Part shown: positions 1 to 64,000 of the stretch, piece after piece | How the letters are laid out: each line of letters starts with the position of its first letter | Numbering within the stretch: position 1 is the first letter of the stretch | DNA from: Macrostomum lignano | Lineage: Eukaryota | Reading direction: 5' to 3' | DNA: 64,000 bases | Assembly: GCA_002269645.1 (NCBI GenBank) | Contig: NIVC01003923.1 | Location: 1-64,000 of the forward strand | Notes under the pieces: generated by a model | Told to the model about the DNA's origin: nothing | What the model saw: the letters and a program-made list of their open reading frames with translations, nothing else | The model's database searches: none | Program-made: the position numbers and the translations under genes

Positions 1-95
1 AAAATGAGGAGCACCGGCCAGGGAGGGACTGGCGACGCGCGTCTTTTATAAACTGAAGCGAGCAGAGCTGAGCAGCAGCACTGCGAGACCGGCCC

Positions 96-1703
96 TCATT
101 TCTCTGTCACTGGGTAGAAACCAATGTGCTGGAAGTTCTGCAGGAAGGCCAAATCTTCGGCTGCCGGTGCCGGTGCCTGCGGGTCGGCACCGTGGCACTT
201 GTAGATGATCTCCATGGCCAGACGAATGCTTCCGCCGTGATGGTCGGCAGCAGCCGCTCCAATGTCCGGGTTTGCCGGCTGAGCGCGGGATCCGCGTTGG
301 CCTCGATCAGCCAGGGCTTGCCGGCCGAGTCCACCAGACGTCCAGGCCAGCAGGCTGAACGTGTTCCGGCACGGGTGCCGCTCCCACTGCTTGCTGCTGG
401 CTGGCTGCTGGCTGCTGCTGCTGCTTGCCGCTGCTGTTGCGCCGGTCCTTCTGCACCCTGCGCCGCCAGCCTCAACCAGGGCGGCCACGAGCAACTTGAC
501 CTTCGGATGCAGCTCCCTGATCGTCCAGTCGTTGCCGAATTCGCTGCTCGGCAGCTGGTTGAGGTAGCTGTTCATCTGCTGCACCGTCCAGATGGTGTCC
601 TCCTTGTTAGCCTCGTAGCCAGACTGTTTGGCCTGCACTGCCTGGTTGGTGAGGTGCGTGTCCAGGCGCTGCTTGTCGCAGACCAGAAAGTCATTCAGCG
701 CCAGCCGCACGTAGCCGGTGTGGTAGAACGCCAGCAGCCCTGAGCCGGTGGTTACTAGGAGTAGGAAGACGCGCAAGTCGAACTTCTTGCCGCTGAGCAG
801 CATGGGGTCGGTCATGTAGCACTGCACCACCTTGCCGATGCCCCAGCGGTCGCTGGACAGGCTGCGCAGCATCGCTGCCTCGCCGTCCTCGCGAAATGCC
901 AACTGAATTCCTTCGCCCTTTGCGTAGTTGTGCGGCTTCACTATCCACACCGGGTGCATGGCCAGAAGGCGCCGGGCCAGCGCCGGCAGAGAGCTCCGGT
1001 CTGTGTCTCGATCAACGATGAATGTAGCCGGTATGTGGCTCTGCAGGCAGAGGCTGGTGCTGGAGTGCTTGTGCGCCATGCAGGTGACGGCCAGCTGGCT
1101 TTTGTTGCTGATCAACGTCACCCAGGGAATGCGGTTCATCACCATCGGCCTGTGGCGCTGCTGGCTGGCCGCCATGCACAGGGCATATGTGCTGGACGAC
1201 AGGTTGCCCCAGAAGAAAGCGAAGTCGGGCATGGCCGCGAGGGCGGACTGCACGCAGACGCAGCTCCACTGCCGGTTGGCTGGGCCACAGGTACCGACGC
1301 TTTTGGCTACGCTGCTGCCGCTGCCGCCGCCGCACATTTTCTCGCTGGGCCTCGGCAGCAGCTGCGGCCAGCCGAGGTGGGCGAAGAACTCGCGCACATC
1401 GGCGGCGCCGTTGCGGTACTCGCACATGAAACCGCCGGCTGGAAGCAGCTGCAGCGGTGGCGGCGGCGCAGAAGCCAGCCGGGACGGTGGCGCCTGAGGG
1501 ATGGTCGCCGCGAAGCGGAGCAACTTCTCGGGCACCGAGAAAGTGCTGACTGAGTCTAGCCAGTTCGCTTCTGAGCCCACATTGTTCGACTGCTTTGCCG
1601 CTGGAACGGGCTGGCGACTGCTGGTCGACTGGCGCTTCTGCGGTTGCTGCGGCTGCGGCTGCGGCTGCGGCTGCGGCTGCGGCTGCTCGAGAAGTCTGCC
1701 CAT
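96..1703 (-). CDS. TTLL10: Tubulin tyrosine ligase-like protein, TTLL10-like (tubulin monoglycylase/polyglycylase family); intronless; three apparent 1-nt deletions near 225-350
   Basis: TTL core motifs WIVKP, VVQCYMTDPMLLSGKKFDLRVFLL, GYVRL and HLTNQAVQ..TIWTVQQMNSYL (the last recalls TTLL10 HLTNQFMQ..TVWSMEHLNRYI). The catalytic LVDSAGKPWLIEANADPAL segment lies in the neighbouring frame (ORF 107..475). Subfamily assignment is from motif recall, not a search. Confidence 0.8.
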   Translation of the reverse strand: MGRLLEQPQPQPQPQPQPQQPQKRQSTSSRQPVPAAKQSNNVGSEANWLDSVSTFSVPEKLLRFAATIPQAPPSRLASAPPPPLQLLPAGGFMCEYRNGAADVREFFAHLGWPQLLPRPSEKMCGGGSGSSVAKSVGTCGPANRQWSCVCVQSALAAMPDFAFFWGNLSSSTYALCMAASQQRHRPMVMNRIPWVTLISNKSQLAVTCMAHKHSSTSLCLQSHIPATFIVDRDTDRSSLPALARRLLAMHPVWIVKPHNYAKGEGIQLAFREDGEAAMLRSLSSDRWGIGKVVQCYMTDPMLLSGKKFDLRVFLLLVTTGSGLLAFYHTGYVRLALNDFLVCDKQRLDTHLTNQAVQAKQSGYEANKEDTIWTVQQMNSYLNQLPSSEFGNDWTIRELHPKVKLLVAALVEAGGAGCRRTGATAAASSSSSQQPASSKQWERHPCRNTFSLLAWTSGGLGRQALADRGQRGSRAQPANPDIGAAAADHHGGSIRLAMEIIYKCHGADPQAPAPAAEDLAFLQNFQHIGFYPVTEK

Positions 1704-2513
1704 AATAAACCTCCTTTGCCCTTTGATTTCCGGCTAGGCGAGTGGTAGATTAATGAATGTGGCCATAATTCATATTCGGGCGCGAGTTCGTGCAGATTAA
1801 AGGCGGGTGGGCCATAGACTTAAACGGCTCATATGGTAAATACGAGAGATATGATGGTTGACTTCAGGTCCTCAAAGCGCGCTGACTGCTATTTGAGACG
1901 TAAGATGCCTCATAGTTGTCGGTTTAAATTTGTGCTACAGTGCTCAACAGTTCTCCATTTGGGGATTGGAGAGCTTGAGCTCCCGCTGATGTCTCGCGCT
2001 GTGACGTCAATATCAAGCTTAACGGCAGATGCTTCTCCCGCCTCATGTGGCTCCGGCTCGCTTGGGGAATTTCTATAATCCCATCGCTTCTTGTTTTGAT
2101 TCGCATGACAAGCTGAGGCTAATAGCCTGGATTGCATTGATGCCCTAGGCGGCCGGTTGCCCGAGCCGGAGTCCGCTTGGCTAAAAGCGAGGCCTGCCGC
2201 TAATCCGTTGTCTGATTGACTTTCGGGTAAACTTTTCCGCTGCCTGTTTTTCCCAGTGTTTATGTCGCTCTCTCTTTGCGAACTGCAGCAGGGAGGCGGG
2301 AGTGTCTGTCCCCGGTCTGCGAAACGCACTTGTGCCTAGGCCAGGCTTTCCGGCACGACTGCCTGATTGCCTGATTATTCAATATTTGCCTGGCCAGTTG
2401 CTCCGGAATTTTGGCTCTTCGATAATCGATTGAATGCGCGGCTTGCTTTTTTGTTTCTTTTTGCTCCCAAATTGCTTCTTAGTTCCCATTTTCTATCGCC
2501 GAATTCGCTCTCA
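1704..2513. promoter_or_regulatory. Candidate bidirectional promoter region between divergent TTLL10-like and ROCO genes
   Basis: Only ~810 bp separate the two oppositely oriented start codons; palindromic TGACGTCA (CRE-type) at 2002-2009. Function is inferred from position only. Confidence 0.35.
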
Positions 2514-5500
2514 ATGAACGCAACAGGCGCCAACACGAGCGACATGCACCTGCTGGACAAGCAGGGAGTGGAGCTGTCCGAGGACGAGTACCGATATGTA
2601 GTGAAGCACTACGATACCAACCTCATCTATCTGATTGGAATGCTGCTTCGATTCACCGTGAGACTCTTAATTTGCTTTCTCTGCTGTGTCTAGCGACTGG
2701 CATAAATGTGTGTATTTGTTTATTTACACACCTGTTAATGCGCCCAATTTGCAGTCCTTTCTGTCCAAGGCAGACTTGGCTTACCTGCCCGGAATCGACA
2801 GCGAACTGGGCGTCAATCAGGTAAGCAGTGCTGGCACCGGCCTCTCTTAATTACCAAGACTTAGCTAGACTGATGCCCCTGCCCGCAGATCACACAGGGA
2901 ATCTGGCCGGTGCTGCGCAGCTACAGAGATCAGCTGCTGCTGAAGCGGATGCTGGAACAGGACGGCTACAAGGAGAGCAGCCTATGCGCCAAAACTGGAC
3001 CGGTTGCTAGGGTCAGATCTGGCAGGGCGGTAAGTGGCAGGTGGGCCTGTATAGGGAAGTGATTCGCCGGGGCTGAGATGCTATTGTGGGCAGATACGAG
3101 TGTAGCAATGCATTAAGAAGAGTATGAAGGGTATGAAGGGTTATGACTAATCCCGTTGGTGGCGGTCTCCAATGTCAGACGCACTGCTTGCCAGCAGTCG
3201 AAAGTTGCATATTATGCAGCGCGTTCCTTCCTCAGAGGACAAAATGACGTCTAAAAGTAATGTTGTGCTATACATTGTTTTATCGCTGAAGGAAATACAA
3301 AAAATCGTAATTCCTTGAGTTAAGACACGAAGAAATGCACTGCAGCAGACAGAGATGACAGGAACGAAGACGCTATGACTGACACATCATTACACTATAA
3401 GCGATACTATGAAGCGAGACTATGACACTGCAATACTTTAGGAACAAAAATTATGGATATGTAAGCAGAGTTGCTGCATATTTAACCAAAATTTAACCAA
3501 CCATACCTACGTTTCTAACGATAAAATCCCATCAAAGCTTATGGATTAACCGTGGCAAGCCCGTGGAAAACCCCTCTAGGATGCTCGTCCGGAATCCGCC
3601 AGCGGCAACGGGCTGCGCATCGCCCAGATGCTACATTCGCACAGCCGCGACCTCTGCGACTCGCACACGGCGGCCAAGACCGTCCTGACGCAAGATGATC
3701 TTGGCCGCCACGTGGACTGCCTTCGCAATATTCGCGCCAAGAACCAGGTGCTGCCGCAGCCGTTCCCCAACGCGCTTTGCTCTCGGCGGCCAACCTCACC
3801 AACTTGGAGCTGTCGCGGTGCAAGATGCGCGACACCGGCTGGCTCAGCCAGATGTCCGAGGGCCTCATCAATCTGCAGTTGCACGAAAACTTCATCACTA
3901 AGCTGGACCCCAGCCTGAGCAGGCTGAAGCGTTTAAAGTTTCTCAACTTGAGCTACAATCCCATTAGCTACCTGCCTACCTTCGTCTGCGACCTGCCTTC
4001 GCTTTCGCTGCTGGACGCCAGCGGGACGCAGCTGAACCGCTTGCCGGAGGAGATTGGCCGCATGTCGGCGCTTACGAACCTCCTGCTAAAGGAGACGCTG
4101 ATCCGGCGCCTTCCAGCCGGATTCGGCCGGCTAAAGAAGCTCAAGCAGCTCAACTTGTCCGGCGTCCCGCTGCCCAAGATGTCTAAAAGTCGCGGCGGTC
4201 GCGGCGGCGGCGGTGGCGGCGGCGGCGGCGGCGGCAGCGATGGTGGCGGCGAGGGCGGCGGCGAGGGCAGCTCCGGAGAGGCTCCGCGGGCCCGGCGGAT
4301 CAGCCAGGCACAGCGCAGCCGGGGCGGCGGGGGCGGCGGCCTGGGCGCCGGGCTGATCATGTCCTACAAGGCCTGGTCCGAGTACCGCAACCACGGCTTC
4401 GCGGTGCAGAAGGCGCTGAAAGGCATCGGCGAGGAGCTGTTCGCCCGACACGACGTTAACAATGATAAAATCCTGCAGGCGCAGGAGCTGCAGAACTTCC
4501 TAGCCGAGCTGTTCGCCGTGGTGCCTCGTCTGTGCGTTGAGGACGGCGGCGGGCCGAGTGAGGCCGAGTTCCCGATGGAACTGCTGGGCTGCCGCAGCTT
4601 GGAGTCGCTGGTGCTCAGCAACCAGGGCATCCGGCGGGTGCCGCAGGAGATCTCGGCCCTCAAGCAGCTCCGGACCCTCGTACTGGACAACAATCTCTAC
4701 CTGGAGAGCGTCCAGGGCAACCTGCCGGAACTGAAAGGTATGGTGGCTGAGGAGCCTGCGTTGTCATGCACTCTTTCGACAGTAGAGATGGACGGGGAGA
4801 TGCGCAGTGAGGCGGGGCCGTCTCGGCAACAATAAAATAACATCGCGTGCTGGGGGAAGCGGATAAATGCAAACAGTGCAGATGAGGATTTCACAGAGCA
4901 TCTGGCTTCTGCATCAGCGCCAAGCTAGTTGCAATTTCAAAAGCCATGTCTGATTGTTTTTTCCAGTCTTTTCAAGGCTGGACTTACAAGCGTGTTGTGC
5001 ATTGGCAGATAAATGCGATGCAGTTAAAGTATAATTGAAGCCAAATACACAGGATACAAATGCATTCATCCTGGACCCCGGACAGACGTAGACAAGATGA
5101 GATAGAATAAGATAGATACGATATAGATGTCAGGCAGACACAAGCGGCAAGCCACATCGCAAAACTGCACTCCCCGCTACGTACCCGACCCTCAGTGCTG
5201 TCGATGCAGGGTTGCGAGAACCTGAAGACGCCGCCCCAGGAGATCCTGGCGCAGGGCATGATGGCCACCATCGCCTACCTTCGCCGACTGGCCAGCGGCA
5301 GTGTCGCCTGCTACCGCACCAAGCTCATGTTTGTCGGCCTGGGCGGCGCTGGGAAGACGAGGTGAGACTGGCCTAAACGGCTACTCATTTCACTTTGCAG
5401 TGGATTGAAAGTTTCGGTGTCTCTAAAAATAGAAACTAATAAATCGGCTTTGGAAATGGAATCTATTGTTACATCCATTGTTCATTGATGAATTGATGAA

Positions 5501-8500
5501 TTGTGACTAATGCACTGCCGTCTATTGAAGCTTGTACGAGTAACTTCACGCGACAGTCAGAGCCTCACGTTTCATGCCCAAATTGGAGCCAAAGCGTCAC
5601 TTAAGTTCTTCAAGTCAGTGTCAAAGCGTCACTTCACTGCTTCAAACCCCCAGAGTCAAATCGTCACTTCACTACTTCAAACCCCCACAGTCAAATCGTC
5701 ACTTCACTACTTCAAACCCCCACAGTCAAATCGTCACTTTACTAGCTCGTACTTCAAACCTCCAGAGTCAAATCGTCACTTTACTGCTTCAAACCCCCAG
5801 AGTCAAATCGTCACTTTACTGCTTCAAACCCCCAGAGTCAAATCGTCACTTTACTGCTTCAAACCCCCAGAGTCAAATCGTCACTTTACTGCTTCAAACC
5901 CCCAGAGTCAAATCGTCACTTTACTGCTTCAAACCCCCAGAGTCAAATCGTCACTTTACTGCTTCAAACCCCAGAGTCAAATCGTCACTTTACTGCTTCA
6001 AACCCCCAGAGTCAAATCGTCACTTTACTGCTTCAAACCCCCAGAGTCAAATCGTCACTTTACTGCTTCAAACCCCCAGAGTCAAATCGTCACTTTACTG
6101 CTTCAAACCCCCAGAGTCAAATCGTCACTTTACTGCTTCAAACCTCCAGAGTCAAATCGTCACTTTACTGCTTTAAACCTCCTGAGTCAAATCGTCACTT
6201 TACTGCTTCAAACCTCCAGAGTCAAATCGTCACTTTACTGCTTCAAACCTCCAGAGTCAAATCGTCACTTCACTGCTTCAAACCTCCTGAGTCAAATCGT
6301 CACTTTACTGCTTCAAACCTCCTGAATCAGAGTCGGTGCTCAAGGATCATAAGCTCCCGCCCCATCCCCGATCCCCGTCAGTCTCATGCGAGCCCTGATG
6401 TCGCCGGACTTCAAGGCGCCGCAAATTCGCCTGGAGGCCATCACGGATGGCATTGACATCAGCACATGGACAATCAACAGGTCAGGCCAGTCCGTCACCT
6501 TCAGCGTGTGGGACTTCGCCGGCCAGACGCTGTACTACAACACGCACCAGTTCTTCCTGACCGCCCGCGCCGTGTACCTGCTGGTGTGGAACATGCGGCT
6601 GGGCTTCGAGCACGCTGGCCTGGACTTCTGGATGAACAGCATCTCCTGCCACGCTCCCGGCGTGCCAATCTTTGTTGTGGGGACTCACTGCGACAAGGTG
6701 GCGAAGTTTGACATGCCAGTGCAGGATCTCAAGGATAAATATCCCGGAATTGTGGGATTCTTCTCAGTCAGCTCAGCGAGCGGAGAGGTGAGGCGTGAGG
6801 GAAACTGAATGCTTCAGATGGTCCAGTGAGAACTACTAAAAAGCCTGTGAATTCACTGAGAAGGTCTGCGAGTCCGGTAAAAGTCAGAGCGTCGTGTGGG
6901 AAGTTAGATTGTCCTGTACTGGGAGGTCAGATTGTCCAGTACTGGGAGGTCAGATTGTCCTATACTGGGAGGTTAGATTGTCCTGTACTGGGAGGTCAGA
7001 TTGTCCTGTACTGGGAGGTCAGATTGTCCTGTACTGGGAGGTCAGATTGTCCTGTACTGGGAGGTCAGATTGTCCTGTACTGGGAGGTCAGATTGTCCTG
7101 TACTGGGAGGTTAGATTGTCCTGTACTGGGAGGTCAGATTGTCCTGTACTGGGAGGTCAGAATGTACTGTACTAGGAGGTCAGAATGTACTGTACTGGGA
7201 GGTCAGATTGTCCTGTACTGGTAGGTCAGATTGTCCTGTACTGGGAGGTCAGATTGTCCTGTACTGGGAGGTCAGAATGTACTGTACTGGGAGGTCAGAA
7301 TGTACTGTACTGGGAGGTCAGAATGTACTGTATATGCCAAGTGCTTTTTTACGCGTAGAAGAATTTTTGAAGCGACGCGGGTTGAAAGTGATTGACAACC
7401 TGATACTGTAAAGCAACAGGTGCATTGCACAGAATAGTGTTTTGCTTTCACCTTCGGCTTACCTGAAACTTCTTTCTATTGATTTTTTAAATTCAGTCTT
7501 CGATACCCTTTCTCTGAGAATGTAAAAATAGTTCGTGTCTGACCTGCGCCCTGCTCCGCTCCGGTTTCTCATTGTATTAAAAGCACTTGATTGATTGATT
7601 GATTGATTGCCTGCTTGGCGGCCGCTCCTCATCGACTCTCACGGCGCAGCAGGGGGGGGGGGAGTGCCGGCCCGCGGCTCCACTCCCGCTAATAACGCGG
7701 ATTAACCCAGCACTGCACTAGCGGGCGGGAGTCGCCTTTTGGGCTCTTTGAAGTCGCAGCCTCCATCCGCTTAGGATGGAAGATTAAGGAGGCATCGGGG
7801 ATGCGAATTTCCTCATATCATTCCGCGTTTCAAGGGCTGAGCGAATCTGCAATCCCATTTAGATTTTCTTTGTCGCTCTCAGGGAGACTCTAAGACAGAT
7901 GTGGAATTTGCGTGAACTCCGAGGATCCGGAATCTGGGAACCGGGATCTGGTTACCCGAGGCGCAACTTGAGAGCCTGCAGGGAGGGGGATCGGGCTAAT
8001 GCATCATCTCTGATTGAAGGCCACTGCAAGGCGTGTGATCGTGCTATTTGATTTGCGAGTCGAGAGGAGGTCTGTTTAGAAATGCTAGCGCCAGCCGGTA
8101 TTCACCAAAATTTCACGAGAATAATTTGGTGATATTCCGCAAAGCACATCAGCTAAATATAGCTCGTAGGTATGAATTTATCTGATTTTAGCCTGAAATT
8201 GACAATATTTTGCCTTTTTGGACTTTCCAATTTGCAGATAAAGCAAGTATGGCTGTTGTCATTGCTGATGTAAAATTTATGGCAAATTTCTGATAGAGAG
8301 AAATCCAGCCAGCCCGAAATCGGACATCCAAACTTGCGCGCTGTCTATGGCCCAACCTGCCTTTACTCTGTAGGATTCCAACATTGGATGTTTTCTTGTA
8401 AAAAACTGGAATCTTTTCAGTACTTTCAAACTTTCTAGCTTAGCAAAACAAAAGCAATAATAAAAACGATCGGCTGCCTTTAAACCGTGTTGAAAAGCAA

Positions 8501-10473
8501 AAAAAAAACAAAAATTGATGCAGAGCTCCGGAGTCGACTTTCACAGAATTGACAGCTTCAACAAATTTGAAATATGGGTTCATTTTCAATGGGATTTATT
8601 ATGAGAGTTGCGCGAGAAATTTGTTGAGAAATCTGCTGATCCTCTCCATTCTCTACAGCCGTTTAATCAGCGGAAGCAGGTTTCGCAATTAATTAAATTG
8701 CAGGCAAGACAAGAAGCATTATTTTACAAATCCAATTCCGCGAATTCCAGTTTACATTTCCCTCATCAGGAGGCTGCAGTCTACTGGAGTTTACGAGCGT
8801 ACGCCAGTCAGTAGTGTCAGTGACGTTATCAGAGAGATTAGGATTAGACAGAGATTGCTCTGGTAAGTGGATCTAAGAGATTATATGGATTAGAGAGAGA
8901 TTATATGGATTAGAGAGAGATTAGATGGATTAGGGAGAGATTAGATAAATAAGAGAGAGATTAGATAGATTAGAGCGGGGTTAGATGGATTGGATAGATG
9001 AGAAAATAATAAGAGAGATTATATGGATTAGAGAGAGATTAAATGGACGAGAGAGAGATTCGGTGGATTAGAAAGAGATTAGATGGATGAGAGATAGAGA
9101 GATTCGGCCGATTAGAACGAGATCAGATGGATTAGAGAGAGATAGAGAGAGAGATTCGGCGAATTCGAGAAAGATTAGACGGATGAGAGATAGAGAGATT
9201 CGGTGGATTAGAGAGAGATTCGGCGGATTAGAACGAGATTAGATGGATTAAAGAGAGATTAGATGGATGAATTAGAGAGAGATTCGGTGGATTGTAACGA
9301 GATTAGGTGGATTAGAGAGAGACCGGACGGAATAGATGGATCAGACAGTAATGAGAGAGATTAGGGGCAGTGCATGGATACTTTAGTGGGTTCAAAGCGG
9401 CTGAGAGAGGCCATCAAATGCCTGAGGAGGCTGCTGATTGCTCCCTGCTTGCTTGGACTGGCTAAAAGAAGCAGACAGGCCAAGATTGTAGCAATATTGA
9501 GCGATCAGCTCTGCCTTCAACAGCTTCTGCCTGCTTCATCTGGCCTAGAAAAAAGCCAAATCGGCCTCCTCGAGCAGAGTCTAAATTTAACTTTAGCACG
9601 AGAGCCAACCCCCCCCCCCAAGTTGCGTTTTATTAAAAACATCAATCTGGTTTACTTCAGCCAAGCTGCTGTGCATCCAGTTCTCAGTTTCTGCTCACAG
9701 GTGAACAGGACTTAAGATATTCTCACATTCATTTCCAACATTGAAAATCCGCTGAAAAAATGTCTGAAAAAGACACGACAAAATGACATTTGAGGAAAGA
9801 AAGAAAGTTTCAAGCGCAATAAACTTCTACTGCAAGCAGACCTCTAGCTTGGATTGTACGCGGTTGCTGAGCACTTGAATTCGCGTCTAACTGGGCCGGG
9901 TGCAACTCGGTCAATCTCCGATATGTATCGAAAACAATCGAAAACTAAGAGTCCGATTGGGAGGAGAGCGGGAAAAAGGGGAAGAGTGAGGATGACCGGG
10001 AGGGAGACGGGGAGAGGGGGAGAGGAGAGGGAAGGAGAGGGAGAGAGAGGAAAGTGAATGAAGAGCTTCCACCGTGACATCAATAAAGTTGCCACTAAGC
10101 AGGCAGCCCGGAGACTATATTTGCACTCAGTTGTACCTTCGGCCCGGCCGCACTATCGCAGTCGTGGCCAACCCATCAAATTTTTCTTTTTCTGTCTGAG
10201 CGACTGATGGGAGGCCTCCCCGCTCTCATCACACGCGGCGCGGCGAAGGACAGTCGCTCAAGCCAGCTGGGCCGCGAATTCCGTCAAAGTGTCCCCGATT
10301 GTCCCCTCATGAATAAAACATCGGCGCAGACTCGAGTAAAAACGCTCAAACGACGAGTCGAGTCGCTGGGCGCCAGATCTCCGTCAGTAATTCCTACTTT
10401 CTCGCTACGGCCCAGACAGTCGTTGTGAGGATAAAACTGGAGCTGGCGATGAAGATTTGAGCCGGACCGACTC

Positions 10474-10508
<35 letters not shown>

Positions 10509-13500
10509 AACTCTCCTCTGAATCCCTGGAGGCAGCGAGATTGTAATCGGCTCTTTGATGAAGGCAAATATTTGCGCGGCGGAATTGCAAATGTGCCGCT
10601 CGGGTTTCGGGGGGGGGGCAATCGCGGGGTCCGCCAGGAGGGCAGGGGAGCGGACAGGCCCAGACAGACGCCCCAGAGCGATAGCTCAGGAGTTCAAAGT
10701 CTTTCGAGAGTCGGCGAACGAAAACTGACCTCGGGCAATTAGATAGTTGTGGACAAAATACGCGAAATTCGATTCTTTCAAATTCGCGACTTAATCCGCT
10801 TATTAACAGGGAGTTGAGCAGCTGCTCAAGCAGATTCTGGAGACAACCCTGAGCCAGCCATACATTGGCGAGCACGTGCCAGAGGCTTGGCTTAACTTTG
10901 AGAAGGCGATTATCAGGTAAGTGGCTAATTGGCGAGTGCTATTTCTGACCGTCATGTCCTCCGAATGAAAAGCACACATTTTTCATCCTTCAGCAACCGG
11001 AGCTCGAACAGTCTGCTCAAGTGGAGCGAAGTGATGCAGCTTGGCAAGAAGACTGGAATTTACGGCGAAGAGGTGCAATTTTATGCTTGCTTGAACTGCG
11101 GAATTAGCAGCAGGATTAACAGCAGGATTAGCAGCAGGATTAACAGCAGGGTTAGCAGCAGGATTAACAGCGGTATTAACAGCAGGATTAACAGCAGGAT
11201 TAACAGCGGAATTAGCAGCAGGATTAACAGCGGTATTAACAGCCGGATTAACAGCAGGATTAACAGCGGAATTAGCAGCAGGATTAACAGCCGGATTAGC
11301 AGCAGGATTAACAGCAGGGTTAGCAGCAGGATTAACAGCAGGGTTAGCAGCAGGATTAACAGCAGGGTTAGCAGCAGGATTAACAGCAGGATTAGCAGCA
11401 GGATTAACAGCAGGGTTAGCAGCAGGATTAACAGCAGGGTTAGCAGCAGGATTAACAGCAAGGTTAGCAGCAGGATTAACAGCAGGGTTAGCAGCAGGAT
11501 TAACAGCAGGATTAACAGCAGGATTAACAGCAGGGTTAGCAGCAGGATTAACAGCAGGATTAGCAGCAGGATTAACAGCCGGATTAACAGCCGGATTAAC
11601 AGCAGGATTAACAGCAGGGTTAGCAGCAGGATTAGCAGCAGGATTAACAGCCGGATTAACAGCCGGATTAACAGCAGGATTAACAGCAGGGTTAGCAGCA
11701 GGATTAACAGCAGGATTAGCAGCAGGATTAACAGCAGGGTTAGCAGCAGGATTAACAGCAGGGTTAGCAGCAGGATTAACAGCGGTATTAACAGCAGGAT
11801 TAACAGCAGGATTAACAGTGGGATTGATAGCGGGATTAATTCTTCCAATTCCGGCAGGTGCCGCAAGCTGTGCAGTTTCTTCACGACATGGGCAGTCTGC
11901 AGCACTTCGACTCTGACTTGCTGTACGACATTGTCATCATCAATCCGCAGTGGCTGGTGGACGTGATGGCTTGCGTTGTCACCGTGCACAATCACGTGAT
12001 CAAGGTAGGCTGGTGCGCGTATCTTCAATGGGGTGGGGGGGGGAAGATGAGGCCTGCCACAAATCAAGGGAAAGAGTAGTCGTTGGCCACTGAGCACAAA
12101 ACCGAGTAGCTGTTGACCATTGAGCACAAAGTCGAGTAGCTGTTGAGCCTTGAGCACAAAGTCGAGTAGCTGTTGACCATTGAGCACAAAACCGAGTAGC
12201 TGTTGAGCCTTGAGCACAAAACCGAGTAGCTGTTGTCCATTGAGCACAAAGTCGAGTAGCTGTTGACCATTGAGCACAAAACCGAGTAGCTGTTGTCCAT
12301 TGAGCACAAAGTCGAGTAGCTGTTGACCATTGAGCACAAAGTCGAGTAGCTGTTGACCATTGAGCACAAAGTCGAGTAGCTGTTGACCATTGAGCACAAA
12401 ACCGAGTAGCTGTTGACCATTGAGCACAAAGTCGAGTAGCTGTTGACCATTGAGCACAAAGTCGAGTAGCTGTTGACCATTGAGCACAAAACCGAGTAGC
12501 TGTTGACCATTGAGCACAAAGTCGAGTAGCTGTTGACCATTGAGCACAAAACCGAGTAGCTGTTGACCATTGAGCACAAAACCGAGTAGCTGTTGACCAT
12601 TGAGCACAAAGTCGAGTAGCTGTTGACACTCACTCAGGATGCACAGCGGCCCTGATTGTCTGATGGTCGGGCGTGTACGTAAATACTGTGAATTTCACGA
12701 AAAGCATTTTGTTCATGGGATCGAACTTCTATAAGTTGGGGCGGTCTTGAGGCACCTGTTCAGCATAGAGGAAATTGAGTCTGGGAGCGGCGACCGTGGG
12801 AACAGGGAGCAGCGCGGGCTCCCCAACTGGATGTCAAACAAACCTCCGGACTTTCTCCTCTCATTTCACTTCCCTCATCCGTGCCCTCCCTGCCTTTTTA
12901 GTCCCGTAAGCGCTTTGGTTTTGGAATTTCAAGCAGCTGGCCTGATGTTGATTCCAGGTTAGACTCAAGGAAGCGGCGCCCTTCTCCCCCCAAGCCCCTT
13001 TCTCCTGTCATATCCGTTCTCCGGATTTCTGAACTCAGAAGACTGCGTTTGAATTGACGCGAAAAGCGCCACTCCAAGCGAATTCTCCAATTCTCTCCCT
13101 TATTCAAACAGTATTGGAATATCAGTGGAGAAAAGTGCGTTTCGCCTTTGGTAACATCTTCCCACTACAGGCGAGAAATGAGCTGGCCCAATTGGGCCAG
13201 ATGTGCAACCGACAGCTCAGCCGCAGCTATTGCGCGGCGCATCTGAAAGCTGCATACGGTTGTTCAGTCAAAGGACTGGGGGTTGCCGCACACACCTTAT
13301 GTAATGCTGGCACCCATTTTACAGTTGGGTGAACTGAAGCAATGCAGAGTAAAAGTGTCTTGCTCAAGGACACAAATTGTTCCAATGGGATCGGGAATCG
13401 AACCCCCAACCTTCTAGTTGCGAGTCCGACGCTCTAACCTCTAGGCTACAGCAATGAGGACATACAAGCGCGTCAATGCCTGGCCGGGTACGGGGATCCA

Positions 13501-16500
13501 ACCTACACCTACACCTACACCAACCCGCAGGAGGGCCGGTTCAAGCACGAAGACATCCACACTATCTGGAAGGACTACCCGGCCCAGCTCCACGATTGGC
13601 TCCTCACCCTGACGGAGACTTTCGACTTGACTTTCCCGCTCACCGACTCCGGTGTCAGCGTTGTGCCCTGCCTTCTGCCGCAGAAGAAGCCCCAGTTCGA
13701 TTGGGACGACGTCACCGCGCTCGGCGACATCCAGGAGGCCAAGATGAAGTACACCTTCGACTACCTGCCGGCTGGTCTGTTCAACAGGGCCCAGGTGCGA
13801 TTGTGCCAGTTCTCCGACGACCTGGTGATCTGGCAGCGGGGATCCCTGCTGTGCAAGGGCGACCACCGGGCCCTCATGGTCAAGAAGGGGTGCGTCTGGG
13901 TGCCCAATACCAGCCTGCTGCCTTTTTGTTGCGAGAGAAAATTATCAAAAATATTTTCCCTCATCGCCCGTTTTTCATTTCACAGGGAACGCACAGTGAT
14001 AGTGAAGGTGCAGGGCTCATCTCCCGAGAACATGCTGATGCTGATACACGAAGTGTTTGAAGGCCTCATCGCCGAGGCGTTCGGCGGGGTCTCCTACGTG
14101 TACGAGGTGCCGTGCATTGACTGCGTCAGACAGGTGAGCGAATGCCGTAGCATGCCGGCACGCTTGGGTTAAACTGATCAACCTGTGTGCTTTTTTAATT
14201 TCAGAAAATCCAAGAGCCGGCCATGTTCAGCAGCCAGGTGCTGCGCAGGGCCATCGAGATGCGGGCCTTGTTTCTCCAGTGCCATTCCATGTTCCACTGC
14301 GTGCCGATTCCCACTCTGCAAGGTACCGGGAGCTTTTTTGTCACTTTTTCTTGTACTATACTGGTTTAAAAATATCCACAAGTCTAACAAAGCTTTGCTA
14401 TCAAGCACTAGTTGCTAGGCGCTGTGCAGTGGGCACAGACGGACTGCATAGGTACAGTCGCGCTTCTATCATGCGACGAACGAAATAACGAAGCAAGCAT
14501 CCTAACTGGAGTTTTCGGTGCATCAAAACTCAAGCAGGTGCAACAAGCAACAGAGCAAATATGCGTAAACACTAATTATCATTCAGTTGCAAAACCGCCC
14601 GATCTCTTGCAATTTGAGCTTTATAGAGGCTCAGCAATGGGGCTGGACAACCGTCAGACACTCAGTCCACAGTGCACACAGAGGCTCAGCAATGGGGCTG
14701 GACAACCGTCAGACACTCAGTCCACAGTGCACACAGAGGCTCAGCATTGGGGCTGGACAACCGTCAGACAGTCAGTCCACAGTGCACACAGATACTCAGC
14801 ATTGGGGCTGGACAACCGTCAGACAGTCAGTCCACAGTGCACACAGATACTCAGCATTGGGGCTGGACAACCGTCAGACACTCAGTCCACAGTGCACACA
14901 GATACTCAGCATTGGGGCTGGACAACCGTCAGACAGTCAGTCCACAGTGCACACAGATACTCAGCATTGGGGCTGGACAACCGTCAGACAGTCAGTCCAC
15001 AATGCACACAGATACTCAGCATTGGGGCTGGACAACCGTCAGACAGTCAGTCCACAGTGTACACAGAGGCTCAGCATTGGGGCTGGACAACCGTCAGACA
15101 GTCAGTCCACAGTGCACACAGATACTCAGCATTGGGGCTGGACAACCGTCAGACACTCAGTCCACAGTGCACACAGATACTCAGCATTGGGGCTGGACAA
15201 CCGTCAGACAGTCAGTCCACGGTGCACACAGATACTCAGCATTGGGGCTGGACAACCGTCAGACAGTCAGTCCACAGTGCACACAGAGGCTCAGCATTGG
15301 GGCTGGACAACCGTCAGACACTCAGTCCACAGTGCACACAGAGGGGCTGGACACCCATGAGTGACAGGCAGAAACTTCAGCAGGATTATGCTGACCGTAG
15401 GGAATAGAAGGCCATAATTGAATAAGGCAAGCAGCTCAGATGCGTCAGTCATGTAGAATAGCCTGGCATCGCTCCACAAAGCGACAGGCACATGGCTCAG
15501 CGACTATCTAATAACAGTCTGCGGGGCAGCTGGGGGAAACGCACGGGAAAGCCGATCGCCAATTTCAGGAAGCGGCGCAGAGGCGGACTTATGTAGCCAG
15601 GCTTAATGAATAGTAGAAAGTGGGGCGAGGCAAAAACGGTTTAACCTTCTGCCTCGTTGCACGCTAAACTCATTCGCCCTCCTCGCCCTCCTCACTCCCG
15701 TCTCCCAGCTGTGATGCCGCCCGAATCGCCCGCCGACTTTGAGCTGCACTTTGAGCGCTCAGTGAACGACCTGTCAGCGGCCCGGCTGGACCTCGTGCAC
15801 GACGTCACCCTCATCTTCTGCTGCGCCAACAAGAGCGGCGGCGGCGGGGACATCATAGAGAAGATCCAGGCTGGCTTGGAGACTGCCGGCTTATCTGTGT
15901 GAGTATAGCAAGCGGCAGAGTTGAAGCTGCCAACTTATCTGTGTGAGTATAGCAAGCGGCAGAGTTGAAGATACTGCCGGCTTATCTGTGTGAGTATAGC
16001 AAGCGGCAGAGTTGAAGATACTGCCGGCTTATCTGTGTGAGTATAGCAAGCGGCAGAGTTGAAGATACTGCCGGCTTATCTGTGTGAGTATAGCAAGCGG
16101 CAGAGTTGAAGATACTGCCGGCTTATCTGTGTGAGTATAGCAAGCGGCAGAGTTGAAGATACTTCCGGCTTATCTGTGTGAGTATAGCAAGCGGCAGAGT
16201 TGAAGATACTGCCGGCTTATCTGTGTGAGTATAGCAAGCGGCAGAGTTGAAGCTGCCAGCTTATCTGTGTGAGTATAGCAAGCGGCAGAGTTGAAGATAC
16301 TGCCGGCTTATCTGTGTGAGTATAGCAAGCGGCAGAGTTGAAGCTGCCGGCTTATCTGTGTGAGTATAGCAAGCGGCAGAGTTGAAGCTGCCGGCTTATC
16401 TGTGTGAGTATAGCAAGCGGCAGAGTTGAAGCTGCCGGCTTATCTGTGTGAGTATAGCAAGCGGCAGAGTTGAAGCTGCCAGCTTATGTGTGTGAGTATA

Positions 16501-19500
16501 GCAAGCGGCAGAGTTGAAGCTGCCAGCTTATCTGTGTGAGTATAGCAAGCGGCAGAGTTGAAGATACTGCCGGCTTATCTGTGTGAGTATAGCAAGCGGC
16601 AGAGTTGAAGATACTGCCGGCTTATCTGTGTGAGTATAGCAAGCGGCAGAGTTGAAGATACTGCCAGCTTATCTGTGTGAGTATAGCAAGCGGCAGAGTT
16701 GAAGCCGCCAGCTTATCTGTGTGAGTATAGCAAGCGGCAGAGTTGAAGATACTGCCGGCTTATCTGTGTGAGTATAGCAAGCGGCAGAGTTGAAGAGTCT
16801 GCAGTCTCTAATGATGCCGATGATGGACTGACCCTGGCCGGATGCTGAGTGGCCGGGGCCTGAAATAATGAAGCTTGGAGTAGAAGAGATTCAAGGTGCT
16901 TCTTTAATCAGTGCTGGGCGTAGCCACCCGTAGCCAGGCCGCATCCCCGAGACCGGCTATTTTCTGTCGTCAGGATTAAAAATGAGGCCCCGCATTTTCC
17001 AAGCCCGCCAAGACAACCGCGGGAAAATCCGACTCTTTCGTTCCTCTCTGGCCTCGACTGCTTTTTTAAGTACAAGCTAGTTTACAACAATGCGGTTGGA
17101 CACCTCAGTGGCAGACTCTTATAGGCATCAAGATAGCGACATGGAGCCCGATGCAGCACTAGTGTACTTTTAGCACCAGTGCTGATTTTGCTTCCCCGCC
17201 GCCCCGACACCGAGCAGGCAGTGCGTGTCGGACGAAGCAACATCCGAAGAGCGCAGCCTGTCGGACAGCATGGCCCTGCTGCAGCAGTCAGGCTGCTGCC
17301 TGTGCCTCATATCCAACGAGTTCGTGCTGTCGGAAACCTGCGCTCAGTACCTGTCGCTGGCTACTGAGCACCTGAAGAAGCCGCTAGTGCTTGGCCTGGT
17401 CGGCAGCGGCAAGGACTGGCAGCAGACAGCGCTGGGCGCCCGCCTGTCCGGTCTGGTGTACATCAACTTCCAGCGCGAGGCCCAGTTCGACGCCAAGCTG
17501 GCCGAGGCGGTGGCCGCCGTCAGGGAGAAGAGCGGCGCCGGCAAGCGAGAGGTGAGCCGGGCGATTTCAACTGATCACTCGTTGAATTGCCTGCCTGATT
17601 TCCTGCAACCATGTGCGAGTGTGTTGTGTTTGCCGCGTCTGACTCTCTTGTGAATGTTCTTTGCTAAGCATAACTGCAACTCGCCAACTATGAAATGGTG
17701 CGTGCAGAAGATTGCCAGCTTTTTTTATGTGTCAGCGCCAGCTGCCTCAGGCTTGCATGAGCAGCATAGTACTTCGCGGGCAACCGGAATCCCACAAATC
17801 CCCCCAATCTCGGGGAGAATCCGCCGACCAGACGGCGGAGACAGGCGAGCTTAGCGCAGCCTCTCAGACCGATCCTTCAGCTGGGACGAAACAAAAGCGC
17901 TCGTAAAATCAGCCATGTTTGTCGGACAGCTCTGGCGCAGCTGGGGCATCCCTGCTGGCCCGGCAGGCTCTCATTAGCCTTTTAGCGGCAGTAACAAGCC
18001 GCTGAGCTTAGCAGAGTTCGGGCGGTTGCGGCTTGGCAGTCCGGATATGCGATAGCCTGTAATAAGCGCGAGTAAAAATCTGAGAACGTCAGGCGTAGGA
18101 TGAGAATTAACACTGCAGTGTATTCTTCTGCTGTCGCAGTACAAAGGATCTTCTGTCTTTAATGAGGGAAGCCGACCCTAAAGTCAGGCCTTCTTACCAG
18201 AATAGAGCATGGTTGCTGTTTTTTTAACAGAAAAGACAAAACTTATTGTCAAATGACGCGCGCGGGAAACGACAAATGAGCACAACATATAGTAAAAGTG
18301 ATCAAATCGCGGTTATCAAACAAGGGAAATGGGTGAACTAGTAAGAATAATAATCAGTTTCAAAACTTGCAATCAAAAAGGAACGATGCGGACTTGGGAG
18401 CTACGCTAGATGAAGCAATCCACTATTTATTATTGACAATGATGAGCACAACAAATACAGTTAAGAAATTTGCTTTGATTGTCCAATGCAGGGCAACTCA
18501 GACGCCTGCTTTTGCTACAGAAGATTCAGTGACTTCAGATTCGGCAAGATTCGCTTCTCCGGCTCGGCTCAGTCAGCACCGCCTGGGTGCCACTTCAGCG
18601 GAGCCAGAGCGGCATCCTCGATATGCGATGGGGCAGCGGTGGCCGCCGCCGCGGCCTCCGCCCGCCTCAGCGCGTTGGCCTCCCTGCTCAGCATGCTGTA
18701 GTTGTTGTTCTGCAGGTGGTTGTTGTTGTAGTTGTAGTTGTTGCTGCGGCCCTGGCGTCTGTCTGGCAGGTGCAGCATCTGCCTCACCGTCTCCCTGAAG
18801 GTGTTGCTGGTGCTGCTGTAGATGATGAAGTTGGTGAAGCTGTCCGCGCTCAACAGGATGTTGGCCAAGAAGGTGGTGTGCATGCGGATCTGGTTGAAGC
18901 CTCGCATCGAGGCGAAGATGGTCTGGTTCAGAATGAAGAACAGAAAGGTCGGCAGCTCGCAGATGATGAACGAGAACATCAGAATCATGACGGTCTTGGT
19001 CGCCGCGTCCTGGCTGCGGCTGCCGCTGCCGCTGGCACCGCCGCCGCCGCGGCCACTGCCGCTTCCAGCGCTGCCGCCGCTGTTCTGCTGCAGCAGTCGG
19101 CGCCTGCGCAGGATGAAGATGATCACCAGCGACAGGCCGCTGATGAGGAATATCGGGGCGATGGTCTGCAGCGGGAACACCAGCAGAGTTTTGTAGTGCC
19201 TGTAGGACGGATTCTTGTCCAGGATGTGGTGCGTAGCCGTTGTCAGGCTGTAGACGGTTGTCTCGGTTGAGTTGTTCTCAGCCGGGTACTCGCAAATTGT
19301 CCAGGTGAACTCAAACAGCCGGGGCGCGCACACCAGCAGCGACAGGATGAGCGTCAGGGCGTAGCAGGCCTGGCTGCGCCTGTGGCTGAACAGCTGGCCA
19401 CGCCGGGTGCTGAACGGGTTGCTGACCACCTCGCAGCGGCTGCCGGCGATCATCACCAGACTCCAGTTGCGCACCATGATGAAGGCGTTGGCGATGGCGA

Positions 19501-22500
19501 ACGACAGGAAGAACGCGCAGGTGATCATCTGCGGGCGCAGGGGGCTGTCGAAGGCCTGGCGGCCGGCGTCGGCCATCACGGTCAGCATGACGGTGAGGTT
19601 GACAGCGAAGCCGATGTTCAGCACAGTCTCCGACAGGGACAGCAGCAGCAGCAGGCGGCCCATGATGACATTTTTCTTGTCCAGAATGAATACTATGAGG
19701 GAGAAACCGTTGGTCAGGGCGTTCAGGTAGCTCAGAACGCAAGCGATGTACAAATAGACGTTGGCGGCGCCGCCAGCGGGGCCTTCCGAGCTGCCGGAGT
19801 CGTTCAGGCAGCTGCCGTTGACAGCCACATAGGCGAGCATCGCTGCTGAGCTGAGCTGATTCTCACTGAACTGAACTGGGAGCTGAGAATCGAACCTGAG
19901 CAGTCCGCTGGTTGGCCTTCTCGGCTCTCCGCCCTGATGGATTTTTCTAGTCCTCCACTTCAGCGAAGTCTCAGCCTCCGCCAATCCGCCCCCGGCTCGC
20001 TTGTCCTTCACAGCCAATGGCCGGGCTCCCAGACAACAGCTGGGCACTTTAATCTGTCGGATTTGGCAGCGGCTCAAAATCCAGTTTTAAATCCTTTAAA
20101 GCTGTTTGAAGTCTCAAGGCTGACATCAAACTGTCGTATTGCTTTTGCAGCTCATCCATAATGCACCACGCACAATAGGCTAATGAAAATGAACGAAGCA
20201 CTGTACCAAGGCTCTGGACGGCTTATGGCTCAGATGGGATTAAGGACTTGAAATTAGGGAATTCGCCCTTTCTGTCTGATTGAATCATGCGGTTCTCCTC
20301 AGGTCAAAGGGAGCCGCCAACTTCATGGGAGATTTGCGTCAGCCTGACCGCCTGTTCTGATTCCGCTTTTGCTGCCAAACTTTCTTCGAGCTAATTATAA
20401 AAGCATGAGCAAGCTCGACAACACTGCTGGATGTACTTTTAAAATATTACTGGCTTATTTTTATAAGCCAGTGTTTTACTAGCAATTGTTATTAAAATCT
20501 GCGGGTCAGTGCACCCCCTGGGAGAGGTGTTTGCCGCCTAATTAATCAGATTCTTATCCGAGCGGTAAGATACGGATGACGCTGTCGAAATTGCTGGCAT
20601 AATTGCACTGCTCCGCATCCGTGCATTTTTGTTGAAGGAAATCCCAAGCCTAGGTGGTAATGAGAGACTTCGCGACTTTGGGAATAATAATGTGTGCGCT
20701 AATTCAAAAGTGTTAAGTCTTGATCCAAACTAATCCCTGAGTAAGAGTTCCGTGATCACCTTCTTGTGCATGCCGTTCATTGCAAACGGCACAGTCAATA
20801 ACACCTTACAGTCCATGCACCTGACACAATGAAGTACGTGACTCGCACAATACCTCACACAGTTCTCAAAATTCATCACACACCTCACACAACCCATCAC
20901 ACACCTCACACAACCCATCACACACCTCACAGAACCCATCACCTCATCACCTCAAAACCCACCACACACACCTTACACAACCCACCATACACCTTAAAAC
21001 CTATCACACACCTCAAAACCCATCACACAACTCAAAATCCATCACACACACCTCAAAACCCATCACACACCTCAAAACCCATCACACACCTCAAAACCCA
21101 TCACACACCTCAAAACCCATCACACACACCTCAAAACCCATCACACACCTCAAAACCCATCACACACCTCAAAACCCATCACACACCTCAAAACCCATCA
21201 CACACCTCAAAACCCATCACACACCTCAAAACCCATCACACACACCTCAAAACCCATCACACACCTCAAAACCCATCACACACCTCAAAACCCATCACAC
21301 ACACCTCAAAACCCATCACACACACCTCAAAACCCGTCACACACCTCAAAACCCATCACACACACCTCAAAACCCATCACACACACCTCAAAACCCGTCA
21401 CACACCTCAAAACCCATCACACACACCTCAAAACCCATCACACACCTCAAAACCCATCACACACACCTCAAAACCCATCACACACCTCAAAACCCATCAC
21501 ACACCTCAAAACCCATCACACACCTCAAAACCCATCACACACACCTCAAAACCCATCACACACACCTCAAAACCCGTCACACACCTCAAAACCCATCACA
21601 CACACCTCAAAACCCATCACACACCTCAAAACCCATCACACACACCTCAAAACCCATCACACACCTCAAAACCCATCACACACACCTCAAAACCCATCAC
21701 ACACACCTCAAAACCCATCACACACACACACCTCAAAACCCATCACACACACCTCAAACAAACCATGACGCACCTCAAACAACCAATCACACCTCACATA
21801 GCCGTCGCACACCTCACACAACTCATCACACACATCGCAACCTATCGCGCACCTCAAACAACCAATCACACCTCACATAGCCCGTCGCACACCTCACACA
21901 ACTCATCACACACATCGCAACCTATCGCGCACCTCACCCGCAGCGGGTCAGCGGGCGCGCAGACGTGTTCATCAGCTACTGCTGGGCGAACTCGCAGGAG
22001 GCGGTCAAGGCAGGCCACGGCAAGGCCACCAGCCGCTCCATCGGGTTTGGCGATCCCCGGAAACTCAAGAAGCACCTGGAGGAAGCCGGCGGCCTTTCCT
22101 GCTGGATTGACATCGAACGGCTGGGCGAGAACGGCATGTTTGAGGACCTCTGCCAGGGACTCAAGGCCTGCAAGCTGGTGGTGGCCTGCCTCTCCGATGA
22201 GGTGAGAACTGCTCGCGACTTTTGGCATTAGAATGCATGCTTTTGATTACGAGCGTATTATTCAACTCTAAATATTTGCAGCTCACTGTGAATCTCTACA
22301 GCTCACTGTGAGTTTATGCAGCTCACTGTGAATCTCTGCAGATCACTGTGAATCTCTGCAGCTCACTGTGAATCTCTGCAGCTCACTGTAAATCTCTGCA
22401 GCTCACTGTGAATTTATGCAGCCCCTATTAGCGCAAAAAATATCGCTTGCAAAATCATCCGCAATGCTTTCTGAAGCTAAAAGTACAAAAACTTTTCCCC

Positions 22501-25500
22501 AATCGCAGTACGTGGCATCGAAGAACTGCCAGATGGAGTATCGCTTTGCTCACCTGACGCTCAACCGGCCCATGGTGATCTGCGTTGTGGGCACCGGCGT
22601 GCTGTGGGAGTCCACTGAGGTGAGCGGGGGCGACTGCGGAGTCTGGGGGGGGGCAGTTGGAACTCGAACGGGAGATAAGGAATGGGAACTGAGGTATGAG
22701 ATGAGAGCAGAGATGAAGTGAGAAACTTAGCTGAGAGGAGAAATGACATGAAGGTAGAAACAGGTGAGAGTAAAATGAGATGAAAAGCGGAGGAAACAGG
22801 TGAGAGTAAAATGAGATGAAAAGCGGAGGAAACAGGTGAGAGTGAAATGAGATGAAGGGAGAACAGGTGAGAGTGAAATAAGATGAAGGGAGGAACATGT
22901 AAGAGTGAAATTAGATGAAGGGAGGAACATGTAAGAGTGAAATTAGATGAAGGTAGAAGGAACAGGTGAGAGGAGAAATGAGATGAAGGTAGAAACAGGT
23001 GAGAGTGAAATGAGATGAAGGGAGGAGGAACAGGTGAGAGTGAAATGAGAAGGGAGGAACAGGTGAGAGGAGAAATGAGAAGGGAGGAACAGGTGAGGGG
23101 AACAGGTGAGAGGAGAAATGAGAAGGGAGAAACAGGTGAGAGGAGAAATGAGAAGGGAGAAACAGGTGAGAGGAGAAATGAGAAGGGAGGAACAGGTGAG
23201 AGGAGAAATGAGAAGGGAGAAACAGGTGAGAGGAGAAGTGAGAAGGGAGGAACAGGTGAGAGGAACAGGTGAGAGGAGAAGTGAGAAGGGAGGAACAGGT
23301 GAGAGGAACAGGTGAGAGGAGAAGTGAGAAGGGAGGAACAGGTGAGAGGAACAGGTGAGAGGAGAAGTGAGAGGAGAAATGAGAAGGGAGGAACAGGTGA
23401 GGGGAGAAATGAGAAGGGAGGAACAGGTGAGAGGAGAAATGAGAAGGGAGGAACAGGTGAGGGGAGAAATGAGAAGGGAGGAACAGGTGAGGGGAGAAAT
23501 GAGAAGGGAGGAACAGGTGAGAGGAGAAATGAGAAGGGAGGAACAGGTGAGAGTGAAATGAGAAGGGAGGAACAGGTGAGGGGAGAAATGAGAAGGGAGG
23601 AACAGGTGAGAGGAGAAATGAGAAGGGAGGAACAGGTGAGAGGAGAAATGAGAAGGGAGGAGCCAGTGAAAAGTGAAAGGAGTGAGGAAAAGGTGAAATA
23701 AGATACAAAGTGGCTGGAAAGAAGGAAAGCGGAAATCGATTCCCAGGACAGTGGAAACTATGAAACGAGGTTTTCACTCAGTCCCAGTTCAGGTGGCCCT
23801 GCAGTGGGGTCTCGGCCCAGCTTAGCATAAATCTTCTTTCAGCGCATCGCAGCCCGGCAGCCACCCACACGCAAGCAGCCGGACTGCTTTTGGCTTTGGT
23901 CTGACCCTTATGTGAAATTTTTCCTTAACGTGAGATTCGATGCACTTTAATTCGAATCCGCTGTTTCATGTTTTTTTATAAATTCTGAAAGCAGTCTTAG
24001 ATAAATAAACTAAAGAACTTGAAATCTGGTGAGATTGGTATCTAATCTAGAGATATTGATATCTAGTCTAGTGAGATTAGCATCTAGTCTAGTGAGATTA
24101 GCATCTAGTCTGGTGAGATTGGCATCTAGTCTAGTGAGATTAGCATCTAGTCTAGTGAGATTGGCATCTAGTCTAGTGAGATTAGGATCTAGTCTAGTGA
24201 GATCTAGTCTAGTGAGATTGGTATCGAGTCTAGTGAGATTGGCATCTAGTCTAGTGAGATTAGCCTCTATTCTAGTGAGATTGGCATCTAGTCTAGTGAG
24301 ATTAGCCTCTATTCTAGTGAGATTGGCATCTAGTCTAGTGAGATTAGTCTCTATTCTAGTGAGATTGGCATCTAGTCTAGTGAGATTAGTCTCTATTCTA
24401 GTGAGATTGGTATCTAGTCTAGTGAGATTGGTATCTAGTCTAGTGAGATTGGTATCTAGTCTAGTGAGATTGGTATCTAGTCTAGTGAGATTGGTATCTA
24501 GTCTAGTGAGATTGGTATCTAGTCCAGTGAGATTGGTATCTAGTCTAGTGAGATTGGTATCTAGTCTAGTGAGATTGGCATCTAGTCTAGTGAGATTGGT
24601 ATCTAGTCTAGTGAGATTGGTATCTAGTCTAGTAAGATTGGTATCTAGTCTAGTGAGATTGGTATCTGTGGTGTCTCAACAGACTATCACGGGAAACACG
24701 AGTACGTGGCAGGTAAGACTTTTGCCGGAAAAAAAAGGTACGAGCTCCACTTAGGGCAACCCGCGCTTATATTTGATATTTAACAGTAAATTGTTACACG
24801 ATCGATAAATTCAACCGCCAAAATGTCACGTGATTAAAAATACGTTTCACAATACAATATACGAATTATTTATTAACTGCATTACTTAAAGTAGAGTAGT
24901 AAGAAAAAGTAAGAAAAGGTTAGTTAGACGAACGGCCCTTTTACGGGCTCCTTGTCACGACACAACAGTATCTAGTCTAGTGAGATTGGTATCTAGTCTA
25001 GTGAGATTGGTATCTAGTCTAGTGAGATTGGTATCTAGTCTAGTGAGATTGGTATCTAGTCTAGTGAGATTGGTATCTAGTCTAGTGAGATTGGTATCTA
25101 GTCTAGTGAGATTGGTATCTAGTCTAGTGAGATTGGTATCTAGTCTAGTGAGATTGGTATCTAGTCTAGTGAGATTGGTATCTAGTCTAGTGAGATTGGT
25201 ATCTAGTCTAGTGAGATTGGTATCTAGTCTAGTGAGATTGGTATCTAGTCTAGTGAGATTGGTATCTAGTCTAGTGAGATTGGTATCTAGTCTAGTGAGA
25301 TTGGTATCTAGTCTAGTGAGATTGGTATCTAGTCTAGTGAGATTGGTATCTAGTCTAGTGAGATTGGTATCTAGTCTAGTGAGATTGGTATCTAGTCTAG
25401 TGAGATTGGTATCTAGTCTAGTGAGATTGGCATCTAGTCTAGTGAGATTGGTATCTAGTCTAGTGAGATTGGTATCTAGTCTAGTGAGATTGGTATCTAG

Positions 25501-27665
25501 TCTAGTGAGATTGGTATCTAGTCTAGTAAGATTGGTATCTAGTCTAGTGAGATTGGTATCTAGTCTAGTGAGATTGGCATCTAGTCTAGTGAGATTGGTA
25601 TCTAGTCTAGTGAGATTGGCATCTAGTCTAGTGAGATTGGTATCTAGTCTAGTGAGATTGGCATCTAGTCTAGTGAGATTGGTATCTAGTCTAGTGAGAT
25701 TGGTATCTAGTCTAGTGAGATTGAGAAAAGCATCTAATCTACCGAACCGACAACCCCGGCAGATCGGCATGATGTCGCTCGGTCATCCAAAGGTGAACTT
25801 CCAAGCTGCCAGCGAATCCTGCTACGACGCTCTGCTGAGCGCGGTGACGGAGACGCTGGAGAGGTACTACCCCATCAAACGGCCGGACAGCAAGGACAGT
25901 CTCCGCAAGCGGCGCAAAAGCAGCCTGAGCAGTCCGGGCGGAGGTGGCGCCATGTTCCAGGTGATGCGTTTTCTCTTGACTGGTTACCTATCTAGTACGA
26001 GATAATGATGGAGAGACAATGATTTTCTGGGGGGCTAGGGGCGCCCTGACGCAGCTTCGGTGACAACTGTCACAGTAAATGAGCACTCAAGCGCGTCAAT
26101 GTTGTACGCAGACACGCACTCATGCACACTGGGTGCACAGCGGCTCCTGACTGAAAACCGGCATGATATCCGAAAAACTACTTATAGTAGAAAGTAAATA
26201 AATAACTGTTATTTTTTCTGTTCCTAATTGGAAAACTGTCAAACATGGCTACAGGAACTGATCGAGCTCGCCCAGCGCAAAGTCTACCGCCAGTTCTCCG
26301 GATTTCTCGACACGGCCGAGCAGTTTCCCTGCCTCATCGTGGCCGACATCTATACTGACTCTGTGAGTAGGCTCTGCCATTTCCCAGTCTACCATTTCCC
26401 AGTCTACCATTTCCCAGTCTACCATTTCCCAGTCTACCATTTCCCAGTCTACCATTTCCCAGTCTACCATTTCCCAGTCTACCATTTCCCAGTCTACCAT
26501 TTCCCAGTCTACCATTTCCCAGTCTACCATTTCCCAGTCTACCATTTCCCAGTCTACCATTTCCCAGTCTACCATTTCCCAGTCTACCATTTCCCAGTCT
26601 ACCATTTCCCAGTCTACCATTTCCCAGTCTACCATTTCCCAATCTACCATTTCCCAATCTACTATTTCCCAATCTACCGTTTTAGTCTGCCCGACAAGCT
26701 CTCCATCAATTTCCCAACCAATCATCCCTGTCGTCTCGGCCACTCCGCAGGACAACCCGGCCGGCAGCCCGGACAAGGCCGAGTTCTCCGCCGTGGCCGC
26801 CTTCGCCGACGACGCGGCCGCGGACGAGCCGCCGTTGTCTGACGACGGCGTCGAGGACGAGCCCCGCTTCCAGTTCCGGTTCCGCCTGCTCTGCGAGCAC
26901 GAGGGCGGCTGGCACGCGGCCCCAGGCGCCGGCCTGCCGCTCCGCCTCGGCCGGGATGCCGCCCTGCAGCTGCTGGGAGGCCTGGCGCCGCTGCTGCTCC
27001 GCCTGGCGTTGGTCCTCCGGCACAGCCGGCGCTCCGGCCTGGACACCGCGGCCGACCTCGTGGCCGGCGGCCGCCTGCTCGACCACCTGCGCGCGGCAGC
27101 TGAGCGCGCCGGGCCCGAGGCCGACCTGCGTCAGCTGCACGCGGCGCTGCGCCAGCACCTGCGCCGCCGGGACCCGGGCATCGCTGCCGGCCTACGCCGC
27201 TGCCACCTGCCGTCAGGAAAAATCCTCTGGCTGTGCCCGGAGCACCAGAGCCAGCCGAGGACCGTCGTGCTGGCGGACGCCACCACGGCCGTCCCTGCTG
27301 CTGACGCTGGTGACACTGCGGAGGACGAGGAGGAGGAGCTGCTGGCGCAGGTGCTGTCGGTGGTCGGCAGCGGCGCCGTCGCGTCTGTCGCTGCTGAATC
27401 GGCGGCTGCCGAGGCGGCCGAGCAGTCCAGCTCCAAGCGCAAGCTGGCCGTCGCTGGCCTCGGCCGCATCGACGAAGCCGTCGAGTCGCCGGAGCCGTCG
27501 GCCTCGGCTGCGTCCTCCGCTGCGGCGGCGGCGGCTGCGACGGCGGCGACACCCGTGAAGGATGCGCGGCAAGGCAGAGTCAACAGCCCCCCGGGCGTCA
27601 GGAAGCGGCCATTCAGCGCGCCGGCCGGGCAGGGCCAGAAGAGCCGCGCCTGCCAGCTGCTGTGA
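2514..27665 (+). CDS. ROCO-family protein without kinase: LRR(+EF-hand)-Roc GTPase-COR-TIR-TIR-Cys/His domain-CaaX, ~1717 aa, 19 exons
   Basis: Hand-built join(2514..2657,2755..2820,2889..3029,3580..4737,5196..5361,6382..6787,10810..10916,10994..11072,11858..12004,13531..13889,13986..14133,14205..14322,15709..15898,17218..17551,21944..22201,22509..22619,25763..25960,26255..26362,26751..27665). All introns are GT-AG and all phases are compatible if one base is missing near 3777. Roc motifs: GLGGAGKTS, ITDGIDI, WDFAGQ..YYNTHQFFLT, VGTHCD. COR: VPEAW, FLHDMG, VIINPQWL, VPCLLP, YLPAGLF. TIR: DVFISYCW..CWIDIE..SKNCQMEY. Confidence 0.85.
5600..6325. repeat. 35-bp minisatellite (ROCO intron 5)
   Basis: Unit GCTTCAAACCCCCAGAGTCAAATCGTCACTTTACT, ~20 copies. 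Confidence 0.95.
6893..7332. repeat. 23-bp minisatellite (ROCO intron 6)
   Basis: Unit TGGGAGGTCAGATTGTCCTGTAC, with variant GGTCAGAATGTACTGTAC. Confidence 0.95.
8870..9365. repeat. Degenerate purine-rich tandem repeat
   Basis: Recurring GATTAGAGAGAGATTAGATG / GAGATTCGG motifs. Confidence 0.8.
11100..11820. repeat. 12-bp minisatellite (ROCO intron 8)
   Basis: Units AGCAGGATTAAC / AGCAGGGTTAGC; source of the spurious SRIN and LLIL ORFs. Confidence 0.95.
12088..12628. repeat. 30-bp minisatellite (ROCO intron 9)
   Basis: Unit TGAGCACAAAGTCGAGTAGCTGTTGACCAT, ~18 copies. Confidence 0.95.
13204..13448 (-). mobile_element. tRNA-derived SINE, family A, copy 1
   Basis: Minus strand has A-box-like TAGCCTAGAGG and B-box GGTTCGATTCC, then GTGTCCTTGAGCAAGACACTT..CAGTTCACCCAACTGTAAAATGGG resembling the MIR/CORE-type central domain; second copy at 59064-59316. 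Confidence 0.8.
14628..15345. repeat. 55-bp minisatellite (ROCO intron 12)
   Basis: Unit TCAGCATTGGGGCTGGACAACCGTCAGACAGTCAGTCCACAGTGCACACAGATAC, ~13 copies. Confidence 0.95.
15883..16795 (+). repeat. 44/47-bp tandem array duplicating the exon 13/intron 13 junction of the ROCO gene
   Basis: Unit (GATA)CTGCCGGCTTATCTGT|GTGAGTATAGCAAGCGGCAGAGTTGAA, ~20 copies; the first copy is the real exon end plus donor. Confidence 0.95.
18569..19840 (-). CDS. Class A (rhodopsin-like) GPCR, peptide/FMRFamide-receptor-like, intronless, nested antisense in ROCO intron 14 (423 aa from ATG 19840)
   Basis: Seven hydrophobic segments; N-terminal N-glycosylation sequons (NGS, NDS); TM3 RNWSLVMIAGSRC (DRY variant); TM4 APRLFE; TM6 FIICELP; TM7 NFIIY. 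The upstream in-frame start at 20077 lacks receptor-like sequence. Confidence 0.85.
   Translation of the reverse strand: MLAYVAVNGSCLNDSGSSEGPAGGAANVYLYIACVLSYLNALTNGFSLIVFILDKKNVIMGRLLLLLSLSETVLNIGFAVNLTVMLTVMADAGRQAFDSPLRPQMITCAFFLSFAIANAFIMVRNWSLVMIAGSRCEVVSNPFSTRRGQLFSHRRSQACYALTLILSLLVCAPRLFEFTWTICEYPAENNSTETTVYSLTTATHHILDKNPSYRHYKTLLVFPLQTIAPIFLISGLSLVIIFILRRRRLLQQNSGGSAGSGSGRGGGGASGSGSRSQDAATKTVMILMFSFIICELPTFLFFILNQTIFASMRGFNQIRMHTTFLANILLSADSFTNFIIYSSTSNTFRETVRQMLHLPDRRQGRSNNYNYNNNHLQNNNYSMLSREANALRRAEAAAAATAAPSHIEDAALAPLKWHPGGAD
20872..21920. repeat. 19/21-bp CA-rich minisatellite
   Basis: Unit CACACCTCAAAACCCATCA(CA), degenerating towards the acceptor at 21943. Confidence 0.95.
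22275..22420. repeat. 20-bp minisatellite (ROCO intron 15)
   Basis: Unit GCAGCTCACTGTGAATCTCT, ~7 copies. Confidence 0.9.
22700..23680. repeat. Purine-rich ~30-bp minisatellite
   Basis: Unit GAGGAGAAATGAGAAGGGAGGAACAGGTGA and variants. Confidence 0.9.
24025..24666. repeat. 21-bp minisatellite, left part
   Basis: Unit TCTAGTCTAGTGAGATTGGTA; interrupted at 24667 by a solo LTR. Confidence 0.95.
24667..24967. mobile_element. Solo LTR (301 bp) inserted in the 21-bp minisatellite
   Basis: Termini TGTGGTGTC...GACACAACA (TG..CA, 8/9 inverted match), flanked by the 5-bp direct repeat GTATC (24662-24666, 24968-24972); subterminal AACGGCCCTTTTACGGG resembles the large LTR. Confidence 0.75.
24968..25725. 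repeat. 21-bp minisatellite, right part
   Basis: Near-perfect TCTAGTCTAGTGAGATTGGTA copies ending ~35 bp before exon 17. Confidence 0.95.
26378..26680. repeat. 15-bp minisatellite (ROCO intron 18) with acceptor-like units
   Basis: Unit CCATTTCCCAGTCTA, ~20 copies, starting ~15 bp after the donor at 26363. Confidence 0.95.
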
Positions 27666-27709
27666 GGCGCGGACTGGGGGGGGGGGAATTCCGGATGGGA
27701 CTTAGCGAT

Positions 27710-28145
27710 TTAGAATGAGAAGAGATTTAGAAGAGATTTAGAATGAGATTAGAGATTCATAATGAGATTCAGATATTCAGAATGAGATTCAGAGATTCAG
27801 AATGAGATTCAGAGATTCAGAATGAGATTCAAAGATTCAGATAGAAATTCAGGGATTCAGATTGAGATTTAGAGATTCAGAGTGAAATTCAAAGATTCAG
27901 AATGAGATTTAGAGATTTAGAATGAGATTTAGAGATTCAGAGTGAGATTCAAAGATTCAGATAGAAATTCAGGGATTCAGATTGAGATTCAAAGATTCAG
28001 ATAGAAATTCAGAGATTCATAATGGGATTCAGAGATTCACAATGAGATTCAGAGACTCAGAATGAGGTTCAGAGATTCATAATGGGATTCAGAGATTCAC
28101 AATGAGATTCAGAGACTCAGAATGAGATTCAGAGATTTAGACTGA
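27710..28145. repeat. ~20-bp minisatellite downstream of the ROCO stop
   Basis: Unit AGAGATTCAGAATGAGATTC and variants; AATAAA follows at ~28152. Confidence 0.9.
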
Positions 28146-29461
28146 GAGTATCAATAAAACTGTTTTCATTTTACGCTCATGAATATTTTAAAAGATGGGC
28201 TGATAACGTTATACACAGTAATTAATAATTTGACTTTTCCACTTTTGTCTAATCCGCGCACTCGTACTCGTAGCAGATTTTTACTCAACCAACGAAGCCT
28301 TAATCAATATTTTATCGTTTATCAGCCAACCAGTTATCATATTTACATATATGTTGTGCCTTGTGACCTTTTTGCAGTCCGAAGCTCAGTTGCCTGGCAC
28401 TGTTAGTTGAGTAAAACAAAAAAGATTTGTTATACCTTTCAAAATCTAGTTTTTAAAATTAGTGAAGCTCCGAGACACGGTTCAAGACTGCCCTGCTCCT
28501 CCATTGTGCTTCGCAAGCTTACGATAAATTCTAGCTGTGATTTCCTGGCGGTTCTCTGATTTCAATTTTTTAATTTTTTGTCTGCAGCGCATGATGAGCT
28601 CGGCCATGATGTAGCACCTTTGCCTTACACAGAAATATATACTGAAATATTTATATTGATAACTTTTAACTGATTTATAAGTTATATTACTATAGTATTT
28701 GATTTTAATTAGCTCTCGGAGCAGCTTAGTGGGTATGGCGTTGGTTCGATTCCGTGAGCAGCAAAATTTTTTGTTACAATTAATAAGGGTCTTTAGTAAT
28801 GGCTCTTGAGAACGCACAGGGCTGATTGGGTTTTTTCCATAGACAAATTGCGTCGAGAGAAATGCAATTCCTCAAAAGAATGCTAAATTCACTACTGCAG
28901 CGATGCGACTAAAATATACAATCGACGTTCTTTACTGGCTCATTTCTAAGAAAGCCAAGTGTACCGTCTTTCCACTTAGTACTTCATCTGTCCATGGTTC
29001 TGAATAAGCGCAAGTTTTTAAAACAACTTACAGCACTACTCAGAGAAACAGCATAGAAATAAATGAATGAAAACAAAGGTTCTAAATTCGAATTAAAACA
29101 AAGGCATAACACTTTCAATTTATTTAGGCACTAGGAACAGAGAATATTCAAATAGGAGTTTCTGCTCAAGATACAAGGTTGACTCTGTTACATTGTTTAA
29201 TGTACTTTACCAGCTTACCAATCATCTTACCTGGTTGAGTGTGATTCTACCGGATATTTTGGTCGAAGTTTTGTACAAAGATTTAAGATACATTTTCAAA
29301 TGCAATACGTCATTACGTTAAAAAACTTACCAAAATAATGGGATGAAGTCTTCTTTGCGGCCAGGAAATTACGCGCGTCTTTTATAAAGCTTGGCATGAA
29401 AAAATTACTCCGAAAACAGATTAATAGCGAAGAGAGGATCGAATATCCGTCATGCACTTAC

Positions 29462-38153
<8,692 letters not shown>

Positions 38154-39646
38154 TTTTTCTAAACTTGTCGTAGTCCTGCAGCTGCGCTGTTGCCGATAAA
38201 ACTGCCGGAAGAGAGGAAAGCGGGGAAGAGCCGGGGCTCAGAATGCTTCTTAAATGTGAAAAGAGCAGCCGTTGTCTGATTGGCTGACGAGCTCCTGCAC
38301 TCGCCACTTGAAGACAGCGCTCTGTCTTGGTTGCCTTGGAGACTTGGTAAAGCTTTCAGCTAAACTCCAGAAATTGCTCCTCATGGCTGGGAGCAGGGGA
38401 GAGACTGGCAGAGACTGCAAGGGGAAGAAGGTTTTTGGGTAAGGTGTAGAGCCAAGAAGTCGCATAGCTGGGTATTTGGTCTCGATATCAAAACACTTCA
38501 CTGAATTTTCGTCATAAAACGTTCACCGAATTGGTTTCAATAATTATTAATGATGCAAAAGATTTCATGATTCAGGCAATGATGTTCTGCTCACAGATTT
38601 TATGAATTCGCTAAGCACCGAATTCCTGGCCCAGCAGTGGCAAAACTTCCCTTCTGCAGTGCTCGGGAGCAAGCGTGCAGCTGCTTGTTGATAATGAGAA
38701 GGAATCACAGGGCGGTGAAACTGCTTCAGTGAGTCTCTGTAAAAATATTGAAGTGGTTAAGAGGCTTTGGCGCTGGGCGAAGGCTTGTCCTTTGTTCCTG
38801 CCCCCTCATCTCCAGCTTCCTGCTTTCCAGCCTCTGCGCTATTGTGACGGGCTTCTGGAGTTGGTTCCATTGTTTAGATGGGAGCTATCTATCTTGGGGT
38901 ATTCAAGAGTCGCCTATTCAGCAAAACCATTCGACCGAGACGCGGAAACTATCGACTGTTTAGGAGAAGGTAAGGCAGACAAACCCCATAAGCGTCTCCC
39001 ATCGTGGATCCCCGAGGCAACCGTTTCAGTTGAACAACAAAGCCGATGCTGCAGGTTAACGCGAGAGTTTGTCAATTTCTATTGACGTGGGGAGCACAGC
39101 GAAGCCCTTCTAGATCTGTAGCTCATGCAGTCTTTTATTTTGTTGAGACAAGAAAAAACTTCCCTCTCGAGCTAAAGTTATTTCCAGCCAAATGTAAGAG
39201 AGCCGTCAAGCTGAAAGCATTCCCTGTAGCGATTCTGCGATGATGCCCCATTATTGTAGCAATCGGAAGAAACTTTCCTAGAATATTAAAAGGAAAAGGC
39301 AAATACACGATCAGTATATGCACACAGCTTTAATGAACTTTCTCATTTTATCTGAGCTATAAAGTCGTAACTACTGGCACAAGTAGACAGTAGATACACG
39401 TAACTACATTGCATGTACATGTAAATGTCGAGATGCTGTACTGCTTACTCTAATGTACATGTACTTGCAAGTTGTTGTCGCTGAGTTTGGGAAGCCTGCA
39501 TTACACAAACCAGAATGTGAATAAAAATTCCAAAGAGTAAAATTAATCTAGCCGAAGAGTACAATAAAAAATTCAGAATTTTGAAACCATACGCTTTCAT
39601 TTACATGCATAATTATTAAACGCATGCAGCATGGCTACTAGCAAAC

Positions 39647-40007
39647 CTAGGTTTTTTTCGTCCGAAATCTAGTTGCCAAATGGCAACTGGAGCTCAAAAT
39701 CTAGTTGCTAATTGCCATCCTCAGTTGCCAACTGACAACTGACCTATTTCAGTGTCCCACTTTATAAAGTTGTTTTTGCAACAATTTTCACGCATTGACG
39801 AAAAAATAATATGCTCGAATCAGCTCAGGCTTCAGGTTTTCAGTCAAGCCAATCTTAGCAGTAATAAAATGTGACAGACTGTTTTATCATTGGCAACTGC
39901 CTTGGTTCAAGTTGGTTGCCAGATTGGCCTCTGATGCCACAAATCCAGTTGCCAATGGCTTTTTTGGGTAGCCGGACGTGGCTACCGTATGGCCTAAAAA
40001 AACCCAG
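39647..40007. mobile_element. hAT-like MITE (361 bp)
   Basis: Termini CTAGGTTTTTTT...AAAAAAACCCAG; near-duplicated 8-bp flank (CTAGCAAAC left, CTAGCAAC right); multiple subterminal GTTGCC/GGCAAC motifs. Confidence 0.65.
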
Positions 40008-40572
40008 CTAGCAACAAAGACCGTTCAAAACTAGCTTAAATTGAGGATTCAATCTAAGTTAAACAGAATCGTGTCCAGAAATATTTCATACAGTTACAGA
40101 AGCAATAATTATAAAATTCAAAGATTCAACAACCAATAAATAACTTTGCAAGCACGCCAAACGTGTCCAAGGTTTAGAACGAAGTCTTCGAAATAAAGAC
40201 AATACTTGTTTAAATCAAAAGCATGCCTGTTTTATCATAGAATATTTACTAATGTATTGCTAACGTCAGAACCGCAGAAAATATATTGCAATATTTTAAT
40301 GCCTTTTTTCTCTAATTTGTGCTGAGTTTAACGGCTGCTAAAAGTTGATAACTTCTGAAATGCTGTCATTCCAAGAAACTAACAATTTGTATGATATGGT
40401 ATATATAAGCTCACGAATTTTGGTTAGAAGCTATAGCACTAATATAGCACTAGTACATGTTGGCTACGTATCGTCTGTTATTTACTCATTGCTCATTGGT
40501 TTATTTTTGGTTAATTAATAAGTAATTTTTTTATAATTTAAGCATAATAATCTTGTGGGCAGGAAGATCAAC

Positions 40573-43500
40573 ATGACAACTAATAGCTCATCTATTACCC
40601 ATGCAATTTTTGACATGGATGGACTTCTAATTGGTAAATAAAACACTATTGTATTAAAAGCTTAGATTAAGCTAATTTTCTATCTGCATACTGTTTCTTC
40701 CATTTCAGATTCAAATTCAAGAATTATACCTACTAAAATATAGAACCTAAGCCTAATTAATTTTAATTTGCCTTTTAGACACTGAGTCTGTTTATACAGA
40801 TTGTTACAATAAATTTTGTGCTCAATTTGGCAAGCAATTTACTTGGGAAATCAAGCAGAAGCAAATGGGAAGGCCACCAAATGAATCTGCAAAAATAATA
40901 ATTGGTAAGTAATGCAACTTATGCTAGTGCAAGTCACTATTGATAAGTAGCTATATCATGTGATTTCTATTTTGTATAATAGCTAAAAAGTATGTTGTCA
41001 ATGTGATAAAAAGTATTAAAATTGTTTTTATGCATTTAAATGAATAATAAGTCTGTGACGTTGTCAGTTTAAGGTGGTCCCGAAAAGGGCCGTTGGACTG
41101 CTGGTTTTCCATAGTCATTCAACCCTTCAGTTTCACCGCTTCAACTAAACTTTTCCATTCGTTTATTGCGACGTTTACTTGTAGTAGTGCCCAACGATTT
41201 TGTGGCAATTTATAATTCATTGTATATTTTGCTATCCTCTCTCGCCACCGTATAAAATTGGCACGATCGATAATTTTAAGTTCTCTCGCCAGCCAATGAA
41301 ATCACTCGTGTTCGCGCTACCCCCCTCTGCGCTCTTTTATTAAACCCCCCCCCGCCTGGCGGCGGGCACTCCACGCTCCCCTCGCTCTCTCTCGCTCCTC
41401 TCTCTCCGCTTGTTCCTTGTTTCCTTCCCTGCGGCCTCTTAGCTGTCTTATCTGTTTGTCTGGCTGCCTCGAGCCTCCTTATTTCTCACCACGGCCCTTC
41501 TGTCTGGGCCAGCCTGCTCACACACTTACTTGACTGTTTCACGCCACGACCGACGCCAACTCACCACTACGTTTCACTGCCTTCACGGTGCTCATAGCCA
41601 CTGCTCACGTCACGTCGCCATTGGGTCATTCGCCTGCCACTTGACTTCATATCCAAATTATATTCAACCCATTGCTGCAGCCGCCAGTGCCCAGAAAGCT
41701 ATAGTCTGTTTATTGCCAGTAACAACCAAACTTAATACTGATATTAACAATAAAGACAACTACGGCAGTTCCTGCCTTTATCGCCAAGTGCTCCGCTACA
41801 AAATCCGCTTTACAAGAATTGACTTCAACTTATTTTGGGACTAAAACGGCCCTTTTAAGGGGTCACCGCATAGCTGGCCGCTACGCCAATAACGTGACAT
41901 AATTTTGGAGGTACCACCGAGACTCCTACTCAGCACTGCCGGCTCGCAACTAAGTCAGCACCACCGAGACGCCTACTCAGCACTGCCGGCTCACAACTAA
42001 ATCAGTGCCATCAAGACTTCTACTCAGCGCTGCCAACTCGTAATCAGTGCCACCGAGACTCCTGCTCAGCGCTGCCAGCACACAAGCAAGCGCCATCAAG
42101 ACTTCTGCTCAGCCTTGCCAGCTCGCAACCAAGCGTCAGCGAGATTCTGCTCAGCCCTGCCAGCTCGCAACCAAGCGTCAGCGAGATTCTGCTCAGCCCT
42201 GCCAGCTCGCAACCAAGCGTCAGCGAGATTCTGCTCAGCTCTGCCGGCTCGTGACTGAGTGCCGGCCTGCCACGTTTCTGCCTGACGGTCCGCAAGGCTG
42301 CAAGAGCCTGTGCCACGTCAGGCCCAGGGGTCCTGACTGCCCGGCTGGTCTCCGCTCGTCGCCGCGAGTCGTCGCTGGTCGTCGCCCTGAGCAACGCGCG
42401 CTGTCAACTGCGTTGAGCTCGAGCTTACGCTCTGCCAAGATAGCTCCGCTGCGTGTGCCAAGCCACGCCAGGTTACGCTGTGCGCTGATTGTTTGTAGGG
42501 ACTATTGCCTGACAGTTAGTCTGGGTGGTTTGCGTGATAGGACTCTCCCCTATTATAGGCTTTTTGCGGTTTGCCCCTGTCAGGCACGTTTTTTGTTAGT
42601 AGGACGCAATCTCTCTCGTCTCTCTCGCGTCGTCAACCTCAATTCGTTCTCTCTGGAACCTTACTCTCACTCGTGGTTGCTCCGTTCGCCTCACTCGGGC
42701 TCCTGCCTGAGCTTCATCTCGCACAATGTCCGGCAACGGGGAAGACTTCGGCATGGCGCCTCCCGAGCCTGTGGCGGACCCAGTCGCCGCACAGGCAGTT
42801 AATCCACCAGCCCCAGCCACTGAACCCAGACCCAGCTATGGGCGCCCCATCTGCCCACCCGTTAGGTACCGGGCGTGCCAGGTGTCCGGCCTGCTCCAGC
42901 TGTAGGGTGGCAAGCATTAGTTTGCTCACGCCCTGGGCAAGGCGTTAAACTACCTCCTGTGGCCCCTGTTGGCCACGGGTCCCTGTGGCCCCGCTGTTCT
43001 CCGCCTTCCGCGCCGGTTCTCTCCTTCCTGCCTGTTGGGCGCTTCCGCGCTGGTCCTCTCCCCCCTGTCTGTTGGGCGCTTCCGCGCCGGTTCCCTCCCT
43101 TCTGCCTGTTTGGCGCGCTGCGCCGTTCTCCGCCTGGCGCGCTGCGCCGTTTCCTGCCTTGGCGCCCCTGCGCGTCTCCGCCTGGCGCGCTGCGCCGTTC
43201 CTGCCTGGCGCGTGGCGCCGTTTCCTGCCTTGGCGCGTAGCGCCGTTCTCTGCCTTGGCGCGTGGCGCCGTTCCCTGCCGTGGCGCCCTGTCGCCGTTTC
43301 CTGCCTTGGCGCGTGGCGCCGTTCTCTGCCTTGGCGCGTGGCGCCGTTCCCTGCCGTGGCGCCCTGTCGCCGTTTCCTGCCTTGGCGCGTGGCGCCGTTC
43401 CTTTGCCTGGCGCGCTGCGCCGTCCTCTGCCTTGGCGCTCTTGCGCCGTTCTCCGCCTGGCGCGCTGCGCCGTCTCCTGCCTTGGCGCGTTGCGCCTTTC

Positions 43501-46500
43501 TCCGCCTGGCGCGCTGCGCCGTTTTCTGCCTTGGCGCTCCGCGCCGTCCTGTCTCCGCCTTGGGCGCTCCCTTGCCGGTTTCTCCCTCCCGCCTGTTTGG
43601 CGCGCCGCGCCGTGTCCCGCCGCCCTTGGCGCTTGTCGTCGTTTGCCCGCAGTTGTCCGGACTGTGTCTCTGTTTCGTGCCTCTGCTCTGCATCTTTTGC
43701 CTCATCCGTCTTGTCACCTTGTTCTGTGCTCCTTGCCTCATCTGTCTTGTCACCTCTGTTCGTCCTGTCGTTTTTTTTTGTGCGTTTGCGTGCCCCGCGC
43801 GCTCCGCTCTGCGCTACTTTTGTAACCAATGTTATTCTCACTGCCATACCTACGTTGACTTTGATTTTCACCATTCATCTACCTGTATTCATTATTTACT
43901 GCAGTCTGTTCCTTTGTTTTCGTATTCCCCTTCAGCCTCTTCACTTCTTTTTGCGAGCGTGTGAAACATCCCATTTTGTTGCGGTGCCGGACCTCGAAAG
44001 CCGGGCGCCATAGGCGTTTTTCAACGCTCTTTCTTTTCTCTGTGCCTGTTTTTTTTCTTTGCGCCTCTGTGCGCGTGTCTGGGCGGCGCCTGCGTCCCAT
44101 TGGGGGCGAGCCCATGCGGTCCACCGGGACCGGCCCAGCTGTTGAGCCGTTTGTCGGCTGGCTGCACCCTGCAGCGGATGCATTCTGCATCGTTTACACA
44201 CCTTCACTCCACTGCTTCCCTCGCGTGCTAGCTCTTCTTTGTAATGTTCTGTAACTTTCTGTAATCCTACCACCTGTTCTGTAATTTGACTTCGATTATT
44301 CAGCCACTCATAAGCCTGTGGGTTAGTAATCCCTAAAGCCTCCAGTAATCATATGCTCATACAAACTGACTCAACCCCACTGTAATTCATTCTACTATAA
44401 TTTCATAAACTGCGGTCACGTTGTGTTTTTCTTGCCGTCACCCCGCGTCTGGGTTTTTTTTTTCGCCAGAGATAAGGTGCGAAATCGCACCTTGTGCCAA
44501 ATTTCAAGGTGCGATTTTAAGGCTCAGAGTGCAATTTCTCTTGAGTCTTGTTTAGAATGTGAGGGTTTCACAAGAGATATTCAGCCAGACATTCAAAACG
44601 ATCGTCTGTAACTTTAAACAAAATTGACCCGCTTCAACCATCTTTTTGGCAAATACTTACGCAAGTGTTGGGCGTCGAATAAGCTTTAATTTATTAACTG
44701 ATGTAAAAATCCTTCTGACATACATTGATTTAAAAATTGCTTAGTAACACTCTGATTAGAAATCGCTTTACTGTTGACTAAAATTGTTTTGATCGTAGCA
44801 GCCTAAAAGCAGATACTGGATTTAAAAATGCTTCGATTTACTCTATACGCATGTCTCAGCTTTAAAATGACACCTCAGGCGTTGCAAAAGACAGCTTTGA
44901 TGCTGAGATATTCGACATTAAACAATTGCTTTGCGCAAACTCACATTCAGAAATTTCACTGATTTTTATCGATATTTGTGCAGTTGCCGTGTCCTTGTTT
45001 TTCATCAGAAACTTGTCAAATTCTAGTCATGTCCAGTTTAAACCTGGACTTCTCTTAAACTGTCTTAAGTATTTGATTTTTAATGATTCCTGCCTTTATA
45101 TTGCATAGATTGTACCTGAGTCAGTGAGTCTGTGAGTGTACATTTGTACATATGGCGACCAATCATGACTTTTTCACCGCTTTGCGGTTCAAATAAATAT
45201 ACGAGTGTACGAGAAACATGTTCCAACTGTTATTGAGAGAAATTGACGTCGCGTTTATTAACAGTCAGTGGCAATTAATATGAAGCAAATAGTTTATTGT
45301 TATGTTTTTACATTTTTTGCGTGGCAATTCTGCTATCCAAATTGGAATGAGGTAAGCGGTGGGATCTAATGTACTGCTAAGCTTTCCAATCCCTACGGAC
45401 TACCGTAGCAGTTCTTAACTTTTTTCTGTCTTGACTTCTAGACTCGGAATTCGGAACAACCTAAGGAGCCGCATGAAAATATTTAATTGGATAAAGATAT
45501 TTTCTAAAAACAGCTCAAGTTGTGACACATCTTCTTCTCGCCTCAGTCCATCAACTGCTGCTCCTTCTGAGACCGAAGCGATCGTGAAAGTAAAACAGAT
45601 CAGTTTAGATCCCATGGCCATGAATACAACCATTTCAATTGTGAACCTGCTTCGCTTACGAGTACGAGCACTAGCCTTCCATTTGATGCCATTAGCTCAC
45701 TTAACTCTGAAATAGTTCAAGGACGGTTCCAAATGTTGAGATCTGACGTAGAAGCAGTCCAATTTGCGGAAATTTATCAACTGGACTCCATGAATCACTC
45801 CAATGAAAGGCGGCGAATAGCTGCAGAATGCGTAAACAAGTTTAAGTGAGTCACAAAAACCCCATTTACAGTAACTACATACACTTGTACGTTAGCAAGG
45901 CTCCATGCGATGGTCTATAAATGGAGAAGTAGACAAGCATCTGAACAAATATTGAATAAAAATCAGTGAAGTTTCCGAATGTGAGTTTGAGCAAAGCAAT
46001 GTTTAGTTTCGAATATCTCAGCATCAAAGCTGTCTTTTGCAACGCCTGAGGTGTCATTTTAAAGCTGAGACATGCGTATAGACATGACTAGAATTTGACG
46101 AGATTCTGATGAAAAACAAGGACACGGCAACTGCACAAATATCAACAAAAAATCAGTGAAATTTCTGAATGTGAGTTTGCGCAAAGCAATGCATGTTTAG
46201 TGTCAAATATCTCAGCATCAAAGCTGTCTTTTGCAACGCCTGAGGTGTCATTTTAAAGCTGAGACATGCGTATAGACATGACTAGAGTTTGGCGAGATTC
46301 TGATGGGAAACAAGGACACGGCAACTGCACAAATATCAACAAAAAATCAGTGAAATTTCTGAATGTGAGTTTGCGCAAAGCAATGCATGTTTAGTGTCAA
46401 ATATCTCAGCATCAAAGCTGTCTTTTGCAACGCCTGAGGTGTCATTTTAAAGCTGAGACATGCGTATAGAGTAAATCGAAGCATTTTTAAATCCAGTATC

Positions 46501-49500
46501 TGCTTTTAGGCTGCTACGATCAAAACAATTTTAGTCAACAGTAAAGCGATTTCTAATCAGAGCTAGTGTTGCTAAGCAATTTTTAAATCAATGTATGTCA
46601 GGATTTTTACATCAGTTAATAAATTAAAGCTTATTCGACGCCCAACACTTGCGTAAGTATTTGCCAAAAAGATGGTTGAAGCGGGTCAATTTTGTTTAAA
46701 GTTACAGACAATCATTTTGAATGTCTGTCTTCGGAATGGGTCTCCCTAAAACACGCCCCGCACCGCCCTGCAGCGCTACACATTAAAACAAATTGGACTA
46801 TAACTAAAGACACTTCAGAATGCGTTTTCTGTTAAGCTTAAAGTTTTTATTAAATTTAGTTTTTTTACTTTGAAATATAAAATTCGGTGAACAATAAGTG
46901 ATATTAATAATAATATTAATAAAATAATAATATCATAATTTAATAATGAAAACGAGAATATAAAAAAAAATAATATTTAAAAAAATAAATAAAGATATTT
47001 ATTCCATTACTATTTTAACTTTTCCTTGCAATCAAATAGGCCCCCCTACTGCATTGACAAAAAATGTTATAATGTGTAGCGGTTCGGGGCCCGGTGCGGG
47101 GCGTGTTTTAGGGAGCCCCTGTCTGAATATCTCTCGTGAAACCCTCACATTGCTCACATTTCAGACAACTGGGAATGTATATTTTAATATCTTACATAAG
47201 GCTATAGCTATAGGCTATATCGCCTATATGACTTATAGGATTTAAAGAGTTATTTTGTTTCATATTTTAAGGCAGTGCATAAAAAATAGCTTAAGCATGG
47301 TTAAGCCTTTAAAGAAAAATGGTTATAAGACCGCACCTAAACCGCACCTACTTTTTTAATTTCAGGGTGCGATTTTAAAATTTAGGGTGCATACGCACAC
47401 TCTACGCACAAAAAAAAAACCCTGCCCCGCGTGTTGGTTTTCTTTTTGCGCGACCCTATCCTTTTTCGGAAGGGAGGCGGGTGTGACGTTGTCAGTTTAA
47501 GGTGGTCCCGAAAAGGGCCGTTGGACTGCTGGTTTTCCATAGTCATTCAACCCTTCAGTTTCACCGCTTCAACTAAACTTTTCCATTCGTTTATTGCGAC
47601 GTTTACTTGTAGTAGTGCCCAACGATTTTGTGGCAATTTATAATTCATTGTATATTTTGCTATCCTCTCTCGCCACCGTATAAAATTGGCACGATCGATA
47701 ATTTTAAGTTCTCTCGCCAGCCAATGAAATCACTCGTGTTCGCGCTACCCCCCTCTGCGCTCTTTTATTAAACCCCCCCCCCCGCCTGGCGGCGGGCACT
47801 CCACGCTCCCCTCGCTCTCTCTCGCTCCTCTCTCTCCGCTTGTTCCTTGTTTCCTTCCCTGCGGCCTCTTAGCTGTCTTATCTGTTTGTCTGGCTGCCTC
47901 GAGCCTCCTTATTTCTCACCACGGCCCTTCTGTCTGGGCCAGCCTGCTCACACACTTACTTGACTGTTTCACGCCACGACCGACGCCAACTCACCACTAC
48001 GTTTCACTGCCTTCACGGTGCTCATAGCCACTGCTCACGTCACGTCGCCATTGGGTCATTCGCCTGCCACTTGACTTCATATCCAAATTATATTCAACCC
48101 ATTGCTGCAGCCGCCAGTGCCCAGAAAGCTATAGTCTGTTTATTGCCAGTAACAACCAAACTTAATACTGATATTAACAATAAAGACAACTACGGCAGTT
48201 CCTGCCTTTATCGCCAAGTGCTCCGCTACAAAATCCGCTTTACAAGAATTGACTTCAACTTATTTTGGGACTAAAACGGCCCTTTTAAGGGTCACCGCAT
48301 AGCTGGCCGCTACGCCAATAACGTGACAAGTCAATGTATTAGTAAGTTGTATATAAATTAATCAAATGACAAACAAAAAATTCTATATTTGATAATTATT
48401 TGTTATACTTGTTAATTAAAAAAGCTATCTTGGATCATAGAAAATATTTAAATGATCTTTTCAGACCATCTTGACTTGCCCATCACAGTGGAACAGCATC
48501 ATGAAATGATCAATACAATGTTGCTAAAGGAGTTTCCCTATAGCAAGATAATGCCAGGTGAACTTTTAAATATTTTTAAGCTGTTTGAAAATTTAGCAAA
48601 GTTAAACTCTTATCTTAATCCCATTGTAGCCACATTTGAAAAACCTAGGCAATGTGTTTTCCCACAAAATTGTGATTTTTAAGTAAATGGCAGTAGCCAT
48701 AACTGTCTTAGCATACATAAATGCCTCATCATCTAATTGGAGCTATGTAGATTGTAGAACCTGTACAAAACTTATATTTCCTAGAAATAAGCGACACACT
48801 GATTAGTTCCAGAAGCTATCCATCAAAACCCCAAGGCTATGGGCTCTAATAGGGCTAATCTACTAAGATCCCCATCTACACAGGTGTGAACCGTCTCCTG
48901 GAGCACCTGTGGCAGCACCGGGTGCCCATGTGCATCGCCACCGGGTCGGACCAGACTGGCTTTGACGTCAAAGTTGGCGGCCGGCCGGAGTTGCTGAGCA
49001 AATTCCATCACTGGGTGCTGGCTGGCAGCGACCCAGCTGTGGGCCATGGCAAGCCGGCGCCCGACTGCTTCCTGGTGGCTGCTGACAGGTTCGACCCGAC
49101 CCCTATTGACCCGGCCAGAGTGCTGGTCTTCGAGGACGCGCCAAATGGCGTTGAGGCCGCCCTGGCCGCTGGCATGAAGGTGGGTCCTCGGCGTGGCCTT
49201 CCGGGTCAAACAGATCTTGGTTTAAATTGGCTACACTCATGTTGCATCAAGTCAGGTCAGATCTAGTCAAAGTCAAATCAACTCAATCAATATCAGGGAA
49301 AGTCAGGTCAGGTCAAGTCGGGTCAGGTCAGGTATGTCAGGAGTCAGTTCAGTCGAGGTCAAGGTCAGGTTAAGTCGGAACCAGCCAGCTAAGAACGGGT
49401 CATGTCAATTCAAATCAGATTCGGTCGTCAAGTCACGACCGAGGTCGGGTTCTAATTATGATTTCGTTTTAAGACGTTTGTAGCAACCAATCGTTACTTT

Positions 49501-49720
49501 TTACTTTAAACTGTTCCTTCCTTTTTATATTACTTTGACTAGTAGCAAGTATCGTTCATATTTATTTTAACTCCGGCAGGTGGTCTGGTGCCCGGATCCG
49601 CGCGCCGACATCTCGGTTCACGCGGGCAACCCGAGCGTGACTGTGCTCCGGTCGCTGGAAGATTTTCAGCCGGAAACTTTCGGCTTGCCGCCGTTTCCCA
49701 CTGGAGACCCCAGCGAGTGA
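40573..49720 (+). CDS. PUDP: Pseudouridine-5'-phosphatase (HDHD1/GS1-like, HAD superfamily), 238 aa, 5 exons
   Basis: join(40573..40633,40779..40904,48465..48557,48884..49179,49580..49720) = 717 nt, phases consistent. HAD motif I IFDMDGLLIDTE; KQMGR cap motif; IATGS; GKPAPDCFL; VFEDAPNGVEAALAAGMKVVW; C-terminal SLEDFQPETFGLPPF typical of PUDP. Confidence 0.92.
43060..43570. repeat. GC-rich degenerate tandem repeat inside the LTR element
   Basis: Recurring CTGCCTTGGCGCGTGGCGCCGTT; explains the stack of overlapping ORFs at 42945-44013. Confidence 0.8.
44552..47151. repeat. Long internal inverted repeat (foldback-like) within the hAT-like element
   Basis: 44552-45033 is the reverse complement of ~46080-46727 plus 47121-47151; the inner part of the right arm is tandemly triplicated (~193-bp period, ~45945-46470). 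Confidence 0.8.
46738..47119. mobile_element. Small MITE-like element interrupting the right arm of the inverted repeat
   Basis: ~45-bp TIRs CTCCCTAAAACACGCCCCGCACCG..CGCTACACATTA / TAATGTGTAGCG..CGGTGCGGGGCGTGTTTTAGGGAG around an AT-rich core; TSD not clean. Confidence 0.6.
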
Positions 49721-50018
49721 CAGTTTATAGCTGTGGCCTTGCTGCCGTTTCCCACTGGAGACCCCAGCGAGTGACAGTTTATAGCTGTGGCCTTGGTGCC
49801 GTTTCCCACTGGAGACCCCAGCGAGTGACAGTTTATAGCTGTGGCCTTGCTGCCGTTTCCCACTGGAGACCCCAGCGAGTGACAGTTTATAGCTGTGGCC
49901 TTGGTGCCGTTTCCCACTGGAGACCCCAGCGAGTGACAGTTTATAGCTGTGGCCTTGCTGCCGTTTCCCACTGGAGACCCCAGCGAGTGACAGTTTATAG
50001 CTGTGGCCTTGCTGCCGT
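49691..50018 (+). repeat. 54-bp tandem array duplicating the PUDP last codons and stop
   Basis: Unit CCGTTTCCCACTGGAGACCCCAGCGAGTGACAGTTTATAGCTGTGGCCTTGCTG, 6 copies; the first contains the real TGA. Confidence 0.95.
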
Positions 50019-50264
50019 CGGCTTTCGCACTGTGCAGTCCTCAGACTTTCCTGCCTATATATTAAAGCAATTCAATTCACTCTCCATAGTCAGTGTTGAA
50101 ATAAATGTTAGAACCAATTTAGCTTATTGGTTGATGTGGTGTAGTGGCACTGCCTTATGGGCCCCGACTTTGCTACGGATGTCTCAGGAGCTTTTGGTGT
50201 TTTTATATTTTCGCACGATGTGCGAGTCCATCGGCCTTCTACATCACAAACTTTGTGGCGGCCT

Positions 50265-50550
50265 AGACCAGCGGTCTGGCGCGGCGCTCTGATGTACCAG
50301 CGGCCCAGGCTCGATTCCAAGTGCAGTCAAATTAATAATTTGGGGATAAATTGGAATCTCGGCTTGGCCCTGTTTGTGTAAATAACGTCCTTGATGGCCA
50401 ACCCCCAAGGCACAGTGAAGTGTACATGTCTAACGATAAATTAAGTTAGGGCCGCTTTACACCTGTGTGAGTGTGTGCCTGCGCGTATGACTGCGTACGC
50501 ATCCTTGCGCTTGTGTGCCTGCTCAGGGGAGTCGGCGGAATGGGCAGCAA
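50265..50550 (+). mobile_element. Putative SINE family B, copy 2
   Basis: GGCTCGATTCC B-box-like motif and shared body CCCAAGGCACAG..GTGTACATG..GCTTGTGTGCC..GGAATGGG. Confidence 0.5.
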
Positions 50551-50651
50551 TGCCTCTCGCCGGTTGTGTGACAATGTCGCTTAAAGTGTGCCAGGGTGCA
50601 CGCAGCCTCCTGCTTCTACATGTAACTACGAGGAAAAACTAACGATCACAA

Positions 50652-51202
50652 ACTTCCCCATCTGGAAACTTCACAATCTGGAAACTTCCCAAGCTCGAAA
50701 CTTCCCAAACTGGAAACTTCACAGACTGGAAACTTTACAATCTGGAAACTTCACAGACTGGAAACTTCACAATCTGGAAAATTCCCAAACTGGAAACTTC
50801 CCAAACTGTAAACTTCCCAAACTGGAAACTTCACAGACTGGAAACTTCACAATCTGGAAACTTCACAATCTGGAAACTTCACAGACTGGAAACTTCACAA
50901 TCTGGAAACTTCCCAAACTGGAAACTTCCCAAACTGGAAACTTCACAGACTGGAAACTTTACAATCTGGAAACTTCACAGACTGGAAACTTCACAATCTG
51001 GAAAATTCCCAAACTGGAAACTTCCCAAACTGTAAACTTCCCAAACTGGAAACTTCACAGACTGGAAACTTCACAATCTGGAAACTTCACAATCTGGAAA
51101 CTTCACAGACTGGAAACTTCACAATCTGGAAACTTCCCAAACTGGAAACTTCCCAAACTGGAAACTTCACAATCTGGAAATTTCATAAACTGGAAACTTC
51201 AC
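50652..51202. repeat. 16-bp minisatellite
   Basis: Unit CTGGAAACTTCACAAT / CTGGAAACTTCCCAAA / CTGGAAACTTCACAGA. Confidence 0.95.
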
Positions 51203-52009
51203 ATCGTCAAAATTGTCAAGTTTTGAATTGGACGCAAGACTTTTCTATAACTATAGAATAAATTTTCTTTTTAATTTTAAAAGTTCTCAATTTCTCCAGT
51301 TGAACCGACTTTAAGCGTGTTTGCAATGCCCTGCTTTTTGCAATGCTTTCCGGGCCAATGGCTACCAGGGCCACGAACTCGCCAGCTCTGATTGGCTGAG
51401 GGCCCCAGATTAATACTGCTTCAGCACCCGCCTCTCTGAACCCTATACTGACCTCATGCTGTCGTCTGCCATGAAATCGCAAACCGAGTTTCAATCCGCA
51501 GGGTCAACACTGAGCCAGGCTCTGCGACCCACTTGCAGACTCTCCCCAATTTGGCTGATATTGGAATGATTCAATCTCAGCAGCGCCATCATTAGCCAGC
51601 CCTATTGAGTCTCTCGCGGATAATATATTTGGCAACGAGGAGTCTGCGGCAGCTCCGCATTGCCAACGGCATCTGCTAGCAGCCCGTGTCGATCTGTGAT
51701 CATTCTTAGCTCTGCTCTTGACCAACAATGCTGCACTGTTCTGCACTGCTTCTGCAGGCCTTGGCGGTGCTCCTGTTTGGTGAGTGGCTTATATGTTAGC
51801 TGATACTAATAATAGGATTTTTCGAGCGCTCAAGTTATGTCTTAAAATTTCCGGTCTGTAAGTTTTGTACGAGCTCGTACCTATCTAAAGCCATCGATGC
51901 TAACCTATAGACTATGGTAAACCCCGTCCAAGGATTTTGAAACGCCTAAATAGAGATGCCTAAATCGTTAAGAAGAGCCTGGCCAATTTCCATCCTAGAA
52001 ACAATGCAT

Positions 52010-54335
52010 CTCTTCTAGGGAGCCTTGGCAACATCTAGAGACCCTTGACAACATCTAGAGACCCTTGAAAACATCTATATTTCTAGATATTTCTAGGGTC
52101 TAGATGTTGCCAAGGGTCTCTAGATGTTGCCAAGGGTCTCTAGATGTTGCCAAGGGTCTCTAGATGCTGCCAAGGCTCTCTATATATTTCTAGGGTCTAG
52201 ATGTTGCCAAGGGTCTGTAGATGTTGTCAAGGTATCTAGACCCTAGAAATATCTAGAGACCCTGGCAACATCTAGAGACCCTTGCAACATCTAGACCCTA
52301 GAAATATCTAGAGACCCTGGCAACATCTAGAGACCCTTGCAACATCTAGAGACCCTTGCAACATCTAGAGACCCTTGCAACATCTAGAGACCCTTGCAAC
52401 ATCTAGAGACCCTTGCAACATCTAGAGACCCTTGCAACATCTAGAGACCCTTGCAACATCTAGACCCTTGAAATATCTAGAGACCCTAAAAATATCTAGA
52501 GACCTTGCAACATCTAGAGACCCTTGGCAACATCTAGACCCTAGAAATATCTAGAGACCCTTGCAAAATTTAGACCCTAGAAATATCTAGAGATCCTGGC
52601 AACATCTAGAGACCCTTGGCAACATCTAGACCCTTAAAATATCTAGAAATATCTAGAGACCCTTGAAAAATTTAGACCCTAGGGTCTCTAGATCTCTAGG
52701 TCTCTAGGGCCAAGGGTCTCTAGATGTTGCCAAGGGTCTCTAGATGCTGCCAAGGCTCTCTAGATATTTCTAGGGTCTAGATGTTGCCAAGGGTCTGTAG
52801 ATGTTGTCAAGGTATCTAGACCCTAGAAATATCTAGAGACCCTGGCAACATCTAGAGACCCTTGCAACATCTAGACCCTAGAAATATCTAGAGACCCTAG
52901 AAATATCTAGAGACCTTGCAACATCTAGAGACCCTTGGCAACATCTAGACCCTAGAAATATCTAGAGACCCTAGAAATATCTAGAGACCTTGCAACATCT
53001 AGAGACCCTTGGCAACATCTAGACCCTAGAAATATCTAGAGACCCTTGCAAAATTTAGACCCTAGGGTCTCTAGATCTCTAGGTCTCTAGGGCCAAGGGT
53101 CTCTAGATGTTGCCAAGGGTCTCTAGATGCTGCCAAGGCTCTCTAGATATTTCTAGGGTCTAGATGTTGCCAAGGGTCTCTAGATGTTGCAAGGTCTCTA
53201 GATATTTCTAGGGTCTCTAGATATTTCTAGGGTCTAGATGTTGCCAAGGGTCTGTAGATGTTGTCAAGGTATCTAGACCCTAGAAATATCTAGAGACCCT
53301 GGCAACATCTAGAGACCCTTGCAACATCTAGAGACCCTTGCAACATCTAGACCCTAGAAATATCCAGAGAACCAAGAAATATCTAGAGACCTTGCAACAT
53401 CTAGAGACCCTTGGCAACATCTAGACCCTAGAAATATCTAGAGACACTTGCAAAATTTAGACCCTAGAAATATCTAGAGATCCTGGCAACATCTAGAGAC
53501 CCTTGGCAACATCTAGACCCTTGAAATATCTAGAGAGCTTTGACAACATCTAGACCCTAGAAATATCTAGAGACCCTGGCAACATCTAGAGACCCTTGGC
53601 AACATCTAGACCCTAGAAATATCTAGAGACACTTGCAAAATTTAGACCCTAGAAATATCTAGAGATCCTGGCAACATCTAGAGACCCTTGGCAACATCTA
53701 GACCCTTGAAATATCTAGAGAGCTTTGACAACATCTAGACCCTAGAAATATCTAGAGACCCTGGCAACATCTAGAGACCCTTGGCAACATCTAGACCCTC
53801 GAAATATCTAGAGACCTTGGCAGCATCTAGAGACCCTTGGCAACATCTAGACCCTAGAAATATCTAGAGACCCTGGCAATATTTAAAGACCCTTGGCAAC
53901 ATCCAGACCCTAGAAATATCTAGAGACCCTGGTAATATTTAAAGACTCTTGGCAACATCTTGACCCTAGAAAAATCTAGAGACCCTGGCAATATTTAGAG
54001 ACCTTGGCAACATCTAGAGACCCTAAAAGCGTCTAGAGACCCTGGGCAATATCTAAAGACACTAGAAATATCTAGAGACCCTGGCAACATCTAGAGACCC
54101 TGGTAACATCTAAAGACCCTAGAGATATCTGGAGACCCTGACAACATCTAGAGAAATATCTAGAGACCCTGGCATTCTCTAGGGACACTGACAACATCTG
54201 GAGACCCTGAAAATGTCTAGAGCCCCTGACATCTAGAGACCCTGACATCTAGAGACCCTGACATCTAGAGACCCTGACATCTAGAGACCCTGACATCTAG
54301 AGACCCTGACATCTAGAGACCCGGCAACATCTAGG
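52010..54335. repeat. Complex TCTAGA-core satellite with internal inversions
   Basis: ~20-bp units CATCTAGAGACCCTTGGCAA and ATATCTAGAGACCCTAGAA in both orientations; higher-order block duplication; ends in 16-bp CCCTGACATCTAGAGA copies. Confidence 0.92.
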
Positions 54336-55369
54336 AGCGTACTTGATTCAATAATCCACTGCCTTACCATTAACCCGGATTTTGTCCGTTCTCTCCCCAC
54401 CCCAGTCCGAGCACAGTTCTTTCGAACTCCGCATTTTGCCTCTTCACTTGATGGCGAGAGGGCCGCGGTTAGCTCAAATACGAAGGCTGTTGAGTGTCGA
54501 GAGACAAAGAGAGGCACTCGACATCAAATTATCGAATCGGACAGGGGATGCTGAGTTTACTGGTAGCCGAAGGTAGTGAAGCGAAAGAGCACATCGATTG
54601 CCTGATGAGTTCCTAGTATACAGGACTGCGTAGCATGATGAAGCTGCTTCCCAGCCTCCCTGCAGTTGGGTCCCGCCCGACTACCAAAGCATGCGGGTGT
54701 TCTGTTGCAGCCTTGCAGCCGCTACGGTCTCTCCCCAACATGGACTTGCAGACTACAGAAGAAGCACTGGATATCTTCTGCAGCATGGTAGAAAAAAGAT
54801 GCTGTTTCTGGTACTTAATGCGATGTAGCATTTGTCAGCACTCAGTGTGACAAGCTTGTGAGTTAATCTCGCATCATATGCGCTGAGCAGTCCATGGAAT
54901 TCTGTCCTGCATCCAGAGATTCTGGACCAGTTGCGAGACGTGCTACAAGCGTCGTCAAAGCGTCATTATTTTAATTATCGTGACTCCAAGCCACTCAAGG
55001 ATTCATGGGAGTAGTAGCGAGGGCGAGCTCTCAAAAGTTAATTCTCATTATAAGAAGCTACAGTGCGCAGGGCGGGGGGTCAAGGAGGCTCGGGCGGGGA
55101 TGACTTCGTGTTCCTGGACTCCTCTGTGCTTGGGGCCTCCTGTAGCAAAAGCAGGCAGTTGCGAGATGGAGCTAAGAGGAAGCTGACGGGACTGCTCAAG
55201 GAAATTGCGAGTAGGGGGGGGGAGAGTCTGCATGTCCGCGGGAAGAGAGGAGGAGCCAAGAACTGAGCTGGGATTGAGGCTCCCGGGAAATGGGATAATC
55301 TGCCCAACGTAAACTGCAGCTTAATTAGCGGGGGCGAAGTCGAGCTCGCCTCGGCGGCTGTTAATTCGG

Positions 55370-55500
55370 TTTCTGGGCCCCCAGCCAGCCGTACGATGGG
55401 GCGGCTGGTGCACGACTGCGAGGCTGGGGCCGCAGCTGGTCCGATTCAATTCTGTCGGGTGGCCAGGCTGAAGTAAGTGGGCCGTGCGGCTCGGCAACTA
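55370..55500 (+). mobile_element. Possible 3' end of a non-LTR retrotransposon (LINE) preceding the (TCTG)n tail
   Basis: Frame reads ..LVHDCEAGAAAGPIQFCRVARLK* (stop 55474-55476), then a short UTR and the microsatellite; resembles LINE ORF2 C-termini from memory only. Confidence 0.35.
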
Positions 55501-56017
<517 letters not shown>

Positions 56018-57219
56018 TTCTAGTGGCACCTTATCAGACTAATAGTAAAGCGCACCTGTTGCAATAGTCTCCAATTGTCCAGCAAGCAATGAATTCCCAC
56101 TCGAAAAGTGTTAGACTCGCAGGGAGGAACAGAAAAGCGTAAAACAAACAGCTGTTTCTGGTGTTGGCCCGCCAAAGCAACAGCAGTTTGTGTCCTTGCC
56201 GCATTTTTACCAGTTTTCTTCTACACAGATTATTTGCCCCTGTTTCCTGCCCCTCCCACAAAAATAACTATTAGCCGACAAGGACGCCGCCTCGGGGCTG
56301 CAGGAGGCCAAATTGGCAGGCCGGGGACTGATGGAAGACACGAGACACTTGAAGGACTTGCAGGACCCGACAAAGCGGCACTGCGGCCGCGCGGCGGCTG
56401 CAATCGCTCTGCGGCCTCCGCACTTGGCTGTGGGGAGAGGGTGGGGGTCTCCACCCAGTGCAGCCGAAGGTGCTAAAGATGCGGCAACTATGTGAGGGAG
56501 CGCGCCTCCGGGAACCGCTGCCCGGTGGTTCAGACCCGAAGGAATGCTAAAATTTTACCGCTGATTTCTTCCTTTCTCCCCCTGCCTCCCTCAAAACGCG
56601 CCGCTCCCGTTTCCGCCATTCATCCAAGCAGCCTCAGTTTTTTTGGAAACTTTTAGACTGATGGACCGCTTTAGACTGAAGGGGATCTGCTCCCCTTTCT
56701 GCTGATTCCCGACAGGCCCCGAGGGGCTGGAGAGAACTGACCCCCCCCCTTGGTCCTAGGGGCCTGCCAGCAGAGTGCAGGCCGGCTAAAAGGTCACAGC
56801 GGGTGGCTAGTGGCCGGGTTCCCCCCTACCCTTACGCGCATTTGTAGGAAACTTTCGATGAAGAAATATCTCGTCGCCGCGTCGCCCCTTGACCGTCAAG
56901 AAAGTGGCGGCTTGCGCTGCAGACTGACGGAAAAGAGGCTGGGCCGAAGCGTCACGGAAGTCAGCCAGCGTCGCCTCTGACCGCCTGCGTCAACACTGGC
57001 CTGCGGGCGCGTCTGGTGCTTCTCCGCGCGCCATTATCGCAATTTCGGCCAGCTATAAACAATTCAAGCTTTGACGCAGCCGCTCTCAGACCCCACCTGC
57101 GGCCCACGGGCCTTGACTGGCAAGTGTCGGACGGGCTTCAGACTGAGTGGCAGTTTCCCTCCCCCTTGCTTCTGTCCGTCCATCCATCCACCAATGCGTC
57201 TGAGCTGCGTTGCAGCGTC

Positions 57220-57725
57220 GCTGTGGTGTCACTGTGGTGTCACTGACTTTCACTGTGGTGTCACTGTAGTGTCACTGTGGTGTCACTGTGGTGTCACTGT
57301 GGTGTCACTGTGGTGTCACTGTGGTGTCACTGTGGTGTCACTGTGGTGTCACTGTGGTGTCACTGACTTTCACTGTGGTGTCACTGTAGTGTCACTGTGG
57401 TGTCACTGTGGTGTCACTGTGGTGTCACTGTGGTGTCACTGTGGTGGCTCGGTAGCGTCACTGTGGTGTCACTGTGGTGTCACTGTGGTGTCACTGTGGT
57501 GTCACTGTGGTGGCTCGGTAGCGTCACTGTGGTGTCACTGTAGTGTTACTGTAATGTCACTGTGGTGTCACTGTAATGTCACTGTAATGTCACTGTGGTG
57601 TCACTGTAATGTCACTGTAATGTCACTGTGGTGTCACTGTAGTGTTACTGTAATGTCACTGTGGTGTCACTGTAATGTCACTGTAATGTCACTGTGGTGT
57701 CACTGTAGTGCCACTGTAGTGTCAC
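57220..57725. repeat. 11-bp minisatellite
   Basis: Unit GTGGTGTCACT / GTAATGTCACT. Confidence 0.95.
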
Positions 57726-57743
57726 TTCAGTACCATTTAAGTT

Positions 57744-58215
57744 CCACTGACTCCTCTGTGACCCCACTGACTCCTCTGTGACCCCACTGACTCCTCTGTG
57801 ACCCCACTGACTCCTCTGTGACCCCACTGACTCCTCTGTGACCCCACTGACTCCTCTGTGACCCCACTGACTCCTCTGTGACCCCACTGACTCCTCTGTG
57901 ACCCCACTGACTCCTCTGTGACCCCACTGACTCCTCTGTGACCCCACTGACTCCTCTGTGACCCCACTGACTCCTCTGTGACCCCACTGACTCCTCTGTG
58001 ACCCCACTGACTCCTCTGTGACCCCACTGACTCCTCTGTGACCCCACTGACTCCTCTGTGACCCCACTGACTCCTCTGTGACCCCACTGACTCCTCTGTG
58101 ACCCCACTGACTCCTCTGTGACCCCACTGACTCCTCTGTGACCCCACTGACTCCTCTGTGACCCCACTGACTCCTCTGTGACCCCACTGACTATTCTGTG
58201 ACCCAACTGACTCCC
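57744..58215. repeat. 20-bp perfect minisatellite
   Basis: Unit CCACTGACTCCTCTGTGACC, ~23 copies. Confidence 0.97.
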
Positions 58216-59063
58216 CCAGGAATCTTCACACGAAGTTTCCACAGCATTTCGATTCATTTCCGTATAAGACTGTCAAAATTCGCAGTGCAACTCGCGGCTT
58301 GGCGTCAGGCGGTTTTGCCTGTCACGATCGGGCCCAGACTTGCCGTTTCGTCTCGTGAAAATCGAGAATGGCTCACCGGAGACTTGCGCCAAATCGTGGA
58401 AAGAAAATAAATTAAAGTTGGCACTTATTCTGGTTCGCAAGTTCCGGCTGCCAGATCTCTGGAGCAGATATTATATTAACTGCTGAGCACTGAGCATTCC
58501 GAGGCCAGCATTAATATTGCCCCGTCCTCGTATTATTTCGCCATTTCTCACGGTAGGAAATGACCGTTTTGTTGCCGCCCAGTCAGCCGTTTCGCTGAGT
58601 GGCCTACCCGCTATTTTCCTCTCGTATGGAAGATATGGAAGCTCAATTCCCTCCCCTGCTCCCGTCCTTCCTGAGCTCCCCATTGAGAAATCTTCGCCCT
58701 CTCCTACGCAGCAATCTTGCTTCGATCTAAATCTTGTCGTGACCTGTCAATAGCATCGCCGCCTTTGCGACGGATGGCCTTCTCTAATCCTGTCAACTGG
58801 TGTGGAGCAGACCTGATTGACAGCTTCAAATGGGAATTCTCTTATTTTTTAGCAAAATTAATAACTGGCCTGCGGTGAACGGACGGTAGCAAAGCAATGC
58901 AGAGATGGGATAGTGCGCCCAGTCAATCAAAGGCAGAGAAAGGCCGCCCGCACGTTCGCGTTAATGTCTGGTCCAGGGCATCCAATTACTCCGAGGCATT
59001 TAACTTCATCATTAACACCTTCAATACAATGCGTCTGCCGACCTGAAGCTCGTAAATTATTAG

Positions 59064-59316
59064 TTGCAACCGACAGTTCAGCCGCAGCTATTGCGCGGCG
59101 CATCTGAAGGTTTCGTACGGCTGTTCAGTCCAAGGACTGGGGGGTCGCCACACACACCCTCAATTTCCCCAGCTAATGCTGGCACAAATGTACAGCTGGG
59201 TGAACTGAAGCAATGCAGAGTTAAGCGTCTTGCTCAAGGACACAAATCGTTCCAGTGGGATCGGGAATCGAACCCCCGACCTTTCAGGTCATGAGTCGGA
59301 CGCAATCAACCACGAT
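59064..59316 (-). mobile_element. tRNA-derived SINE, family A, copy 2
   Basis: Colinear with 13204-13448 (GCAACCGACAG.TCAGCCGCAGCTATTGCGCGGCGCATCTGAA..GGGATCGGGAATCGAACCCCC). Confidence 0.8.
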
Positions 59317-60642
59317 CCGTACAATGAAGTTAAGCATAACTGGTTACAGTTAGTATGCATCCCGCATTGCAGCCACGTTTAACAATAGAGAAAGTCAAGC
59401 TGATCTCTAGTGAGCACAGTTAATGATGATGTGAGCACAGATATAAGCTGGCCACTTAGCAGGGATTCAGACTATTACATCTTCTATTTATACGATGAAG
59501 TATCTTATTTAAATCCATTTGACTATGGAAGAAGCATTTACTTAATCGAGTGTGGTCGCCTCCAGTCCCTAGGTTAGATTGTCCTTAGTGCTCCTTATTT
59601 CAAAAAACTCTATCATTCTATATACCTTCCTGTCCCCTCTTTTCTACCTCCGTTCCCGACGTCTATCTTTTAAAGGGGATGTTTATCCCCCCTTAGAACG
59701 CTGTCTAGCCAGTCCCTCTGTTTGGTCTCTGCATATCTTGAGCAATCCCAACTTTGGCTGCGCAACCGGAAGCTGCTTATTTTTAAAGCTTATCATAAAT
59801 TTTGGCACATTGTCAGACACAGGATGGCGTTGCAGTCACGCCATCAGCCTCGGTCACGCAATTTATTGTGCTGAGAGCTGCGAAACGGCTAAACGAATCA
59901 AGGGTGGCATTGCGTCTCGCTGAATTTCAATAGACAGACGCGTGCCCAAGCTCCATGCTGTATAAGGCATGTCTGGCAGTCTAATCCGTGTATAACAATG
60001 CTAACTTGGCTGGGAGCAGGCGGTGCAAAAGATTGGCACAAAAATCGCAGCTTTTTCATCAGACTCTCGGGAATTCGCTGCCAGCGAGCCAGGCAGTCGA
60101 AATCGTGAAAATGCCAGCCTCTCTCTCTGGCCTCCACAGAGAAAATCGCTGTTAAATTATTAATCGATGGCTGCTTAAATTGGCACTGGTTTCATGACGC
60201 TGCTGTCTGCATCGCATTCGAGCTGACTTTGCTTGCTCGCATGCGTCTGGCGACAGGTGCTGGCGTCAATAATTCAGCAATTCTCCCAGACAGTTCAGGC
60301 AATCCGAAGATCTCCCAGGCAGCAGGCGTCCGGGATTCGATTTTTCGTGCCCACTTGCTGCGCTCATGTTTTATTAATTAAGCGCTAGAGAAAAAACACT
60401 CAAAGACAGATATGAAGTTGAGAAAGAAAATGCTGCTTTGCATGCTGTCTCGAGTGTGGGGAAGAACTCGCGCTGTCTCCTTCGGTTTTCAGCTTCCCAA
60501 CGGGAACAAGACTTAAAGCATTACTCGCTGCTCTTCCCTATTTGAAGGATTCTCACGACTAAAGTTTTTTGTCTAATGGAAAAAAATGTCGGTCTCATTT
60601 TTGGTGCAACCTAGTATATTGCCTATCAAAATCCGTCTACAG

Positions 60643-61988
60643 TCCGCACAGAGGCCATCGAGCTCGCAAGTTGCAGCGAGACCGAGTTCAACTTCGAGTT
60701 GGACACGTGCATCAACCGCCTGGGCCCGAGCACACGGAGTCACGTGTTTAACTACTCATTCGAGTCCAAGACCTCCGGTCTGGTGTCCGTGCTGCAGCTC
60801 AGCCTGCAGATGCCTGCACAGTTGGTTACCATCTGCTCGTGAGTGGTACAGGTGTTCTAGGGGTACAGGAGGGTTGTTAGTAAGATTGGTTTGAATATTT
60901 ATAGGACTGTCACGCACTAAAATCCACTTGCAGCAACCTGCGAGTCTACAAAGACTGTCAGGACGCGGCGGTGCGCAGGTTCCAGTCCAGCTGGTCTCGC
61001 TGCAGCTGGTGGCGGGCCAAGCAGGAGGAGTACTTTTACCGCTTTGACGGCTTTTTCAATGGCGTATGCGAGACAAGTGCGTACTGGAATAATATTCTGT
61101 TGTACTTGTATTCTCAGCGTTCTGAGCTGAATGCGGTTCCACGTTGCTCAAACATCTCAAATCGCTTTGATCGACAAATACGCTTTATGATTTCTCTTCC
61201 TTCAATGAGCAATGCTTTAGCCCTGTTGTTCACCTATAGAGGGTTGTCGTGTCAGCCTTGGCCTCAGCAGCTCCCCCGACAAGCAGCTCTCCTCAGTTCG
61301 CACTTTCTACTTCTCCAGACTACAGCAGCTACGCCCACTGCATCAGCAAGCAGCTGGACAGCTACCTGGCCCGGCGCTGCAACCTGATGTTCTCAGTGCG
61401 CAACCGGCTCATGGTCTCTGACGAGTGCGGGCTCAGCAACGAGTACCTCGGCTGTCTAAATGCTCTGGTTGCCACCGGCTGCGTCGGGCGCGTCGCCGAG
61501 TTGCGATTTCAAGACGTGGCTCCGTACCTGCTTGGCTCGGCGGCCTGCCGGGATCGATACGACTTTGCCAGGCCTGCGTTCGGTGAGTAAACTACGAAGA
61601 CCAAAGGCGTGCAGTAGTTTCTAGGGAATAAAAAACTTTAAAAGAGCTTTATAAAAAAACCAAGAAACGCAGACACAAGATCGCGATTTGTCTAGATCTA
61701 AATATGTTCGGGTCACGGATGTTAGTCCTAGCCTGCTTTGGCTATCAGTGCCCCAGTGCACCCGTCTCTGCCCCAGTGTGCCCTATAACTGTACCTGTCA
61801 AAAGCACTTTACAATCTGTTTAGCGAAATCCTCTCCTCCCTCCGCCTGGCCGTGATTTTCCAGCCTTCGCCTACGACAATCCGACGTGCGTGCCGCGCTT
61901 TCAAGAGATGCTGCAGAAAATTCGTGACGACTTTCTTAACGCCGTCGGAGATCCGTTCGTGCGGGTCCCTACCCCTACCCGGTTCTGA
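60643..61988 (+). CDS. Uncharacterised cysteine-rich, probably helical and extracellular protein (5' exon not found)
   Basis: join(60643..60838,60934..61076,61319..61582,61864..61988): GT-AG introns, consistent phases, GC-rich codon usage; spaced Cys motifs SCSE..TCINRL, ICSNLRVYKDC, YAHCISK, DECGL..YLGCL. The terminal exon is less certain. Confidence 0.6.
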
Positions 61989-62394
61989 TGAGCGGCTCCA
62001 GCCAAATTCTGCGGAACAAAATTTGTCCGTAAGGATTATTTTCCTCTGTGCTCTGCGTTGACGCGTCCGCGATGGCGGGACACTCGGGGAGTTGGAGCTT
62101 CTCACATCGACGCCCCATTTTGCTTCCTCATTCCGGCATCCAGTCTCCTACTTCGTATTTGTAAATTATTAATCAGCCTCATTCACTCACTGGATTCCAG
62201 TTTCTGTCGCAGCTACTCCCGCAGTGTTAGACGCGCATTTCGCAGGGATCCAGAGCTCAGGGCTAGAAAAAAATTAAGCTGTTCAATGCAGCAGACAGAC
62301 GGTTCTTAGCACCTCAGCGTTCTTACTCTTTGTCCCTATAGTCATAAAAATTTCAATTATGGAAATAAAAGCTGCATCTTCGAGCTATCTGATA

Positions 62395-62812
62395 CATCTA
62401 CATCCGCACCTGCATCCGCATTCACATTCACACCCGCATCCGCATCCGCATCCGCATCCGCATCCACATCCGCATCCACATCCGCATCCACATCCGCATC
62501 CACATCCACATTCACATCCGCATCTGCATCCGCATCCACATCCGCATCCACATCCACATTCACATCCACATTCACATCCACATTCACATCCGCATCTGCA
62601 TCCGCATCCACATCCGCATCTGCATCCGCATCCACATCCGCATCCACATCCACATTCACATCCACATTCACATCCACATTCACATCCGCATCTGCATCCG
62701 CATCCACATCCGCATCCACATCCACACCCACATCCACATCCACATCCACATCCACATCCGCATCCACATCCACATCCACATCCACATCCACATCCGCATC
62801 CGCAATCGCATC
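62395..62812. repeat. Hexamer repeat (CATCCG/CATCCA/CATTCA)n
   Basis: Direct reading; source of the spurious HP and DV ORFs. Confidence 0.95.
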
Positions 62813-63309
62813 CTCAAACATCTTGGAGAATGGAGGCATGCAGTCTCCGCAAAAAATTCCTCTGGAAGATTCGCGATCCTATTTTCATTTTTTCATTCGC
62901 ACCATTGACTCTGACGAACCTCTCCAACAGTGCACTGCAGAGATACGAGAGCCGGTCAACCGAAGTGAAGAGCCGATGCCAGCACGGCTACAATTTGATT
63001 CGGGCCACGTTTGACTGGAGACTTCTCACCAATCAGCTGGAGTTCATCTGTGACAATATCGACAGTGAGTCAGTCAACTTGTTTGGTTTCCACTCAACAC
63101 TTAATGCGTAATTTCAAGTATCTATGTATCGCTGGTACGCTCCTATATGAAAGTTCATTTGAGAGACCAGTTTTTCTTAAAAGTACGTTAGCCAAATGAG
63201 AATTTTTTGTTCTTTGTCACTTAGTCGACGAGTTTCCACCTTCTAGACTTCCGATACGAGCTGTACATGCATTGGGGCAGAGCAGCTCAGAGGTAAACAC
63301 GTCTGATTC

Positions 63310-63535
63310 TCGTTTCACGACCCCTGGTTCGATTCCGTTCGCAGCTCGTAGTAACATTAATTCTCGGCTTCTGCGCGAAACATTGCCGTAGTTGTCGTGC
63401 GATTCACACTCACGAGGGCCAACCTGCAATGCACAGAGAATTTACATGCCTGAAGATTAGCACGAGTCGTGACTGCGTGCCTGCGTACGGTATCCGCGCG
63501 CTTGTGTGTACTCAGGAGCGAGCGGAACGGAGTTA
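63310..63535 (+). mobile_element. Putative SINE family B, copy 3
   Basis: CCCCTGGTTCGATTCC followed by body GCACAGAGAATTTACATGCC..GCTTGTGTG..CTCAGGAG. Confidence 0.45.
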
Positions 63536-63851
63536 GAATTGTCTCACCGCTATTCGTTGCGCCCACATTCACAGAAAGAAGAACAAAATACGAGTTGCTG
63601 TTGTCTCTTTCTGCTAACTGACCAATATGGCCACATATTTTGAAAAACAATATCAAAGCAAAAACTGGACTCTTATATTGTTCCGTCTTCTAACTGGCTC
63701 GTACTAGAGGTTCTCGTCCTTAACTACTAGCTAGAAAATTATAAATGCACATGCAGATGCGCATTTCGTAATAGAAGAGAAAGTTATCCAGTGCAGGCGA
63801 CACGTTGAGGACGGAAGAACTAAATGCTTATGAAAAAACAGCTCAGACAAG

Positions 63852-63886
<35 letters not shown>

Positions 63887-64000
63887 CCTGAGTGAGCGGT
63901 GAGGCCCTGAGACCGAGCGCACCCGACAAGTCCCAGAGTCGGTGGCGGCGCTCAAGGACTCCGCGAAGAATAAATAGAAAACCAGTCCAGGGAGCGGACG

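What the first reader, a model, noticed from the sequence alone, without database searches (positions are those of the whole stretch)
2514..27665. Kinase-less ROCO protein with NLR/TLR-like architecture: (CARD?)-LRR/EF-hand-Roc-COR-TIR-TIR-Cys/His domain-CaaX
Seen in sequence: a phase-consistent 19-exon model with intact Roc G-motifs, a full COR region and two TIR-like blocks where LRRK1/2 have a kinase. Established: Roc-COR is a GTP-regulated module; TIR domains signal by self-association and some (SARM1, plant and bacterial TIRs) cleave NAD+. Inference: one polypeptide could combine sensor (LRR), Ca2+ input, nucleotide switch, effector (TIR) and membrane anchor, i.e. a GTPase-switched innate-immune or cell-death receptor analogous to NLRs. 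Roco-TIR fusions exist in bacteria and probably some invertebrates, so novelty of this exact combination is unverified.
Basis: partly seen in the sequence, partly recalled or inferred. Interest (0 to 1): 0.8.

Follow-up and report, generated by a model that had tools for sequence, protein, structure and literature searches.

The report
Flatworm kinase-less ROCO GTPase with TIRs
The region encodes the C-terminal ~1,700 residues of a real, selected gene of the flatworm Macrostomum lignano: a GTPase-switch (ROCO) protein carrying two TIR immune-signalling domains and a lipid-anchor signal. It belongs to a widespread but functionally unstudied invertebrate family, so it is a good candidate rather than a new kind of gene.

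Summary
Window 2514-27665 (+) carries a GT-AG, phase-consistent gene encoding LRR - EF-hand-like loop - LRR - Roc - COR-A - COR-B - TIR1 - TIR2 - a conserved Cys/His C-terminal domain - CaaX (CQLL).

GenBank PAA56038.1 of Macrostomum lignano matches my model from the Roc P-loop to CQLL without a gap. That includes the TIR1|TIR2 junction, which spans an intron holding an antisense GPCR gene.

Three corrections:
- The gene starts upstream of the window. About 1,374 more residues are spliced to an acceptor at 2527, giving roughly 3,090 aa in total, so ATG 2514 is probably not the start.
- The window lacks one base at 3773. The 19-exon/1717-aa count needs that base restored.
- No support was found for a CARD.

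Orthologues at 40-50% identity with the same order, including the C-terminal domain and CaaX, occur in hemichordates, brachiopods, molluscs, annelids, rotifers and a nematode. ROCO+TIR proteins have been catalogued in silico in Trichoplax and Aplysia, and the family is probably 'ecTIR-DC 14'. I found no functional study.

TIR2 keeps an invariant Glu at the catalytic position of NADase TIRs; TIR1 does not.

The most likely mechanism is a prenyl-anchored, GTP-gated TIR effector. This is inferred, not shown.

Verdict: new member of a known kind, moderate interest.

The parts
2514..2657 (+). First exon inside the window. ATG at 2514 is the start used by UniProt A0A1I8FWE5. An internal acceptor makes the exon start at 2527 in the long annotated forms (..LQWS|ANTSDMHLL..). 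It encodes the start of a helical region with no family match.
   Evidence: tblastn of P0002/P0003 starts at 2529. Pfam finds nothing in aa 1-173.
2755..2820 (+). Exon encoding SFLSKADLAYLPGIDSELGVNQ, phase 0/0.
   Evidence: 100% match to P0002/P0003. Splice sites shown.
2889..3029 (+).
   Evidence: No CARD or Death hit.
3580..4737 (+). Large exon encoding LRR block 1, a Gly-rich low-complexity stretch, the EF-hand-like loop (DVNNDKILQAQE, model aa 388-399) and LRR block 2. The window lacks 1 nt at 3773. My model B bridges this with a 62-nt intron (3748-3809). Annotated proteins read straight through (..RAKNQVLPQPFPNAALLSAANLTNLE..).
   Evidence: LRR_8 E 2e-14, LRR_14 E 1e-16, EF-hand_6 E 0.036.
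5196..5361 (+). Exon encoding the last LRR and the Roc P-loop (GLGGAGKT).
6382..6787 (+). Exon encoding the Roc GTPase core: switch I TDGIDI, DFAGQ, THCD, SSAS.
   Evidence: Pfam Roc E 1.8e-21. Motif conservation. PDB best match is LRRK2 Roc-COR, E 4e-34.
10810..12004 (+). Three exons (10810-10916, 10994-11072, 11858-12004) encoding the end of Roc and COR-A.
   Evidence: Pfam COR-A E 3.4e-31. Junctions identical to PAA56038.1.
13531..14322 (+). Three exons (13531-13889, 13986-14133, 14205-14322) encoding the end of COR-A and COR-B.
   Evidence: Pfam COR-B E 3.9e-27..
15709..17551 (+). Two exons (15709-15898, 17218-17551) encoding TIR1 (model aa about 1023-1160). This TIR is degenerate: the catalytic-position residue is Tyr here and varies among orthologues.
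   Evidence: TIR_2 33.4 bits, E 7e-8. AF2 gives a full beta-alpha TIR topology with pLDDT mostly above 90. Alignment.
21944..25960 (+). Three exons (21944-22201, 22509-22619, 25763-25960) encoding TIR2 (model aa about 1172-1325). Glu1263 (CQMEYRF) is invariant. Strand betaE and helix alphaE are encoded by the third exon.
   Evidence: TIR_2 49.9 bits. AF2. Foldseek hits SARM1, MyD88, Hydra TRR-2 and TLR1 TIRs at probability 1.00. The profile hits Cat1, plant TIR NADases and TLRs, with E1263 aligned to the E of CLDEL/CWDEL. Invariance shown.
26255..27665 (+). Two exons (26255-26362, 26751-27665). They encode a conserved helix (ELxELxQRKFLRQ), an acidic linker, the Cys/His C-terminal domain (C1440, E1441, W1446, H1447 ... 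C1543, G1548, K1549, W1552, C1554, H1557), an Ala/Ser-rich tail, the CaaX box CQLL (27651-27662) and the stop (27663-27665).
   Evidence: P0075 and P0256 confirm the junctions. The domain is found only in this family. AF2 pLDDT is 70 overall and 80-94 in the core. No PDB or BFVD fold match. CaaX statistics.

Best explanation
**What it is.** The window holds the 3' two-thirds of a functional Macrostomum lignano gene for a very large (about 3,090 aa) cytosolic, kinase-less ROCO protein. It belongs to a conserved invertebrate family, probably 'ecTIR-DC 14'.

**Domain order.**
1. A conserved N-terminal extension, encoded outside the window.
2. An unassigned helical region.
3. LRRs, a single EF-hand-like loop, then more LRRs.
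4. Roc GTPase, COR-A and COR-B.
5. TIR1, which is degenerate.
6. TIR2, with an invariant Glu at the NADase catalytic position.
7. A family-specific Cys/His domain.
8. A disordered tail ending in CaaX.

**Shown here.**
- The gene structure.
- The domain identities.
- The intact GTP-binding motifs.
- Conservation of every module, including the CaaX.
- Purifying selection on the coding exons.

**Inferred mechanism.**
- The CaaX cysteine is prenylated and tethers the protein to a membrane.
- The LRRs, perhaps with Ca2+ at the EF-hand loop, receive an input.
- As in LRRK2 and bacterial Roco proteins, the Roc-COR module acts as a nucleotide-dependent dimerisation and conformation switch.
- That switch controls self-association of the tandem TIRs.
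- TIR1 serves as a non-catalytic assembly partner.
- TIR2 is the effector. The most likely output is SARM1-like NAD+ cleavage, causing NAD+ depletion or an ADPR-type signal. Otherwise it acts by recruiting TIR adaptors.

An innate-immune, stress or cell-death role is the most likely context, in an animal reported to have no TLRs.
For: **Gene model**
- Built and checked.
- Gap-free identity to PAA56038.1 over aa 530-1696.
- P0001 and P0002 join TIR1 to TIR2.

**Selection**
- 16 of 16 exon differences from the second copy are synonymous.

**Domains**
- Pfam assignments.
- Roc-COR is closest to LRRK2 and prokaryotic Roco structures.
- G motifs are conserved.

**TIR folds**
- AF2 pLDDT 82.7 with two complete TIR topologies.
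- Foldseek probability 1.00 to SARM1, MyD88, TRR-2 and TLR1 TIRs. SARM1 chains give the highest identity, 20-22%.

**Catalytic position**
- E1263 is invariant in 17 to 34 aligned sequences.
- It aligns with the Glu of CWDEL in Cat1 and CLDEL in a plant ADP-ribosyl cyclase TIR.
- TIR1 lacks it.

**Family**
- Orthologues at 40-50% identity over 99% of Roc-to-TIR2, across six or more phyla.
- They share the C-terminal domain and CaaX.
- 33 of 39 domain-bearing proteins with a tail of at least 60 aa end in C-x-x-x.

**Long form**
- Upstream exons are collinear in L001.
- The N-terminal extension is homologous to the N-termini of 2,500-3,300-aa family members.

**Context**
- M. lignano has 0 TLRs (PMC8609888).
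Against: **Nothing biochemical was tested.** GTP binding, prenylation, Ca2+ binding, Zn binding and NADase activity are all inferred.

**Against the NADase reading specifically**
- The Glu at this position is also present in non-enzymatic TLR TIRs. TLR1 and TLR6 are among the profile hits. Its conservation therefore does not prove catalysis.
- The Trp that usually precedes it (WC..E) is Asn here.

**Other weaknesses**
- A single-sequence search of the TIRs against PDB sequences found nothing.
- The EF-hand loop has Lys at position 6 and is sub-threshold in Pfam.
- AF2 pTM for the TIR pair is only 0.53, so the relative arrangement of the two TIRs is unknown.
- The window copy carries a 1-nt frame break at 3773.
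- No expression or phenotype data were available.
Confidence: 0.6

Rival explanations
1. There are two genes. A ROCO-TIR1 gene ends after 17551, and a separate TIR2 + Cys/His-domain + CaaX gene starts near 21900. The antisense GPCR gene between them would mark an intergenic region.
For: A complete 502-aa GPCR ORF lies at 18569..20077 on the minus strand between the two TIR blocks. The older UniProt models are fragmented: P0001 and P0002 stop at ..LWEST, and P0075 starts at exon 18.
Against: - P0001, P0002 and PAA56038.1 all read ..GAGKRE|RVSGRADVF.. across this intron.
- About 30 orthologues from other phyla have TIR1 and TIR2 contiguous in one protein.
- There is no in-frame Met upstream of TIR2 in its exon.
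- A second nested antisense gene (TTL-like) sits in another intron of the same gene, so nesting is normal here.
Confidence: 0.03
2. The gene is the same, but the TIRs are purely scaffolding domains, as in MyD88, MAL and TLRs. GTP-dependent oligomerisation would nucleate a TIR signalosome that recruits MyD88- or SARM-type adaptors and activates TRAF/MAPK/NF-kB-like signalling, with no NAD+ chemistry.
For: - MyD88, MAL, TLR1/2 and Hydra TRR-2 TIRs match the fold as well as SARM1 does (TMt 0.6-0.79).
- TLR1, TLR6 and MyD88 are among the profile hits.
- The conserved Glu is also found in TLR TIRs.
- The literature treats ecTIR-DC proteins as putative adaptors or regulators (PMC6321704).
- Planarians have a MyD88 (PMC7958881).
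Against: - The best sequence-profile hits are enzymatic TIRs: Cat1 at E 1.6e-7, then plant ADP-ribosyl cyclase TIRs.
- Identity is highest to SARM1.
- Absolute invariance of E1263, set against free variation at the same site in TIR1, suggests a catalytic rather than structural constraint.
- The family thrives in TLR-less rotifers and flatworms.
Confidence: 0.3
3. This window copy is a decaying duplicate, that is, a pseudogene. M. lignano carries several near-identical copies, and this one has a frameshift at 3773.
For: There is a 1-nt deletion relative to L001 and to all annotated proteins. The genome holds at least two or three copies.
Against: - 16 of 16 coding differences from L001 are synonymous, and there are no stops in 5.1 kb of CDS.
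- L001 has its own 1-nt indel at window position 4321, in a G-rich run. This points to assembly indel errors rather than biology.
- All 19 splice-site pairs are intact.
Confidence: 0.08
4. The protein has a non-immune role. It could be a membrane-trafficking, cytoskeletal or neuronal-maintenance regulator, as LRRK2 is for Rab and vesicle biology and SARM1 is for axon degeneration, with the TIRs acting as a metabolic sensor.
For: Roc-COR is closest to LRRK2. A CaaX membrane anchor, an EF-hand loop, and MBT or PLAT domains in long orthologues are not typical immune modules. SARM1's best-known function is neuronal.
Against: There is no direct evidence either way. LRR plus tandem TIR is the classic sensor-effector pairing. 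Rotifers and molluscs carry several paralogues, which is typical of immune genes.
Confidence: 0.2

Closest known systems
Invertebrate 'ecTIR-DC 14' / ROCO-TIR proteins. Trichoplax has ~3,000-aa LRR+TIR proteins (Kamm 2019, PMC6321704, citing Gerdol 2017) and ROCO genes with MBT/LRR/CARD/TIR (Civiero 2014, PMC4104024). Aplysia has 'TLRs' with ROC-COR plus an EF-hand or MBT (PMC9334734).
   Same: - Size of about 3,000 aa.
- No conserved transmembrane segment.
- LRR plus Roc-COR plus TIR, with an EF-hand or MBT accessory.
- Direct orthologues at 40-50% identity were retrieved here from Aplysia, Lingula, bivalves, Glandiceps and others.
   Different: - The mapping to the name 'ecTIR-DC 14' could not be checked, because Gerdol 2017 is not in the library.
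- In the papers I could read I found no description of the conserved Cys/His C-terminal domain, the CaaX box, or the catalytic-Glu asymmetry between TIR1 and TIR2.
- The M. lignano N-terminal extension gives no Pfam MBT or PLAT hit.
Human MFHAS1 (MASL1), LRRK1/LRRK2 and DAPK1, the vertebrate ROCO proteins
   Same: - LRR-Roc-COR core.
- G4 motif THxD, as in LRRK2.
- Best PDB sequence match is LRRK2 Roc-COR (E 4e-34).
- Like MFHAS1, it has no kinase.
   Different: - Two TIRs, a Cys/His domain and CaaX follow COR, where LRRK has kinase-WD40, DAPK1 has a death domain, and MFHAS1 has nothing comparable.
- It is not orthologous to any of them. The family was not seen in vertebrates among the hits.
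SARM1, the metazoan TIR NADase
   Same: - TIR2 fold match at probability 1.00, TMt 0.62-0.71 and 20-22% identity.
- Conserved Glu at the E642-equivalent position. This equivalence is from my own knowledge of SARM1 plus the alignment to CLDEL/CWDEL TIRs.
- The TIR is held under control of an N-terminal regulatory region.
   Different: - The regulator is Roc-COR with LRRs, not ARM-SAM.
- The TIRs are in tandem.
- It has a prenylation signal rather than a mitochondrial targeting sequence.
- NADase activity is untested.
Bacterial LRR-Roc-COR-TIR proteins, for example Calothrix sp. NIES-2100 (P0010) and metagenomic P0015, P0157 and P0160-P0162
   Same: The same LRR-Roc-COR-TIR order in one polypeptide.
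   Different: - Only 23-28% identity.
- A single TIR.
- No EF-hand loop, no Cys/His domain and no CaaX.
- The flatworm gene has 19 spliceosomal introns and clear animal orthologues, so it is not a recent transfer.
Plant TNL and animal NLR receptors (STAND NTPase switches with LRR sensors)
   Same: The functional logic is the same: an LRR sensor, a nucleotide switch and an oligomerising effector (a TIR in TNLs). RPP1 and Roq1 TIRs appear among the hits.
   Different: The switch is a Ras-like GTPase with COR, not a NACHT or NB-ARC STAND ATPase. The domain order is reversed, with the TIRs C-terminal. This is an analogy only.
Death-Roc-COR-TIR(-Neuralized) proteins of echinoderms, bivalves and nemerteans (P0166, P0170, P0177, P0178, P0181)
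   Same: They are kinase-less ROCO proteins with a TIR, and several also end in CaaX (CTIL).
   Different: Only 27-30% identity over Roc-COR. They have a Death domain in place of the LRRs. They form a separate family.

Membership tests
ROCO proteins | A Roc (Ras-of-complex) GTPase immediately followed by a COR domain | tested here: met
   Pfam Roc E 1.8e-21, COR-A E 3.4e-31 and COR-B E 3.9e-27, contiguous over aa 525-991. PDB LRRK2 Roc-COR E 4e-34.
ROCO proteins | Intact nucleotide-binding motifs G1-G5 | tested here: met
   GLGGAGKTS, TDGIDI, DFAGQ, THCD and SSAS are present and conserved in orthologues. GTP binding itself was not assayed.
LRRK / DAPK-type ROCO kinases | A protein kinase domain in the same polypeptide | tested here: not met
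   No Pkinase hit in the 1696-aa model, in P0002, or in the N-terminal extension. The database name 'non-specific serine/threonine protein kinase' is a misnomer.
TIR domain proteins | A TIR fold: five-stranded parallel sheet with alternating helices | tested here: met
   Both blocks exceed the Pfam TIR_2 gathering score. AF2 gives two complete betaA-alphaE topologies. Foldseek probability 1.00 to solved TIRs.
NADase-type TIRs (SARM1, plant TNL TIRs, bacterial and CRISPR Cat1 TIRs) | A catalytic Glu in the alphaC motif (C-x-x-E-L) | tested here: met
   TIR2 E1263 is invariant and aligns with the Glu of CWDEL/CLDEL. TIR1 has Tyr there, and the site varies among orthologues. The same Glu also occurs in non-enzymatic TLR TIRs, so this feature is necessary but not sufficient.
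NADase-type TIRs (SARM1, plant TNL TIRs, bacterial and CRISPR Cat1 TIRs) | Measured NAD+ hydrolase or cyclase activity | not testable with these tools
   This needs a recombinant protein assay.
Toll-like receptors | Extracellular LRR ectodomain, a single transmembrane helix and one cytosolic TIR | tested here: not met
   No conserved transmembrane segment. The only Kyte-Doolittle peak (1.96, aa 1463-1481) is a core helix of the C-terminal domain that carries Arg, Lys or His in orthologues. Roc-COR lies between the LRRs and the TIRs. A signal peptide was not tested, because the true N-terminus is outside the window.
NLR / STAND receptors | A NACHT or NB-ARC STAND NTPase domain | tested here: not met
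   No such Pfam hit.
CARD / death-fold domain at the N-terminus | Sequence or fold match to CARD, DD, DED or PYD | tested here: not met
   No Pfam, NCBIfam or PDB-sequence match for aa 1-173. No similarity to other family members. Fold prediction was not possible, so a cryptic helical bundle is not excluded.
EF-hand Ca2+-binding proteins | A canonical 12-residue loop (D-x-[DN]-x-[DNS]-G-x-[ILV]-x-x-x-E) flanked by helices, usually in pairs | tested here: inconclusive
   The loop DVNNDKILQAQE has ligand positions 1, 3, 5 and 12 but Lys at position 6. Pfam EF-hand_6 E 0.036, below threshold. Orthologues have canonical loops such as DVDHNGVLTWKE. There is only one loop and no partner.
CaaX-prenylated proteins | Cys at position -4 from the C-terminus, in a flexible tail | tested here: met
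   The protein ends CQLL after a low-complexity tail. 33 of 39 family proteins with a tail of at least 60 aa end in C-x-x-x, for example CVII, CVIM, CSVM, CVLQ and CTVM. Prenylation itself was not assayed.
ecTIR-DC 14 (Gerdol et al. 2017 classification) | The family definition in the original paper | not testable with these tools
   The paper is not held in the library. The link rests on the description in PMC6321704 (about 3,000 aa, LRR+TIR, no transmembrane segment, several other domains) and on the Trichoplax ROCO list in PMC4104024.

The most novel reading that the evidence does not exclude
This ~3,000-aa prenylated LRR-EF-Roc-COR-TIR-TIR-CHCH family may be an ancient metazoan, membrane-tethered cytosolic sensor. 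In this reading, GTP- and Ca2+-gated TIR2 NADase activity triggers NAD+ depletion or an ADPR-type second messenger, a SARM1-like or TNL-like death or alarm switch built on a Ras-like GTPase instead of a STAND ATPase. The family would then supply the LRR+TIR recognition function in phyla that lost TLRs, such as flatworms and rotifers. Its Cys/His C-terminal domain would be a new Zn-binding fold that couples the TIRs to the membrane.
Probability: 0.2. Interest if true: 0.75.

Novelty: new member of a known kind. Interest (0 to 1): 0.42.

Why it matters
**The open question.** Flatworms, including M. lignano, have no Toll-like receptors (PMC8609888), and how they sense microbes or damage is unknown. 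This gene is one of the few LRR+TIR proteins they have.

**Why it is testable.**
- The family is conserved from placozoans or hemichordates to molluscs, but I found no functional study of it.
- M. lignano supports RNAi and transgenesis, so the hypotheses can be tested directly.
- Specific targets are the GTP switch (K536/T537), the TIR2 Glu (E1263), the prenyl anchor (C1693) and the Cys/His residues (C1440, H1447, C1554, H1557).

**What a positive result would mean.** If TIR2 is an NADase, this would be a third independent way, after ARM-SAM in SARM1 and STAND NTPases in plant TNLs and bacterial systems, of putting a TIR enzyme under nucleotide-switch control.

**Practical corrections to public annotation.**
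- The entries are split into four or more fragments.
- They are misnamed as kinases or 'DNA_mis_repair'.
- The window itself carries a probable 1-nt assembly error.

Tried and rejected
1. **First exon 19 boundary.** My first model started exon 19 at 26231 (ENCQTWLQ..). That site has no AG, so I moved the start to 26255. P0075 and P0256 later confirmed the change.
2. **Frame change near 3770.** I modelled it as a 62-nt intron (3748-3809). Comparison with L001 and three annotated proteins shows a 1-nt deletion in the window is the better explanation.
3. **Whole-protein homology search.** It was swamped by LRR proteins and made the gene look like an orphan outside Macrostomum. Repeating it without the LRRs revealed the family.
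4. **C-terminal region, word-based search.** It found only the M. lignano fragment. The exhaustive HMMER search found 65 relatives, all within this family. There is no Pfam or NCBIfam model and no PDB or BFVD fold match.
5. **CARD hypothesis.** No hit by Pfam, NCBIfam, PDB sequences or family comparison. A similarity to the Lingula N-terminus that I saw by eye was not supported by phmmer.
6. As a result the N-terminal region and Roc-COR were not modelled.
7. **Single-sequence search of the TIRs against PDB.** It found nothing. The profile search did.
8. **N-terminal extension.** It looked by eye like a degenerate GTPase/COR. Pfam finds nothing, so I make no claim.
9. **Literature.** Searches for any ROCO+TIR NADase study returned nothing.


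Full report
**Origin and gene model**

Six-frame inspection gave a + strand model from 2514 to 27665. All introns are GT-AG and all phases are compatible. The model has 20 exons and encodes 1696 aa.

The first homology search showed that the window comes from the free-living flatworm Macrostomum lignano. UniProt A0A1I8FWE5 (P0001), UniProt A0A1I8J1V0 (P0002) and GenBank PAA49830.1 (P0003) match most exons at 100% identity.

The decisive confirmation came later. GenBank PAA56038.1 (P0256, 1167 aa) is collinear with model residues 530-1696, with no gap and only 7 substitutions. Every junction from the Roc P-loop exon to the stop codon is therefore independently annotated. That includes the junction across the 4.4-kb intron between the two TIR blocks (17551|21944) and the one across the repeat-filled intron 22620-25762.

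A second genomic copy, L001 (contig NIVC01003779.1), is 96-98% identical and overlaps window 1-14649. It differs from the window at 16 exon positions. All 16 are synonymous third-position changes. This confirms the reading frames and shows purifying selection.

1. **A frame break at 3773.** The window lacks one base at 3773 relative to L001 and to all annotated proteins, which read ..RAKNQVLPQPFPNAALLSAANLTNLE...
- With that base restored, 3580-4737 is a single exon. In the window as given, the frame breaks there.
   - L001 has its own single-base indel at window position 4321, in a G-rich run.
   - The 16:0 synonymous ratio argues against decay. I therefore read both indels as assembly errors and not as pseudogenisation.

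2. **The gene begins upstream of the window.**
   - P0002, P0003 and PAA49605.1 (P0255, 1755 aa) join about 1,374 further residues to an acceptor that places the exon start at 2527 (..LQWS|ANTSDMHLL..).
   - In L001 these residues are encoded by at least 12 collinear exons. The last ends about 560 nt before window position 1.
   - The intervening intron contains an antisense TTL-family gene (window 96..1703).
   - Residues 9-220 of this extension are homologous (E 1e-10 to 1e-16) to the N-termini of 2,500-3,300-aa family members from other animals. Those members carry MBT or PLAT domains ahead of the same LRR-Roc-COR-TIR-TIR core.
   - The full protein is therefore about 3,090 aa, and ATG 2514 is probably not the true start. 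A short isoform cannot be excluded.

3. **No CARD.** The '(CARD?)' region (aa 1-173) has no match in Pfam, NCBIfam or PDB sequences, and none to other family members.

**Domains**

Pfam results, with aa numbers for the 1696-aa model:

| Domain | Position (aa) | Score |
|---|---|---|
| LRRs | 192-292 and 435-489 | LRR_8 E 2e-14, LRR_14 E 1e-16 |
| EF-hand_6 | 382-406 | E 0.036, sub-threshold |
| Roc | 525-642 | E 1.8e-21 |
| COR-A | 697-833 | E 3.4e-31 |
| COR-B | 854-991 | E 3.9e-27 |
| TIR1 (TIR_2) | about 1023-1160 | 33.4 bits |
| TIR2 (TIR_2) | about 1172-1325 | 49.9 bits |

Both TIR scores are above the 28-bit cut-off. No kinase, NACHT or death-fold domain was found in the window model, in P0002 or in the N-terminal extension.

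The Roc motifs G1-G5 are intact and conserved. The closest solved relatives of Roc-COR are LRRK2 (E 4e-34) and prokaryotic Roco proteins.

The EF-hand-like loop DVNNDKILQAQE keeps ligand positions 1, 3, 5 and 12 but has Lys at position 6. Orthologues have canonical loops such as DVDHNGVLTWKE and DEDSNGLLDEKE. There is only one loop.

**The TIR pair**

An AlphaFold2 model of exons 14-19, built with 34 aligned sequences, has mean pLDDT 82.7. It shows two complete betaA-alphaE TIR topologies. In TIR2 the last strand and helix are encoded by exon 18, with pLDDT 89-96. This independently ties that exon to the preceding ones.

Foldseek against the PDB returns the following at probability 1.00:
- SARM1 TIR (TMt 0.62-0.71, 20-22% identity)
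- MyD88
- Hydra TRR-2
- TLR1 and TLR2
- MAL

A profile of TIR2 orthologues hits the following:
- The CRISPR-associated TIR Cat1 (E 1.6e-7)
- A plant ADP-ribosyl cyclase TIR
- RPP1
- TLR6 and TLR1
- MyD88

In those alignments the family's invariant Glu (E1263, in CQMEYRF) lies on the Glu of CWDEL/CLDEL. From my own knowledge of plant TIRs and SARM1 E642, that is the catalytic residue of NADase TIRs.

E1263 is invariant in every alignment made. The equivalent site in TIR1 is Tyr here and varies freely among orthologues. The two TIRs are related by an internal duplication (34% identity).

The same Glu also occurs in TLR TIRs. Its presence is therefore necessary for catalysis but does not prove it.

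**C-terminal domain and CaaX**

After TIR2 comes an invariant helix (ELxELxQRKFLRQ..PRLxxxD), then an acidic disordered linker, then a domain with these conserved residues:
- Invariant: C1440, E1441, W1446, H1447
- At least 90% conserved: G1548, K1549, W1552, C1554, H1557
- Mostly conserved: C1543

An exhaustive HMMER search of 1.8 billion representatives found 65 relatives. Every relative whose domains or flanks I examined belongs to this ROCO-TIR family. The AF2 model has mean pLDDT 70, with core blocks at 80-94. It has no significant match in the PDB or BFVD. The four invariant or near-invariant Cys/His residues could bind Zn; this is inference only.

The protein ends in CQLL. Of 62 proteins carrying the domain, 33 end in C-x-x-x. 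Among those with a tail of at least 60 residues the figure is 33 of 39. Examples are CVII in Glandiceps, CVIM in Lingula, CSVM in Sinanodonta and Capitella, and CVLQ in Aplysia. A subgroup with a short ~40-aa tail lacks it; the named members are from the rotifer Brachionus.

There is no conserved transmembrane segment.

**Family and literature**

The LRR-free query retrieved proteins at 40-50% identity over 99% of Roc-to-TIR2. The taxa are:
- A hemichordate (Glandiceps)
- A brachiopod (Lingula)
- Bivalves
- Gastropods, including Aplysia LOC106011403
- Annelids
- Rotifers
- The nematode Plectus

Bacterial LRR-Roc-COR-TIR proteins, such as the one from Calothrix, are far more distant (23-28% identity).

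What the literature already says:
- Civiero et al. 2014 (PMC4104024) listed Trichoplax ROCO genes with MBT, LRR, CARD and TIR domains.
- Kamm et al. 2019 (PMC6321704) describe two ~3,000-aa LRR+TIR Trichoplax proteins without a transmembrane domain, classed as 'ecTIR-DC 14 II' after Gerdol et al. 2017. They describe ecTIR-DC proteins as widespread in invertebrates and absent from vertebrates.
- The Aplysia immunome paper (PMC9334734) notes 'TLRs' with ROC-COR plus an EF-hand or MBT.

I found no functional study. M. lignano is reported to have no TLRs (PMC8609888), and flatworms and rotifers in general lack them (PMC7958881).

**Mechanism**

Shown here:
- One selected gene.
- An intact GTPase.
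- Tandem TIRs with an asymmetric catalytic-site signature.
- A family-specific Cys/His domain.
- A conserved prenylation signal.

Inferred:
- The protein is a prenyl-anchored, nucleotide-gated TIR effector.
- The LRRs, and possibly Ca2+, provide the input.
- Roc-COR provides the switch and dimerisation step, by analogy with LRRK2 and bacterial Roco proteins.
- TIR1 acts as a non-catalytic partner.
- TIR2 gives the output.

My probabilities for the output are about 0.45 for NAD+ cleavage and about 0.3 for pure scaffolding.

The two-gene rival is essentially excluded. The pseudogene rival is unlikely.

**Verdict**

This is a new, well-resolved member of a known but uncharacterised family.

Noticed in passing
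window 18569..20077 (- strand): An intact, intronless 502-aa rhodopsin-family GPCR ORF (Pfam 7TM_GPCR_Srw 1e-14, 7tm_1 4e-12). It is nested antisense in the intron between the TIR1 and TIR2 exons.
   Followed up: partly
window 96..1703 (- strand): A 535-aa tubulin-tyrosine-ligase family ORF (PF03133, E 4.5e-23). It is nested antisense in the intron that links the off-window upstream exons to the acceptor at 2527. The same gene is annotated in L001 at 10242..11873.
   Followed up: partly
window 5616-6319, 6897-7332, 11103-11839, 12074-12627, 14630-15342, 15882-16796, 20865-21937, 22710-23661, 24025-25723, 26373-26682: Almost every intron of the gene is filled by one minisatellite array, with periods of 15-55 nt and 12-81 copies. 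The 47-nt array at 15882-16796 starts 17 nt inside exon 14, so its GTGAGT donor is repeated about 20 times. The 15-nt array at 26373-26682 repeats an acceptor-like TTTCCCAG about 20 times.
   Followed up: partly
window 3773; window 4321 (versus L001): The two assemblies or copies carry different single-base indels inside the same coding exon: the window lacks 1 nt at 3773, and L001 lacks 1 nt at 4321. Both lie in GC-rich runs. They are probably long-read assembly errors, and they have fragmented the public protein models.
   Followed up: yes
window 29421..32294 (- strand): A 957-aa ORF with about three internal ~170-aa Cys-containing repeats, many N-x-S/T sites and a PPDTTS-type repeat tail. 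It has no Pfam family. It looks like a secreted or mucin-like glycoprotein exon.
   Followed up: no
L001 1-9583 (upstream of the window); P0255 aa 16-1389: The ~1,374-aa N-terminal extension of the same gene has no Pfam domain. Its first ~220 residues are conserved in long orthologues, which carry MBT or PLAT domains further along. By eye it contains GTPase-like and COR-A-like stretches; this is unverified.
   Followed up: partly
related proteins P0166, P0170, P0177, P0178, P0181: A second kinase-less ROCO-TIR family (Death-Roc-COR-TIR plus a Neuralized domain) occurs in sea urchins, bivalves and a nemertean. Several members also end in a CaaX-like CTIL. Cnidarian versions (P0176, P0188) add a kinase.
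   Followed up: no
public annotation of this gene: UniProt names the fragments 'non-specific serine/threonine protein kinase' (A0A1I8FWE5, A0A1I8J1V0) and 'DNA_mis_repair domain-containing protein' (A0A1I8J1W7). No kinase or mismatch-repair domain is detectable.
   Followed up: yes
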